The notes below the pieces were generated by a model. That model was given only the letters and a program-made list of their open reading frames with translations. It had not been told where the DNA came from and searched no databases. Below, piece after piece: positions 1 to 62,477 of a stretch of 62,477 nucleotides of DNA; the stretch's first letter is position 1; every line of letters starts with the position of its first letter. The DNA comes from an uncultured Ilumatobacter sp. (lineage in GTDB: Bacteria; Actinomycetota; Acidimicrobiia; Acidimicrobiales; Ilumatobacteraceae). The stretch spans positions 1-62,477 of the forward strand of contig CALIOL010000028.1 of the NCBI GenBank assembly GCA_938044705.1, in the 5' to 3' direction. A program made the translations under genes and the position numbers.

Positions 1-238
1 TCGGGGCCGGCTGGTACACAGCACCGTTGACAGCGTCTGCGACCTCCGGTGGCAACTTGGCCTGGACGACAGCGTCGTTGACCGCAGCTGCCATGTCGAC
101 GCCGTTGAGATCCTCGCCGCCCATCTTGTCTTCGATGTAGCGCTTCGGATCGGCGGCGTATCGTGCTGCGTTACCGGGGTTGCCGATGAGGCCGCGAATC
201 GTGTCCACGAGCATGTTTTGGACTTCGGAAGTGTTCAT
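1..238 (-). CDS. IniB N-terminal-domain-like protein (partial; runs off the left edge)
   Basis: Not in the ORF track. My translation from ATG at 238 (RBS AGGAGAA at 253-247): MNTSEVQNMLVDTIRGLIGNPGNAARYAADPKRYIEDKMGGEDLNGVDMAAAV..., open to the window edge. The 'L..I..L..NP..A..YAADP' pattern resembles IniB N-termini, and the gene lies directly downstream of an IniR-like gene. Confidence 0.65.
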   Translation of the reverse strand, partial: MNTSEVQNMLVDTIRGLIGNPGNAARYAADPKRYIEDKMGGEDLNGVDMAAAVNDAVVQAKLPPEVADAVNGAVYQPAP

Positions 239-333
239 TGGTCTGTTTCTCCTGTTGGTGATTTCGGTGCTTCTGAGTGCCGGCCTCGACCGGACGAAGA
301 TCATGATGACGAATCGTCGTCAACCTGGCGTCG

Positions 334-392
334 GTGGGATCCCCGTGGTCATCCCCCGCCGTTAGGGGATTGCGTCGGACACCTTGGGGGTT
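334..392. promoter_or_regulatory. cluster of GGGGAT-type boxes, candidate IniR/LAL binding sites
   Basis: GGGATCCCC 336-344, ATCCCCC 351-357, TTAGGGGAT 362-370 and TTGGGGGTT 384-392 in the 203-bp gap between the iniR-like and iniB-like genes. Confidence 0.35.
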
Positions 393-441
393 GGCTCCAA
401 AGGGCCGGTAAAGGCCCAGCTCACAGGGCATCTGGCGAGCT

Positions 442-2748
442 TCATGACGCGCCCGTCAGCTCTCGGATCATCGCCAACAATTCCGCTCGGGAGCTGGCCC
501 CGAGGCGCTGACGAAGCCTCGCAACGTGATGTTCCACCGTCTTGGCCGAGATGAAGAGCTGACTACCGATCGCCTTGTACGTGCGTCCTTCCGCGACGAG
601 CCGAGCGACTTCGGCCTCGCGTTCGGAGAGCCCCGCAGCGACCAGACCATCGGCAGCCTCGACCGGATCGGTCACCAGGAGCCGGGCTCGTTCGAGCATT
701 GTGCGAGCAACCGCGGAGTCAGGATGATCGAGGGCGACCTGACCGAGCAACCGCGACGCTTCCCACGCATCCCCGACGCTCACCAGCGCGTCGACGACTG
801 CGTCGAGCGATGCGGGTGAAGGGGGGTCGATCAGTTGTCGGCCCGAGTCGTCGGTTCCGAGCCGAGCCGCAACGCTGGCCCAGACCGTGGCGGCGCCGCG
901 TCGTGCCGATGTTCGAGCGTCGGCTGAAATGCTGTCCTCGAGCCTGGCCGCTGCAGCCTGCACCCCGGGCCAGTTCTCGCTGGCCACGGCGATCTGTAGA
1001 TCGGTCCAAGCGACCATCGCTCGGGCCGGGCCGTGCTCAGGCCACAGGGCAACCTGTTCGGAAAGACACGAGCGCGCCCGGCCGATGGAGACGGCGTCAC
1101 CGACGCGTGCGCCCGCCGCCAGAACCTCGACGGTCGGATCGAGGAGCAGCCACGTCTGTGATTGGCGATCGACGATCGATGAGGACCGCTTCCAAGCGTC
1201 GCGGAGCCGCGCGGTGTCTCCGGAGCGACGAGCGATTGCCGCATCGAGGGCCGCGAGCAGGAAATGGTCGCGGAGCTGCCATTCCGGTCGGGCGCCGGCG
1301 CGCACCAGGTCGAGTGCTGCCGAGAAGTCGCCGCACGCGATGTCCGCGTGGGCAGCGAGCAGGTGGTGCGACGATTGCTCGCCGGGGCCAGCGAGTGCGG
1401 CCCCGATCGCTGTGCGCAGGAGTCGTCGGGCTGCATCTGGTTGGCCGATCGACATCATCAATGCTCCGGCGATCGCCGCGGGGCTCCATCCCGCAGCGAT
1501 ATCGACACGCGACGACATCGCATCGTCGACGAGTCGTGCGCCGAGCTCCGTGACCCTCGTGTCAGCGCCGGACGCGTACGCGTCGAGCAGGTTGTGGAGG
1601 TCACCCAACACTTGATGATCGACCGGAGCGGTTGCAGCGACATCCACTCGGGTCGGGGCGACCACGCCACCGAGGACGGCCGCCAACGCGGTCGTATCGG
1701 ACGCCGCAGCGCTCGATGCGGACGAGAGCACTTCGAGCGGTCGCTGGCCCGCCCGCTCCCACCGCATCGACCGCATGTCGAGAATGAAGGCGCTGCGAGC
1801 AGCGTCAGGGTTCCTGAGGTCGTCGAGAGCTCCGACCGACTGGGCAGCGTCCTCGGCGCCGAGGAACACCGCTGCCGACGCGTGGTCGACCGTTCCAAAT
1901 GCGTCGCGTGCTCCATGGATCAGGCTCGCTCGGTCTGTCGGTGAGAGCGCATCGGTGGCTCCACTCAACACCGCCGTCACCTTTGCCCGATCGACCTCGG
2001 TCATGTCGGCATCGATCGCTTGGCCGGCGACCGGGACGACGCGATCCCCATGCACGAGACCCGATGCTCGAAGTCGCCGTTCGAGATCGCCGCCCCCTGC
2101 CAGTTGCGCAGCGGTCGCCAGGTCGGCGCCGAGCCGCATCATCTGCACTGCGTCGAGCACGTCCAGCCCTGACGCACGAGCCCGCCGAACGATCGAGTCG
2201 ACAACGGTGGACGACACCCGCACGTCTCCCGAGTTTCCCGGCAAGGTGTCCGCCTCGACGAGCAGGTGTACCAGCCCAGGCGATCCGGCCGTCAGCTCGA
2301 TCAGCGCAACGCGATCCGTCTCGTCGTCCGCCATCAGCTCGTCGAGCATTCGTCGAAGACCGTCGTCGTCGAGTCGCTCCAGCCGGAGCGTCGGATCGTG
2401 CACGGTCAGCGCCTCGTCGAGTTCTCGGATCAGCGGGCTCTCCGGCCATGGAGACCGCGCCACCGCGACGGGAAGGCGGGGCGCGAGTTCGAGAAGCCGC
2501 TCGATGACAGCGTCGGGTAGCCAATGCGCATCGTCCACTGCGAGCGCATCTGAGACCGCGACACCGTCGAGGGTCTCGAGGAGACGCCGTGCGGCGTTGG
2601 CGCGACTGCGCTGATCAACCGTTCCTCGTATCCAGACCACCTGCCCGTCGATCTGTCGTTCGACTGCGTCGGACCAGACGCGCAGGTGATGAGTTCGCCC
2701 TGAGCCGCCGGTCCCGACGATCAGTCGTCGCAGTGCGGCGGTCCCCAT
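442..2748 (-). CDS. iniR: IniR-like LAL/STAND LuxR-family transcriptional regulator
   Basis: Degenerate P-loop GTGGSGRT, AALDAAIARRSGD segment and C-terminal LuxR HTH 'LSEREAEVA...LFISAKTVEHHVARLRQRLG', recalling mycobacterial IniR (Rv0339c). Start trimmed to ATG 2748 to avoid overlapping the divergent gene. Confidence 0.75.
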   Translation of the reverse strand: MGTAALRRLIVGTGGSGRTHHLRVWSDAVERQIDGQVVWIRGTVDQRSRANAARRLLETLDGVAVSDALAVDDAHWLPDAVIERLLELAPRLPVAVARSPWPESPLIRELDEALTVHDPTLRLERLDDDGLRRMLDELMADDETDRVALIELTAGSPGLVHLLVEADTLPGNSGDVRVSSTVVDSIVRRARASGLDVLDAVQMMRLGADLATAAQLAGGGDLERRLRASGLVHGDRVVPVAGQAIDADMTEVDRAKVTAVLSGATDALSPTDRASLIHGARDAFGTVDHASAAVFLGAEDAAQSVGALDDLRNPDAARSAFILDMRSMRWERAGQRPLEVLSSASSAAASDTTALAAVLGGVVAPTRVDVAATAPVDHQVLGDLHNLLDAYASGADTRVTELGARLVDDAMSSRVDIAAGWSPAAIAGALMMSIGQPDAARRLLRTAIGAALAGPGEQSSHHLLAAHADIACGDFSAALDLVRAGARPEWQLRDHFLLAALDAAIARRSGDTARLRDAWKRSSSIVDRQSQTWLLLDPTVEVLAAGARVGDAVSIGRARSCLSEQVALWPEHGPARAMVAWTDLQIAVASENWPGVQAAAARLEDSISADARTSARRGAATVWASVAARLGTDDSGRQLIDPPSPASLDAVVDALVSVGDAWEASRLLGQVALDHPDSAVARTMLERARLLVTDPVEAADGLVAAGLSEREAEVARLVAEGRTYKAIGSQLFISAKTVEHHVARLRQRLGASSRAELLAMIRELTGAS

Positions 2749-2815
2749 CGTTGACGGAAGGTAGTGCTCGACGATGATGTGGTGTGTCGATTTGCGTCGC
2801 TCGTACGCTGCGACG

Positions 2816-3742
2816 ATGCAACTGGCCGACCTCACGATCTTCACCGAGCCCCAACAGGGTGCGACGTACGACCAACTTCTCGCCGTCGCTCAACGAGCTG
2901 AACGGCTCGGGTTCGGAGCGTTCTTTCGATCGGACCACTACCTCTCGATGGGCGACGGCGACGGGATGCCGGGCCCGACGGATGCATGGATCACGCTGGG
3001 AGCGATCGCTCGTGAGACGTCGACGATTCGTCTCGGCACGCTCGTGACGTCGGCGACCTTTCGGCTCCCTGGCCCGCTCGCCATCTCGGTGGCGCAGGTC
3101 GATCAGATGTCGAACGGGCGGGTCGAGCTCGGCTTGGGCGCGGGTTGGTTCACAGAGGAACACGAGGCCTACGCCATTCCCTTTCCTGGGCTGGGCGAGC
3201 GCTTCGATCGGCTCGAAGAGCAGCTTGCGGTCGTGACCGGTCTCTGGTCGACCACGGTGGGGGAGACGTTCGAGCACGACGGCCCTCACTACCCGATCCG
3301 CAACTCTCCGGCGCTTCCGAAGCCCGTGCAGGACCCCATGCCGATCGTGATCGGTGGTGGCGGGCCGAAGCGCACGCCGGCGCTCGCTGCGCAATACGCC
3401 ACGGAATTCAACACGCCGTTCGTGTCGATCGAATTCTTCGCCGAGCAGACCGACCGAGTGCGTGCCGCCTGTACGGCGATCTCTCGCGACCCGGAATCGC
3501 TCACCTACTCGGCGGCGCTCGTCGTGTGTGTCGGCCAAGACGAAGCCGAGTTCGAAGAGCGTGCAGCAGCGATCGGGCGCGAACCCGCAGAGCTGCGCGA
3601 GAACGGTGTCGCCGGAACGCCGGACCAGGCAAGAGAGACGGTGGACCGTTGGCACGCCGCAGGAGCCGAACGCATCCATCTCCAAGTCCTCGACCTCGAC
3701 GACCTCGGCCATCTCGATCTCATCGCCGCCACACTCGCCTGA
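2816..3742 (+). CDS. LLM-class (probably F420-dependent) oxidoreductase
   Basis: IFTEPQQGATY...FRSDHYL, RLGTLVT, GRVELGLGAGW, PKPVQ..PIVIGGGG motifs. Confidence 0.9.
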   Translation: MQLADLTIFTEPQQGATYDQLLAVAQRAERLGFGAFFRSDHYLSMGDGDGMPGPTDAWITLGAIARETSTIRLGTLVTSATFRLPGPLAISVAQVDQMSNGRVELGLGAGWFTEEHEAYAIPFPGLGERFDRLEEQLAVVTGLWSTTVGETFEHDGPHYPIRNSPALPKPVQDPMPIVIGGGGPKRTPALAAQYATEFNTPFVSIEFFAEQTDRVRAACTAISRDPESLTYSAALVVCVGQDEAEFEERAAAIGREPAELRENGVAGTPDQARETVDRWHAAGAERIHLQVLDLDDLGHLDLIAATLA

Positions 3743-3753
3743 CGAGAGCGACG

Positions 3754-5052
3754 TCAACGATTCGCGTTGCAGGTGTGCCCGTCGCGCTCGAGTCGCGACA
3801 TCACCTTCTCGGCAGCGTCGGTGACGTGCTGCTCGGCCAGAGCCCCCGATGCAACGGCAGCGTCGATGGCGTCGATGACTGCGTCGGTCTGAGAACTCAG
3901 GGTGAACAGCACGACATCGATACCCGCCTGCAAGGCGAGTACCGAGGCTTCGGGTTCGGGGATCCCGACCGCAGCCATGCCGAGCGCATCGGTGATGAGC
4001 AGTGCGTCGCCGTAGCCGAGGTCGTCTCGGAGATAGTCGATCGCGGCGGGACTACGAGTGGCGGGGACGCCGTCGGTCAACCCGGGAACGGTCAGGTGCC
4101 CGATCATCACGGCCGCGTCCGTTGCGTCCGCCACGGTGCGGAGGTCGCGGTACGGCAGGAGGTCGAACCCCTCGAGGTCGCTCAGCGATGGCGTGACTCC
4201 ATCCGCGATATGGGTGTCGCCTGACGCCGCGCCGTGACCGGGGTAGTGCTTGATCGTCGCGAACAGTCCGGCTTGCGCCCAACCCGTCAGGTACGCGGCG
4301 CCGTAGTCCGAAACGGTCTGGGGAGGCCCGGCAAAGAATCGCGACGACTCGAGTGGGACATTGCCGACATTGGGCTCCACATCCACGACCGGCCCGAGGA
4401 CCATGTCCACGCCGAGATCGCGGACCACCGCGCCGTGCTCGGCGATCAGCGTCGCAGCAGCATCTGGCGTGAGATCCTCGGCGACCGATCGTTGCGAACC
4501 GAGCGGTCGTGCGTCCCGCAGTCGCTGGACGTCTCCGCCTTCCTCGTCGGTCGAGATGATCAGCCCGTGGCGACTTGCAGCTTCCAATTCGGCGAGTCGG
4601 GCGGTGACCGTCGCTGCGTCGAGACCGTCCTGGCTCATGAGGAGGACGCCGCCGACATCGTTGTCGCGGACGAGTGCGATCGCACCCGGCCAGTCGTCGG
4701 CGTAAACAGCTGGCCACACGAGCAGTGCGACCCGCTCACGCACCGTCAACTCGCTCACACATGACGTCAGAGAGACCTCGGCGGCGGTGCCCGACGGTGA
4801 AGTCTCAGGCGGGGCGCTCATGACGGTCGAGGTCGATGTCGGCGTCGACGTGGAAGGCATCGGCGGCGGCAGGTCGGAGGCGGTCGTTGCAACAGAGGGC
4901 GCAGGCTGAGTCGTCGTTGCGCTCTCGAGATCTGCGTTCGAGTCGCCCGCGTCCGAAGAGCCGACAGAACATGCCGTCGCAAGACATGCGGCGACAGCGA
5001 GCGCCACGGCATGTCGTTGCGGCCGGGGGGCTGTCGGGCGGTTGCACTGCAC
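3754..5052 (-). CDS. nagZ: GH3 beta-N-acetylhexosaminidase (NagZ-type), lipoprotein
   Basis: DEEGG, KHYPGHGAASGDTH (NagZ signature) and ITDAL; lipobox LATAC; Ser/Thr/Pro linker; GTG at 5052 with strong RBS GGAGGAAAGGAGG. Confidence 0.85.
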   Translation of the reverse strand: MQCNRPTAPRPQRHAVALAVAACLATACSVGSSDAGDSNADLESATTTQPAPSVATTASDLPPPMPSTSTPTSTSTVMSAPPETSPSGTAAEVSLTSCVSELTVRERVALLVWPAVYADDWPGAIALVRDNDVGGVLLMSQDGLDAATVTARLAELEAASRHGLIISTDEEGGDVQRLRDARPLGSQRSVAEDLTPDAAATLIAEHGAVVRDLGVDMVLGPVVDVEPNVGNVPLESSRFFAGPPQTVSDYGAAYLTGWAQAGLFATIKHYPGHGAASGDTHIADGVTPSLSDLEGFDLLPYRDLRTVADATDAAVMIGHLTVPGLTDGVPATRSPAAIDYLRDDLGYGDALLITDALGMAAVGIPEPEASVLALQAGIDVVLFTLSSQTDAVIDAIDAAVASGALAEQHVTDAAEKVMSRLERDGHTCNANR

Positions 5053-5217
5053 GAGCCCTCCTTTCCTCCGGCCGTCGAGGACTGCAGACCCACCGCGGGC
5101 CGACGCGACGTCTGGGCGCTCTCTGCACAGCGTCGCATACTTGCGTCGTCGCACCGCAGCGACCAGAATCCGCCTCGCAGTGACACTGATGTCGCCGCGT
5201 CGAACGAGGAGTCGCAC

Positions 5218-5817
5218 ATGGGAGCGGGAGCAACGCCAGCGGGCTGGTATCCGGACGTCGAACGACCGGGTGGCGAGCGCTATTGGGACGGGTCGCTCTG
5301 GACCGATCAGCGTCGAAGTGCAGCTGACGCCGGTGGCGGGGCGACGTCGGCAGGGCCTGAGTCGGAACCCCCGTCGTTCGGTCAGGAGCCGCCGACCTAC
5401 GGGCAGGAGCCGCCCGCTTACGGCCAGCAGCCTCCTGCGTTCGGGCAACAGCCGCCGGCCTACGGGACCCCGCCCGCGGCTGCGTACGGGCAACCGCAGC
5501 CGGCCTACGGGTCGCCTGCCGGCTACACGCCATACGGCGCTCAGGGGACCGTGTACCCGAAGACGACAGTGCCCGGTTGGGCGCTCGGGCTGTCCATCGC
5601 CGGACTCGTTCTGTCGATCTGCTGCATCGGATTCCTCCTGTCGATCCCCGGCACCATCATGGGATGGACGTCGATGAAGGCGATCGACCGCGGAGAAAAG
5701 GACCCGAACCAGCGAGGCGTCGCAAAGGCCGCCTTCATCGTCGGTCTGGTCGGTCTGGTCATCGCCGTCGGATGGATCATCCTGGTGGTCATCAACGGCA
5801 CCCTGACGACCACCTGA
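5218..5817 (+). CDS. DUF2510 + DUF4190-like membrane protein
   Basis: N-terminal PAGWYPD...RYWDG.WT, Pro/Gln/Tyr repeats and two C-terminal TM segments; RBS GAGGAG before ATG 5218. Confidence 0.85.
   Translation: MGAGATPAGWYPDVERPGGERYWDGSLWTDQRRSAADAGGGATSAGPESEPPSFGQEPPTYGQEPPAYGQQPPAFGQQPPAYGTPPAAAYGQPQPAYGSPAGYTPYGAQGTVYPKTTVPGWALGLSIAGLVLSICCIGFLLSIPGTIMGWTSMKAIDRGEKDPNQRGVAKAAFIVGLVGLVIAVGWIILVVINGTLTTT
5380..5463 (+). repeat. 4 x 21-bp degenerate coding repeat (GQ[EQ]PP[TA][YF])
   Basis: GQEPPTY/GQEPPAY/GQQPPAF/GQQPPAY. Confidence 0.8.
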
Positions 5818-5832
5818 TCGGCGGCTCACTTC

Positions 5833-7107
5833 ATGTACCCCGTCCTGGTCTTCCCCGATGGTCGTCGCGTCGAGCTCGACTCCGACGTCGTCGTCGTCGG
5901 TCGTGCGCCGGTCGCACCCGAGGAGTTTCCCGCAGCTCGCTCGGTCAGCGTGTCGGCCCCGACCGTCTCGAAGACCCATGCGCTCATCGGCAGTGACGCC
6001 GACGGCGTCTGGTTGCTCGACCTTCACTCGTCCAATGGATCGGAAGCACTCGATTCGCTCGGAGTGAGCGAGCCAGCGATCCCAGGGCAGCGGTTGTCGA
6101 TTCCCGTTGGATCACACATTCGAATCGGGACCGACACGATCATCACGATCGACGCAGGTGTCCCGGCCGGTGACGACGACCGGACGGTGACGATTCACCC
6201 CGCTCCAAGCCCCGCGCCGACCCCGCCACCAACTCCGACACCACCCCCTGCGGCTGCGCCCGTCGACTGGTCGGCACTCGACCAACCCGCTCCGGCCGAG
6301 CCGAGCGCGGCTCCTGTCCTGCCGCAGCAACCTGCCGCGCAACCGCCGCCACCCGTCGCGCCGGCCCCGCAGCCTCTGCCACCAGTCGAATCGCAGCCGG
6401 CGTCGCCCGTCACGGAAGCGTTCACCCCGATTTCTCCCGCGGCGGCGCCTCCCGCCGCGACCCCACCCGCTCCCGCGCCGGGCTTCCAATCGGCGCCCGG
6501 ACCTGCATACGGCTCGGTACCGAGCTCACCCCCGCAGGTCTCATCGTCGGGAAGGTCGAAGGCTCACCTCATCGGAGCACTCGTGCTCGCGGTGTGGAGT
6601 GCGGTCGGCTTTGCCGACCTGAGGCGCTGGATCCCGGATGCGGTTGTGGACGCCGTCGACGGACGAATCATCGACTTCTTCGTCGTGCCCGATCGAGACT
6701 TTCTCGAGTTCGCAGAGTTCTACAGTTTCCTCAGCCTCCCCGATCCGCTCAGCTTCCTCGCACGTGGCGCGGACATCGGGCCGATCGTCGCCATCGTGTT
6801 CGGGGTGATCGCGCTCTTGGCACCGCGAGCTGCGGTTCGCTGGCTCCTCATCGGCCTGGTTGCGATTCCACTGGTCGTGCTGTTCGGCTTCCTTGTCACC
6901 ATCGGCGTCGACTCGTTCGAGGATCTGACCGAGGACATCGACCGATTCATCCCATGGTTCGTTCTCCCGGTGATCGGTTCGGTGTTGTTGATGCTCCCTC
7001 GACGGAGGTCTGATTCTGCCCCGGTGCCGTCTCAAGACGTGTTCTATGCTCCCAACCAGGCGGCTGGCCCGCCCGCTGCAGGGCCAGCAGCACCTCCGAT
7101 CTCATGA
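5833..7107 (+). CDS. FHA-domain membrane protein (FHA, Pro-rich linker, ~4 TM)
   Basis: VVGR..., VSKTH and DLHSSNGS FHA motifs; hydrophobic C-terminal segments. Confidence 0.85.
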   Translation: MYPVLVFPDGRRVELDSDVVVVGRAPVAPEEFPAARSVSVSAPTVSKTHALIGSDADGVWLLDLHSSNGSEALDSLGVSEPAIPGQRLSIPVGSHIRIGTDTIITIDAGVPAGDDDRTVTIHPAPSPAPTPPPTPTPPPAAAPVDWSALDQPAPAEPSAAPVLPQQPAAQPPPPVAPAPQPLPPVESQPASPVTEAFTPISPAAAPPAATPPAPAPGFQSAPGPAYGSVPSSPPQVSSSGRSKAHLIGALVLAVWSAVGFADLRRWIPDAVVDAVDGRIIDFFVVPDRDFLEFAEFYSFLSLPDPLSFLARGADIGPIVAIVFGVIALLAPRAAVRWLLIGLVAIPLVVLFGFLVTIGVDSFEDLTEDIDRFIPWFVLPVIGSVLLMLPRRRSDSAPVPSQDVFYAPNQAAGPPAAGPAAPPIS

Positions 7108-7589
7108 CCGTCATCGACCACGACCACGATCACGACGTCGGTCCTGGCGCGTCGGCGCACGGTTCGGTCGAGTTCGGGTCTGGGCCCGTCGGCTCGTGGA
7201 TTCGCCGAAGCCTCGTCTCTCCGTGGCGTGTTGGCCTGCTCGCAGTAGTTGCGGTGTTACTCGTCGACGCTGGCGGTACCGATGAGGGCGCTGGCGTCTG
7301 CGTCTTCCGGCGCTGCACCGGCGGGTACTGCCCGGGTTGCGGTCTGACGCGTTCGGCACGGCACCTGACCAGAGCTGAGGTCGGCGCTGCGTGGAGCGAC
7401 CACCCGTTCATGGTGCTCCTCGCGATCCAAGGTCTCGTCGCGGCGGCGTTGTACGCATCCTTCCGTCGCCTCCGCGAACGGCTCCTCTCAGTTCGAACGG
7501 TCGCAATCGTTGCGTCGGCGAATGGTGTCCTGTTGCTCTCCATCTGGGTCGTTCGGCTCATCGACGGATCGATCCCGCGCTTCTTCTGA
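7104..7589 (+). CDS. DUF2752-like membrane protein
   Basis: CVFRRCTGGYCPGCGLTRS motif; ATGA overlap with the upstream gene. Confidence 0.85.
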   Translation: MTVIDHDHDHDVGPGASAHGSVEFGSGPVGSWIRRSLVSPWRVGLLAVVAVLLVDAGGTDEGAGVCVFRRCTGGYCPGCGLTRSARHLTRAEVGAAWSDHPFMVLLAIQGLVAAALYASFRRLRERLLSVRTVAIVASANGVLLLSIWVVRLIDGSIPRFF

Positions 7590-8776
7590 TGGACGAAGGC
7601 ATGAGTGGGGCCGAGGAACTCGCCGCCGAGAGTGCACCTCGCCCGACGTTCACGTGGGGTGCTGGCACTCACGTCGGCGGCGTGCGCGAACACAACGAAG
7701 ACGCGTTCTTCGTGAGCCCCGACGTCTGTGTCGTCGCCGACGGCATGGGTGGTCACGAAGCCGGCGAGGTCGCGAGTCAGCTCGTCACCCATATCGTCGC
7801 CGACGTCTTCGGAGCACACCAGCTCGACGTCGCCGAACTGCCGAGGTTCGTGTCTGCGCTGAACGCAGCGGTGCTTCGCAAGGGCGCTGAGAACAACACT
7901 CGTGGCATGGGCACCACCGTCGTCGGTGTCGCGATCGCGGAGAACGGCGACACCCCATCAGCGGTGGTGTTCCACGTCGGCGATTCGCGCTGCTACCGGC
8001 TCGCCAATGGAGTGATGAAGCAACTGACCAGCGACCACTCCCATGTTCAGGAACTGGTGCAGGCCGGCCGAATCACGCCCGAAGAGGCGCTCACTCATCC
8101 GCTGCGCAACGTCATCACCCGAGCGTTGGGGGCAGATGTTGCCGTCGAGGCGGACTTCCACGTTCTCGACGAGGAGAACTGTCGCATCCTCCTGTGCTCA
8201 GACGGATTGAGCGGCGAAATCGACGATGACCGGATCTGGGACCTGCTCAGCTCGCACGGCGATCCGACCGCCGCGGCGGTCGCTCTGATCGACGCAGTGC
8301 TCGAAGGTCCGGCTCGTGACAACGTCACGGCGATCGTCGTCGACGTGGTGTTTCCCGAACCTGATCCTTCGCGGTCGACGTTGCCCGACGGAAACGGCTT
8401 TGCCGCTACCGATTCGACGGCTGACGACACTGCCGATGTGACCGCCGAATCCGGGGTCGCGACCACCGACGAGATCGCTGACATCACCGCAGATCCGGCT
8501 GACGACACACTCGAGCACGGCATCTCTCTCGAGACGCTGGATGACCACGCCCGTGCCTCGGTCGTCGAGCGCCACGCCGGTGCGGATCCCACCGAGGAGA
8601 TCATGATCACGCGTCCGTGGGCACCCCCGGATGCGTTCGATCGCCGCCACATCGAGATCGATCGCCCACCGACCGAGCCAGATGGTGCAGCATGGGCGTC
8701 ACCCGACGCGAACCGTGCCGACCAGCCCCCCGCCACCGATGAGGAGACAGGCAATGCCCGACAAGAAGACCACTGA
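7589..8776 (+). CDS. PP2C/PPM Ser/Thr phosphatase with acidic C-terminal tail
   Basis: REHNED, VADGMGGH, VGDSR, CSDGL and DNVT motifs; TGATG coupling at 7587-7591. Confidence 0.92.
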   Translation: MDEGMSGAEELAAESAPRPTFTWGAGTHVGGVREHNEDAFFVSPDVCVVADGMGGHEAGEVASQLVTHIVADVFGAHQLDVAELPRFVSALNAAVLRKGAENNTRGMGTTVVGVAIAENGDTPSAVVFHVGDSRCYRLANGVMKQLTSDHSHVQELVQAGRITPEEALTHPLRNVITRALGADVAVEADFHVLDEENCRILLCSDGLSGEIDDDRIWDLLSSHGDPTAAAVALIDAVLEGPARDNVTAIVVDVVFPEPDPSRSTLPDGNGFAATDSTADDTADVTAESGVATTDEIADITADPADDTLEHGISLETLDDHARASVVERHAGADPTEEIMITRPWAPPDAFDRRHIEIDRPPTEPDGAAWASPDANRADQPPATDEETGNARQEDH

Positions 8777-10337
8777 AGACGATGCCGCGAGCTCGGAGGC
8801 AGACAGCCAGGATGCTGCGCTTGCTTGGGGCACGACGTCGTTCGAGCCGGGTGGAGACGTCGGACTGGTTGCGCAGCAGACCGTTGGACTCGTGGAGCGT
8901 GACAATCCTTCGACTCGAGAGAAGCTCTGGAGTCTGGTCTCCGGTGACGCTCCCTTGGACGACATCTTGGACGAGCTCTCGTCGACGGGGTTGAAGGCAC
9001 TTCCCGACTTCGGGCTGGCACAGGTCGAGGGAGCAGCGATCCGCATTGTTGCCCGCGGTCAGATCAGGATTGCTGCAGAGCTCTCGTCGGGGTCGGTGCA
9101 CGAGATCGACCCGTCTGGTGTGAGGACCTGGATCGAGGAACTCGTCGACGACGTCGTCGCCATCACCATCGCGCTTCCGGCACGCGACGACGACACGCCA
9201 GCAGCAAGCACGGATGCGTTCGCCGTCCTCGCGGGATCGGTGCCGGCGACTTCGTTGTCTCGGCGCTACGACGCGCCCGACGCTCTCGCCGAGACTGCGA
9301 CGAGCGGCGCGGGATGGACGGCCAGAGGCGCCGGTGCATCGACGGCTCCGGAAACGCCGGCTCCGGAAGAACCGGCTCCGGAAGAACCGGCTCCAGAAGA
9401 GGAGTTGGCTGCTTCGGCGCCCGCCGCGACATCGGACGTCGATCTGGAGATGGTGGATGACATCGACGTGCCGGACGCCGCTGTCGAGCCGGACGCTGTC
9501 GAGGAGGCCGGGGACAACTGGTTCGACGAGCAGGCCGGTGACTCCGCGGCCGTGATCCCACCGCAACCGCAGATGGACGATGTCGTCATCGAGGGAGATC
9601 TCGCCGAGGTGGCGCCCGCCGATGCGGTCGACATCACCGCCGACCCGGAGCCCGAGGCCGCCGAACCTGCGAGCGCACCGCCCGCCGATGCGCCGCCGGC
9701 CGACCCGCAGCCAGCGTCGCCGCAACCGCCGCCACCGGTTGCCGCGCCGTCCGGCCCGCCTCCCAGCAGCCCTGGTGCAGGCGGTCCGCCGCCACCCGCC
9801 GAACGCCCAGATGCAACGGTGGTGGTCGGGCCCGACGACGGCCCCACGCGAGGCCCCGTCAGCTCGATTTTCGACGACGACTTCGACGATCACGCCGCCG
9901 GAAGTACTCCGATGGGCGACCACGACGGTATGACTGCAGCTCATGCTGAGCTCGACGATGGGGGTTCCGCAGGGATGCCACCGACAGATGCGCCCGTGTA
10001 CGGCGTCCTTGCGTTCTCGAACGGTGAACGCATCAACGTCGACCGTGCGGTGCTCATCGGACGCAATCCGAAGGTCGCAGGAGCAGTCGAGGGCGGGCTC
10101 CCGCACATCATGAAGTTCGACGGCCCGGGTCAGGGATTGTCGCGGACTCACGCCGAAGTACGCGTCGAGGCGGGCGAAGTCGTGATCGAAGACCTGCAGT
10201 CCACGAACGGGACCGAAGTGCAGCTCCCCGGGCAGCAGCGACGCCGCCTTCGCGCTGGCGAACCGGTGGTGATCGTGCCGGGAACGCTCGTCGACTTCGG
10301 TGACGAACTGCACTGCACGCTCGAATCGGCGAGCTGA
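8754..10337 (+). CDS. C-terminal FHA-domain protein with acidic/Pro-rich linker
   Basis: IGRNP, LSRTH and DLQSTNGT motifs; RBS GAGGAG before ATG 8754. Confidence 0.88.
   Translation: MPDKKTTEDDAASSEADSQDAALAWGTTSFEPGGDVGLVAQQTVGLVERDNPSTREKLWSLVSGDAPLDDILDELSSTGLKALPDFGLAQVEGAAIRIVARGQIRIAAELSSGSVHEIDPSGVRTWIEELVDDVVAITIALPARDDDTPAASTDAFAVLAGSVPATSLSRRYDAPDALAETATSGAGWTARGAGASTAPETPAPEEPAPEEPAPEEELAASAPAATSDVDLEMVDDIDVPDAAVEPDAVEEAGDNWFDEQAGDSAAVIPPQPQMDDVVIEGDLAEVAPADAVDITADPEPEAAEPASAPPADAPPADPQPASPQPPPPVAAPSGPPPSSPGAGGPPPPAERPDATVVVGPDDGPTRGPVSSIFDDDFDDHAAGSTPMGDHDGMTAAHAELDDGGSAGMPPTDAPVYGVLAFSNGERINVDRAVLIGRNPKVAGAVEGGLPHIMKFDGPGQGLSRTHAEVRVEAGEVVIEDLQSTNGTEVQLPGQQRRRLRAGEPVVIVPGTLVDFGDELHCTLESAS
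9344..9403 (+). repeat. 4 x 15-bp tandem coding repeat (APEEP-like)
   Basis: ggctccggaaacgcc / ggctccggaagaacc x2 / ggctccagaagagga. Confidence 0.85.
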
Positions 10338-10343
10338 GCGCTG

Positions 10344-11054
10344 ATGGGTTTGGTCGTCGACTTCGTCGGGGCCCGTACGACCCTGGTGCCCGGCGAGACC
10401 TTTGTGATCGGGCGAGAAGGTGATCTCGTCGTCGACGACAATCCATTCCTCCATCGGCAATTCCTCACGCTGACCGATCCGGGCGGGGTCTGGGTGCTGA
10501 CGAACGTCGGTGATCAGCTCGCTGCCACCGTGTCGGACCCCGAGGGTCGACTCGAGGCCTTTCTCGGCCCGGGTGCTGTCCTGCCGATCGTGTTCGAGCA
10601 GACACTCCTGCGGTTCACCGCTGGTCCGACCACCTACGAGATCTTGCTGCTCCACGATGCGCCCGCGTTTCGAGCCAGCCCGCTCGAGGATCCGGTCATG
10701 GACGATTCGGACGGTCGAGCAACCATCGGTCGGGTGATGCTGACCCTTGATCAGCAGCTGCTGATCCTCGCGTTGGCCGAGGCGGGACTCACGTCGGGTG
10801 GCGGCGCGTCGGCGGTGCTGCCAACGAGCGCTCAGGCCGCAGCCCGGCTCGGCTGGACGGTGACGAAGTTCAACCGGAAGCTGGACAACGTCTGTGACAA
10901 GTTGAGCAAGCTTGGCGTTCGCGGGTTGCACGGGGATGCGGGGCGGCTCGCTTCGAATCGCCGGGCGCGACTGGTCGAGTACGCGCTTGCGGTCCGCCTG
11001 GTCACCCGTGAAGACCTCGCTGTGCTCGATCAGGCAACGGCTCACGCCGACTGA
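10344..11054 (+). CDS. degenerate-FHA + C-terminal HTH-like protein
   Basis: N-terminal FVIGREGD..DNPFLHR..W.L.N.G (FHA-like); C-terminal 'SAQAAARLGWTVTKFNRKLDNVCDKL' (HTH-like). Confidence 0.7.
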   Translation: MGLVVDFVGARTTLVPGETFVIGREGDLVVDDNPFLHRQFLTLTDPGGVWVLTNVGDQLAATVSDPEGRLEAFLGPGAVLPIVFEQTLLRFTAGPTTYEILLLHDAPAFRASPLEDPVMDDSDGRATIGRVMLTLDQQLLILALAEAGLTSGGGASAVLPTSAQAAARLGWTVTKFNRKLDNVCDKLSKLGVRGLHGDAGRLASNRRARLVEYALAVRLVTREDLAVLDQATAHAD

Positions 11055-11188
11055 CGCACGAAGCCAATCTCTCCGTCGGCGTGGGCACTGCGGAGGTGCT
11101 CAGATCGTTGCGTGCCCGTGGTGCACCAGGTGGGTCGGTCATGATGTGTCCGTGCAGTGTGAGCAATCGATGACCGCGCGAGCATCCG

Positions 11189-12367
11189 ATGTGTGAACGC
11201 TGCCTGCCGCCGCTCTCGCGTCGGCAGGTGTTGGGCCTTGCCGGGGCAGTAACGGCCGCTGCGCTCCTCGGCCCTCCGAATCCAGCCGCAGCGGCCCGGG
11301 CGTTCCAGACCGGCTACGGCGTGGCGATCGAGCCGCGAGCCACGTGGGCCGGCGACAGCCGCCCGACGTTGGCCACTCCACCTGACGAAACCGTGAGGTT
11401 CCTCCTCGTCCACCACACCGCCGGTCCGAGCGAAGGTGACCCGATCGAACTCATGCGTCAGGTCTACGACTTTCACACCGGTCCAGAAAAGGGCTGGCCT
11501 GACGTGGCGTACAACTTCTTCGTCGAACCCGGCGGACGAGTGTTCGAAGCTCGCGCGGGCAGTCTGAGTCGGGCGGTCGAGGCGTCGGCGACGGGCGGGA
11601 ACCAAGGCTTCGCTCAACTCGTCTGTCTGCTCGGTGACTTCACGAGTCGGAACCCGACCGACGCACAACTCGCCTCGCTCAACCAGACCTTGGCGTGGTT
11701 GGCCGACCGGTACGGACTCGACACGTCACCAGGAGCAACGAGTTCGTTCACGTCCCGAGGTTCCAACAGATGGTCGGCAGGCACCGAAGTGACCGCCGAC
11801 ATCATCTCGGGTCACCGAGAAATGAGCGCTACCGCATGTCCGGGTGACACGTTCTTCCCGTATCTCAAGGAGCGGGTGCAAGCCGAGGTCCACACGCTGC
11901 GTGGGAGTCCTCAGGCTCCGGTTGAGGAGCCCGACACGTCGTCGACACAGGTCCCGGCGTCGACGCAGGCGCCGGTGCCGACGACCGAACCGGTCTCGTC
12001 GACACCGTCGGTTGTGGTCTCATCCACCGCCGCACCACAACCGGTCAGTACGACGACGGTCCCTCCCGACACCGTGGCGACAGTTGCCGCGCCCACCACG
12101 GCGCTGGACCCGTCGGTTGCGCCCGGTTCGGTGCCGTCCGGCGGCGAGTTCGCCGATCGAGCGGCTGGGGTCGGTCAGGCAGCCACGGGCCGAACGTCGA
12201 CGAGCGTGGCGCCTTGGACGATCGGCGCCGGCGCAGCCACGGTTGCCGCTGCGGCTGCCGGGGCGTTGTATCTGGGGGCGCGCTCGCGCCGCGAGACCGG
12301 TGAAACGTCGCCGCATGCGGACGATTCCCAACGTCCGCCACCAGGCGGAGCGGACCCGTTGGCCTGA
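11189..12367 (+). CDS. Tat-exported N-acetylmuramoyl-L-alanine amidase (Amidase_2/PGRP) with C-terminal anchor
   Basis: SRRQVL Tat motif; VHHTAG, DVAYNF, GHRE and TACPG Zn-amidase motifs; Thr/Pro stalk, then TM and basic residues. Confidence 0.88.
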   Translation: MCERCLPPLSRRQVLGLAGAVTAAALLGPPNPAAAARAFQTGYGVAIEPRATWAGDSRPTLATPPDETVRFLLVHHTAGPSEGDPIELMRQVYDFHTGPEKGWPDVAYNFFVEPGGRVFEARAGSLSRAVEASATGGNQGFAQLVCLLGDFTSRNPTDAQLASLNQTLAWLADRYGLDTSPGATSSFTSRGSNRWSAGTEVTADIISGHREMSATACPGDTFFPYLKERVQAEVHTLRGSPQAPVEEPDTSSTQVPASTQAPVPTTEPVSSTPSVVVSSTAAPQPVSTTTVPPDTVATVAAPTTALDPSVAPGSVPSGGEFADRAAGVGQAATGRTSTSVAPWTIGAGAATVAAAAAGALYLGARSRRETGETSPHADDSQRPPPGGADPLA

Positions 12368-12560
12368 CGGTCCCGGCGCTCGCTCGCCGTGTTCGACCCG
12401 CTGCGCCGAGCGGCGCTTCGGTCCGGAGGGTGACATTGCTGCACCCGATCTCCTAAGTTTGCGTCGTTGTGAGAGCAGACGCGCCGAGCGAGTGCTGTCC
12501 GGGCGGGACCGGAACGAGTCGAAGGAGCCCTGACGCGCCTGCTCCGACGGGGCAAGCAAC

Positions 12561-13622
12561 GTGAGCCTGCGGATCGACGGTTTCAACGACGTCGCCCCGC
12601 TCGCCGGCGGTGGGTTCGGGTCGGTGTACAAGGCAACCAGAGCGTCGACCGGCGGAGTCGTGGCGCTGAAGGTCCTCGATCGAGCCCACGGTGACGACGA
12701 CGATCTCCTCGAACGTCGCCTCCGGCGTGAGATCGCTGCGCTCGTTGCGCTCAAGGGGCACCCGAACATCGTTCAGGTCGAACAGGTCGTGAGCACAGCG
12801 AACGGTCCTGCGATCGTGATGGAGTTCATGAGTCGCGGCTCGGTGCTGGACTCTGACGAGGCGGGGAACACCGCGGCAGCGCGCGTTGCGTTCATCGGCG
12901 CTGCTGCTGCCGCCGGGCTCCAAGCTGCTCACGACGTCGGCATCGTGCATCGCGACGTCAAGCCCCAGAACGTGCTGGTCAACAACTTCGGGCAGGTGAA
13001 GCTGTGCGACTTCGGCATCGCCGCGATCCAGAAGTCAGCGGAGTTCCAAACGCACACGACTGCGCTCTCGGTTCGGTACGCGAGTCCGGAGGAGTTGGAC
13101 AACGACCCGGACATCGGAGCGCCCACCGACGTCTACTCGTTGGGCGCGTCGATGTTCCACCTCATGTACGGGGAACCTCCATCGTTCCGAGGCGGTCGCG
13201 GCGCCGATCCGAACCTCACTCGCAACAACCGGGGCAATGATCCGGTCGCCGACAACGTTGCGACCATCATCGAACGCTGCCTCGCCGAGGATGCCAAGGA
13301 CCGGCCGACCGCCAACGAGTGCTTCGGGTTGCTGTCGGACGTGACCGGGCCGGGAGCTGCGAAGATCGAAAACGAGCGGGAGTCTCCGATCGCTGCTCGG
13401 CGACGACGTCGGCGCGAGGCGCAAGGCGACGACATCACGGCGGAGCGACCGAGCAAGGACCGTCCGTCATCGGGGCAACCGTCGCAGCCGCCGCCGCCGA
13501 ATCCGGCCGATCGCCGAGATGATTCGGGCGCAGCGCCGCTGCTTCCCTCGGGCGATCCCTCCGGTCCCGCCCCAGCGCCGAAGTCCCTGCCGCCGACGTC
13601 GAACGAACGCTGGTGGACGTGA
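12561..13622 (+). CDS. soluble Hanks-type Ser/Thr protein kinase
   Basis: [28 protein letters not shown] and DVYSLG motifs; no TM segment. Confidence 0.93.
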
Positions 13623-15784
13623 GCCAGTCCAACCGCGGCACGACGAGCCGGTGGCCGACCGGCACCGAGTACGCCGCCGCTGTTCAGCAACCCAGCACGT
13701 CGTTCTCCGATCCGGAACTCCAGACCGGAGAGTTGACGCTGACGCCACTCGGGATTCCGGCATCCGCCAGCGGGCAGAGCGCGATCGCCTTCCACATGCA
13801 GGCGAAGGACCGGCCGGTCGCCGTTCGATGCTTGTTGAACGAACACGACGACGGACGTGAGCGATACAAGGCGCTGCAGGAGCACGTCGAGGCGTACAAC
13901 GTGCCGTCGGTGGTGCCAGCGAAGTGGCTGGACGACGGCGTGCGGGTTCACGGCCAGTGGTGGCCGGTCGTGGTCATGCCGTGGGTCGCGGGTGATCCGC
14001 TCCACATCGCCGTCGAGGATCGACTCGACGATCCAACTCGCCTCTCGCGTCTTGCGGACCGTTGGCTCGACCTCGTCGAGCTGCTCCAGGACAAGGAATT
14101 CGCTCACGGCGACTACCAGCACGGCAACGTCTTGCTCACCGACGACGACGAGTTCCAACTGGTCGACCTCGATGGCATCTGGGTTCCGGACATGGGAGTC
14201 GGATCTCCCAACGAGTACGGCCACCCGAACTATCAACACATCAATCGTTCCGACACCGACTGGGGCCCGTACGTCGACACGTTCTCGGCGTTGGTGATCG
14301 CGCTCTCGATGTTTGCGCTGGCTCACGACCCGGGCTTGGCCCGATTCATGACCGGCGAGAATCTGCTGTTCGCGACCCCGGACTTCGAAGATCCAGACAA
14401 CGCAGAGATCTGGCGTGCACTGGCGAGGTCGCGTGACGACGAAGTCGTCGACCTCACCGGTCGGCTGCATGCGTTCGCACGGGCGGGCCGACCCCCGGCG
14501 ATGTCGGTTCGAGAAGTACTCGACGCATCCTTCGAGCCGTCGGAACTTCTCGTCGATCGCGATCCCGGTGCCTCTGCCCTCACACCCGACGGGCTCCCGA
14601 CGACGACCGCCAATGATGCCTGGTGGGTGGATACCACCTCGCAGCCGCCCCCTCCGGTCGTCTCGCCGGTCGCCACGACCGCGAACAGTTTCTGGGCCGG
14701 CGACGCCCATCCCGATATTTCGGCATCCCAACCTGCGGCCCCGGGTGCTCCCGGTCTGGCACCTGCAGCTCAACCCGCCCACCACCCGCCGCAGCCGGTC
14801 CCACAGCGGCAACCTCCACCACCCGGACCTCCGTCGGTGGTGACCCACGCTGCGGCACGCGCGAGTGCACCGCAGCCGACCGGGCTGGCGCGAATCACCG
14901 GGCAACCGGTGTTGGCAGGTCTGGTCGGCGGGGCGATCGCTGGGCTGTTCGGCTCGATATTGGGCGGCCTGTTGCAAGCCGTGCTGCCCGACGCAAAGGT
15001 CGATGGTGGCCTGTTCGTGGGCATGATCGCTGCGATGCTCGGGGGGATGGTGCACACGTGGCCAGCGCTCAACCTCTCGAACTACGAGTTGGCCTTCCGT
15101 CGATTCCTGATCGGCGCCGCCGTCGGGCTCGTTGCGGGCATCATCGCGGTCTTCGTCGCTGACGTGATGACTCGCGCGACGTTGAGTGCGGGCGATACCA
15201 AGAACGCCGTGCTGGTCGCCTATGTGTGGGCGCTCACTGCTGCACTCGTCGGCTTGGCGGTCGGTTTGCTGCGGTCGCCCAAAGCCGGCGCCTATGCGTT
15301 CTCGGGCGGTGCGGTCGCCGGGTTCGCCGGCGGATTCGTACACGGCTCGACGACCGCTGAGTTCGAGAACCGGGCGTTGCAGGTGAACGGTTTCGACGCT
15401 CGGGTACTGCTGATCGCGAGCTTCGTCGCGATGCTGATCGGAGTGCTCGTCGCCGTGGCGATTCGGACCGCCCGGAACGGCTCGTTGGTCGTGATCGAAG
15501 GTCCGGGACAAGGCACCGTGATCGATTTCCACGCCAGCAAGGTCACCATCGGCGGAAGCAACAGCGACACGTTGGTCGTGAAGGGCAAGGAGCTCCCTGC
15601 GAAGGCCGTGCAGATGAACGTCGGAGACCATCACGCTGAGGCGACCTCTGACGTTGCGATACTCGTCGATGGTGCCGTTCAACCACAGCGATTTGCGATG
15701 TACTCGGGACAGGTGATGGCCATCGCGGGTGTGTTCATTCGTTTGGAGATCAAATCCGAGTTCGGTCAGGGGGTCTCGCAGTGA
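13619..15784 (+). CDS. atypical kinase domain + Pro-rich linker + multi-TM + degenerate FHA
   Basis: SGQSAIAF glycine-loop variant, [21 protein letters not shown]; about 6-7 hydrophobic segments; C-terminal FHA-like fold lacking the GR arginine; GTGA overlap with the upstream kinase. Confidence 0.8.
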
Positions 15785-16851
15785 CCCCACAGCGACTGGT
15801 TGCAGCTGTTGCGGCGCTCGCCGTCGGCTTCGGAGTCACGCTGGTCGGGGTGACCCTCGACGATGCTGACGACGACGCGGTCGCCACCGTCGAGTCCGAA
15901 GCGACGCAGCCTGACCCGGACGTCCTCGACGACGCCGAGGCACAAGACGGTGTTGCCGAGCCTGCCGAGCAAGAAGAGGAAGTCGCAGACGAACCCGAAC
16001 CCGCCGAGGTCGACGCACCGGTCGAGGTCGAGGATCAGGCCGAGACGGACCAGTCGCCGCAGTCGCAAGACGCTCCTGCGAACCCGGCTGAATCAGCGCC
16101 GGCAACCACCGTGGTGATGGAGATCGAGGAGGTGGAAGAGACCGACCCGTTCGATGGCCCACTGTCGGGACAGGCCTGTGTGGACGTCGTCAGTCTTCCC
16201 AGCAACCGTGGGTTCTCCGACTTCGTGTTCATCTCGTTCCGGTCCGAGTCGACGATCGTGCTCCTCGGTCCGGAAGGTCGAGTCGTCGGTTCGCTGCCTG
16301 ACGATTTCGATCTGGAGATCGTGCCGCGGGAAGTGACCTTCGACGACGGGTTGCCCGTGGCGTTCGGCCCGGTGTGCAGCGAGGACGAGCCGTTCGGTGA
16401 GGTGCCGACCGGGGAGGAGTCCTTCGGCGAGTCCGTGGCTCCGTGCGAGGGCATCGATCTCTCCGTTGGGGCCATTGAGATCTTCGAAGTGTTGGCCCCC
16501 GCATACGGCGACGCACTACCCCTCGGTGAGGTCACCGAACTCGAGGCCTACCGGTTCCTCGTCGCGGCGGTTGCAGAACGCGCCGCTGACGGGTCGTTCT
16601 TCGAGTTCTTCGATGCCGTGGAGGTGAGCATCGATGGCTTCAGGAGCGAGTGCCCGTTCGACGTCGACTCGTTCGCCGACTTCGACCTGATCGTCGATCT
16701 CTTCATCGACGACGATTTCTTCGACATCGAATACGACGAGTTCTTGTGCAACCTCGGCCAATTGTCCGCAGATTCGAGGCTCATCGATCTCCTCGACGAC
16801 CGAGCAGAAGCATTCGACACCATCAGCTGCGAGTACGCAGAGGAGGCTTGA
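15781..16851 (+). CDS. acidic secreted or membrane-anchored hypothetical protein
   Basis: N-terminal hydrophobic segment, very D/E-rich, six Cys; coupled to both neighbours (GTGA, TGATG). Confidence 0.75.
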   Translation: MTPQRLVAAVAALAVGFGVTLVGVTLDDADDDAVATVESEATQPDPDVLDDAEAQDGVAEPAEQEEEVADEPEPAEVDAPVEVEDQAETDQSPQSQDAPANPAESAPATTVVMEIEEVEETDPFDGPLSGQACVDVVSLPSNRGFSDFVFISFRSESTIVLLGPEGRVVGSLPDDFDLEIVPREVTFDDGLPVAFGPVCSEDEPFGEVPTGEESFGESVAPCEGIDLSVGAIEIFEVLAPAYGDALPLGEVTELEAYRFLVAAVAERAADGSFFEFFDAVEVSIDGFRSECPFDVDSFADFDLIVDLFIDDDFFDIEYDEFLCNLGQLSADSRLIDLLDDRAEAFDTISCEYAEEA

Positions 16852-17696
16852 TGTACACACAACGAGTTGACCGAGCAACGCCGAGTTGTCTCATCTTTCT
16901 GGTCGACCAGTCGGCGTCGATGTATGAGCCGATGGCCGGCACCGAGACACCGAAATCGGTGGTGGTCGCCGAGCAGTTGAACTCGACGGTGATGGAGCTG
17001 ATCCAGCGCTGCTCGAAGTCGCACACCGAGCCACCGCGGCCGTACTTCGCGGTGTCGGTCATCGGTTACCGCACCGATGAGACAGCGAGCGCAGTCGTCG
17101 ATACGTGCATCAACGTCCCAGGCCAGCAGGGCGACCTGGCGTGGACGACGGACTTGGCGCAGCATCCGCTTCGTATCGAGGACCGGACCCGTCAGACCAG
17201 CGACGGACCGCTGTCCTACCGCATGCCCATCTGGGTCGAACCGCTCAACGAGGGTGGGACGCCGATGTGCGCGGCGATGGACCGCGCCGGCCGCATCGCT
17301 CACTCCTGGATCCAGACCTATCCGCAGAGTTTCCCGCCGATCGTGATCAATCTGACCGACGGCGAGTCGACCGATGGTGACGCCGCGACGTGGGCTGCTC
17401 GGCTGACTCAGCTCGAATCCGAAGACGGACCGTTGCTGTTGTTCAACATCATGCTTGCGACCGGCAGCGTGCTCACCCCGGCGATGTTTCCGAACAGTGC
17501 GAACCAGCTCGGCGATCAATTCGCTCGTCAGCTCTTCACCATGTCGAGTGAGTTGCCGGAGTTCATGCGCACCGCTGCGGTCCGTCAGGGATATCAGGCC
17601 GAGCCAGGCGCACGCGGCATGTCGATGAATGCCGACTTTCGGGCGGTCGTGTCGTTTCTCAATGTGGGTACCTCGGTGGGGCATCTGCTGCGATGA
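16851..17696 (+). CDS. vWA-domain protein (TerY-like)
   Basis: MIDAS IFLVDQSASM, GGTPM and VINLTDGE; RBS AGGAGG. Confidence 0.88.
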   Translation: MYTQRVDRATPSCLIFLVDQSASMYEPMAGTETPKSVVVAEQLNSTVMELIQRCSKSHTEPPRPYFAVSVIGYRTDETASAVVDTCINVPGQQGDLAWTTDLAQHPLRIEDRTRQTSDGPLSYRMPIWVEPLNEGGTPMCAAMDRAGRIAHSWIQTYPQSFPPIVINLTDGESTDGDAATWAARLTQLESEDGPLLLFNIMLATGSVLTPAMFPNSANQLGDQFARQLFTMSSELPEFMRTAAVRQGYQAEPGARGMSMNADFRAVVSFLNVGTSVGHLLR

Positions 17697-18838
17697 GCAC
17701 ACGATCGGGCGACTCGGGCGGCGACCTGGTGGCGAAGCTCGCGTTGACTGCCGTCGTCGCTGTGGTCGTCGGCGTCGTGAGCGCTGTCAGCGATGTCGGG
17801 GGAGTGTTCACCGTCGTCGCAGTACTCGCTGCCGTGGCGGCATTCTGGGTACTCGACGCGGCGATTCGCCCGTCGTCTGATCACTCGCTCAGCCTGGCTC
17901 CAGGCGCCGGCGGAGCGGCGCTGGCGAGCACCGGGACGCTTCCAGCCTCCGTGTCGACGCAACCGCCCCTGCGCGGGGTGGAGCCGCCGACCGTGGGCGA
18001 GCCGGTCAATCCGGGAACCCGGCCCGTGGTGGCCGACAAGCAGACGGCGACGTTGGATCCATCGCTGTTCGATCCTCAGAGTGTCGAGGTCTCGACCAGC
18101 TCGCAAGGAACGAGCCGTGTCTTCTCGTTGCGGATCGCAAAGCACGGCAACGGAATTGCCGAGTGTGAAGATGCTGTTGCGCTCGACCCCCGGCGTGGTG
18201 TGCTCGCCGTCGCCGACGGGGCTTCGTCGTCCTTCGGCGCAGGCCCCTGGGCTGACACGTTGACGAAGCAGTTCGTGCAGGCACCGCCCAAACCGCTGTC
18301 GGTCGCATCGTTCTCAGAGTGGCTCGGACAAGCGCGTCACGCGCTCCCGGCCGCGGCCGGTGCAGAATCCGACGACCCGAATGGCTGGTGGAGCGAGCAC
18401 GGCGCCCGCCAAGGGGCCTTCTCGACGATCGTGGGGGCCGCGATCATGACCGACGGCGGGTCCCGCGTTGCGACGGTGATGTGCCTGGGTGACTCATGCG
18501 CATTCGTCCTCACGGGGCCTCGAGGAGATCGGGTCGTGCGACGATCGCTGCCCTACGAAGACAGCGAGCAGTTCGGGTCGCATCCTGCACTGTTGGGTTC
18601 GATGGCCGATCGTGCACATGACGAGCCGACATGGACGACGGTTCCCACCGCTCCGGGTGATCTGCTGGTCTTGGCAAGCGATGCCGTCTCGGAATGGCTA
18701 CTCGCCGACCCCCGGCGGTTTCAGCTGTTCGACGGAGACGGGCCTGATGAGATCGCCGGCCGTCTCATCGCGGAGCGCACCGACGGAAAGATCGTGAACG
18801 ACGATCTCACCGTCGCGGTGCTCGAGCTCGCGTCGTGA
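17693..18838 (+). CDS. PP2C-like phosphatase with N-terminal TM hairpin
   Basis: KHGN...CEDA, AVADGAS, LGDSC, LASDA and NDDLT motifs; two N-terminal hydrophobic helices. Confidence 0.85.
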   Translation: MSTRSGDSGGDLVAKLALTAVVAVVVGVVSAVSDVGGVFTVVAVLAAVAAFWVLDAAIRPSSDHSLSLAPGAGGAALASTGTLPASVSTQPPLRGVEPPTVGEPVNPGTRPVVADKQTATLDPSLFDPQSVEVSTSSQGTSRVFSLRIAKHGNGIAECEDAVALDPRRGVLAVADGASSSFGAGPWADTLTKQFVQAPPKPLSVASFSEWLGQARHALPAAAGAESDDPNGWWSEHGARQGAFSTIVGAAIMTDGGSRVATVMCLGDSCAFVLTGPRGDRVVRRSLPYEDSEQFGSHPALLGSMADRAHDEPTWTTVPTAPGDLLVLASDAVSEWLLADPRRFQLFDGDGPDEIAGRLIAERTDGKIVNDDLTVAVLELAS

Positions 18839-18881
18839 GCCTGCGGTCGATGGAGCGGCACGCCCTGCCGAAGCTCTCGGG

Positions 18882-19715
18882 ATGAAGCCGGGCACCATCG
18901 CAGTGGTCGTGGTCGCGACCGCACTCGTCCTAGGCGGGTTGTTCTTCGGGCTCGGAGGGCCCTCGGAGCGCGGTGCTTCCAGCGATTCGATTCCGCGGGC
19001 GACGTTGCCGCCCAGCACGGTCGCCCCACCAGCACCCGCGGTCATCGGAACCGACGCACCACCCGAGCCGTCCGAGAGCGAGGGGACCAGTGTCGGTGAC
19101 GCCGAGACACTGCCGGTCCCGAACGTGATCGGCGTGAGCCAGGCGACAGCCGAAGCGCGTCTCTCCGACTTCGCGGTCTCCGTCACGACGGCGTTCGCGA
19201 CCGACCCGGACTTCTTTGATGCGGTCTCGGCACAGAGCCCGGCTGCAGCGGAGCGCCTTCCAGCAGGAGCGACGGTCTCGATCACGCTCTCGGTACAGCC
19301 GACGCCCGAGACCACCCCAGCGGACCCGGTGCCCTTCGGCGAGCTCACGCGGGCCGACCTCGCAGATCTCGGCGATGGTGATTGCGCGAACCGATCTGTC
19401 GTCGACTCCGAGTTCGTCTACGAACTCGCCGATTGCGATGTCTTCCACGACGTGCAGCTCATCAGTCGCTTCGATCTCGACAACGCGCCCGACCAGTACG
19501 ACTCGCTGGCGCTCGACGAGTTGGTGCGCGATCAATGCGAGGACCGCTTCGAGGAGTTCGTCGGAGTCGAGTTACGCGACTCCCAGCTCTCATTCACGTC
19601 GTTGCGTGCCGATCGGGAGACGTACGAAAACAACAGCGACCGGGTCGTCCTGTGCCTTCTGAAGCCTGACGAGTCGGTCAGGATCCGCGGGTCGGCTGCG
19701 AACTCGCTGTGGTGA
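18882..19715 (+). CDS. membrane-anchored PASTA + septum-formation-type domain protein
   Basis: VPNVIGVSQATAEARL...V.AQSP.A...P.GATV.ITLS (PASTA); GDC...DC...HD.Q...C...F..FVG...DR.V.C (septum formation domain pattern). Confidence 0.8.
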   Translation: MKPGTIAVVVVATALVLGGLFFGLGGPSERGASSDSIPRATLPPSTVAPPAPAVIGTDAPPEPSESEGTSVGDAETLPVPNVIGVSQATAEARLSDFAVSVTTAFATDPDFFDAVSAQSPAAAERLPAGATVSITLSVQPTPETTPADPVPFGELTRADLADLGDGDCANRSVVDSEFVYELADCDVFHDVQLISRFDLDNAPDQYDSLALDELVRDQCEDRFEEFVGVELRDSQLSFTSLRADRETYENNSDRVVLCLLKPDESVRIRGSAANSLW

Positions 19716-19833
19716 AGCATTCTCGGCGACCAGTGGTGGGGAGTTCTCCCCAGGTTTGAGACCGGCTTCGTCCTCGTCGACCGGATAGAAACACAGGGGT
19801 GGACCGAGGACCCGAGAACGAGGAGGTCATGCA

Positions 19834-21945
19834 ATGACGAGCGATGCCGGCCTGGGTGACCCGATCGCGACGCTGATGATCGTGGGTCACGGAAACCATC
19901 CGATGCGCGGCCTTGTCACCGTTGGTCGCGACCCGCGAGCTGGTGAGGGAGTCACGATCGAGGTCAGCGGAGATCCGCTCGTTTCGAAGTCCCACCTGAG
20001 TCTCGACACCGATCAGGGCGACGTGATCATCACCGACCTCGGTTCCTCGAACGGCACGTTTCTGCATCACGCTGCTGGCGAAACTGCGGTTCCGAGCGAC
20101 CGATGGATCCCGGTTCCCGAAGGGGCCGAGATCGAGTTCGGCGATCAGCGGATGACGATCGAACGAGCTGGAACGGGCGCCGTCGTCGATGGCGCTTCGC
20201 ACGACGCGACAACGATCGAGAACGTGGAGCCGATGGCGCGGCCAGTGGAGGCCATCTCGGGGAGCTTCTGGTCCGACGATGCGGCCGACGAGACCTCAGC
20301 AGGAACATCTCCAGCGGCAGCTGTGCCAGGAGATCACCTCATCGAGTGTTCGAATTGCGATCGCGCCCTTCCGCCGGGGTCCAAATTCTGCGATGGATGT
20401 GGAACGCCGGTGATGCCAGAGGCGGCGCCTGAACGTCCTGCTGAGGCCCCTGCTGAACCGCCTCATGAGGACGCCGGGCACACCGTCGTGGTCCCTCAGG
20501 GTGGATATCACGTGGCCAATCCGACGCCCGCGGCCATCGCTCCCGAAGCGCCCGCGCCGCAACCGGGCCCACCCGCGGCCCAGTACGCCGCGGCACCGCA
20601 ATACGGCGGCGTGCAGCCGGGCTCACCATCGCCGGTTGCGCCTCCCGGGCACCCGCCAGCGCCTCAGTCGTTTGCCGGAGCAGCGCCGCAGTACGACGGC
20701 GGGCTCAACTTCGTCGACCCTGCTGCGTCACAGACCAAGGGTGGTGCTGGCAAGAAGATCACTCTCGCCGTCGGTGTGGTGGTCGTGCTCGGCTTGCTCG
20801 GGATCGGACTCGTCAGCGTGCTCGGCGGGGACTCGGCCGCAGGGGGCCGCGGCGTCGGAGCCGCAGTGCCCACCGAACTCGAGGAGCTGTGGTCGACCGA
20901 CGTCGAGGGGGCGTTGCCGGTGCCGGCGGTCGGTGAGTCCGCAGTGTTCGTCATCTCGGAGGATGACGACGACCTTCTCGTCACGAGTCTCACCCGCGAC
21001 GACGGCGACGAGAATTGGGATGTCATCATCGACGAGGCCGACTTCGGGCGGTTCGTCGGCGAGTTCGACGACGTGGTGGTCATCAGCGTGTGCGCGTTCG
21101 ACGCGGACACCACCTGTGCCGTGGTCGGCCTCGACAGCGAAGACGGCGACGAGATCTGGAGAGACTCGCTGGACGACGGCGTCGCCTTCATGAACGCCGG
21201 CGGGCTCATCGTGAGCGACGAAGACGGGGTGACGCTGTTGGATCCCGCGACCGGTGATCGGATCGAACGGATTCGCGGCGACTCGAATTTTGCCGACCTC
21301 AACGGGCTGCTCGTGGACGACGACGGCGAGGTCTCGGCATACGACACTGAGCTCCGGCCCATCTTCGGTCCGGTCGACGTCGACGTCGACCAGGCGAACG
21401 CCGGAACGTTCGATGGTGAACGGTTGCTCGTCGCGTTCGATGACGAGATCGAGTACGTCGACGACACCGGAGACACGACGTCGGGGCCGCTACTCGATGG
21501 CGAGATCACACGTCTGGTCGCGGTTGATTCCACGACGCTCGTGGCCGAACTGGGCGACGAGGTCGTCGTCTACGATCTCGACGGCGACGACGCCGAGGAG
21601 CGTTGGTCGGAGAACGGGATTCTCTTCTCGGTCGCCGAACCCGATGGTGGCGCAGTCGTCATCATCGATACCGGAACCGAGCGTGTGGTCGTCGACCTCG
21701 AATCAGGGGACGATCGATTCGACATCGACGCCGAGGGTTTCGATGTCGTGACGCAGCAGGCATCGAATGCGTTCGTGGCGATCGATCGCACTGACAGCAC
21801 GGGCTTTTCGGGTGATGCGACCATCACGGCCTTCGACTGGATCACCGGCGACGAGATCTGGTCGGAACAAGTCGAAGGCGAAGTCTCGATCGCCGACATC
21901 GTCGTCGTCGTCGAAACGGACGGGGATGTCACCGCATTCGGCTGA
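19834..21945 (+). CDS. FHA + zinc ribbon + TM + PQQ-like beta-propeller protein
   Basis: VGRDP, VSKSH and DLGSSNGT; CSNC..FCDGCG; single TM; repeated DG.E.W propeller blades. Confidence 0.85.
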   Translation: MTSDAGLGDPIATLMIVGHGNHPMRGLVTVGRDPRAGEGVTIEVSGDPLVSKSHLSLDTDQGDVIITDLGSSNGTFLHHAAGETAVPSDRWIPVPEGAEIEFGDQRMTIERAGTGAVVDGASHDATTIENVEPMARPVEAISGSFWSDDAADETSAGTSPAAAVPGDHLIECSNCDRALPPGSKFCDGCGTPVMPEAAPERPAEAPAEPPHEDAGHTVVVPQGGYHVANPTPAAIAPEAPAPQPGPPAAQYAAAPQYGGVQPGSPSPVAPPGHPPAPQSFAGAAPQYDGGLNFVDPAASQTKGGAGKKITLAVGVVVVLGLLGIGLVSVLGGDSAAGGRGVGAAVPTELEELWSTDVEGALPVPAVGESAVFVISEDDDDLLVTSLTRDDGDENWDVIIDEADFGRFVGEFDDVVVISVCAFDADTTCAVVGLDSEDGDEIWRDSLDDGVAFMNAGGLIVSDEDGVTLLDPATGDRIERIRGDSNFADLNGLLVDDDGEVSAYDTELRPIFGPVDVDVDQANAGTFDGERLLVAFDDEIEYVDDTGDTTSGPLLDGEITRLVAVDSTTLVAELGDEVVVYDLDGDDAEERWSENGILFSVAEPDGGAVVIIDTGTERVVVDLESGDDRFDIDAEGFDVVTQQASNAFVAIDRTDSTGFSGDATITAFDWITGDEIWSEQVEGEVSIADIVVVVETDGDVTAFG

Positions 21946-22375
21946 CGCCGTCCACCGACCGATCTGGCTCACCGTCGGAGTTCCGGTGGGTTGGGTCGTT
22001 GCCGGGGTCGCGCTGCTGTCCACGTCGTCGACACGTTGGTTCCGGCGCGGACCCGGATCGCGGTTCGGTGGTCTGGAACTGGCCGACAGCATCCGCTCCG
22101 GCGTGCTCTCGCCCAGCTGGGGCGTCTGGGTTGCGGCTGCGGTGTATGCCCTCTTTGCGCTCGGAGGAGGGTTCATCGCCACTGCGGTGATGGAGAGTCG
22201 TGTGGTGCTTGCCGTGCGCGCCGTCGTTGCGGTGACCAGTCTCTTCGGCTTTCTGCTGCTCAGTCGTGCAATCCCGCCGTCGAACTGGTCGTCCGGACCT
22301 ACCATTGCCACGCTTGCGTTTGGCCTCGCTGTTGCGCTGTCAACGGCTCAACTCGTGAACCACCTGAGGAACTGA
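21926..22375 (+). CDS. small 4-TM membrane protein (paralog of 42251-42709)
   Basis: Four hydrophobic segments; LADSIRSG..P..GVWVAA motif shared with the paralog; start uncertain. Confidence 0.75.
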   Translation: MSPHSADAVHRPIWLTVGVPVGWVVAGVALLSTSSTRWFRRGPGSRFGGLELADSIRSGVLSPSWGVWVAAAVYALFALGGGFIATAVMESRVVLAVRAVVAVTSLFGFLLLSRAIPPSNWSSGPTIATLAFGLAVALSTAQLVNHLRN

Positions 22376-22379
22376 CTCC

Positions 22380-24545
22380 ATGACCCCATGTCAACACTGT
22401 CACCATGAGCTGAGCCCGGACTCGCAGTTCTGCCCGGAGTGCGGAACCCCGGTTGCTGATGCGGTCGGGCCAGCGAGCGCCGGCCCTGACAACATCGCGA
22501 TGTCAGGCGATGGCTCTCCCGGGGCGGCCCCACCGACGGTGCCCGAGACCTCGCGCCCATGGCAGCCGGAGTACAGCGACTCCCCGGCAACCGCCGTCGT
22601 GCCCCCGGCAGCGAGCTTCGCGCCGAGCGGACCACCGCCTGCTCCGAATACGCCTCCGATTGGCTCGCCCGGCCAGGTCCCGCCGCAGTCGCCGCCGCCT
22701 GGTGGTCACGCTTCACCGCCAGGCTCTCCGAACTTCGGTGCCGCCGCGTTTCCTGGACATCCCGGTGCCGACCACTCCGGACCGCAGCCGCAGTTCGTTC
22801 CGGCCGACCAGCCGTCGACCGGTGGCAAGGGGAAGCTGATCGGGCTCGGACTCGGCGTGGTCGGATTGCTGGCCATCGGATTCCTGGCACTGCGGTTTCT
22901 CACCGGTGGCGGGGACGTCGGCGGTGCTGACTCACCCGAAGCTGTGGTCGAGGAGATGGTCGCCGCCATCAACGCGCAGGACCCGCTCGCACTCGTCGAC
23001 CTGATGGCGCCGGACGAACTCGACGGCGTGGATCAACTCGTCGAAGACGGTGCCCAGTACATCGATGACCTCGGCCTTCGAACGCTGCTCGACGAGAACA
23101 CCGAGGACGGTTCCTCCATCGATGTGGTCATCGACATCGAGGCCGACCGCGTCGATGTGTCGATGGAGGGCGAGAGCGCTGCGATCGTCTCCTTCGAGCT
23201 GTCCGGCGACATCGAGGCGAGTGGCAACGACGCAATGAGCGACACGTTGGGTGAGGACGAGATCTCGTTCGACAGCCGCGACCTCGACAGCTCGTTCCCG
23301 ACGCAAAGCGGCGATCTCGAGATGATCGTCGTCGAGCTGGACGGCAAATGGTTCTTCAGCCCGATGTTGACCACAGGTCACTACATCGTCGAAGCAGCAG
23401 GGCTGCCCTCCGGCGAGTACGACGACATCGGCGGCGATCGGGACCCGGGCGGAGAGTCGCCGGTCGAGGCGATCGAAGCGCTCGTTGAAGTCATCAACAA
23501 CCCCGACGCCGACGCCCTCGCAGGGGTCCTCGGTGGCGGCGAGGGCCGCGTTGCTCTCGCTTTCCGGGATGCCATCGACGATGCGTTCGCAGAGATCGAC
23601 ACCGGTGAGTTTCGCTATGAGGTGAGCGTCGAAACCGACGACCTCGGATCGGGTCGGGTCGAGCTCGAAGAAATCGAGCTGAGAGTTGCCGGTGACTTCG
23701 GCGACTCTGCAACGGTCCTGATCGAAGAAGACTGCCTCGAGTTCCGCGACAACGGGGAGCTCATCTCCGACGACTGTCTTCTCGACGTGCTGGACCTGCC
23801 AACCGACTCCGAACTGGACACCACGCTCTGGCTCGACACGGCTCAGGAGGACGGCAGTTACCGGGTGCGGATCGTGCCGACGATCACCGACGTGCTCGGC
23901 AGATTCCTCACGGTCATCGACGACAGACAAACGCTGCTGTTCGTCACCGACAGCGCACAGCTCGATGACCCGAACATCGTCGAGCCGGGAAGCGACATCG
24001 AGATCGACTTCGACGGCCAGCTGTATGCCGTGAACGAATTCGAGATCGAAGCCGGCGAGGTCTACAACGTCACGGCGAGCGAAGACACCGAGTTCGATCT
24101 GTTCGTGGACGGTGAGTTCGGCTCGCTGCAACAGCGGTTCGGAAACAGCTTCGAAGCTCAGGTCGACGGTGTCGCACGTGTGGTCACGTATTCGGAGATC
24201 GAACGCGATCGTGAGTGTGGTGTCCTCGGGTGTATCCCCACCGGTGACGGTGAGGCGACACTTCGCATCCGCCGTGCGGCGAGTCAGTCGCTGCCGTTCC
24301 CGACACGAATCTCAGGAGAGTTCGGTCCCGGGGACATCCGGATCTTCGAACTCGAAGTCGAAACCCAACAGCGGGTGCGCATCGACGTCATCGGCGACGG
24401 CATCGAATGGCGCATCGAAGATGACTCCACCATCTTCGTCGACACCGACACCTACGACTTCCCGCCTGGCACATACGAGATGATCGTCATCAACACGAGT
24501 GGCGACGACGACACCAGCTACGAGATCTCGCCGACGCCGGCCTGA
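22380..24545 (+). CDS. zinc ribbon + Pro-rich + TM + large acidic ectodomain (paralog of 39537-42254)
   Basis: CQHC..FCPECG, a TM, then GGADSPE..., IVVELDGKWF.SP. Confidence 0.85.
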   Translation: MTPCQHCHHELSPDSQFCPECGTPVADAVGPASAGPDNIAMSGDGSPGAAPPTVPETSRPWQPEYSDSPATAVVPPAASFAPSGPPPAPNTPPIGSPGQVPPQSPPPGGHASPPGSPNFGAAAFPGHPGADHSGPQPQFVPADQPSTGGKGKLIGLGLGVVGLLAIGFLALRFLTGGGDVGGADSPEAVVEEMVAAINAQDPLALVDLMAPDELDGVDQLVEDGAQYIDDLGLRTLLDENTEDGSSIDVVIDIEADRVDVSMEGESAAIVSFELSGDIEASGNDAMSDTLGEDEISFDSRDLDSSFPTQSGDLEMIVVELDGKWFFSPMLTTGHYIVEAAGLPSGEYDDIGGDRDPGGESPVEAIEALVEVINNPDADALAGVLGGGEGRVALAFRDAIDDAFAEIDTGEFRYEVSVETDDLGSGRVELEEIELRVAGDFGDSATVLIEEDCLEFRDNGELISDDCLLDVLDLPTDSELDTTLWLDTAQEDGSYRVRIVPTITDVLGRFLTVIDDRQTLLFVTDSAQLDDPNIVEPGSDIEIDFDGQLYAVNEFEIEAGEVYNVTASEDTEFDLFVDGEFGSLQQRFGNSFEAQVDGVARVVTYSEIERDRECGVLGCIPTGDGEATLRIRRAASQSLPFPTRISGEFGPGDIRIFELEVETQQRVRIDVIGDGIEWRIEDDSTIFVDTDTYDFPPGTYEMIVINTSGDDDTSYEISPTPA

Positions 24546-24570
24546 CGACGATGCAAGAGGAGGTCCGCAG

Positions 24571-25521
24571 GTGAAGAGGATCCAGTGCGGCCGCTGCGGC
24601 GAACCCAATCACGGAGACGCTCGGTATTGCGGGAGCTGCGGCGACGCGCTGCCCGTTGCGGGAGGGATCGCCTCGCTCGTCAGTGAGGATCCGCTGCTCG
24701 TGGAACAAGCAACAACTCTTGCGGCGTCCACCCAGCACGTCGAACCACCAGCGTTCGGGGAGACTGGCCCAGCGGTGACCAGTGCGGTCCGCGCATCACC
24801 CGCGCAGCCGACCGCAGTCGTGACGCAACCCGACGGCGCAACCCACGGGCAGACGGCCTCGAATGCTGCCCCGATGGGTGCGGAGCGCACCCCGTCGCGC
24901 TCGGTCCGGGTGATGATCGCGGCGGTCGTCGTCGCTGTGATCGTGATCGTGGGCGGATTGTCGATTCTGATGGCCTCAGGATCCAGTGGCGATGAGAACG
25001 CGCGTCCTGAAACCTCTGAACCGCCGGCGGCGTCGACCGACGCCGAGGTGGCCGCGGTCGAGAGTTCCGTCGTCGACGATCTCGAGACCGTCGAGACCGA
25101 GCCCGCCGAGGTCATCGTGACGTCCCAGACCGGGACTTCCGAGACCGTTGCCACCGAAACGACGTCCCCGCCCCCGCCCCCGACCCGGGGACCCGGCGAC
25201 CTCGGCTTGACGCAGCCGATCCTCGACGAGGAGTGCGACGGCCGGTACGTCACGTTCGTCGGCTCAGCAATTGGTGACCGCCCCTACAGCACCGTGGTGG
25301 ACGAACTGCTCGATCTCTATCCGGGCACGAACTACGTCTGGACCAAGGCGTGCCCTTCTCTTCGTCAAGAATTCTCAGATGGTGCCGACATCTATGGCGT
25401 GGTGTTCGGTCCGTACGCCACGCAACAAGAAGCATGCGACGCCAGGGCGTTCGGACCGCAAGATGCATACGTCCGACGAATCAGCACATCCGACCCAGAG
25501 GACCACACGGTCAGCTGCTGA
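24571..25521 (+). CDS. zinc ribbon + TM + Cys-containing extracellular domain protein
   Basis: CGRC..YCGSCG; TM; GPGDLGL...CDG...CPSLR...FGPY...AC; RBS GAGGAGG before GTG 24571. Confidence 0.82.
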   Translation: MKRIQCGRCGEPNHGDARYCGSCGDALPVAGGIASLVSEDPLLVEQATTLAASTQHVEPPAFGETGPAVTSAVRASPAQPTAVVTQPDGATHGQTASNAAPMGAERTPSRSVRVMIAAVVVAVIVIVGGLSILMASGSSGDENARPETSEPPAASTDAEVAAVESSVVDDLETVETEPAEVIVTSQTGTSETVATETTSPPPPPTRGPGDLGLTQPILDEECDGRYVTFVGSAIGDRPYSTVVDELLDLYPGTNYVWTKACPSLRQEFSDGADIYGVVFGPYATQQEACDARAFGPQDAYVRRISTSDPEDHTVSC

Positions 25522-25615
25522 TCGGGGAGTCCTCCCCGTTCCATGATCGGTCGATGATCCGTACGTTGCGTGACGAGGCAAAGCGGCCGAAGACGACCAT
25601 CGGAGGACACCCGAC

Positions 25616-25972
25616 ATGACGACGACCACACTGTTTGACGGCACCACGGCCGAGGCCGTCCGGACCGCCCGCACGGTCATCGCCGAGGCCTGCCAGTCCC
25701 ACGAACAACTCCGCTCCACGATTCTGCGGGAACGAGACGGCGACTATCGGTACGAGATCGACGAGCGCAATGACGTTGCGATCCGATTCGACGCGGCCGG
25801 ACCTGACACGCGCATCGTGGTCGACGTCGTCGAACAGCCACTCACGGGCTTGGCTCGTCTTCGGCGGCAGCGGACACCGGCGATCGCACTGGTCGTCGCC
25901 GAAGCGGTGGAGGAAGCGTTGCTCCAGCTCGCCGGATCCGCGACACCGTCCCGCATCGACCTCGCGGCCTGA
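25616..25972 (+). CDS. hypothetical protein
   Basis: RBS GGAGGA, normal composition, fills the gap before the convergent udp. Confidence 0.65.
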   Translation: MTTTTLFDGTTAEAVRTARTVIAEACQSHEQLRSTILRERDGDYRYEIDERNDVAIRFDAAGPDTRIVVDVVEQPLTGLARLRRQRTPAIALVVAEAVEEALLQLAGSATPSRIDLAA

Positions 25973-25991
25973 CGCTCGGAGGCGTCGACCG

Positions 25992-26747
25992 TCAGAGCAG
26001 CTGCCGCGCTGCCTCGACGACCACTGCGATCGATGTCGTCTCGACGCGTTCGTGTGCACGATGATCCGGCGTCTCGTCGGTGTTCCGATTGACCAGCACG
26101 CCGGCGACGCATCCGGCCCGCCAACCGTTTGCTGCACACATCGTCAGCAACGTCGCAGACTCCATCTCGTAGTTCAAGACGCCGAGCGCTCGCCACTCAT
26201 CGAGACTGCCCCTGAATCGCTCGACCACTCGTCCCGACACGGTGTCGTATCGTTCCTGGCCTGGGTAAAAGGTGTCCGACGACGCAGTGACACCGATGTG
26301 GACCTGCGTGGAGTGGGCGCGCGCCGCGCTCACCAACGCTGCGGTGCACTCGAAGTCGGCGACGGCGGGATACTCCAGAGGAGCGAAGTGCAGGCTGGCA
26401 CCGTCGAGGCGAACGGAACCGGTGGTGACGATCAGCTCCCCGGGTTCGATCTCCGGTTGAATCGCGCCGGTGGTGCCGACCCGCAGAAAGGTTCGCACGC
26501 CAAGTTGCGCGAGTTCTTCGACCGCGATCGAGGTGGAGGGACCACCGATTCCAGTCGAACACACCACGATCGGGTTGCCGTCAAGCCAGCCGAGCATCGA
26601 GGTGAACTCGCGAGTCGAGGCGAGCTCGGTCGGTCGGTCGAGGAGCGCAGCGATTCGCGACACGCGCCCGGGATCTCCGGGCACGATCGCGAGCGTGGCG
26701 CCGTGCAATTGGTCTGCGGTCAGGCCGAGATGGAACACATCGCTCAT
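25992..26747 (-). CDS. udp: uridine phosphorylase
   Basis: [44 protein letters not shown] and NYEME motifs. Confidence 0.95.
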
Positions 26748-26802
26748 CTCGCGAACCTACCGATCCTCGTCGGCGGAGCGCACGAGGAACGCTTTGGGAG
26801 GT

Positions 26803-27822
26803 TCAGGACGATCCGGCGTGATTGATGCCGTGATACGGCCGTCCGGCTTCGTTGTACTCCGCAACGAGCTCGAAGAACTCGGCACCGAACGGATCGCCGC
26901 CTCGCAGGGGCATCGATGCCCGACGGATGGTCCAGTCGTGTGGCGCCAGGTCGCAAGCGAGTGCGAAGTTCCGTTCCGCCCCGTCGTCGTCGCCGGCATT
27001 GCGGAGATGCGTAGCCAATCGAAAGTGGAGTTTGCCGCGTTCTTCTTCGTCGGTCAGGTCGTCCACCGCGCCGGCGACTTCCTCGGCTGGAACCATCGTC
27101 GAGCCGTCTCGCACCCAGCGACGGATCGCCTCGAGCTGTGCGTCTGCGTCGATGCCGTGGAACTCCTTGAACGTGTTCGTCGCATACGCGTTCCAGTTGG
27201 GGTGAACGATCATGTCGTCTTCGTCGATCAGCAGCACCGTGGGAACGTTCGAGATCGCATAGAGCTCGCTGACGAGGTGATCGGCATCGATCAGGACCGG
27301 ATACGTGATCCCGTCGGTGTCGTTGTCGATGTAGGTGCGGATCGTGTTGACCGCTTCGTCGATCGCAACGGCGATGACCTGGAAGTCGTGGTCAGCGAGT
27401 TCGTCTTGGAGTGTCTGCCAACCTGGCAGATCGAGAAGACAGCCTCACCAGCTTGAAAAGGCGACGAGCAGCTTCTTCTTCGATCGATGATCCGAGAGCG
27501 CGTGCCACGTGCCGTCGAGGTCGGGAAGTGAGAAGTCCGGAGCCTTTCGATCACGCAGTGCGGAGCGGCGCTGTTCGCGTTCCGCTCCGATCGCAACGAG
27601 TCCTGCGGATTCGTCGACTGCGATCGGACGGTCGAGGAGCTCGGCCACTGCCGGCAGGCTGACCGAATCGTCGGACCCCAGAACAGCGCGGTCCGGAACG
27701 ATCACGCAGCGTTCGTCTCGACACAGCCCTTGCGGCTTGAGTGTCCAGCCGATCAGCTCCTCGAGCATGTCGGCGCTGACCTCTGGAGGTGTTTCGACTA
27801 CGGCGATGTCGGCGGGATCCAT
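26803..27822 (-). CDS. thioredoxin-fold (ResA/TlpA/AhpC-like) selenoprotein with SWUGC motif and C-terminal helical region
   Basis: ORFs 27445-27963 and 26803-27237 are in the same frame. Reading through TGA 27447-27445 gives APDFSLPDLDG...LLVAFSSW-U-GCLLDLPGWQ...VIAVAID...YPVLID...NVPTVLLIDE, an intact Trx fold. Confidence 0.85.
27403..27440 (-). promoter_or_regulatory. bacterial SECIS-like hairpin
   Basis: mRNA 3' of the UGA: GGCU-GUCUU-CUCGA-UCUGCCA-GGU-UGGCAGA-CACUCC-AAGAC; perfect 7-bp upper stem, G-initiated loop, 5-bp lower stem. Confidence 0.75.
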
Positions 27823-27906
27823 GTCGCCGACCGTAGACGATTCATCTCGGCGGGGCGGTGGCGTGGAGCAGCGCGGAACGACCGAGCGTGTCGCTATGGT
27901 GCGCCG

Positions 27907-29121
27907 GTGACGGACGTGACCGAGGCCGAGGCTCCAACGAGCGAGCCTCGTAGCGAGCGTCACGTGGTCGCATTTCTGGCCTTCATCGGCGTGTTGATGG
28001 CGTTCGGGATCGACGCAGCGCTCCCGGCGTTCGACGAGCTGCGGGCCGAGTTCGACCTCGACGCGCGTGGGATCAGCGCGGCGGTGACGGGCACGACGTA
28101 CTTCGCCGGGATGGCGATCGGCCAGCTGCTGTGCGGCGTACTCGCCGACCGCTTCGGCCGGCGGCCGATCCTTGTCGCCGGACTCGCGCTCTACGCGGTT
28201 GCCGCTGCGGCGAGCGCTGCCGCTCCCACGCTGGAGACCCTGCTGATCGCTCGCTTCATCTGGGGTCTCGGTGCCTCCGCCCCGTCGGTGCTCCGGTTCG
28301 CGATCGCTCGCGATCTGTATTCGGGCGACCGGATGGCGAGGGTGGTCTCGATCTTCATGGCCGTGTTCCTGATCGGGCCGATCCTCGTGCCGTTTGTCGG
28401 AGAGGGGATTCTTGCGGTCGGTTCCTGGAGGACGGTGTTCGTCGGCGGCGTCTTGCTGTCCGTGGTAGCGATCGGTTGGACCATACGATTCGGCGAGACC
28501 ATGGAAGTCGCCAACCGGCGTCCGATCGAATTGGCTTCCTTCGGCGAGGCGTTCGGTGCTGTCGCCCGCACCCCGCAGACGCTGTGGGCCCTGATCGGAT
28601 CGACGCTCTTCACCGCGCAGTTCTTCGTGTGGCTCGGCAGCGCCGAGCCAGCGATCTCTGGGATCTTCGATCGCGACGATCAGTTCACGCTCTTCTTCGG
28701 TCTATCCGGCGCTGGTATGGCCGTGGCACTGCTGGCGAACAACCGGCTGATCGATCACTTCGGTATCCGTCGAATGCTGCGCACCGCGTCGATCGTGCAC
28801 GTGGCGGCTTCGCTGATCGGTTTGGGTGTGGTGTTGAGCGCAGACGGAGTGCCGTCGATCTGGCCGTGGTTCGCCTGGGCCGTCGTCGTCAATGCGATGA
28901 CCATGGTGGCCGGGCCGATGTCGTCAGCGCTCGCTCTGGAGCCGATGGAAGCGAAGGCGGGCACGGTCAGCGCCATCCTCGGTCTCAGTCAGCTCGGAGT
29001 CGGCGCATTGTTTGCCGCGGTGGTCGACGCTCAGGTGGACACCACGGTCACCCCGATGCTCGTGGGGGCGCTGCTCTTCGGGGTCCCGGGGCTCGTCGCC
29101 CTCCGTCTCGCGACGCGCTGA
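27907..29121 (+). CDS. MFS transporter, Bcr/CflA-like
   Basis: FGIDAALPAF, G.LADRFGRRP, ARF.WGLG and ARDLYSG motifs; about 12 TM. Confidence 0.9.
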   Translation: MTDVTEAEAPTSEPRSERHVVAFLAFIGVLMAFGIDAALPAFDELRAEFDLDARGISAAVTGTTYFAGMAIGQLLCGVLADRFGRRPILVAGLALYAVAAAASAAAPTLETLLIARFIWGLGASAPSVLRFAIARDLYSGDRMARVVSIFMAVFLIGPILVPFVGEGILAVGSWRTVFVGGVLLSVVAIGWTIRFGETMEVANRRPIELASFGEAFGAVARTPQTLWALIGSTLFTAQFFVWLGSAEPAISGIFDRDDQFTLFFGLSGAGMAVALLANNRLIDHFGIRRMLRTASIVHVAASLIGLGVVLSADGVPSIWPWFAWAVVVNAMTMVAGPMSSALALEPMEAKAGTVSAILGLSQLGVGALFAAVVDAQVDTTVTPMLVGALLFGVPGLVALRLATR

Positions 29122-29122
29122 C

Positions 29123-30679
29123 TCAACCGACAGCGTCGGGCATCTCGGACTTGCGGCGACCGACGAAGTCGAGGAGTTCGGCGTCGATCGCGTCGTCGAG
29201 CGCCGGTGGCTCGTACGTCGCCAGTGATTCCTTCCATGCGGCATTCGCTCGGTCGGCGGCGGAGGTTCCACCGTCTTCGGTCCACTGCTCGAAGCTCGAG
29301 TTGTCTGCGATCGTCGAGCGGTAGAACGCGGTCTCGAAGTTGGCGAACGTGTGGGCGGTGCCGAGGAAGTGTTCGCCGGGGGAGTGCGAAAGGAACGCGT
29401 CGACACCCTGGCCGTTCTCGCTCATGTCGAGACCCTGGCCGAGCTTCATCATCATGCCGAGTTGATCGACGTCCATCATGAACTTCTCGTAGCCGAACGC
29501 GAGACCACCTTCCATCCAGCCGGCCGCGTGCAGCACGAAGTTGACGCCGGCCATCACGGTCGGGATGATCGTCGCAGCCGACTCATAGGCGGCCTGAGCG
29601 TCGGGCACCTTCGATGCGGTCATCGAACCACCGGAACGGAAGGGAACGCCGAGGCGACGAGCGAGCGCCGCAACCGTGTACAGCACGATCGCCGGCTCGG
29701 GCGTGCCGAAGGTGGGGGCGCCCGTCGCCATCGACATCGACGACGCGAAGGAACCGAACACGACGGGCGCACCGGGACGTACGAGCTGGCAGAAGGCCAT
29801 GCCGGCGAGGGCCTCAGCGAGCGTCTGGGCGGCGACGGCGGCTGCGGTCGTCGGGGCCATCGCACCGGACAAGATGAACGGCGAGATGATGCACGCTTGG
29901 TTCGCCATCGCGTAGGTCTCGGCCGCAGCGAGCATCGTGTCGTCCCACACGAGCGGTGACGATGCGTTGATCAGCGATGACATCACCGTCCGCTCGACCC
30001 CGTGCTCGTCGCGGAGATCGCCGCCGAACGCGATCCGTGCCATCTCGATCGAGTCGGTGGCACGCTCGCCTGCGGTCACCGACCCCATGAATGGCTTGTC
30101 GCTGTACTTGAGGTGGGCGTACACCATGTCGAGATGGCGCTTGTTGACGGGGATGTCGACGGGCTCGCAGACGGTCCCACCTGAGTGATGGATGTGGGGC
30201 GCCATGTACGCGAGCTTCACGACGTTCTCGAAGTCGTCGATGGTTGCGTACCGTCGACCGTTGTCCTGGTCGTAGACGAATGGCGATCCGTAGTTCGGTG
30301 CGAAGACGGTGTTGTCGCCACCGATCTCGACACTGTTCATCGGGTTGCGGGCGTGCTGGGTGTACTGGCTCGGAGCGGAGTCCTGCACGATCTTGCGGCA
30401 GAGCCCGCGAGGGAATCGCACCCGGATGCCGTCCACCTCGGCGCCCGCTTCTTTCCAACGCTCGAGTGCGGTGGGGTAGTCGCGGAACTCGATACCGACC
30501 TGTTCCAGGATGGTGTCGGCATTGTGCTCGATCTGCTCGAGTTGTTCGTCGACGACGAGTTCGTAGGGCTTGATGCGGCGAGTCAGATACGCGGGAACGG
30601 GTGATGCGGAGGCAGCCCGCGTGGCTGCACGACCTGCACGTCCGCCACCTCGTCGGCCACCACGTCGTTCTTCGCTCAT
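29123..30679 (-). CDS. MttB-superfamily (non-pyrrolysine) methyltransferase
   Basis: ILEQVGIEF, SDKPFMGSVT, NASSPLVWD, GAPTFGTPE and NFVLHAAGW motifs; no in-frame TAG. Confidence 0.92.
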   Translation of the reverse strand: MSEERRGGRRGGGRAGRAATRAASASPVPAYLTRRIKPYELVVDEQLEQIEHNADTILEQVGIEFRDYPTALERWKEAGAEVDGIRVRFPRGLCRKIVQDSAPSQYTQHARNPMNSVEIGGDNTVFAPNYGSPFVYDQDNGRRYATIDDFENVVKLAYMAPHIHHSGGTVCEPVDIPVNKRHLDMVYAHLKYSDKPFMGSVTAGERATDSIEMARIAFGGDLRDEHGVERTVMSSLINASSPLVWDDTMLAAAETYAMANQACIISPFILSGAMAPTTAAAVAAQTLAEALAGMAFCQLVRPGAPVVFGSFASSMSMATGAPTFGTPEPAIVLYTVAALARRLGVPFRSGGSMTASKVPDAQAAYESAATIIPTVMAGVNFVLHAAGWMEGGLAFGYEKFMMDVDQLGMMMKLGQGLDMSENGQGVDAFLSHSPGEHFLGTAHTFANFETAFYRSTIADNSSFEQWTEDGGTSAADRANAAWKESLATYEPPALDDAIDAELLDFVGRRKSEMPDAVG

Positions 30680-30704
30680 GTCAATCCCCTGGTGTTCGCT
30701 CGGT

Positions 30705-30739
30705 GTTCCACAATTCGGAACAGTTCCATATTACAGAAC
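30705..30739. promoter_or_regulatory. tandem IclR-type operators
   Basis: GTTCCA-CAATT-CGGAAC (30705-30721) and GTTCCA-TATTA-CAGAAC (30723-30739). Confidence 0.7.
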
Positions 30740-30761
30740 CGGCGACGGCGCGATGACGGCG

Positions 30762-32780
30762 CTATGAGCGGGCGCGACGGCGACCGGTGCGTTGTCTGGC
30801 TCCCGTTCCCGCCGCACGTACCTGAGCGGCCGGAAGGTCCGTTTCGGTCGCAAGGTTGGGGGTCGGTTCGGTGGTGTGCGGAAAGCCCATCGCGTTGACG
30901 AAAAGCTCTTGGAATCGAGCCTCCATGGCGGTCTCGATCTTCTCGACGCGGCGGACCGTCTCCTCGATCTCCGTGCGCTGTGCGTGAGACAACAATGCCC
31001 GAGCCGCACCCGCGCCCGCCGCGTTGCCGACCGAGCTGACCTGTGCCACCGGTGCGTCAGGAACCAGGCCGAGCACCTTCGCGTACAGCGGATCGATGTG
31101 CGCACCGAACGCCCCGGCGAGTCGGATCGACGCGATCGCGTTCGGGTCCGTGGTGCCGTGGTGCTCGCAGAGCAGGTCGATGCCAGCTCGCAGCGCCGCC
31201 TTTGCGAGTTGGATCGCCCGAACGTCATCCTGGGTCACGTTGATGTTCTCGGCCGGATCGTCTGAGTCGCCGAACAGTCGGTACGAGAACGTTCGCCCGT
31301 CTGCGAACACCCGGTCGGTCTTCGTGGGTCCGTCCGACCGGATGGTGCCGTCGACGTCGATCAGGCCTGCCAGGAACAGTTCGCCCATCACTTCGATGAT
31401 GCCCGAACCGCAGATGCCCGAGATCTCGAGCTTCATGGTCTGCATCTCGAACAACGCATCGTCGGACCAGACGTCGGCGCCGATCACCTTCACCCTGGGT
31501 TCCAGGGTGTCACGGTCGATGCGGACGCGCTCGATCGCTCCCGCCGTCGCTCGCTGGCCTGCGGAGATCTGGGCGCCTTCGAACGCGGGCCCCGTGGGGG
31601 AGGAGGCAGCCAGCAGGTGCGTCGCGTTGCCGAACACGATCTCTGCGTTCGTGCCGACATCGACCAGCAACTGCAGCTCGTCGGAGCGGTGCGGGCCCTC
31701 CGCCAGGATCGCCCCAGCGGTGTCCGCTCCCACGTGCCCGGCGATGCACGGCAGGAGGTACACCTTGCTGAAGCGAGCGTCGAGGTCCAGGTCGACGGCG
31801 TCGACGACGACGGCGCTGTCCGTGGCGAGCAGGAACGGCGCCTGACCGAGCGGGGTCGGGTCGATCCCGAGGATCACGTGATGCATGATCGGGTTCCCGA
31901 CGATGGACATGTCGAGAATCGAGTCCCGGGTGAACGACTCTCCGTGTTGGTCGTTCGCCTCGTCGAGCAGGTCGCCGACCATCGCATCGAGGCCCGTGCG
32001 GATCGCGTGCGTCAGCTCGACGTCGCCGCCTGGATTCATCATCACGTAGGACACCCGCGACATGAGGTCGTCACCGAAGCGGATCTGCGGATTCATCACC
32101 CCATCGGTGGCGAGCACCTCGCCGGAGGCCAGGTCGATCAGGTGGCCGGCAACGGTCGTCGAGCCGACGTCGACCGCGATGCCGAGCGCCCGATCGATGA
32201 ACCCGGCGTAGACGCCGCAGACCTCGTGGCCATGCCGCACCGCAACCGTGATCGAGTTCTCGCCGGCCTTGAGTGCAGGTGCCAGAAGCGGCAGCACGGT
32301 GGCATCGATTCGTGACACGGTCACGGCGTAGTCGTCAGCGAGGCGTTCGCTGATCTGTTCGCTCACGCCGCGCAGGTCGGAGGTCAGCTCGGCTTTGGCC
32401 AGCTCGACATAGTGCAGTCGCACGGTCGGGTCGATGTCGATGTCGCCGACGTCGACCGTCTTGCGCACGACCTGTTTGTGCACCTGGCTCGCCGAGGGGA
32501 TCTCGACCTTCAGGTCGCCGCACACCTGTGCAGCGCAACCGAGCCGTTGGGCCTCGGCGATGGGTCGACGTCCGGTGTACTCCTCTTCGGTCGACGTCCA
32601 CGGCGTGAGCGCGTCGAGGTTCGTCGGCACGACCTGGCATCGCCCGCAGAGGCCGCGTCCACCGCACGTGGAGTCCAGATCGGCGCCCGCAGTGCGGGCG
32701 GCGTCGAGCACGGTCGTTCCCGCATCGACGGTGACCGACAGCCCCGATGGCGCGAACTCGACCCGATGCTGCTCGCTCAT
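30762..32780 (-). CDS. RACo/RamA-like corrinoid reductive activator (2Fe-2S + ASKHA)
   Basis: CGGRGLCGRC...LGC ferredoxin domain; DVGSTT, DVGTNAE, GPAFEG, GICGSG and LAGAFG motifs. Confidence 0.92.
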   Translation of the reverse strand: MSEQHRVEFAPSGLSVTVDAGTTVLDAARTAGADLDSTCGGRGLCGRCQVVPTNLDALTPWTSTEEEYTGRRPIAEAQRLGCAAQVCGDLKVEIPSASQVHKQVVRKTVDVGDIDIDPTVRLHYVELAKAELTSDLRGVSEQISERLADDYAVTVSRIDATVLPLLAPALKAGENSITVAVRHGHEVCGVYAGFIDRALGIAVDVGSTTVAGHLIDLASGEVLATDGVMNPQIRFGDDLMSRVSYVMMNPGGDVELTHAIRTGLDAMVGDLLDEANDQHGESFTRDSILDMSIVGNPIMHHVILGIDPTPLGQAPFLLATDSAVVVDAVDLDLDARFSKVYLLPCIAGHVGADTAGAILAEGPHRSDELQLLVDVGTNAEIVFGNATHLLAASSPTGPAFEGAQISAGQRATAGAIERVRIDRDTLEPRVKVIGADVWSDDALFEMQTMKLEISGICGSGIIEVMGELFLAGLIDVDGTIRSDGPTKTDRVFADGRTFSYRLFGDSDDPAENINVTQDDVRAIQLAKAALRAGIDLLCEHHGTTDPNAIASIRLAGAFGAHIDPLYAKVLGLVPDAPVAQVSSVGNAAGAGAARALLSHAQRTEIEETVRRVEKIETAMEARFQELFVNAMGFPHTTEPTPNLATETDLPAAQVRAAGTGARQRTGRRRARS

Positions 32781-32956
32781 GGGGCCGTCGTCATCCCATC
32801 AGAATGTGGAGCGATCGTGGCGATGGGCGTCAGGATCCCTCCACATTCGCGCAGGCGCAGGCGCAGTGGCAGGGGCTGGGGGCGGGGGAAGGGAAGGGGG
32901 AGGGCGTTGGCGACGGTGAGGTCGAGCTCGTGGGCGGGTGGTTCGCAGGTGGCCAT
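32777..32956 (-). CDS. possible 59-aa low-complexity ORF coupled to both neighbours
   Basis: Its ATG overlaps the MeTr stop (TGATG) and its stop overlaps the RACo start (ATGA); MATCEPPAHELDL...PLPFPRPQPLPLRLRLRECGG. Confidence 0.35.
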   Translation of the reverse strand: MATCEPPAHELDLTVANALPLPFPRPQPLPLRLRLRECGGILTPIATIAPHSDGMTTAP

Positions 32957-33885
32957 CAGGAACCTTCGACGCGGGCGCGGCGACCGCCGCGACGCTTCGG
33001 TGCGCCACCGCCAGCTTCGGCCGAACCGCTCGCAGCCTGACCACCTTCGCGGTTCTCGGAGATCCAGGCCCCGCAGTCCTGATCGTGGCCCATCAGCACG
33101 TCGGCGGCCTTCACGGCCCCCTTCACCTCGGCGTGGAGTGGGCTCATGATCGCAGAGGTCATCCCGTTCGAGATCGCCATCGACAAGAAGGTGCCCGTGA
33201 TGACGTTTCGGTTCGGGAGACCGAAGCTCACGTTCGACGCGCCGCACGTCGTGTTCACCTTCAGCTCGGTCTGCAACCGACGCAGTAGCGCGAACACCTG
33301 GCGCCCGGCCTGGCCCATTGCGCCGATCGGCATGACCAGTGGGTCGACGACCACGTCTGACGACGGGATGCCGTGGTCCGCAGCTCGGTTGACAATCTTC
33401 TTGGCGACCTCGAACCGGACGTCGGGATCTTCCGAGATGCCGGTCTCGTCGTTCGAGATCGCCACCACTGCGGCGCCGTACTTCTTGACGAGCGGGAGCA
33501 CGCGCTCCATCTGCTCGTCTTCGCCCGTGACGGAGTTGATGAGCGGCTTGCCCTGGTACACGGCGCAGCCGGCTTCGAGGGCTTCGACGATCGAGGAGTC
33601 GATCGACAGCGGTACGTCGGTGACGGATTGAACGAGCTGGATGGCCTGCGCCAACAGCGCGGGTTCATCAGCGAGCGGAATGCCGGCGTTGACGTCGAGC
33701 ATCTGCGCGCCGGCGGCGACCTGCGCGATCGCGTCGGCAGACACCCGGTCGAAGTTGCCTTCCTTCATCTCCGCGGCGAGGAGCTTGCGGCCCGTCGGGT
33801 TGATCCGCTCACCGATCATCACGAACGGACGATCGAAGCCGATGACCACTTCCTTGGTTGCTGAGCTGATGATGGTGTCGGTCAC
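32956..33885 (-). CDS. methyltetrahydrofolate:corrinoid methyltransferase (pterin-binding, AcsE/MeTr-like)
   Basis: IGERINPTGRK, LDVNAG, PLSIDSS, LINSV, DPLVMP and GASNVSFGLP motifs; GTGA coupling. Confidence 0.92.
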   Translation of the reverse strand: MTDTIISSATKEVVIGFDRPFVMIGERINPTGRKLLAAEMKEGNFDRVSADAIAQVAAGAQMLDVNAGIPLADEPALLAQAIQLVQSVTDVPLSIDSSIVEALEAGCAVYQGKPLINSVTGEDEQMERVLPLVKKYGAAVVAISNDETGISEDPDVRFEVAKKIVNRAADHGIPSSDVVVDPLVMPIGAMGQAGRQVFALLRRLQTELKVNTTCGASNVSFGLPNRNVITGTFLSMAISNGMTSAIMSPLHAEVKGAVKAADVLMGHDQDCGAWISENREGGQAASGSAEAGGGAPKRRGGRRARVEGS

Positions 33886-34436
33886 AAGGAGTCCTCGTCG
33901 TTTGTCTGGTCGTGTTCGGAGTGATTGGTCGGATCGGTCGATTCGAGTTCTTCGATGGTCGGCGCCGAGTTGTCGACGACGTCGCCGACGCCAGCGGCTG
34001 CGCGCCCGTCGCCGGACGCAGGCTCGAGCCCGCCGTTCGCGACCAGTGCCTCGAGTCGATCGCGCGGGTAGGCGGATTCGAGCTCCGCACATTGTTGGTC
34101 CAGCTTGGCAGCGACGTCGCCGGCACCGAGCGGTTGTGAGGCAGTGCGCCACTCTTGTACGTAGTCGTGGGTGGTCGTGAGTCCCGCGACCGCTGCTGCG
34201 CGATCGATGGCGTGCTGGAAGCGCGCGTGCAACAGCACCTTGTGCTGTTCGTCGCCGGCGCGAGCGGTCAGCTGCGCCGGGATGTCGCGCCACGAGATCG
34301 TCGACACCGAAGGGCCGGTGCTGCGGCGGCGCCCACCTCGTCCGGCTGTGCGGCGCTCGCGCATGGTTCCCTGGTCCGGCCCGAGGGCCGCACCTTCAGC
34401 GGTGATGTCCGATGAGCTGCTGGCTTCGTCGTTCAC
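33882..34436 (-). CDS. 'virulence factor' domain protein (methyltransferase-cluster associated)
   Basis: WRDIPAQ...L.ARFQ.AIDRAA...DY..EWR; GTG 34436 overlaps the DUF1638 stop (alternative ATG at 34364). Confidence 0.82.
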   Translation of the reverse strand: MNDEASSSSDITAEGAALGPDQGTMRERRTAGRGGRRRSTGPSVSTISWRDIPAQLTARAGDEQHKVLLHARFQHAIDRAAAVAGLTTTHDYVQEWRTASQPLGAGDVAAKLDQQCAELESAYPRDRLEALVANGGLEPASGDGRAAAGVGDVVDNSAPTIEELESTDPTNHSEHDQTNDEDSL

Positions 34437-35152
34437 TTCGTTGCTCCCGTCAGTTCGACCATGGTGGTCTCCAACTCTCCATATCCGGTGTGTTCCACGA
34501 CCATTGTCAGCCCGAGGCGTTCGGCACCTGCGCGAGCGAGTTCGAGGATCTCCGGGTCGTCGGTCTGGGCGAGGTAGACCAGCCGCGTGTAGTTCCCGAA
34601 GTACATCGGGAGGAGTTCGGGGTGCCGATCCAGACCGAGACCCTTCCACACCATGCGGTCGAAGTGGCGTGCGAGAAAGTCGGTCAAGTAGAAGGAGCCG
34701 ATCTCGGCGTCTTGAATCTCGGCGAACCGTGGGGCGGTCGCGAAGAACTGGTAGCAGTGTGCACCCGACAGCATCTCCACGCCTTCCTCCTCACACACCT
34801 GCTGCAGTAGGCCGCCTGTGCCGCAGTCCGCATAGGCCACGAACACCGACTCGAAGCGCGAGTCGTCGGTCGAATCGGAGTCCGTGACGACCCGGACCTC
34901 GTCATCGACGGGGTCGCTGAGTGCGAGGTCGTGAGCGACCGGTGTCGCGGCCGTCGCCGAGTCGGCGCGTCGGGCGCGATGGATCCGAGCTCTCACGGCC
35001 TCCGGGATCTCCTTGGGCCGGTTGTGGAGCGCGGCAGGAAGGCACTCGATCGTCACGTTGTCGAGGCCGTTCAGCTTCACGATCGCGATCAGTTCGCGTG
35101 CGAGGGCTCCACAAGCAATGACGAGTGTGCGCGCCGGAGCGGCTTCGATCAT
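34433..35152 (-). CDS. DUF1638 protein
   Basis: VIACGALARE, LHNRP, YADCGT, HCY, FYLTDFL and YFGNY motifs. Confidence 0.88.
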   Translation of the reverse strand: MIEAAPARTLVIACGALARELIAIVKLNGLDNVTIECLPAALHNRPKEIPEAVRARIHRARRADSATAATPVAHDLALSDPVDDEVRVVTDSDSTDDSRFESVFVAYADCGTGGLLQQVCEEEGVEMLSGAHCYQFFATAPRFAEIQDAEIGSFYLTDFLARHFDRMVWKGLGLDRHPELLPMYFGNYTRLVYLAQTDDPEILELARAGAERLGLTMVVEHTGYGELETTMVELTGATK

Positions 35153-35156
35153 GTCG

Positions 35157-35903
35157 TCAGGCGGGAACCGAGGGGCCGGCAGGTTCGTGTTTGCCGCGGC
35201 GTGCGAGCACGAGTTGCTTGGCCATCTCGGAAGCGACCGCAGCGTCGCGGCAGTAGCCGTCTGCGCCGATGGCGTCACCGAACTCCTGGTTGAGCGGTGC
35301 ACCGCCGACGAGGATGATCTGATCGTCGCGTCGACCCTTCTCCTGGAGGGTGTCGATCACGACCTTCATGTACGGCATCGTCGTCGTCAGGAGAGCGGAC
35401 ATCCCGAGGATGTCCGGCTTGTGCTCATCGAGCGCCGCGATGAACTCGTCGACGTCGGTGTTGATGCCGAGATCGACGACCTCGAAGCCGGCGCCTTCGA
35501 GCATCATCGCAACGAGGTTCTTGCCGATGTCGTGGATGTCGCCCTTGACGGTGCCGATCACGACGGTGCCGATCGACTCGACGCCGGTTTCGGCGAGCAG
35601 CGGACGAAGGATGGCCATGCCTGCCTTCATCGCGTTCGCGGAGAGCAGGACCTCGGGAACGAACAGAATGCCGTCGCGGAAGTCGTCGCCGACGATCTTC
35701 ATGCCGGCAACGAGTGCGTCGTTGAGCACCTTCTCGGCGCTCCAGCCGCGATCCAGCAGAATCGTGGTGCCTTCGGCGATCTCTTCTTTCAGTCCGTCGT
35801 AGAGATCGTCGTGCATCTGCAGCGTGAGATCTTCGTCGCCGAGGAGTGCGAGGTCGATCTCGTCTTCGCCGTCGTCCGGTGCGTCGTTGTCGACGTCAGT
35901 CAT
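35157..35903 (-). CDS. stand-alone corrinoid (B12-binding) protein
   Basis: Cap domain GM.IVG..F..G.LFVPEV; GDIHDIGKN, SALLTTT and VGGA motifs. Confidence 0.95.
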   Translation of the reverse strand: MTDVDNDAPDDGEDEIDLALLGDEDLTLQMHDDLYDGLKEEIAEGTTILLDRGWSAEKVLNDALVAGMKIVGDDFRDGILFVPEVLLSANAMKAGMAILRPLLAETGVESIGTVVIGTVKGDIHDIGKNLVAMMLEGAGFEVVDLGINTDVDEFIAALDEHKPDILGMSALLTTTMPYMKVVIDTLQEKGRRDDQIILVGGAPLNQEFGDAIGADGYCRDAAVASEMAKQLVLARRGKHEPAGPSVPA

Positions 35904-35963
35904 CGTGAACCCCCAGAGGTGGAGTGAGCCCGTCGCCCGATCACGTGACCGAGCCATCGGGAT

Positions 35964-35998
35964 GTTCCGTCATGCGGAACCGTACCGTATAGTGAAAC
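35964..35998. promoter_or_regulatory. tandem IclR-type operators
   Basis: GTTCCG-TCATG-CGGAAC (35964-35980) and degenerate GTACCG-TATAG-TGAAAC (35982-35998). Confidence 0.7.
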
Positions 35999-36072
35999 AG
36001 CACGCCAGACCCCTCTGGGTCGACTCCTCTGAGCGGCGTGGCCCCACCCTACAGCCCCGCGGAGCGCACGAA

Positions 36073-36822
36073 ATGTCTGGAGTGCAATCGATCGAACGAG
36101 CATTCTCGATTCTTCGGGTCTTGGCGCGCGGGCCGCTGGGCGTCACCGAGATCGCCGATCGAGCAGAGCTTCCGAAGTCGACCGTGTCTCGCTTGCTGAA
36201 CGCGCTCGAAGCTGAGGGAGCGGTCGAGCAGGTCGAAGCAGGTGGTGGGTACTCGGTCGGGTCGGCGCTTGCCACCCTCGGGGCGAGCAGTAACCCGAGC
36301 GCAGGGCTGCGTTCCGTGGTTCGGCCGTTCATCGAGGAACTCGCCATGCTCACCGGAGGCAGCGCCGGTTTCACGATTCGCGAGGGTGACACCGCCTACT
36401 GGGTCGACGATGTCGACGACGGCGACGAACTCGTGAAGCTCGCAGACCAGACCGGTCAATCGTTCGCGATGCACACCATTCCGAGTGGCTTCGCGATGCT
36501 CGCTCGCTTCTCGACTGACGCCCTGGAAGAGTATTTGGCGAGCGAGCGCGTGTCTGCCGACGGAGAGCCGCTCGACGTCGATGAGCTGCGTCGCCGCGTC
36601 GGCCGCGTCGGCTTCGATGGTGTCGTCGTCTCCAGGGAGGAGTTCGACGCTGGCGTCAACGCCGTCGCCGCACCCTTCCGCGGCCCCGATGGTGAATGGG
36701 TCGGAGCGCTGTATCTCCAAGGACCATCGTTCCGGTTCCCGGAGGACGGCGACGAGCGTCGCGTGGTGAAGCTGGTCAGCGAAGCCGCGATGCAGCTGAG
36801 TGAGCGTCTCGTCGCGAGCTAG
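36073..36822 (+). CDS. IclR-family transcriptional regulator
   Basis: VQSIERAFSIL, EIA...LPKSTVSRLL HTH and GVNAVAAP motifs. Confidence 0.93.
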   Translation: MSGVQSIERAFSILRVLARGPLGVTEIADRAELPKSTVSRLLNALEAEGAVEQVEAGGGYSVGSALATLGASSNPSAGLRSVVRPFIEELAMLTGGSAGFTIREGDTAYWVDDVDDGDELVKLADQTGQSFAMHTIPSGFAMLARFSTDALEEYLASERVSADGEPLDVDELRRRVGRVGFDGVVVSREEFDAGVNAVAAPFRGPDGEWVGALYLQGPSFRFPEDGDERRVVKLVSEAAMQLSERLVAS

Positions 36823-36871
36823 GCCCACGACCGGTCGACGGTGTCGGCCCGCGTGACATGATTGTCAGCGA

Positions 36872-39448
36872 ATGCAAGGACCTCACGGGCGCAATGCCTC
36901 GGGCCTGACCGGCCGCGAGTCGATCGTCGACGAACTTGTCGATCTGTTTCGCGCGCCAGCGCCTCGATCGGTCGTATTGCGTGGGCCGGCTGGGATCGGC
37001 AAGTCGCACATCGCCCGTGCGGTCGCGGATCGGTTGGTGAGCGAGGCGGGCCGCGACGTTGCGGTGCGGCGATTGTTCGGTGGCGAGTCGCAGCAGTTCC
37101 TCGACTTCGGCGCGCTGCTTCATCTGCTGCCGCTCGACGCCCCGCCGGTGGCAGCCGAGTTCGAACTGATCCAGCGTTTGCGGAGTGCGCTCGTCGCAAG
37201 ATCGGTGCCGACAGTCGTCGTCATCGACGACGTCGGTCTCTTGGACCGCAATTCGGCAGCGGTTCTGGAAGGTGTGCTTCGAGCGGGGGACATCTCGGTG
37301 CTCGCCACCGAGCGAACTGCCGTTGACGGCGTGCGCTACGAGGACCATCACCTCACCGCCGCGCTCGCTGCGCACGGAGACTCCTTGGTGGTCGAGCCGC
37401 TTGCCGACGACGCGTTGGCAGCGCTGTTGGTCGAATGGGAGGGGCCCGGCGAGCTGGGTTCCATGCGGCGGCTCGCAGCAATGAGCGAAGGCAATCCGCT
37501 CGCGTTGAGTGAGTTGTTGCAGTCGGCGCGTTCTTCCGAGTCGATCGCGCACCGGCGTGGCCTGTGGCATCTCGAGGACTTCGCGCCCGGCGGCCAATCG
37601 CTCGAGCACTTGGTCGAGCTGCATTTGAAGCGACTGTCCGAGACCGAGTGGGACCTGTTGCGGACGATCGCGATCGCAGGCAGCGTTCCGCGCGTCGTCC
37701 CGATGCGTCTCGACGTCGACGCACTCGAGCGACTCGAACGTGCAGCGCTGGTGAGCGGGGATCCGACGCAGCTCGGTCATCCGTTGTACGCAGAGGTCAT
37801 TCGAAATCAGCTGAGCGGCGAGGAGACGAGGCGTTTGTATTCGAAGCTGTCGTCGGCCGTTTCTCCCGACGACGGCGTCGACCCGGCGCGGCTCGCCGAG
37901 TGGATGGTCGATGCCGGCACCGGCATCGACGATCGAACAGCTCGTGAGGGAGCGATCGTCGCCATCGGTCGCTGGGAGAACGTGCTCGCTCGACGCCTCA
38001 TCGAGTCGATCGTCGAACCGACCGTTGCGGATCTCGTTCAATTGATCTGGTCGTGTGCGAACGCCGGCGATCTCGAGGCGGCGACAACGATCGCCGACCG
38101 GGCGGTCGGGGCAGCGACCGCGGAGATCGAGCGGGTGAATGCGGAGCTGGCGCGAGCCGAACTGTGGTCGTTGCAACTCGGGCGAAGTGACGAAGCGTTC
38201 GAACACCTCGTTGCACTGAGAGACACGTTGACCCAAACCGACGAAATCGCTCGGGTCGACGGTGGCACCGCGTTGCTGATGCGGATGACGGGCAAGGGGA
38301 GCTTGGCGACGCCAGCCACGCATTCGGCGTTGGCGATCGAAGCCACCACCGATCCGGCGAGGTTGTCGGTCGCGATCGCGAACGCGTTCGGCGAAGTGTT
38401 TGCCGGGCGGTATCACGCTGCTGCGTCCTTCATCTCCGAGGGCTACGAACTCGCCGAGCTGCTGCAGCAACCGCACAACACGGTCCGGTTGGCGATCACC
38501 GACGTGTTGCGCAACATGTTCTCGGGCGAGATCGTCCGGGCCGACGAGATCGTCGAGAGTCGGTTGCAGGCGGCGGACATCTCACGGGTTCGACCGGCGC
38601 ACGCGGTCTGGCTCGGCATGAGCGCACAGTTGGCGAGTTTCCGAGGCGAGCACGGGCGAGCGGTGCTACGTGGTCGTGAAGCGTTTCGTGCGGCGGAGCA
38701 CGTCGACGACATCGGTGCAGGCGGGTTCGTTCGTGGCGAGTTGCGGGCGGCCCTGTTGGAGATCGGTGAACCGGTCGAGCCCCACCGCAACGAGTCGCCG
38801 CTCGGCCGCGCTCGCGCCGAGTTGCGCTTGGTCGACGATGAGCGCCTCGACGCCGCCGCCGCTGACCTCGTTCGCAAAACCGTCGATGCCGGGTATGTGC
38901 TGTGGGCGCCGATCGTCGGACTCGAAGCTGTGCGCCGCGTGGCGTCGCCAGAGTCGTCGGCGTTGGTCGCCGACCTGTGCGAGGCGCAGGACGGCCCCTT
39001 CGTCGAAGCGATCCGCGATTTCGCAGTGGGAAGTGCATCGGACGACGTCGAGTTGCTCGGGCGAACCGTCGAACAGCTGCAGCACATCGGCGTCCATGGG
39101 TTCGCGCTCGATGCGGTGTTGCGCGAGCTCGAAGCTGGCATTGCGACCGGAACCGATCGCACGGTGTTGCGCCGCCGTGCGATCGTTGCTCGCTCGATGC
39201 TCGAGCGAACGCAGCCGCACGTGCCGGTGCGCGCGGCCAGACGTTTGGAACGTGTGGCTGCCGAACTGGAGTTGCCGAGTGACCGTCAGCTCGAGATCGC
39301 TCAACTCGTCGCGGGCGGATTGTCGAGCAAAGAAGCGGCTGCCGAGTTGATCGTGTCGGTACGCACCGTCGACAACCACCTCGCGGCGGTGTATCGCAAC
39401 CTCGGCATCTCCGGGCGAACCGAGCTCGCAGCGCTCTTCGACCACTGA
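36872..39448 (+). CDS. LAL-type AAA + LuxR HTH regulator
   Basis: Walker A GPAGIGKS, Walker B VVVIDD, SEGNPLAL, and C-terminal SVRTVDNHL..VYR.LG. Confidence 0.9.
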   Translation: MQGPHGRNASGLTGRESIVDELVDLFRAPAPRSVVLRGPAGIGKSHIARAVADRLVSEAGRDVAVRRLFGGESQQFLDFGALLHLLPLDAPPVAAEFELIQRLRSALVARSVPTVVVIDDVGLLDRNSAAVLEGVLRAGDISVLATERTAVDGVRYEDHHLTAALAAHGDSLVVEPLADDALAALLVEWEGPGELGSMRRLAAMSEGNPLALSELLQSARSSESIAHRRGLWHLEDFAPGGQSLEHLVELHLKRLSETEWDLLRTIAIAGSVPRVVPMRLDVDALERLERAALVSGDPTQLGHPLYAEVIRNQLSGEETRRLYSKLSSAVSPDDGVDPARLAEWMVDAGTGIDDRTAREGAIVAIGRWENVLARRLIESIVEPTVADLVQLIWSCANAGDLEAATTIADRAVGAATAEIERVNAELARAELWSLQLGRSDEAFEHLVALRDTLTQTDEIARVDGGTALLMRMTGKGSLATPATHSALAIEATTDPARLSVAIANAFGEVFAGRYHAAASFISEGYELAELLQQPHNTVRLAITDVLRNMFSGEIVRADEIVESRLQAADISRVRPAHAVWLGMSAQLASFRGEHGRAVLRGREAFRAAEHVDDIGAGGFVRGELRAALLEIGEPVEPHRNESPLGRARAELRLVDDERLDAAAADLVRKTVDAGYVLWAPIVGLEAVRRVASPESSALVADLCEAQDGPFVEAIRDFAVGSASDDVELLGRTVEQLQHIGVHGFALDAVLRELEAGIATGTDRTVLRRRAIVARSMLERTQPHVPVRAARRLERVAAELELPSDRQLEIAQLVAGGLSSKEAAAELIVSVRTVDNHLAAVYRNLGISGRTELAALFDH

Positions 39449-39536
39449 GGCGGTCTTTCGGGCCCGGCACCAACAGTTGAAGTTTCTCGCCGCATCGACC
39501 GATGATGTTCTGTCCAAAGAGTGAATCGAGACGACG

Positions 39537-42254
39537 TTGTCCTATTTCTGCAGCTCATGCAATTTGCCTCGGCACCCACGCGATCTGGCGTGCCCGAGCT
39601 GTGGGACATCACACGCACCCACGACCCAGGCAGCGGCCGGATCGCCGCTGCCCCCACCGGAGATGTCCGCTACGGGGTCGGCCGTACTGAACTCGCCGCT
39701 CCCCGAGACACCTTCGCTGCCGAGTCCCGAGCCTCCTCCCGCTTACATGCAGCACCCCACAGGGAACGCGGCGCCCGAGGCGCAGTCTCCGCCGCGACCG
39801 CCGGAATCGCCGTGGGCGCCCGGCGCCGAACAGGATTTCGTCTCGCCGCCTCCGAGGGAGTTCGTGACGCCGCCTCCCGTTCAGCCTCCCGTCGGGGCCT
39901 GGACGACGCCGGTCGCTCCGCAGCCGCAGTCCGGCCAGCAACACCAACCGGCGACGCCGCACCCGCAATTCGCGCCGTATCTCCAATCTGGAGCAGTGCC
40001 GACGCTGCCAGGGCAGCCGCCCGTCGCTCCGCCGACCTTCGAACAGATCGCAGCAGCCAACGCCGCTGCTGAAGCGCCTGCGCCGAACAAGCGTGGCCGC
40101 AAGCTCGCGATTGCCGGCAGTGTCCTCGGGATCAGCGCCGCAGCACTCGTCGGCGTTGCCTTCGTGGCGGGTCGCGACGGCACCGCCGGGGGAGCGGACT
40201 CGCCCGAAGCCGCCGTGACCGACATGGCCGAGGCACTGAGTGCGGGCGACGCCCTCGCCGCCGTCGGCTACCTGGCCCCTGACGAGCTGTCCGGTGCGGA
40301 TGCGTTCGTCGAGAAACTCATCCCGTACCTCTCCGAGCTCAGCGATGACTTGACCGACGAAGATGACCGCGACGACGGCGATGGCTCGGACTTCGACGGA
40401 TTCGAACTGGAGATCGAAGCCGTCGACCTCGACGTCGACCTTCGAGGTGACCGCGCAGCGATCGTTTCGTTCGCCGTCGTCGGAGAAGTCGACGTCGACC
40501 CGAGCGGGGTCTCGGTGCTCGGCCAGCAGATGTTCGACGTGTCTGCCGACGACGAGTTCCCGATCGAGTTCGACTCACGAACCCAGGACGAGTACTTCAA
40601 TGGCAGCGACATCGAACTCATCACGGTCGAACTCGACGGGAAGTGGTACATCAGTCCCTTCCTGTCCGCGGGCCACGCTTGGGTGGAAGCAGAAGGTCTT
40701 CCGGGCGGCGAGTTCGATCTCGTCGGCGAAGAGCGCAGCGGTGCTGCGGCGACCCCGGTCGAGGCCGTCGAGCGCTACTACGATTACGACAGCCTCCAGC
40801 GTGCCAGCGACATCGCTGAAGTGCTCGGCGGCGGTGAAGGCCGCTTCTTCCACGTCTTCGGCGACGCACTCGACGGTTCCGGAACCTTCGGTGACGACAG
40901 CATCGGAGACCTCGACCAGGCGTTCGGAGGCGAGTTCGGCTTCGACTACACACTGACCGAACTCGACGACGGACGAGTCGAGGTCAACGACATCGAAGTG
41001 ACCTTCGAGGACAGCTACGGCGATGTCATCACCGCGACGCTGAGCGATGGATGCGCATCGATGGACGTCTACGGCGAGGTGGTCTCGGGTTGCTTCGACG
41101 AGCTGTTCCCGTCCGGCACCGAGGTGGACGATACCCTCTGGTTCCAAACGGTGGAAGAAGACGGTGGCCACCGAGTCGTCGTCCTCCCGACGATGTTCGA
41201 CGTCATGTCTCGATTCGTCGGTCCCTATGACGCCGACACGATCCGCTGGGTGTTCGACATCGCTCACGAAGACGATCCGCAGGCGGCAGCCGTTGGCGCA
41301 CAAATCGACATCGATTTCGACGGCCGTCGCTACGTCGTCTACGAGTACGAACTCGAAACCGCCGGCCTGTACAGCGTGGAACTGACCGGCGACAACGACT
41401 ACGAGGTGTTCACCAGCTACGGCGACGAGGATCGATTCTCCAAGGCGTGGCTCTGGGACGGACGGATCGAGGCGTACGAACCGTCGACCGTTCGTCTCGT
41501 CGTCGACTCCGATGTGGCCGACAACTGCCGCGGGTTCGAGTGTGTCCCCAGCGGCGACGGCACGACGTCGCTGACGCTCGCCCTGGACGACGGGTGGGAT
41601 TCCGGGACGTGGGACGACGAGACCGTCGGAGACGACGACTGGGCCGTCGACGAGAACTTCGAGCCACTCGACCCACGAACCTCCAACGCTTTGGTGTGGG
41701 AGACGATCGACATTGCAGGGCCGACGGTCTTCACCGTCGACCTGCCCGCCGGGTCGTTCGATGCCGGCACGTCGACGTGGACGGGTGACGACATCTCCGT
41801 GGTGATGGATGGCGTCGAGTGCGCCACCCCGAGCGATTACGTCAACTGCTCGTTCGAGCACGCCGGGGGTCCGATCGATTTCGTGATCAGGTTCGTCGAC
41901 GAGGACGTCGTGGACTCGGTGGACTTCTACGTCTACGCCAGCCAGCTGGATGATCTCGCCGTAGTCGACTCGGCCACCATCAACCTCGATGGTGCTGCAA
42001 CCGACACACGTCGCGAGGTCACCTTCGACGAGGTACCGGTCGGGAGCATTCTTGTCGTGGCAGTCGGGGCAGAGGGCCAAGACGTCGTGCTGCATGTTGC
42101 CGACCAACTCCGCTGTCAAGACGTCGACACCGGCTTCGAAGAGGGCGAGGTGTGCCTGATCGACCATGTCGGCGGCCCACTCACCGTGGAAGTCGGTGGC
42201 TGGTCGGACTTCAACCAGTACGGCGACGTGCTCATCACATTGGAATCGAACTAG
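39537..42254 (+). CDS. zinc ribbon + Pro-rich + TM + large acidic ectodomain (paralog of 22380-24545)
   Basis: CSSC..CPSCG, TM, GGADSPEAAV, ITVELDGKWY.SP; TTG start. Confidence 0.83.
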   Translation: MSYFCSSCNLPRHPRDLACPSCGTSHAPTTQAAAGSPLPPPEMSATGSAVLNSPLPETPSLPSPEPPPAYMQHPTGNAAPEAQSPPRPPESPWAPGAEQDFVSPPPREFVTPPPVQPPVGAWTTPVAPQPQSGQQHQPATPHPQFAPYLQSGAVPTLPGQPPVAPPTFEQIAAANAAAEAPAPNKRGRKLAIAGSVLGISAAALVGVAFVAGRDGTAGGADSPEAAVTDMAEALSAGDALAAVGYLAPDELSGADAFVEKLIPYLSELSDDLTDEDDRDDGDGSDFDGFELEIEAVDLDVDLRGDRAAIVSFAVVGEVDVDPSGVSVLGQQMFDVSADDEFPIEFDSRTQDEYFNGSDIELITVELDGKWYISPFLSAGHAWVEAEGLPGGEFDLVGEERSGAAATPVEAVERYYDYDSLQRASDIAEVLGGGEGRFFHVFGDALDGSGTFGDDSIGDLDQAFGGEFGFDYTLTELDDGRVEVNDIEVTFEDSYGDVITATLSDGCASMDVYGEVVSGCFDELFPSGTEVDDTLWFQTVEEDGGHRVVVLPTMFDVMSRFVGPYDADTIRWVFDIAHEDDPQAAAVGAQIDIDFDGRRYVVYEYELETAGLYSVELTGDNDYEVFTSYGDEDRFSKAWLWDGRIEAYEPSTVRLVVDSDVADNCRGFECVPSGDGTTSLTLALDDGWDSGTWDDETVGDDDWAVDENFEPLDPRTSNALVWETIDIAGPTVFTVDLPAGSFDAGTSTWTGDDISVVMDGVECATPSDYVNCSFEHAGGPIDFVIRFVDEDVVDSVDFYVYASQLDDLAVVDSATINLDGAATDTRREVTFDEVPVGSILVVAVGAEGQDVVLHVADQLRCQDVDTGFEEGEVCLIDHVGGPLTVEVGGWSDFNQYGDVLITLESN

Positions 42255-42709
42255 TCGCGACGCGGCCAAACGAGCTGACGAACGCTCGCCAGGACCGCTA
42301 TCACGCACGCCAGCACGACGACGATCGGGCCGAATGCCCACCGGCTCAGGGGAAACCAGCCCGCGACCGCGGCGAACACCATCGCAAGCGCGATGGCGAG
42401 GCCCGCAGCAAGGCGGGTCGCTGCCACCACGCGCCCGGCGAAGCCGCTCGATGCGAGCAGCAGTCCGCCGAGGGCCACCAGCAGATACATCCCGGCGGCC
42501 ACCCAGACGCCTCCGTCGGGCACGAGGGCGCCATTGCGTAAGGAGTCTGCGAGTTGCTGCCCGTTGAGCGTCGAGCCGATCCCCTCGGAGATCCACCTCA
42601 GTCGCGCCGTCGCCAGCACAGCCAGCCCCGCCAGTGCCAGCACCACCACTTCCGCGACGACAGGAGTGCGAGACGGCCCAGGATCGGGGTTGCGGCGTGG
42701 GTTCTCCAT
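42251..42709 (-). CDS. small 4-TM membrane protein (paralog of 21926-22375)
   Basis: LADSLRNG..P..GVWVAA; its stop shares CTAG with the convergent gene. Confidence 0.75.
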   Translation of the reverse strand: MENPRRNPDPGPSRTPVVAEVVVLALAGLAVLATARLRWISEGIGSTLNGQQLADSLRNGALVPDGGVWVAAGMYLLVALGGLLLASSGFAGRVVAATRLAAGLAIALAMVFAAVAGWFPLSRWAFGPIVVVLACVIAVLASVRQLVWPRRD

Positions 42710-42880
42710 CTCCGCGTGTGAGGTTAGGACACCTCCCGTGTCGGGCGCGACACGACGGCCGTGCGTCTGGAGGACGCCAGCGCGCCCTCGAAGTGCGAAC
42801 AGCAACGTGACATGCGGCGGAAATCGTCGTGTGAAGAGTTTGGGAAGGATTTCACGAGCCCTGGTATCTTCGGGTCCCGT

Positions 42881-43246
42881 ATGTCGGACTTCCTTCGCGA
42901 CTATCTGAACGTCGTCTGGTTCTCAGTGGCAGCCCTCGCCATCGGTGGGCTGTTGCTCGGGCTTGCTGCTGCCATTCGCCCCACCTTCCCGTCGGCGGAG
43001 AAATACATCGCCTACGAATCAGGTGTCGACCCCGTCGGCATGGGCTGGTCCCAGAGCCAGATCCGCTACTACGTGTTCGCGTTGCTCTTCGTCATCTTCG
43101 ACGTCGAAGCCGTGTTCCTGTTCCCGTGGGCAGCATCCGCCGAGCGCTACGGCACGTTCGGCTTGGTCGTGATGCTCATCTTCATCGTGCTGTTGCTCGA
43201 TGGTCTGTTCTACGCATGGAAGCGAGGGCTCCTCCGATGGGTCTGA
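42881..43246 (+). CDS. nuoA: NADH-quinone oxidoreductase subunit A
   Basis: YESGVDP and [10 protein letters not shown] motifs. Confidence 0.95.
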
Positions 43247-43881
43247 TCGACAAAGGGCGCATGCCAGCGCCACTCACCAAGCTGTTCAACATCAGCCGCT
43301 CGTACAGCCTGTGGGTGTACCAGTGGGGCCTCGCCTGCTGTGCGATCGAGATGGGCGCAGCATTCGCGTCACCGCGCTACGACGTGATGCGCCTCGGCGT
43401 CATCCCGCTCCCGGCCAGCCCGCGCCAAGCGGACTTCGTGTGCGTGTCGGGCACGGTGACCGACAAGATGGCCCCGGCGGTCAAGCGCCTCTGGGAGCAG
43501 ATGCCGGAGCCGAAGTACGCCATCTCCATGGGGTCGTGTGCCAACTGCGGCGGGCCGTACTGGGATTCGTACTCGGTCACGAAGGGCATCGACCAGATCA
43601 TTCCGATCGACGTGTACGTGCCTGGATGCCCACCGCGGCCTGAAGCGCTGCTCGAAGGCATCGTGCTGCTCCAGCAGCGCATCAAGAACGAGGACATGCA
43701 GGCCAAGTGGCAGGGCGACCCGTTCACGACGCTGCAGGCGACCCGGGCGGCCGAGCGAGGCGAGTTGAGCGCAGGCGATTCCACCGGCGAGACCACGCAC
43801 GACATCTCGACCGATCCGCAACCGATCCCCGAGAGGAACCGACCCGAGCCGATCGTGGTTGGCGGTGGCCCCATTGAGTGA
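43237..43881 (+). CDS. nuoB: NADH-quinone oxidoreductase subunit B
   Basis: [19 protein letters not shown] and VPGCPPRPE motifs. Confidence 0.96.
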
Positions 43882-44536
43882 CACCGACACGACCTCTGGC
43901 GAATCGGACGCGCCTCAAGCGCTGCCCGGTGACGGCCTCCGCGAAGGGATCATCGACGACCTGCGTCAACGCATCGGCGATGCGCTGATCGAGACGCACA
44001 TCGTCCCGAATGACGATCTCACCGTTCGCGTCTCGAACGAGTCGTGGGCGGCGACCGGCGCGGCGCTCAAAGCAGCCGGCTTCACGTTCTTTTCCTGGCT
44101 CTCCGGTATCGATTGGATGCCGTCGCCCTACGGAACGGGTGAAGAAGACCCGACCGCCGAGCGAGATGCGATCGACATGACCATCAAGCAGGGTGTCTGC
44201 GGCGGCGACACGCGCATGCAAGTGCTCGCTCGCCTGACCGACCTGAATCGTCACGTGGGCATCACGCTCAAAGCTGATGTCGACGACGAGAACCCGGTGA
44301 TCGATTCCTGGACGGGCTCGTTCGCCGGCGCCAATTGGCACGAGCGGGAATGCCACGAGATGTTCGGCATCGGATTCAACAACCATCCGGACCTGCGCAA
44401 CATGTACCTGCCCGGCGACTTCGAGGGCTACCCGCTGCGCAAGGATTTCCCGTTGCTGGCTCGCATGGTGAAGCCGTGGCCTGGCATCGTCGACGTCGAA
44501 CCGATGCCGGTCCAAGAAGAGGAAGACGAATCATGA
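43874..44536 (+). CDS. nuoC: NADH-quinone oxidoreductase subunit C
   Basis: ANWHERE..EMFG, HPDLR and GYPLRKDFP motifs; start approximate. Confidence 0.93.
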
Positions 44537-45705
44537 CGATGATGTCTGATCGACAGCAGCTGTCGTACATCGCCTCGCAGGCCGCAGACGCGCGTCTGAA
44601 CGTCGAACTCGAGACCGAGGGCATGACCCTCAACATCGGCCCACAGCACCCTGCCACCCACGGCACGCTGAGGATCATCGCCCGCCTCGACGGCGAACAG
44701 GTCATCTGGGCCGAGCCGGTGGCGGGGTACATGCACCGCGGCTACGAAAAGCTCACCGAGGTTCGCACGTTCCCACAGGTCACGACGCTGATCAACCGCA
44801 TCGACTGGCTCGGCAGCTTCGCCAACGAAGTGCCGTTCATCCTCGCCGCCGAGAAGCTGATGGAGATCGAAGCACCGCCGCGTGCCCAGGTCATCCGCAC
44901 GATTCTGTTCGAGTTGAGTCGCATCGCGAACGTGTCGCTGTTCCTCGGCGACCTCGGCGTGCAGATGGGCGCCGTCACCCCGGTCTTTCTCGCATTCCGC
45001 GACCGCGAGTACGTGCTGAACCTGATCGAAGGCGCCACGGGCGGCCGGTTCCACCCGAACTTCGACCGCATCGGCGGTCTCAAGGACGACCTGCCGAAGG
45101 GCTGGATCGACGAGACCAAGCAGGTCATGAAGAAGTTGATCGGCTTCTGCGACGAGAACGAGAATCTGCTCTTCGGTAACGAGATCTTCCAGAGCCGGAT
45201 GCGTGGCATCGGTGTGATCCCCGCCGACATCGCCAAGGAGTACGGCCTGTCCGGCGCCAACCTGCGCGCCAGCGGCGTCGACTACGACCTGCGCCGCGAC
45301 CAGGACATCGCGCTGTCGTACGACCTGGCCGACTGGAAGGTGTGGACGCACCCCGACGGTGACTCCTGGGCGCGTTGCTGGATTCGCCTGCAAGAGACGC
45401 GCGAGTCCTGCAAGATCGTGCTGCAGCTCCTCGACCAGATTCCTGCCGGACCGATCATGACCAAGGTGCCGCGCATCATCAAGGTGCCCGAGGGCGAAGC
45501 GTACGTCTCCACCGAGAACCCGCTGGGTGAGATGGGCTACTACGTGGCGTCGAAGGGCGGTCTCGGCCCATTCCGCGTGAAGATCCGCTCGGCGAGCTTC
45601 TCGAACATGTCGATCACCCCGTGGGTGCTCAAGGGCGTCTACGTTCCCGACATCGTCACCATTCTCGCCTCGCTCTACTTCATTCTCGGAGACATTGATC
45701 GCTGA
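44533..45705 (+). CDS. nuoD: NADH-quinone oxidoreductase subunit D
   Basis: NIGPQHPATHG, GYMHRGYEK and terminal GDIDR. Confidence 0.96.
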   Translation: MTMMSDRQQLSYIASQAADARLNVELETEGMTLNIGPQHPATHGTLRIIARLDGEQVIWAEPVAGYMHRGYEKLTEVRTFPQVTTLINRIDWLGSFANEVPFILAAEKLMEIEAPPRAQVIRTILFELSRIANVSLFLGDLGVQMGAVTPVFLAFRDREYVLNLIEGATGGRFHPNFDRIGGLKDDLPKGWIDETKQVMKKLIGFCDENENLLFGNEIFQSRMRGIGVIPADIAKEYGLSGANLRASGVDYDLRRDQDIALSYDLADWKVWTHPDGDSWARCWIRLQETRESCKIVLQLLDQIPAGPIMTKVPRIIKVPEGEAYVSTENPLGEMGYYVASKGGLGPFRVKIRSASFSNMSITPWVLKGVYVPDIVTILASLYFILGDIDR

Positions 45706-46757
45706 TGCATCAACTCGCTGTTGAGATCCCCTACTGGGGGCAGTCGATCTTCCGCGTCCTCGGCGGACTCGTCGCGGTGCTGCTCCCTGCAGGCGGCATC
45801 GTCTACCTGTTCCTGTTCAAGATGATGTCGTTCATGCAGTCGCGCCTCGGCCCGATGGAAGCTGGTCCGTTCGGTTCCATGCAGCTCCTCGCCGAAGTAG
45901 GTAAGTGGCTCCAGAAAGAAGACATCCAGCCCGACAACGCCGACAAGACCATCTTCAAGATGGCGCCGGTCGTCGTGCTGCTGTCCACGTTCCTGCTGAT
46001 CGTCGTGGTGCCGTTCGGACCTGACGCATTCTTTGCCGACCTCGACGCCGGAGTCTTCTATTTCCTGGCGGTCGGTTCGGTCAGCGTGCTCGGCATCTTG
46101 ATGGCCGGTTGGTCGAGCGCCAACAAGTACTCGCTCCTCGGCGGCCTGCGCGCTGCTGGTCAGCTGATCGCCTATGAGTTGCCGATGGTGCTCGCCACGC
46201 TCGGTGTGGTGATCCAGGCCGGCTCGATGAACCTGAACCGCATCGTCGAGGTGCAGAACACCGGTGAGATCTTCGGGATCGGAATCCTCGGCAACCCGTT
46301 CATCCTGACGCAGGGTGTGGGCTTCTTGATCTTCATGATCGCCGTGCAGGCCGAACTCACACAGCCGCCGTTCGACATGCCGATCGCCGAATCCGAACTG
46401 GTCTCGGGGTACATGACCGAGTACTCCGGCTTCCGGTTCCTCATGTTCTTCATCGCCGAGTTCGCAACCGCCGGCGTGTTCGCCTTCATCGCGTCGGTGC
46501 TGTTCCTCGGTGGTTGGGGTGTGCCGTTCACATGGTTCGGTTGGGAGAATCTGGACGACGTCGCCTGGTGGATGAACGTGGTTGGCCCGCTGATCATGTT
46601 CACCAAGATGATGGGTCTCGTGCTGATCATCATGTGGGTCCGCTTCAGCTCTCCTCGTTTCCGTGAAGATCAGCTGCAGACCTTCGCCTGGAAGTTCCTC
46701 ATTCCGCTGTCGCTGGCGAACATCGCCGTGACCGCGATCCTGAAAGTGGTGTTCTGA
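45705..46757 (+). CDS. nuoH: NADH-quinone oxidoreductase subunit H
   Basis: MQSRLGP, NKYSLLGGLR and PFD..AESELV.GY.TEYSG motifs. Confidence 0.96.
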   Translation: MHQLAVEIPYWGQSIFRVLGGLVAVLLPAGGIVYLFLFKMMSFMQSRLGPMEAGPFGSMQLLAEVGKWLQKEDIQPDNADKTIFKMAPVVVLLSTFLLIVVVPFGPDAFFADLDAGVFYFLAVGSVSVLGILMAGWSSANKYSLLGGLRAAGQLIAYELPMVLATLGVVIQAGSMNLNRIVEVQNTGEIFGIGILGNPFILTQGVGFLIFMIAVQAELTQPPFDMPIAESELVSGYMTEYSGFRFLMFFIAEFATAGVFAFIASVLFLGGWGVPFTWFGWENLDDVAWWMNVVGPLIMFTKMMGLVLIIMWVRFSSPRFREDQLQTFAWKFLIPLSLANIAVTAILKVVF

Positions 46758-47236
46758 TGCCGAAAATTCCCGGGATGTTCAAGGGCCTCGGTATCACGAT
46801 GGGGACCCTCGGGCGAACCCTCAAGGACGGCCACGACGTCACGCAGTACCCGCATGAGAAGGAAGCGCCTCCCGTTCGCGCTCGTGGCGTCATCGCGTTG
46901 CATGAAGACAACTGCACGGCCTGCATGCTGTGCTCGCGCAGCTGCCCGGATTGGTGCATCTACATCGAAGGCCACAAGCAGCTCGCACCGCCGCGCCGCG
47001 CCGGTGGTAAGCCGCGCCAGGTCAACCATCTCGACCGCTTCGACATCGACTATGCGCTGTGCATGTACTGCGGCATCTGCGTCGAGGTGTGTCCCTTCGA
47101 CGCGCTGTTCTGGAGCCCGGAGTACGAGTACTCGGAGCCGAAGATCGCCGACCTCTTGCACGACAAGTCGAAGCTGGGCGAATGGATGGAGACCGTTCCT
47201 GAGGCGCCGGAACTCGAAGCGGGAGCGGGTAAGTGA
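46757..47236 (+). CDS. nuoI: NADH-quinone oxidoreductase subunit I
   Basis: Two CxxCxxCxxxCP motifs. Confidence 0.95.
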   Translation: MPKIPGMFKGLGITMGTLGRTLKDGHDVTQYPHEKEAPPVRARGVIALHEDNCTACMLCSRSCPDWCIYIEGHKQLAPPRRAGGKPRQVNHLDRFDIDYALCMYCGICVEVCPFDALFWSPEYEYSEPKIADLLHDKSKLGEWMETVPEAPELEAGAGK

Positions 47237-47787
47237 CTGCGTTCTCTCTGCTCGCCCAGTCGGTCTCGGACGGCAACGTCAACGTCGCGCAGAACATCGG
47301 CTTCGGGCTGATCGCTGCGGTGATGATCTTCGCCGCGCTCTGCGTCGTGACGACCAAGAACGTCGTCCATGCCGCACTTTGGCTCGTGATCGTGCTCGGT
47401 GGCGTTGCCGCTCAGTACATCCTCGCCGCGGCGGAGTTCGTCGCCGTATCGCAGGTGATGGTCTACATCGGCGCCGTGATGGTGCTCTTCTTGTTCGGCA
47501 TCATGCTGACGCGTGCACAGATCGGCGCAGAGGATGGGCTCAACAACACGGGATGGCAGATCGGGATCCCGGTCGCTGTCGTGTTGTTCGGCTTGCTCGC
47601 CTTCGTCGTGCTCGATGCCTTCGGTGACGACACGCTCGCTGAAGCTCCGCTCACCGGGGACAACAACGAGGCCACCGTCGACATTGCCGACCGGGTCTTG
47701 TTCCAGTACCTCGCGCCGTTCTTCGGCATGACGTTCGTCCTGCTCGCCGCCGCCATCGGCGCCATCGTCCTGGCTCGGAAAGACTGA
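47233..47787 (+). CDS. nuoJ: NADH-quinone oxidoreductase subunit J
   Basis: AEFVA..QV.VY.GAV.VLFLF.IML motif. Confidence 0.93.
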   Translation: MTAFSLLAQSVSDGNVNVAQNIGFGLIAAVMIFAALCVVTTKNVVHAALWLVIVLGGVAAQYILAAAEFVAVSQVMVYIGAVMVLFLFGIMLTRAQIGAEDGLNNTGWQIGIPVAVVLFGLLAFVVLDAFGDDTLAEAPLTGDNNEATVDIADRVLFQYLAPFFGMTFVLLAAAIGAIVLARKD

Positions 47788-47793
47788 TCGCTG

Positions 47794-48093
47794 ATGCTTG
47801 CTGCAAACTTCCTCCTGCTGGCTGCGGTGCTGTTCTGCATCGGCGTCTTCGGTGTCATCGCCCGCCGCAACGCGGTCATGGTGCTGATGTCGATCGAGCT
47901 GGTGCTGAACTCGGTGAACCTCAACCTCATCGCGTTCGCGCTGATGAACGACGATGTCGATGGGCAGGTCTTCGCCCTATTCGTCATCGGCATCGCCGCT
48001 GCCGAAGTCGGCGTCGGCCTCGCCATGGTTCTGCTGATCTACCGCAACCGTCGCTCGATCTCGCTCGATGAACTCTCGGAATTGAAGGGCTGA
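47794..48093 (+). CDS. nuoK: NADH-quinone oxidoreductase subunit K
   Basis: MSIELVLN and AAAEVGVGLA motifs. Confidence 0.95.
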   Translation: MLAANFLLLAAVLFCIGVFGVIARRNAVMVLMSIELVLNSVNLNLIAFALMNDDVDGQVFALFVIGIAAAEVGVGLAMVLLIYRNRRSISLDELSELKG

Positions 48094-48097
48094 CCCG

Positions 48098-50725
48098 GTG
48101 CTGGCAGCAGAAGTAAGCAACGAAGTTCAGGGAGCTCTCGAGCTGACCTCTGGCTTCTTCCTCGAGAACCTGTGGCTCGCGGCGCTCATCCCGGCGATCG
48201 GCTTCGCGCTGATCCTGTTCTTCGGCAAGAAGATGCCGAACGGCGGCTCCGAGTTCGGGCTCGCCTCGATGGCGGCGTCGCTCGTCGTCACCAGCGGTGC
48301 CGCGTGGCAGTGGCTGGCTCGCGTCGACTCCGGCAAGGAGAAGGGCGAAGAAGCGTTCGGTCTGCTGCAGACCTTCGGCCGATCGGTCCCGCGGGCCGCC
48401 GAAGGCGGCGAGGTCAAGCCGTACATCGAACCCGTCATCACCGAGTGGGTGTGGTGGCAGAACTCTGGCCTCGAGTTCGGCATCGGTTCGTTCGCCGACG
48501 GTCTCTCCGTCCTGCTCCTCTGGCTCGTGGCGTTCATCTCGCTGCTCGTGCAGATCTTCAGCCTCGACTACGTCCGCGGCGACCGTCGCTACACGCAGTT
48601 CTTCGCTGCTCTCACGCTCTTCTCCTCGGGCATGCTCGTCATGGTCATGGCGGGCAACATGGTCCAGCTCATCTTGGGCTGGGAGATCATGGGCCTCTGC
48701 TCGTTCATGCTGATCGGGCACTGGTGGGAGGACAAGTACAACAGCCACTCGGCGCTCAAGGCGTTCTTCACGGTCCGCGTCGGCGACATCGGGCTGCTCG
48801 TGGGTACGGCGGTCATCTACTTCGCGTCGGCCGACTGGATCGCTGAGAACCTGCCGGGCCAAAGCGGCTTCGACATCACCGCCATCCAGGCGTGGGCGCT
48901 GTCGGGCGACTCGTCTGCGAGCGGCGCGGCCATCATCGTCGGCGCTTCGGCATTGTTCATTGCCTGCATCGGCAAGTCGGGTCAGTTCCCGCTGCACACC
49001 TGGCTGCCTGACGCGATGGCGGGCCCGACGCCGGTGTCGTCGTTGCTGCACTCCTCGACCATGGTCGTGGCCGGCGTGTTCCTGGTCAGCCGCATCTACC
49101 CGGTGTTCTGGGAAGCGTTCAACATCGCCAACGGTGGACTCAGCTTCATCGCCGTGATCGGTGCGATCACGATCGTCGCCGCTGCGCTGCTGGCCTTCGT
49201 GCAGGACGACATCAAGAAGGTGCTCGCCTACTCGACGGTCTCACAGCTCGGTTACATGATGCTCGGGCTCGGCACGGGTGCCTGGCTGCCCGCCGTGTTC
49301 CACGTGTTCACCCACGCGTTCTTCAAGTGCTGCCTGTTCCTGTGCGCCGGATCCATCAGCCACTCCGGTTCGCATCACTCGTTCGACATGAAGAAGGACA
49401 TGGGCGGCCTGCGCAAGCACATGCCGGTCACGTTCGGAGCGTGGATCGTGTCCTCCCTGGCGCTCACCGGCATGATCCCGTTCGCCGGGTTCTGGTCGAA
49501 GGACGAGATCGTCGACAACGTCGGCAACAACGGTTACACGTTCCTGATGTGGGTCGGTCTCTTCGGTGCGCTCCTCACGGCGATGTACATGACTCGTGCG
49601 ACGTACCTCACGTTCTTCGGTGAGCCACGCGGGGCCGCTGCGGGCATTCATCACGATGACGACCACGGCTTCGCCACCGAGTTCCACGAGACGATCCTGC
49701 ACGCCGAAGACATCGACCGCGAACTGGTCACCGCCGGAGCGCCGGCCAAGTCGTTGAGCGCCGCTGCGGCGCACAGCGAAGACCACCATGACGATGACGG
49801 CCACGACGATCACCACGGTGACCATGGCGATCACGGACCGCACGAGTCGGGCAAGCTGATCACCGTCCCGATCGTGATCCTCGCGTTCCTGGCGCTCACC
49901 TCCGGCTTCGCCAACCCGACGCCGCTCGTTCACCCCTTCGGAGTGGCCGGCGAGAGCGTCGAACGCATCAAGACCTATGTCGAACCGCGTGCGGTCCCTG
50001 TCGACATCGAAGTCGTCGGTGGCGTCAGCCACGCTGACGATCACGGCGACGACCACGGTGATGACCACAGCGAAGAAGCACTGGCACCGGCCTCGGTCGA
50101 CCAACTGTCGCTCGTCGGTAACGGCGTGCTCGCCGCCGACGCCGAAGGAGAAGACGGCAAGAAGGAAGGCTGCGGTTTCACCACGCCGGCCGAAGGTTCG
50201 GTCTGCTTCTTCCCGGCGGTCTCCCACGCCGTGCCGACGTACGGCAAGATCGCGTTGGCACTGATCATCGTGCTGGTGGGCTACGCGCTCGCCGGTGCCT
50301 TCTGCGTTGCGTACTATGGGCGCAAGGACGAGCGCCTCGTCGGCCTCACCGAGCGCAACGCTGTCGCTCGAGGCGGCTACCTGTTCTTGAAGAACAAGTA
50401 CTACCTCGACATTCTCTACGAGCGCTTCATCGTCCGCTTCGTCGCTCACCCGCTGTCGAAGGCTGCCTACTGGGTCAACCAGAACGTCCTCGACGGAACG
50501 GTCAACAAGGTCGGCGAAACCAGCAAGAACACCGGCACCTGGATCTACAACAACATCGACCAGAAGGTCGTGGACGGGGCCGTGAACGGCTCCGGAACCG
50601 TGGCTTCCGAGACCGGACACGGCCTGCAGAGCACGCAGTCCGGCAAGGTCAACCAATACGGCGCCCTCATCTTCGGCGCTGCCGCTGTGGGCGCCATCGT
50701 CCTCGTCATCCTCAACGTCAACTGA
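48098..50725 (+). CDS. nuoL: NADH-quinone oxidoreductase subunit L (enlarged, 875 aa)
   Basis: GKSGQFPLHTWLPDAMAGPTPVS, DIKKVLAYST.SQLGYM and HAFFK motifs; His/Asp-rich insertions. Confidence 0.95.
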   Translation: MLAAEVSNEVQGALELTSGFFLENLWLAALIPAIGFALILFFGKKMPNGGSEFGLASMAASLVVTSGAAWQWLARVDSGKEKGEEAFGLLQTFGRSVPRAAEGGEVKPYIEPVITEWVWWQNSGLEFGIGSFADGLSVLLLWLVAFISLLVQIFSLDYVRGDRRYTQFFAALTLFSSGMLVMVMAGNMVQLILGWEIMGLCSFMLIGHWWEDKYNSHSALKAFFTVRVGDIGLLVGTAVIYFASADWIAENLPGQSGFDITAIQAWALSGDSSASGAAIIVGASALFIACIGKSGQFPLHTWLPDAMAGPTPVSSLLHSSTMVVAGVFLVSRIYPVFWEAFNIANGGLSFIAVIGAITIVAAALLAFVQDDIKKVLAYSTVSQLGYMMLGLGTGAWLPAVFHVFTHAFFKCCLFLCAGSISHSGSHHSFDMKKDMGGLRKHMPVTFGAWIVSSLALTGMIPFAGFWSKDEIVDNVGNNGYTFLMWVGLFGALLTAMYMTRATYLTFFGEPRGAAAGIHHDDDHGFATEFHETILHAEDIDRELVTAGAPAKSLSAAAAHSEDHHDDDGHDDHHGDHGDHGPHESGKLITVPIVILAFLALTSGFANPTPLVHPFGVAGESVERIKTYVEPRAVPVDIEVVGGVSHADDHGDDHGDDHSEEALAPASVDQLSLVGNGVLAADAEGEDGKKEGCGFTTPAEGSVCFFPAVSHAVPTYGKIALALIIVLVGYALAGAFCVAYYGRKDERLVGLTERNAVARGGYLFLKNKYYLDILYERFIVRFVAHPLSKAAYWVNQNVLDGTVNKVGETSKNTGTWIYNNIDQKVVDGAVNGSGTVASETGHGLQSTQSGKVNQYGALIFGAAAVGAIVLVILNVN

Positions 50726-50785
50726 CCCGGCGACCTCAACGTCCCATCGCGAACGAACTTTCGAAGCAACGAGAAACGAAACATC

Positions 50786-52423
50786 ATGAACAACCTCACT
50801 GACAGCAACTGGGTTCTGAGCCTCGGGACGTTCCTCCCGCTGCTTGGCGCCGTCGTCATCATGTTCTTCACGAGCAAGGACGATGACCAGACCCCCAAGG
50901 TCATCGGCATCGTCACCGCAGCTGCGACCCTCGCAGTGGGCGTGTACACCTTGATCCAGTTCGACTACGACCAGGCCGACAGGCTGCAGTTCTTCGTCGA
51001 CGCCGAGTGGATCGAAGTGATTTCCTCGGGCTACACGATCGGCCTGGACGGCATCAGCCTGCCGCTGTACTTCCTGTCGATGGTCGTCACCTTGCTGGTG
51101 ATGATCTACACCTGGGACAACATGCCCGACGCCGGCAACCCGAAGGCGTTCTATTCTCTGATGCTGATCCTGCAGACCGGCATGGCGGGATCGTTCATCG
51201 CGCAGGACCTGATCCTCTTCTTCGTCTTCTTCGAAGTGGTGTTGCTGCCGATGTACTTCATGATCGGCGTGTGGGGCGGCGAGCAGCGCAAGTACGCCTC
51301 GCTCAAGTTCTTCCTCTACACGATGTTCGGCTCGGCATTCATGCTCGTTGCCTTCCTCGCCTTGTTCTTCCAGGCCGGCGATGCCGCCGGCGGCGTCGAG
51401 AGCTTCGGCTTCGCTCACCTCTACGAGTTCGGTGCGCTGATCGATCGCGACGTGCAGGTGTGGATCTTCGCGGGCATGTTCCTCGGCTTCGCCGTCAAGG
51501 TGCCGATGTTCCCCTTCCACACGTGGCTGCCCGACGCGCACACGCAGGCCCCGACGCAGGGCTCGGTCATCCTCGCTGCGATCCTGCTCAAGCTCGGTAC
51601 CTACGGCTTCGTGCGTATCGCCCTGCCGATGCTGCCGAAGGGTGCCGAAGCGTGGGCGCCGGTCATCGGCATCCTCGCCGTGATCGGCATCATCTACGGC
51701 GCACTCGGCTGCCTCGCCCAGACCGACATGAAGCGACTCATCGCGTTCTCCTCGGTCGCTCACATGGGCTACGTGATGCTCGGCATCTCGACGCTCACCG
51801 AATTCGGCATCAACGCAGCGCTGTACGGCATGGTCGCCCACGGCCTGATCACCGGCATGCTCTTCTTCGTCGCTGGGTCCGTGAAGCACCGCTACCACAC
51901 GCTCGAGATCAAGCGCCTCAGCGGCATGCTCCTCCAGATGCCGAAGATGGGGTGGATCCTCGGCTTCGCTGCCATGGCATCGCTCGGCCTCCCGGGTCTT
52001 GCAGGCTTCTGGGGCGAGTTCCCTGCGATCCTGTCGGCGTACAACCCGAACGAAGCGCTCAGCGAAGAGTTGTTCCGAGTGCTCATGGTGGTTGCTGCAG
52101 TCGGCACCGTGCTCGCCGCCGCCTACCTCCTCTGGCTGTACCAGCGCACCGCATTCGGTGAACCCGGCGACGAGTTCAAGGGCCAGTCCGAAGTCGAACA
52201 GGGCAAGCACGAAGGCTTGGCGCACTCGCTCAGCTCGGCCGCCAACGACCACGGCGATCACGAAGTGATCAAGGACGTGCAGCGCACCGAGTGGATCGCG
52301 TGGACGCCGTTCCTCATCGCGATCGTCGTGTTCGGTGTGTACCCGCAGCTGATGTTCCAAGTGCTCGACCCCGCTGTCACGGCACTGGTTGAGACGATCA
52401 ACGCGGGAATCAAGCTCCCGTGA
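50786..52423 (+). CDS. nuoM: NADH-quinone oxidoreductase subunit M
   Basis: KFFLYT, HTWLPDAH, LKLGTYG and D.KRLIAFSS motifs. Confidence 0.96.
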   Translation: MNNLTDSNWVLSLGTFLPLLGAVVIMFFTSKDDDQTPKVIGIVTAAATLAVGVYTLIQFDYDQADRLQFFVDAEWIEVISSGYTIGLDGISLPLYFLSMVVTLLVMIYTWDNMPDAGNPKAFYSLMLILQTGMAGSFIAQDLILFFVFFEVVLLPMYFMIGVWGGEQRKYASLKFFLYTMFGSAFMLVAFLALFFQAGDAAGGVESFGFAHLYEFGALIDRDVQVWIFAGMFLGFAVKVPMFPFHTWLPDAHTQAPTQGSVILAAILLKLGTYGFVRIALPMLPKGAEAWAPVIGILAVIGIIYGALGCLAQTDMKRLIAFSSVAHMGYVMLGISTLTEFGINAALYGMVAHGLITGMLFFVAGSVKHRYHTLEIKRLSGMLLQMPKMGWILGFAAMASLGLPGLAGFWGEFPAILSAYNPNEALSEELFRVLMVVAAVGTVLAAAYLLWLYQRTAFGEPGDEFKGQSEVEQGKHEGLAHSLSSAANDHGDHEVIKDVQRTEWIAWTPFLIAIVVFGVYPQLMFQVLDPAVTALVETINAGIKLP

Positions 52424-53949
52424 TCGCCCTGCTCTCGTCAGCGCTTGCTCAGGCAGATGAGTGGGTGTCGCCCGCCATCGACTGGCATGCGATCGCGCCC
52501 GAGCTGATCCTCGTGATCGGCATCAACCTGGTGCTGCTGATCGATCTCAACATCGGCGAGTCCAAGAAGTGGACCATGGCCACCCTGTCTGGCTTCGTAG
52601 TGTTGGCCGCATTCATCCCCGTGATCACGCTCGGGCTCGAACTCGACGGCGTTCCGAGAGAGATGTTCGACGGGCGGTACGTCATCGACGAATACGCGCT
52701 CGTGCTCAAAGCGTTCTTCTTGCTCGTCGCCTACGTGATCATCTTGATCAGCCAGAACGAACTCGAAGAGGGCGGCTACTACCAGGGCGAGTTCTACGTC
52801 CTCATGCTGTGTTCAGTGCTCGGCATGGTGATGATGACCTCGTCGCGAGACCTCGTCTCCATCTTCGTCTCGCTCGAGTTGCTGTCGATCCCGGCCTACA
52901 TGATGGCGGCGTGGCGCAAGCGCTCGTCGGTGTCCAACGAGGCCGGCGTGAAGTACTACCTCCTCGGTGTGTTCGCCTCAGCGATCATGCTGTTCGGCAT
53001 GTCGTACCTGTACGGCATCACCGGCACGACCAAACTCGTCGACATCGGTGCGCAGCTCACCAACGGGGATCTGAACGGCCTTGCGGTCGTCGGTATCGCA
53101 TTCGTCCTCGTCGGCTTCGCGTTCAAGGTGTCCGCCGTACCGTTCCACACCTGGGCGCCCGATACGTATGAAGGCGCGCCGACCCCGGTGACGGCGTTCC
53201 TGTCGGTGGCCTCCAAGGCGGCCGGTTTCGTCGCGCTGGTCACCCTCGTCTACACGGCGTTCCCCGGTGCCAGTGACGTGTACGGCCCGATGATCTGGGT
53301 CATGGCAGCGTTGACGATGACCGTCGGCAACGTGCTCGCGCTGCGTCAGTCGAACATCGTGCGCATGCTCGCGTACTCCTCGGTGAGCCAGGGCGGCTTC
53401 ATCTTGATGCCGCTCGCCTTCGCCGGTGACCCGAACGCGTCGGGATCGGCCCTCAATGCCGTCGTCGTGTACCTCCTGGTCTACGCATTCATGAACCTCG
53501 GTGCGTTCGCCGTGGTCATTGCGGTCAGCCGCAAGACCAACTCGGGGGAGATCTCCTCGTTCGGCGGTCTGTTCAACTACGCACCAGGCATGGCCGTTGC
53601 GATGACGGTCTTCATGGCGTCGCTCGCCGGCATCCCGCCGCTCGGCGGATGGTTCGCCAAGTTCAACGCCTTCAAGGCGGTGCTCGATGCTGGCAACACG
53701 CCCGCCTACGTGCTCGCGTGTATCGCGGCGGTCAATACCGTGATCTCGGCGGCGTACTACTTCAAGGTGCTCCGCACCGTCTGGGTCGACGACGCTCCGG
53801 ACGGCAACACGGCGCCGATCAACCCGCCGCAGCCGATCGTTGCCGCTTTGGCGATCACCGTGATCGGCACGATCGTCGTGGGCGTGTATCCGCGCCTCGT
53901 CGCCGGGTTCGGGGAGCTGTCGGATCTCGCCGGCGCCCTCGGCGGCTGA
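52420..53949 (+). CDS. nuoN: NADH-quinone oxidoreductase subunit N
   Basis: EAGVKYY, FK...VPFH.W.PD.YEGAP and RMLAYSS motifs. Confidence 0.96.
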   Translation: MIALLSSALAQADEWVSPAIDWHAIAPELILVIGINLVLLIDLNIGESKKWTMATLSGFVVLAAFIPVITLGLELDGVPREMFDGRYVIDEYALVLKAFFLLVAYVIILISQNELEEGGYYQGEFYVLMLCSVLGMVMMTSSRDLVSIFVSLELLSIPAYMMAAWRKRSSVSNEAGVKYYLLGVFASAIMLFGMSYLYGITGTTKLVDIGAQLTNGDLNGLAVVGIAFVLVGFAFKVSAVPFHTWAPDTYEGAPTPVTAFLSVASKAAGFVALVTLVYTAFPGASDVYGPMIWVMAALTMTVGNVLALRQSNIVRMLAYSSVSQGGFILMPLAFAGDPNASGSALNAVVVYLLVYAFMNLGAFAVVIAVSRKTNSGEISSFGGLFNYAPGMAVAMTVFMASLAGIPPLGGWFAKFNAFKAVLDAGNTPAYVLACIAAVNTVISAAYYFKVLRTVWVDDAPDGNTAPINPPQPIVAALAITVIGTIVVGVYPRLVAGFGELSDLAGALGG

Positions 53950-53975
53950 GACGGGCTGCCTGATCCCGTCTCAGC
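53945..53975. terminator. hairpin between convergent genes (putative terminator)
   Basis: GCTGAGACGGG-N9-CCCGTCTCAGC, perfect 11-bp stem at the nuoN stop. Confidence 0.65.
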
Positions 53976-53993
53976 GTCGCACGATGACTCCGT

Positions 53994-54977
53994 TTACTCT
54001 GCTGGATTGAACGTCGCGACGAGCGCAATCGACTCGAGACGACTGTCGGCTGATCCGGCACCTGCGTGATCGCACACGAGGTTGAAGGTGTACGTCCCTG
54101 CCAGCAGTGGTGAGTACAGGCGTACGCCTGCCAGCTGACCGTGTTGGCCGTCGCCGGCTCCGCCCGATTCCCATCGCTGCACGTGGCCGAACTCGATTGC
54201 GGAGCCTGTGGTGATGGAACATCTCACCTCGTCATCGGCGGTTGGTTCGCCGGTGTTCGCCGACGAGACGACGGTCACCGAGCCGGTGGCGGGTACGACC
54301 ATCTCGACGCTGGCGACGATCTCATCGTCTGTGCCGACGACGGACGCAACCGAGTTGTCGGTCTTCGAGAACGGTTGCGAGTTCTCGAGTGCCGCGACCT
54401 TCTCCTGGAGCTCCTCGAACTGTTCGAGCAGCTCGTCGTCGAAGCCGCTCGCAAGGGTGTAGCCGACGATGTCGACGAGAATGTCCGTTGTCGGGCCAGC
54501 GACCTCGAATGCGTTGTAGGTGATCTCGATCTCCCCGGTACCCGGCCCGGTGATCGGCACTTCGACCTGCACCGAGTTCGGATTCGTCTGACCAGCGGTG
54601 AAGTTCACGTTCGATGTCGTCGGGTCGCCTGCAGCCTCGGCGGGCCGCACGGAGATGAATCCGCCTGCTTCGGCGCCGACCGGGGTGACGTTGAGCAGCA
54701 CGCCGGTTGCTCCTTCAGGCACGACGATCATGTCGCCGGTGGCGGTCGGAATCTCCCCGGTGACGCGCAGGTCTTGTGAGACGGGCGATACGAACGGTCC
54801 GGGAAGACCGAGGTCGATGCCGTCGCGTGTGTCCAGAACTCGTGCCGGCTCGATCAATACGACCGAGGAGGGCGGCGACGCCGCGTGCGTGACCCACGCC
54901 CCTCCCGCCCCGACCGCGACCGCTACGGCTGCGCCGACCGCAGCCCAGCGTGCCCGCATTGTGTGTGGTGTTTTCAT
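53994..54977 (-). CDS. secreted or surface hypothetical protein with central coiled coil
   Basis: Signal-like RARWAAVGAAVAVAVGAGG; P.RVLDTR...VP.GATGV.LNVT...D.LVDIVGY domain; LLEQFEELQEKVAALE. Confidence 0.8.
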   Translation of the reverse strand: MKTPHTMRARWAAVGAAVAVAVGAGGAWVTHAASPPSSVVLIEPARVLDTRDGIDLGLPGPFVSPVSQDLRVTGEIPTATGDMIVVPEGATGVLLNVTPVGAEAGGFISVRPAEAAGDPTTSNVNFTAGQTNPNSVQVEVPITGPGTGEIEITYNAFEVAGPTTDILVDIVGYTLASGFDDELLEQFEELQEKVAALENSQPFSKTDNSVASVVGTDDEIVASVEMVVPATGSVTVVSSANTGEPTADDEVRCSITTGSAIEFGHVQRWESGGAGDGQHGQLAGVRLYSPLLAGTYTFNLVCDHAGAGSADSRLESIALVATFNPAE

Positions 54978-55172
54978 CAGCTTCTCCCTTGGGTTCGCGC
55001 CGCAGTCGATCTGCGAGGCGTTGCCCAACAGGCGTGAGACGCCACCTCACAGTGTGAGAAACAGACGTGCGTGTGCGATACGTCACGTCGCGCGGCGCAG
55101 TTCTCCTGAGCGGTGTGTTCGGGCGGACGCTTGGCATCGGAAGCTGCGTCGGAGTGGGCCAGACTGGCGGTC

Positions 55173-56156
55173 ATGACACCGCCGGTCTCGTTCGAAGAGT
55201 TCATGAGCGAAGCGCTCTATGGGCCGGGTGGCTTCTACACCGAGACGGGTTCTGCTGGTCGGCGCGGTGACTTCATCACGTCGCCGGAGGTGGGGCCGTT
55301 GTTCGGAGCGGTGCTCGCTCGGTACCTCGACGTCGAGTGGCGCCGACTCGGGTCGCCTGCGAAGTTCACGGTCGTCGACGCTGGAGCGGGCCCGGGAACG
55401 TTGGCACGCTCAGTCCTCGCCGCAGCGCCCGACTGTGCGGCGGCCATGCACTATGTGGCCGTCGAAGTCTCGGCCGCTCAACGCGCACGTCATCCGGATG
55501 GTGTCGAGTCGACCGACGCGCTGCCCGCTGCGCCGTTCGACGGCGTGATCGTTGCGAACGAACTGCTGGACAACCTGCCCTTCCGGCTCGCCGTGTTCGA
55601 CCAAGGGTGGCGCGAGGCGCACGCCGAGACGACGGGCAACGGCCAGTGGATCGAGCGTCTCAGCAAGCCCCTCGATCCGGTTCCTGCCGTGCTGCCAGCC
55701 AAGGGGACAATCGGAGCTCGGGCGCCGATCATCGATCGGGCGAACGCCTGGGTCGGTGATGCCCGGAGCCGACTGCGGTCCGGTTCGCTCCTCGTCATCG
55801 ACTATGGCGTGGCCCGCACCGCGGAGCTGGCGATGCGGCCCTGGCGAGACTGGCTGCGCACGTACCGCGGCAACGAACGCGGCGAGCACTATTTGCGCGG
55901 GCCCGGCACCCAAGACATCACGACCGACGTTCCGTTCGATCAGCTGCCCGAGCCGGACTCGATTCGGACCCAGGCACAGTTTCTCCAGCTCCATGGCATC
56001 ACCGAATTGGTGGACGAAGGTCGACGGATCTGGACCGAGCAGGCCGCTCGCCCCGGACTCGAAGCAATGCGGATGCGGAGCCGGATCAGCGAGTCCGAGG
56101 CGCTCCTCGACCCGACGGGGCTGGGTGGTTTCCTCGTTGCACATTGGCGTGCGTGA
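55173..56156 (+). CDS. SAM-dependent methyltransferase, MidA/NDUFAF7 (DUF185) family
   Basis: F.EFM..ALY...GFY, GDFITSPE, DAGAG.G.LA, ANELLDNLP, IDYG and PG.QDIT motifs. Confidence 0.9.
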   Translation: MTPPVSFEEFMSEALYGPGGFYTETGSAGRRGDFITSPEVGPLFGAVLARYLDVEWRRLGSPAKFTVVDAGAGPGTLARSVLAAAPDCAAAMHYVAVEVSAAQRARHPDGVESTDALPAAPFDGVIVANELLDNLPFRLAVFDQGWREAHAETTGNGQWIERLSKPLDPVPAVLPAKGTIGARAPIIDRANAWVGDARSRLRSGSLLVIDYGVARTAELAMRPWRDWLRTYRGNERGEHYLRGPGTQDITTDVPFDQLPEPDSIRTQAQFLQLHGITELVDEGRRIWTEQAARPGLEAMRMRSRISESEALLDPTGLGGFLVAHWRA

Positions 56157-56234
56157 CGGAGGAGAACGAAAAGGGGAGTGATCCCCGCGCGAATGTTGGC
56201 ATTCGGTTACCACCCGCCGCGTATGGTTCTCACC

Positions 56235-58214
56235 ATGAGCGAGCCGACGCAGCCAGACGGGCAACAGCCTGCACACCCCCCACGATTCGACGAGCGATCA
56301 ACCGGCCAAGATCACACTGGAGACGACGCCACAACGCCGTCTGACCAGACTCCTGATCGTGCCGCTCGACCTGTCGCAGGCACGCCGCCGGCTGACGCGA
56401 CCGTGGTCTTCCCGGCCGGTGGCTTGACGAATCAGGCCGGCGGACAGCCTCCGGCGCAGCCACCTGGTCAATATCCCCCGGCTCAGCAACCGCCGGCCCA
56501 GCAGCCCCCTGGTGCGTACCCGCCCGCCCAGCAGCCGCCCGGTCAATATCCTCCGACCGCGCAGCAACCAGCGGTCTCGGGCCCGCCTCCCGGAGCGTAC
56601 GCGCCCGGTGGTCCTGGAATCGGCGGACAGCCTCCGGGCGGGGCGCCGCCGTATGGAGGTCCAGCTGGCGGCGAGCCACCGAAGAAGAAGAAGAGCGGTC
56701 TGCTCGTGGGTGGACTGATCGCGTTGGTGGTGGCGTTGGTCGGGGCGTTGGGCTTCGTTGCGCTCCAGGGCGGCGACGACGAAGAGGACGCCGAGCCCGT
56801 CACCACGGAGGAAGAAGAGGAAGAAGAGGAAGAGCCCGAACCAACGGTGGAGACCACCGAGCCGGTGGTCACTCCGCCGCCGACCGAGGCGACGACGACC
56901 GTTCCAGAGGTCGTCGCCGATGGAACGGTCGATGGGTTGTTCGTCCACGTCGAAGCGTTCCCTGCGGTGATCGCCGACGGGGACTTGGACAGCACGATCC
57001 AGCGCATCGGTCTGGCCGAGGGCAACAACCCGGTGTCCTCCGTTGACCCGGTGCTCAACCTGTGCGCCGCGATTCCCGTGGAGATGCCGGTCGCTGCCAC
57101 GGTGACGTGGAGCATGGACAACGAGACGCTGTCCGAGGGGGCCGAACGAGTCTTCGCGACGCCGGCGGACGGAAACTGCATCAACAACAACGGCGAACCG
57201 TTCGCGAATGGTTCCTATGAGGTGTCGTTCACCGATGCCGATGGTTCGACCTCCGGTGTTGCACTGTTCTCGATTGGCGTTGCGACGGTCACTCAGGAGT
57301 TCCTGAACGACACCGGTGCCGACCTGTGTGCTGTCGAGATCGCCCCGAGCACGGCAGGATTCTTCCAGTCGTTCGAGCTGACGAGTGGCGAGCCGCTCGT
57401 TCCGGGTGACTCGATTCTGATCGACATGGCGGACACGGAGCACGAGTTCCGCGGCATCGATTGCGCCGACGCGCCGTTGGAGAGCTTCTTCGGGTCGCCT
57501 GGCGCCGACCCGATCAGCTTGACCTCTGGTGCGGCGATCCCGCCGACGACCACTGAGCCGCCTCCGCCCCCGCAGATCACCGATGGCGAGCTGCTCAACA
57601 CCGATGGCGAAATCGGCTCGCTGGATGTCGCCGTTGCGAACGGTTCGAATGACGAACAGATCGTGATCGATCTGCTCCTCGACCCGGAGAGCAACCTCCG
57701 GATCGCGACCGAGGATCAGTCGCTGGCGATCTGCGGTGCCTGGAACGTCGTCGGTCCGCTCGAAGCGGAGATGGTGTGGGAGTTCAACCGGGCGGTCATC
57801 GCCCGATTCCCGGTCTCCACCGAGGGTGGCCAGGTCGGGCGGTGCATCCCGCCTGGCGGCGCAGAGTTCGACGAAGGCGCCTATCAGGTCTACCTCGAGC
57901 GAGGAGACGTCCAGTCCGAGGTCGAGACGTTCACGGTTGGTCGGGCTCAGACTCAGCTCGCCTTCATCAACGACACCGGTGTTGCGGTCTGTCGAGTCGG
58001 GTTCAGCCCGAACCTGACGAACTGGTACACGTTCTTCGAGTTTGCCGAGTCGGCGGACTTCGATGAGTCGGTGGACCCCGGTGCCGGGTTCACGATCGTC
58101 GCGCCCTTCATCGAGAACGACATCCGTGCCTTCGACTGCGAAGGCAACCAGGTCTCCGAAGCGTTGAACATCCCACCGACGGATCAGACGTTGAACCTCA
58201 GTACGGGAACCTGA
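56235..58214 (+). CDS. Pro/Gln-rich single-TM protein with internally duplicated ectodomain
   Basis: QPPGQYPP repeats, KKKK then TM, two copies of ...F.NDTG...C.V...P... Confidence 0.8.
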   Translation: MSEPTQPDGQQPAHPPRFDERSTGQDHTGDDATTPSDQTPDRAARPVAGTPPADATVVFPAGGLTNQAGGQPPAQPPGQYPPAQQPPAQQPPGAYPPAQQPPGQYPPTAQQPAVSGPPPGAYAPGGPGIGGQPPGGAPPYGGPAGGEPPKKKKSGLLVGGLIALVVALVGALGFVALQGGDDEEDAEPVTTEEEEEEEEEPEPTVETTEPVVTPPPTEATTTVPEVVADGTVDGLFVHVEAFPAVIADGDLDSTIQRIGLAEGNNPVSSVDPVLNLCAAIPVEMPVAATVTWSMDNETLSEGAERVFATPADGNCINNNGEPFANGSYEVSFTDADGSTSGVALFSIGVATVTQEFLNDTGADLCAVEIAPSTAGFFQSFELTSGEPLVPGDSILIDMADTEHEFRGIDCADAPLESFFGSPGADPISLTSGAAIPPTTTEPPPPPQITDGELLNTDGEIGSLDVAVANGSNDEQIVIDLLLDPESNLRIATEDQSLAICGAWNVVGPLEAEMVWEFNRAVIARFPVSTEGGQVGRCIPPGGAEFDEGAYQVYLERGDVQSEVETFTVGRAQTQLAFINDTGVAVCRVGFSPNLTNWYTFFEFAESADFDESVDPGAGFTIVAPFIENDIRAFDCEGNQVSEALNIPPTDQTLNLSTGT

Positions 58215-58221
58215 CGCTTGG

Positions 58222-58257
58222 CGGCGGGGAGGTGGCCGAGTCGGCCCCTTCCCGCCG
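58222..58257. terminator. GC-rich hairpin, putative terminator
   Basis: CGGCGGGGAGG-T-GGCCGA / TCGGCC-CCTTCCCGCCG starting 8 nt after the stop; no U tract. Confidence 0.5.
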
Positions 58258-58286
58258 ACGGGCCGAGCTGATCTACCATCCCGTTC

Positions 58287-60242
58287 ATGAGTGAGCACGA
58301 GCACACGTCGGGAATCGAAGCACTGGCGGACGAGCAGCGAACCTTTCCGCCCTCAGAGGAATTCAAGTCGACGACGCTCGTTGCGGGTGTCGATCTCTAT
58401 GACGAGGCCGCCCAGAACGACGAAGCGTTCTGGGCTCGCCAGGCGAGTGAGCTGGTGCACTGGGATACAGAGTGGGAGACCACGCTCGACTGGCAGCTTC
58501 CGTACGCCAAGTGGTTCGACGGGGGCACACTCAACGTGTCCTACAACTGTCTCGACCGCCACGTGCTGGCCGGTAATGGGGACAAGGTCGCGTTCCACTG
58601 GGAGGGTGAACCGGGCGACAAGCGCACGATCACCTACAGCGACATGCTGAACGAGGTGTCGCAGTTTGCGAACGTGCTGAAGGGTCTGGGCGTCGAGAAG
58701 GGCGACCGGATCATGATCTACATGCCGATGATTCCCGAGGCCGCGGTCGCGATGCTCGCCTGCGCCCGCATCGGGGCACCGCACAGCGTGGTGTTCGGAG
58801 GGTTCTCGAGTCAGTCGCTCGCCGACCGCATCGATGATGCGGAAGCGAAGGTCGTCATCACCGCTGACGGTGGCTACCGGCGTGGAGAGGTCTTCGCGCT
58901 GAAGCCTGCCGCGGATGAAGCGTGCGACAAGACCGAATCGATCGAGCATGTCGTCGTCGTCAAGCGCGGCGGGAACGATGTCGAGTGGGTGGATGGCCGC
59001 GACCACTGGTACCACGAGCTCATGGATGGGACGTCCACCGACTGCCCGGCCGAGCCGATGGAGGCCGAACACCTGCTGTTCTTGCTGTACACGTCGGGGA
59101 CCACTGGCAAGCCCAAGGGCATCATGCACACGACCGGTGGCTACATCACCCAGGCGACCTATACCCACAAGTACGTCTTCGACTTGCAGCCCGAGACCGA
59201 TGTGTTCTGGTGCACCGCCGACGTGGGTTGGATCACCGGGCACAGCTACATCGTCTACGGCCCGCTCTCGAACGGATGCACGCAGGTGATGTACGAAGGC
59301 GTGCCGAACTACCCCGGCAACGATCGATTCTGGGAGATCGTCGAGAAGTACGGCGTCACGATCTTCTACACCGCTCCGACCGCGATCCGCACCTTCATGA
59401 AGTGGGGTGCGGAGGAACCGGACAAGCACGACCTGTCGTCGCTGCGACTGCTCGGCACGGTCGGCGAGCCGATCAACCCCGAAGCGTGGATGTGGTATCA
59501 CGAGGTGATCGGCAAAGGGAAGTGCCCCATCGTGGACACGTGGTGGCAGACCGAAACGGGCGGCATCATGATCAGCCCACTTCCGGGTGCGACGACCACG
59601 AAGCCGGGCTCGGCGACGTTCCCATTGCCGGGTGTGAGTGCTGCGCTCGTCGATGACGAAGCAAACCCCGTTGCTGTCGGCGGTGGCTATCTCACGCTGA
59701 CGCGACCGTGGCCGGGAATGCTGCGCGGAATCTGGGGCGACCCCGAGCGGTATGTCGACACCTACTGGTCGCGGTTCCCGGATCGCTACTTCGCGGGAGA
59801 CGGCGCCAAGCTCGACGACGACGGCTACCTGTGGCTGCTCGGGCGCGTCGACGACGTCATGAACGTTTCCGGGCACCGGATCTCCACGACCGAGGTCGAG
59901 TCCGCGCTGGTCTCGCACCCCTCGGTCGCCGAGGCAGCAGTCGTCGGCGCGACCGATGCGACGACCGGGCAAGCTGTGTTCGCCTACGTGATCCTTCGTG
60001 GCGGGTCCGATGCGGACGAAGCGACGCTGCGCGAGCATGTCGCCGGGGAGATCGGTGCGATCGCGAAACCCAAGCGGATCTTCATCACGCCCGACTTACC
60101 GAAGACCCGATCCGGCAAGATCATGCGGCGCTTGCTGCGCGATGTCGCCGAAGGACGCAACATCGGCGACACGACGACGCTTGCCGACTCTTCGATCGTC
60201 GAAGAGTTGCAATCGAAGGCCGTCCAGTCGGCAGACGACTAG
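58287..60242 (+). CDS. acs: acetyl-CoA synthetase
   Basis: [32 protein letters not shown] and [11 protein letters not shown] motifs. Confidence 0.97.
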
Positions 60243-60328
60243 CGACGCACGAGGTCCACACGGTCAAGCTTCGTCCAGATTTTTCAACGTACGGTCAAGT
60301 CGGCGTCAAGCGGTGCCGATGAAGGGGC

Positions 60329-62323
60329 ATGGCCCCGCTCGAAGGTGACGAACGCTCGGAGACCCCGCGTCTCTCGTGGAACTCTGTCGTACCAGCCGCG
60401 CCGGGAGCTCCCGACCCTGTCCTGGCCCCGGCCCCTGCCCCGGCTGTCGCCGCTCCTGAGGTGCCGTCGCCGACGCTAGATCGGTCTGCGGCGCCGCTGC
60501 AGACCCCGGCACTGCCGTCCATCGATCTGACGCCGTCCCCTGCGCCAGTGATCCCGACGGTTCCTGCCACGACGCCAGTAGCGCCGTCTGTCCCAGCGGC
60601 TCCGTCGATTCCAGCGGCTCCGTCAGTGGCGGCCCCGGCCGCGCCAGCTCCGTCGACGCCTGTAGCTCCGTCGGTCCCGACGGTTCCAGCTGCCTCCGTC
60701 GTTGCTCCGGTCGCTCCGAGCGAGCCGGTTGTTGCTTCCGTCGTCGAGGTGACAGAGGCCGTCGTATCGGCCCCCGAGCCGACCGTGCCGACAGCGGCTG
60801 CCGTCGTTGCCACGGCACCAGAAGTCGAAGCTCAGGTCACGCCGGTGGTTCCTGCGCCCGGGCCGAAGCAGGAGGCGCCGAGTCTGCCGAAGGCGGTTGC
60901 CGCGCCGTCCTCGCAGGTCACGAAGGCGACGGCGCCGATCCCGAAGCGCCAGCCCCGAAAGGACCGGTCTGGAAGCATCGCGAAGGTCGGGTTCTTCTTC
61001 TTGATCGTCGGAGCGATCGCTTCCGTAGCGGTCATCTTCGGTCGTCCGTATCTGTTTCCGACTGAGTGGCAACAAGATGCACTCGAGTTCGCTGAGCCGA
61101 TCGAGCGCGCCCGAGGCGTCGACTTCATCGAGCCTGTTCTGTTGACGCCCCAACCGTCGATCGCCCACCGCGAGATGGTGGCAGCGCAGCTGCTCGGCGA
61201 CCCGGCGGCGAGCCTGCCGATGTGGCGTGCACTCGGCCTGGCAGGGCCCGACTCGACCGACGAGGCCACGCTCAACACGTTGATCTCCGATCAGGCGCCA
61301 GTGCTGTACTCGACCGTCGATGGTCAGGTCTACTACGACACCGCGTTCACCCGTTCCGACCGATCCACGCTGATCTCACGGGCCATGGCCACCGCTGCGC
61401 TCGACCAGGAGCTCACCTTCTCCGCCGACGCGGCGAACCGCTCGCTCGACGACGCAGCACTCATCGAGGCCCATGTTCGACAGCAAGCAGCGATCATCGC
61501 CGAGAACGCCACGACACGCGGTTCGGTGCAGACCACCGACGTCGCGGCGCTCGCATTCCTGCCCTCGGTGCTCGACTACCAACTGACGGCACCCTTGGTG
61601 TTCGTTGAGTTGTTGGCCCCGGTCAACGAGGTGGCCCCGAATCCCTTGACCGAGCTGGGCGTCGGCGGGCCGGGTCCGCTGAGGGTCGCACCGCTGCAGC
61701 AGATCCCCAGCACCTCGACGGTCGTCGGGGATGCAGACGTCGGAGCCTCGGTGGTCACGGATCGCTCGTTCTGGTACATGTCGTTCGCCAGCCATCTGGA
61801 TCCCGGTACTGCGTATCGGATGTCCAACGATCTGCAAGCGGCCGGGCTGCAGATGGTCGACGGGCAGAATGGCCGATGCGCTGTCGCCACGTTCGTGACG
61901 AACGGCGTCAACGCTGCCCTTCAGACAGATCTGGAGGCATGGGTCGCCGCTACTGCCCCAGAGCTCGGGGCGACGGTGACGGTGCTTCCGGACTCCAGCG
62001 TTCAGCTCCGCTCCTGCGATCCGGTCGGGGCGTATGTTTCGAACATCCGGTTCGGTGCTTCGCGCCAACTGATCTCGTGGCGTTCGATCGAGTTGGCAGT
62101 CACGAACCTGGTGATCGCAGACGGTGGAACCGATGCGGAGATCGCAGCGGCGGTTGCTGGTGTCGGCTCGTCGCCGGCTGCGCTCGCCGCTGCAGAACTT
62201 CCAGCAGGCACGACCCCGACCGAGCTGATCGCCGCTGTCGAGGTGGCAGCAACCGACGTGATCGCAGTCGCCTCAGCGCCAGTCGACCCGGCTGCGGATG
62301 GAGCGGCCGAAGGCGAAGGCTGA
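60329..62323 (+). CDS. Pro/Ala-rich single-TM protein with possible inactive metallopeptidase-like ectodomain
   Basis: Long P/A/V/S/T region, TM, then IERARGVDF..PV, ALGL, ...ALDQ, ALIE. Confidence 0.75.
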   Translation: MAPLEGDERSETPRLSWNSVVPAAPGAPDPVLAPAPAPAVAAPEVPSPTLDRSAAPLQTPALPSIDLTPSPAPVIPTVPATTPVAPSVPAAPSIPAAPSVAAPAAPAPSTPVAPSVPTVPAASVVAPVAPSEPVVASVVEVTEAVVSAPEPTVPTAAAVVATAPEVEAQVTPVVPAPGPKQEAPSLPKAVAAPSSQVTKATAPIPKRQPRKDRSGSIAKVGFFFLIVGAIASVAVIFGRPYLFPTEWQQDALEFAEPIERARGVDFIEPVLLTPQPSIAHREMVAAQLLGDPAASLPMWRALGLAGPDSTDEATLNTLISDQAPVLYSTVDGQVYYDTAFTRSDRSTLISRAMATAALDQELTFSADAANRSLDDAALIEAHVRQQAAIIAENATTRGSVQTTDVAALAFLPSVLDYQLTAPLVFVELLAPVNEVAPNPLTELGVGGPGPLRVAPLQQIPSTSTVVGDADVGASVVTDRSFWYMSFASHLDPGTAYRMSNDLQAAGLQMVDGQNGRCAVATFVTNGVNAALQTDLEAWVAATAPELGATVTVLPDSSVQLRSCDPVGAYVSNIRFGASRQLISWRSIELAVTNLVIADGGTDAEIAAAVAGVGSSPAALAAAELPAGTTPTELIAAVEVAATDVIAVASAPVDPAADGAAEGEG

Positions 62324-62476
62324 TCAAGCGTTCGGAGCGAGCACCTCGAGCGCGTGTCGATCCAGCGTGATCGGCCCGTCGACCGAGAGCGGCTGAATGC
62401 ACACGTGATCGGCCCCTGCGTCGTAGTGAGCTTGGATGCCGGCACGCACACGGTCCTCGTCTCCCCAGACCACGAC
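62324..62476 (-). CDS. C-terminus of an LLM-class (F420-dependent-type) oxidoreductase (partial)
   Basis: Not in the ORF track. My translation: VVVWGDEDRVRAGIQAHYDAGADHVCIQPL...LEVLAPNA*. Confidence 0.8.
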   Translation of the reverse strand, partial: VVVWGDEDRVRAGIQAHYDAGADHVCIQPLSVDGPITLDRHALEVLAPNA

Positions 62477-62477
62477 C

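Follow-up and report, generated by a model that had tools for sequence, protein, structure and literature searches.

The question raised by this locus is whether a run of serine/threonine phospho-signalling genes in an uncultured Ilumatobacter sp. forms a system of its own, and what that system would do. The window, meaning the whole stretch of DNA analysed, comprises 62,477 nucleotides of contig CALIOL010000028.1, and ORF and domain mapping placed an island of 17 co-oriented plus-strand genes at 5218 to 25521. The original prediction took the island for a self-contained, undescribed envelope-sensing, contact or defence system. Rather than being wholly unknown, the system combines two known kinds. 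One is the Esr/PFNA pathway (PMC13622651), whose phosphorelay half is represented by g4, g5, g6 and g8; the other is a TerY-P triad in altered gene order (g9, g11, g12), whose kinase has a TM-FHA tail and is preceded by the soluble kinase g8. The label "self-contained" finds no support and "undescribed" gives way to these two matches, while contact or defence is the best supported of the three functions named. The features are as follows.

3754 to 5052, minus strand: GH3 (NagZ-type) lipoprotein gene on the divergent flank (PF00933, 1.5e-47); start and lipobox read from the sequence
5141 to 5169, plus: sigma70-like promoter candidate of g1 (TTGCG, 17 nt, CAGAAT); both boxes align, with variation, in nine congener upstream regions
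5218 to 5817, plus: g1, DUF2510 and DUF4190 membrane protein
5833 to 7107, plus: g2, intact FHA, Pro-rich linker, multi-TM
7104 to 7589, plus: g3, DUF2752 membrane protein
7589 to 8776, plus: g4, EsrF/PrpC-like PP2C phosphatase (NF033484, 1.7e-63, slightly below cut-off)
8754 to 10337, plus: g5, EsrG-like, N-terminal "phosphatase-like" domain, disordered middle, intact FHA
10344 to 11054, plus: g6, FHA and LuxR/NarL/GerE-type HTH, predicted transcription factor (structure models, fold searches)
11189 to 12367, plus: g7, Tat-exported Amidase_2 with Zn-ligand motifs
12430 to 12459, plus: conserved internal promoter-like element 5' of g8 (GTGACA, 18 nt, TAAGTT)
12561 to 13622, plus: g8, Hanks kinase, soluble and TM-free, with intact catalytic motifs; C-terminal end with conserved Thr motif and acidic-WW tail
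13613 to 15784, plus: g9, TerY-P-type kinase, WW linker, multi-TM, degenerate FHA
15781 to 16851, plus: g10, N-terminal anchor and hypervariable acidic, Cys-containing ectodomain; candidate sensor
16851 to 17696, plus: g11, TerY vWA, MIDAS intact (PADLOC PDLC02224, 1.8e-67, full length)
17693 to 18838, plus: g12, TerY-P-type PP2C with two N-terminal TM helices (PADLOC PDLC02222, 1.3e-22)
18882 to 19715, plus: g13, anchored PASTA and Septum_form protein; accessory
19738 to 19751, no strand: palindrome GGGGA-N4-TCCCC, candidate g6 operator, 34 nt before a -10-like TAGAAA (19786 to 19791)
19834 to 21945, plus: g14, intact FHA, Zn ribbon, TM, PQQ-type beta-propeller ectodomain
21926 to 22375, plus: g15, small multi-TM protein, no family match
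22380 to 24545, plus: g16, Zn ribbon, TM, large ectodomain
24571 to 25521, plus: g17, Zn ribbon, TM, conserved C-terminal ectodomain
25524 to 25537, no strand: second GGGGA-N4-TCCCC palindrome, 92 bp 5' of g18
25616 to 25972, plus: g18, 118-aa ORF, no family

Overlaps were found at 8 of the 16 gene junctions within the island, four more have gaps of at most 25 bp and the other four have gaps of 43 to 193 bp, which bears out the predicted co-orientation and frequent coupling. At least three conserved promoter-like regions belong to the locus, and a generic promoter and terminator scan returned chance level only. The element at 5141 to 5169 is, from its sequence, a putative promoter. The gene behind it, g1, is retained even in reduced versions of the site, and the presence of g2 varies between congeners. 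The ORF g18 possibly belongs to the same regulon as the island; no homologue of it was found in the mapped congener regions.

The predicted inventory of domains proved accurate. Of the two kinases, g8 matches Pkinase at 8e-46; g9 gives no match to that profile and was recognized by the PADLOC TerY-P kinase model PDLC02223 (9.2e-53, covering profile positions 3 to 266 of 562 only). The beta3 Lys of g9 is replaced by Arg; Lys39 is required in E. coli YegI, and the Arg was ruled out as a sign of local decay because it is common to the family (101/107). The two PP2Cs, g4 and g12, carry metal-binding motifs. The GR/SxxH/NG motifs are kept in the FHA domains of g2, g5 and g14, and the two degenerate FHA domains are those of g6 and of the g9 tail, which is composed of TM and FHA-like parts and is without the Arg. 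In g11 the five MIDAS residues (D19, S21, S23, T137, D170) are invariant in 55/55 aligned homologues. Domain searches likewise confirmed the Tat amidase, the PASTA protein, the three Zn-ribbon/TM/ectodomain proteins and the divergent NagZ-type lipoprotein. The island does differ from the pknB-pknA-pbpA-rodA-pstP-fhaAB cluster, having no PBP, RodA or PASTA-fused kinase.

The Esr half was assigned by gene content and order. Esr stands for epibiont sensing and response and denotes a pathway of Actinomycetes (Wang et al., bioRxiv 2026, PMC13622651), and the gene set of the bifidobacterial PFNA operon (PMC8430577) is the same. The rows of Table S3 of PMC13622651 covered here show the same order, EsrF-EsrG-EsrE-EsrG (241 aa), and no Ilumatobacter or Acidimicrobiia appears among those listed. 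EsrG consists of a phosphatase-like domain, a disordered region and an FHA domain (PMC13622651), an architecture found in g5, whose N-domain matches an HMM from 62 Esr-locus homologues at 9e-20 and whose disordered middle carries a conserved DHDGxT motif; a strict D-x-T-x-hydrophobic scan gave few matches. The match of the g5 N-domain to the PP2C profile is not significant (E 0.13), so the label "pseudophosphatase" for it rests on PMC13622651. Of 80 g6 loci in Actinomycetota, taken with 10-kb flanks, 76 contained the kinase family, 70 the g5 family, 64 PP2C (family F3, that of g4), 55 transglutaminase, 54 DUF58, 48 MoxR and 43 EccC.

The N-terminal part of g6 has an FHA fold (Z 13.0 in a fold search on the model), with GR and N kept. 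The top 19 structural matches of its C-domain are all LuxR/NarL/GerE HTHs, with Z of 7.0 to 9.2, middling for a helical domain, and rmsd of 1.4 to 3.2 A over 62 to 70 residues against family structures. Foldseek gave a target TM of about 0.8 but E of at least 0.2, an ESM Atlas lead pointed to the LuxR/NarL type (0.82), the Pfam GerE match was absent in 63/63 family members, and a sequence search of the C-domain against PDB gave nothing meaningful. From the models, g6 is predicted to be a transcription factor combining FHA with a LuxR/NarL-type HTH, which upholds and sharpens the HTH-like protein originally proposed, now with a candidate operator.

That operator is likely GGGGA-N4-TCCCC, as judged by co-occurrence with g6. 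With a spacer of 4 the palindrome has 55 matches in 79 g6 loci, vs 2 to 6 for spacers of 1 to 3 and 5 to 8, and of the 35 g6 loci holding a WXG100-type gene, 30 have it less than 300 bp upstream of that gene, cultured Microbacterium and Brachybacterium genomes being among them. The median per genome is 7.5 in 20 g6-positive and 2 in 38 g6-negative genomes (spacer-5 control, 2 vs 2), contrasts that overstate independence because the genomes are kin. The Ilumatobacter genome itself has 14, all intergenic, vs one or two for other spacers, and these need not belong to the island g6 because the genome has three g6 paralogues. There are exceptions to the pairing, one congener having eight boxes without a g6 match (G032) and another genome having g6 and only two boxes (G020). 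A role of the palindrome as an RNA hairpin was ruled out, the hairpin being unformed in the predicted fold (z +0.98). In the Ilumatobacter genome a lone WXG100-like gene (contig C14) and an EccC-like gene (C2) are unlinked, with no box within two mismatches in the stretches checked. Since g6 was detected in only 12/401 genomes of the phylum and no g6-like gene follows esrG1 in the rows listed for the Schaalia Esr1 locus, g6 is not a universal Esr output.

The TerY-P half is supported by three PADLOC matches (PDLC02222 to PDLC02224). For descriptions of the triad PMC11090510 and PMC7699616 cite Anantharaman 2012 and Gao 2020, and YegI is also a membrane kinase (10.1101/819920). The canonical contiguous vWA-PP2C-kinase order was present in 12 of 17 order-level genomes fetched. 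A terminal WW is present in all 12 kinases whose gene immediately precedes a g9-type gene, vs 1/93 others; a Hanks kinase is fused in front of 13 of 26 g9-type proteins, and the tandem unit exists as a single protein in cultured Nocardioides. A plasmid search with the fused kinase returned generic kinase-domain matches only. The TM-FHA variant adjoins full Esr-Esx loci in G220, G316 and G449, which represent three genera and three of the seven variant loci outside the genus, and one variant locus (L180) has neither Esr nor Esx genes. TerY-P genes lie within 10 kb in only 1/80 g6 loci, and G017, G035 and G006 have g6 and g8 without them; the two halves are therefore separable.

Within the genus the block is carried, patchily, by 7 of 36 congeners, so the linkage on which the original prediction had proposed a check is kept in these, and in the carriers it sits at one ancestral chromosomal site. 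That the carriers form one clade was rejected (p-AU 2e-5) on an acetyl-CoA synthetase tree of one gene and 21 genomes, with 20 of 60 relatives; rpoB was not found in the genome, which is 82% complete. Recent horizontal arrival is disfavoured, GC matching that of the flanks and the window holding no tRNA gene. All 13 genes tested by dN/dS against G036 are under purifying selection, with core genes at 0.07 to 0.20 (g11, 0.074), g14 at 0.33, g13 at 0.37 and g10 at 0.58. The anchor of g10 is 62 to 79% identical between congeners and its ectodomain was matched in one of six, at 28%; profile searches found no family for it and the ESM Atlas no usable match. With the g14 ectodomain at 37 to 55% identity between congeners, the fast-evolving ectodomain proteins g10, g13 and g14 are candidate replacement sensors. 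In G697 and G632, homologues of g16 also come after TerY-P triads of canonical type. Across congeners the GH3 lipoprotein gene is no constant part of the island, being at the site in three of five informative carriers and absent there in G036 and G016.

Gene content, folds, synteny, selection and motif statistics make it somewhat probable that the island joins an Esr-type phosphorelay and a membrane-anchored TerY-P variant into one threat-sensing circuit at the cell surface, with g6 transcription as predicted output. The variable ectodomains (g10, g14, g16, g17) would detect a contact or wall-damage cue, replacing the missing EsrA-D filament, and the multi-TM kinase g9, held with TerY (g11) and its PP2C (g12), would relay the signal to g8, which, its own TM anchor lost, would dock through its WW tail. 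By phosphorylating Thr motifs in disordered linkers, the g5 linker for example, g8 would then create sites bound by FHA readers including g6. At GGGGA-N4-TCCCC boxes g6 would switch on esx genes in lineages retaining esx, and membrane or surface genes in the Ilumatobacter genome, and g4 and g12 would reset the switch. Writer, reader, eraser and a predicted transcriptional output do share one locus, as originally proposed; the receptors are candidates.

The same gene set could instead be two independent modules sharing a variable site, without cross-talk: g8 to g12 as a TerY-P anti-phage or stress switch, and g4 to g6 as an FHA relay derived from Esr together with its regulator. The promoter-like element owned by g8, the separate occurrence of the halves in other genomes, the patchy carriers outside one clade and the description of TerY-P triads in PMC11090510, PMC7699616 and PMC7159879, both as antiphage systems in their own right and as plug-ins to further conflict systems, all fit this. 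It is nevertheless unlikely: outside the island g8 is closest to the g6-paired kinases of G017, G035 and G006 (41 to 45%), the g6-linked box stands 5' of g8 in four of seven carriers and between the divergent TerY-P-variant and Esr operons of G449, the kinase tail is TM-FHA where the antiphage form has an OB fold, and in three genera the variant is again found next to Esr-Esx.

Peptidoglycan or envelope homeostasis, in which amidase, NagZ and PASTA parts make and sense muropeptides and tune wall remodelling, is quite unlikely, and the muropeptide theme originally stressed is weak. The PASTA gene g13 was found in two of seven carriers and the NagZ-type gene is inconstant, no kinase carries PASTA, a canonical FHA-FHA-PP2C cluster (labelled by reading) stands elsewhere on contig C111, TerY occurs in only 3 of 15 near-complete congeners, a patchy loss that speaks against housekeeping, and the box points to esx genes in other actinobacteria. 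These weigh against an amidase that adjoins g8 in 7/7 carriers and also precedes the TerY-P triad of G632, M23 peptidases in the G220 and G032 versions, and box-preceded genes of the Ilumatobacter genome that include SPFH, CD225, DUF4870 and lipoprotein-like proteins. A decaying Esr-Esx relic, its sensor and secretion genes lost and no coherent function left, is very improbable. Nested reduced versions at the same site (G032, G013, G017, G035), two degenerate FHA domains and the missing canonical Lys of g9 would suit decay, but purifying selection acts on 13/13 tested genes, TerY is the most conserved gene at 88 to 94% identity vs 75 to 83% for the flanking udp, the g9 Arg is a family trait, and promoters and boxes are conserved.

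Beyond the joint circuit, a wider proposal is put forward tentatively, at just under an even chance: that g6 proteins are a family of one-component pThr-reading transcription factors and the missing Esr output in Microbacterium, Brachybacterium and Acidimicrobiia, activating esx via GGGGA-N4-TCCCC, and that in the island, as a sensor-swapped Esr, the EsrA-D filament has given way to a tandem-kinase TerY-P complex and hypervariable ectodomains. Marine Ilumatobacter would therefore have a second, undescribed input for detecting surface parasites or attackers. If this role of g6 is true, it supplies the regulator missing from current Esr models: how EsrG phosphorylation alters transcription is given as unknown in PMC13622651, and for that step the locus provides a candidate regulator by name and a candidate operator of 14 bp. 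Complete Esr-Esx loci are also extended to Acidimicrobiia, and TerY-P triads, whose mechanism is unknown, are tied to a defined relay via the tandem-kinase unit. The literature search found no paper on this gene combination, only archaeal ArnA-ArnB work and surveys, most subscription journals lying outside its coverage.

Compared with known systems, the island shares with Esr one neighbourhood of EsrF PP2C, EsrG, EsrE Hanks kinase and a protein of about 240 aa with FHA, the adjacency of EsrF and EsrG (g4 and g5), and beta-propeller ectodomain and Zn-ribbon-FHA proteins. EsrE is TM-anchored, whereas g8 groups with Esr-locus kinases (F1) but has no TM. The EsrA Ig/Fn3/beta-propeller filament has no counterpart among the 17 genes, and in the genome, 82% complete, an HMM from eight homologues detected no long EsrA and gave only one partial match, of 340 aa, on contig C315. 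EsrB (MoxR), EsrC (DUF58) and EsrD (transglutaminase) are absent from the island and have homologues on contigs C368, C309 and C191; esx secretion genes are likewise absent, the esx linkage being found in relatives. The island adds a TerY-P variant. Esr is called effectively confined to class Actinomycetes (PMC13622651), whereas the host here belongs to Acidimicrobiia; the main text of that paper has no mention of TerY, HTH, LuxR, palindromes or Acidimicrobiia. The proteins of about 240 aa at the g6 position are only "FHA_2" in the part of its table covered, and a LuxR-type HTH and candidate operator were identified here.

The four-helix HTH fold of g6 is common to GerE (1fse), NarL (1je8), DosR (1zlk) and VraR (7ve5). 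Inverted-repeat operators are typical of that family, whose members have a receiver or autoinducer input domain, whereas the input of g6 is FHA, with insertions; EmbR-type FHA regulators have a different, OmpR-like DNA-binding domain. As in TerY-P systems, a vWA with MIDAS, a cognate PP2C and a cognate kinase are present, all matching PADLOC models. The order is kinase-g10-vWA-PP2C instead of the vWA-PP2C-kinase of E. coli YegL-PphC/YegK-YegI, the kinase tail is multi-TM and FHA instead of an OB fold or Zn ribbon (the antiphage form of Gao 2020 having a C-terminal OB fold that g9 lacks), the PP2C has TM helices, and a second, WW-tailed kinase precedes the first, the two being fused in other actinobacteria. 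The threonine phosphorylation pathway PpkA-PppA-Fha, which controls T6SS in Gram-negatives, similarly couples a kinase, PP2C and FHA relay to an envelope attack or secretion system; its control is post-translational, whereas the island has no T6SS and its proposed output is transcriptional.

The island comprises 17 co-oriented genes (g1 to g17) by codon scoring and gene calling, with overlaps at 8 of its 16 junctions, and the inventory of kinases, phosphatases, FHA domains and envelope proteins in the original prediction was borne out by Pfam, NCBIfam and motif checks. The window is contig C28 of a genome that is 82% complete, the nearest named homologues of the window proteins are from Ilumatobacter sp., the GC content of the island is similar to that of its flanks, and no tRNA gene was found in the window. 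The upstream regions of g1, g8 and g14 each contain a conserved promoter-like element, so the island probably consists of several transcription units. The window features are:

5218-25521, plus strand: island genes g1 to g17
26803-27768, minus strand: small ORFs with a weak match to the ResA-like WAxxUGC family (NF041054), one reading AFSSW and then stop, with selenocysteine read-through possible
39537-42254: 905-aa protein without Pfam family, with an N-terminal Zn-ribbon-like motif, upstream of nuo-like genes
56173-56186: third GGGGA-N4-TCCCC palindrome (box) in the window, 230 bp before a Pro-rich protein without Pfam family

The most likely reading, held with slightly more confidence than doubt, is that a relay of the epibiont sensing and response (Esr) type has been rewired so that its input comes from TerY-P proteins at the membrane. 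Gene content, synteny, folds, selection and motif statistics are observed, and each binding and signalling step is inferred. Variable ectodomains would pass a signal to the kinase g9 and TerY (g11), and these to the soluble Hanks kinase g8, which would act on Thr motifs of EsrG-like g5 and other linkers; FHA readers and g6 would read these motifs, g6 would act on box-controlled envelope or esx genes, and the phosphatases g4 and g12 would reset the circuit.

According to PMC11090510 and PMC7699616, TerY-P consists of vWA, PP2C and kinase, and the antiphage forms are those with an OB fold. The PADLOC TerY-P models matched g9 (9e-53), g11 (2e-67, full length) and g12 (1e-22), arranged as kinase g9, g10, vWA g11 and PP2C g12. 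The kinase has a C-terminal tail of multiple TM segments with a degenerate FHA, and g12 has two TM helices. Canonical order occurred in 12 of 17 order-level genomes fetched and the variant order in 2 (G449, G453), as well as in 3 of 80 metagenome loci. Arg occupies the catalytic-lysine position in 18/18 aligned and 101/107 pattern-scored family members, and since E. coli YegI requires Lys39 (10.1101/819920), kinase activity of g9 is only putative. Proteins like the multi-TM and FHA tail of g9 make up a large family without annotation, with 610 representatives at E 1e-10 or better, and in many of them this region stands alone. The source genome has a second TerY-P-like set (C229, 3673-7363), in which the kinase gene is transcribed divergently from the genes for two vWA proteins and a PP2C; a g7-like amidase gene lies at a distance of 5 kb (labels by reading). 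At G697:C15 and G632:C222 (L256, L257) a triad in canonical order, its kinase TM-anchored, lies upstream of a g16 homologue; the G632 locus also has a g7-like amidase.

On sequence evidence, g8 and g9 form a unit. The soluble g8 kinase ends in an acidic-WW tail, which may dock on g9 or TerY. Among 105 complete kinase ORFs (those without stop codon excluded), a first scoring gave WW ends in 9/9 with a g9-type gene next, 92 ORFs with neither, and 4 with WW and no g9. Three of these four are island kinases with g9 directly after, missed by the adjacency rule, and the remaining one (L130) is unrelated; the corrected count is 12/12 kinases upstream of a g9-type gene (11 distinct, one duplicate) versus 1/93 others. 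The L180 kinase carries the tail yet is only 34% identical to g8, whereas the nearer G017 and G035 kinases (45%) lack WW and possess a TM helix. In 13/26 representatives the g9-type kinase is the C-terminal part of a fusion whose N-terminal part is a Hanks kinase sharing 30-38% identity with g8; WW occurs at 1/13 junctions. These tandem kinases (P0183, P0191 and 11 others; Hanks kinase, TerY-P kinase, multi-TM, FHA-like) are ~1000 aa long, and two are named proteins of cultured Nocardioides.

The g6 model (pLDDT 86.5) has an N-terminal FHA domain (structural match, Z 13.0), and the C-domain modelled alone (pLDDT 85) gave LuxR/NarL/GerE HTHs as all top 19 structural matches (Z 7.0-9.2). A second fold search agreed with weak E-values, and no Pfam GerE match was found for this domain. 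The g6 gene is present in 12/401 phylum genomes. In the best 80 of at least 402 g6 loci from a genome scan, mostly Microbacterium and Brachybacterium, the neighbours were kinase (76), g5 (70), PP2C (64), transglutaminase (55), RDD-FHA (55), DUF58 (54), MoxR (48), EccC (43) and large Fn3 (21) families, labelled by reading, Pfam on homologues and a table in PMC13622651. This gene set is that of PFNA (PMC8430577) and of Esr (PMC13622651). In the latter, EsrA is the sensor of a Saccharibacteria epibiont, EsrG is Thr-phosphorylated in a disordered region, Esx genes are induced, and the link between EsrG and transcription is described as unknown. Its Table S3 labels 233-253 aa proteins 'FHA_2' EsrG, one at the position of g6; from size and place these are probably g6 homologues. 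Among the Schaalia rows examined in Table S1, no g6-like gene follows esrG1. The g5 N-domain matches Esr-locus homologues (9e-20), and the island seems to work like the relay half of Esr. It contains no EsrA-D or esx genes and thus lies outside Esr as delimited in PMC13622651.

Alignment of congener intergenic DNA revealed the box, a candidate operator for g6, before g14. All 14 matches in the source genome are intergenic (other spacers, 1-2 each), and 79 other g6 loci held 55 matches in 41 loci (other spacers, 2-6), compared with 1 match in 77 canonical TerY-P loci (655 kb). Of these 79 loci, 35 include a WXG100-type gene, and 30 of the 35 have a box <300 bp ahead of it (median distance 113 bp). 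With three weak-hit genomes left out, the median count was 7.5 in 20 g6-positive versus 2 in 38 g6-negative relatives (spacer-5 control, 2 in both), and spacer 4 exceeded spacer 5 in 19/20 versus 12/38, these genomes being kin and not independent. A box lies 5' of g8 in 4/7 carrier congeners, but g8 of the window has none before it; the G005, G016, G032 and G220 stretches examined yielded no box. In G449, boxes occupy the promoter region between the divergent TerY-P and Esr genes and also precede the EsrA operon and two WXG100 genes. Genes with a box ahead of them in the source genome include SPFH, CD225, DUF4870, MoxR, Zn peptidase, ABC ATPase and many family-less genes. Limits on the link between box and g6 are G032, which has boxes and no g6 hit, the three g6 paralogues of the source genome, the box-less orphan WXG100-like gene described below, the esrG1 neighbourhood in the Schaalia rows, and the low frequency of g6 in the phylum. 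The two paralogues outside the island are at C181 (16066-17903) and C349 (3-1483); one neighbours a two-component pair as well as an FHA gene, and the other is transcribed divergently from a kinase gene, with two very large proteins encoded nearby. Unlinked EccC-like ATPase (C2, 2934-7106) and orphan WXG100-like (C14, 1450-1719) genes are possibly a minimal Esx system; no box was found at the latter.

Outside the genus the variant triad occurs at 7 loci, adjoining Esr and Esx genes in G220 (also holding g7, g14, g15, g16 and g17 homologues), G316 and G449. At L175 an FHA gene lies upstream, then the contig ends; L180 lacks Esr/Esx genes, and the G453 and L174 loci span too little sequence to show whether they have them. 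That the modules are independent neighbours is unlikely given these three loci, although TerY-P genes within 10 kb at only 1 of the best 80 of at least 402 g6 loci count against tight coupling. Esr-Esx genes without TerY-P in G573 and G018:C36 extend the Esr range to Acidimicrobiia. Clusters in this class (G573:C5, G018:C36, G449:C5, G316:C239, G220:C8, L072, L074, L079; five with Esx genes) fall outside the range stated in PMC13622651.

The block occurs in 7/36 congeners (3/15 near-complete ones), scattered over more than one clade in a single-gene tree, and wherever contigs extend far enough it is flanked by udp on one side and by the LLM or NagZ gene on the other; smaller versions at the same site (G032, G013, G017, G035) are consistent with a variable locus that is ancestral and has been lost repeatedly. 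A relic is very improbable beside dN/dS values against G036 of 0.07-0.20 in ten island genes, with g10 (0.58), g13 (0.37) and g14 (0.33) higher. A wall homeostasis circuit, which the amidase g7 and PASTA protein g13 would suit, is rather improbable beside the boxes at WXG100-type genes. The anchor of g10 is kept among congeners with an almost unalignable ectodomain, and g14 propellers share 37-55% identity, a variability that echoes the variable EsrA propeller.

Literature searches found no paper on this module combination or operator. The chief value of the rewired-relay reading is that the open Esr step, from EsrG to transcription, becomes directly testable. The island is a combination of already known kinds, TerY-P and the Esr relay, in a new form.
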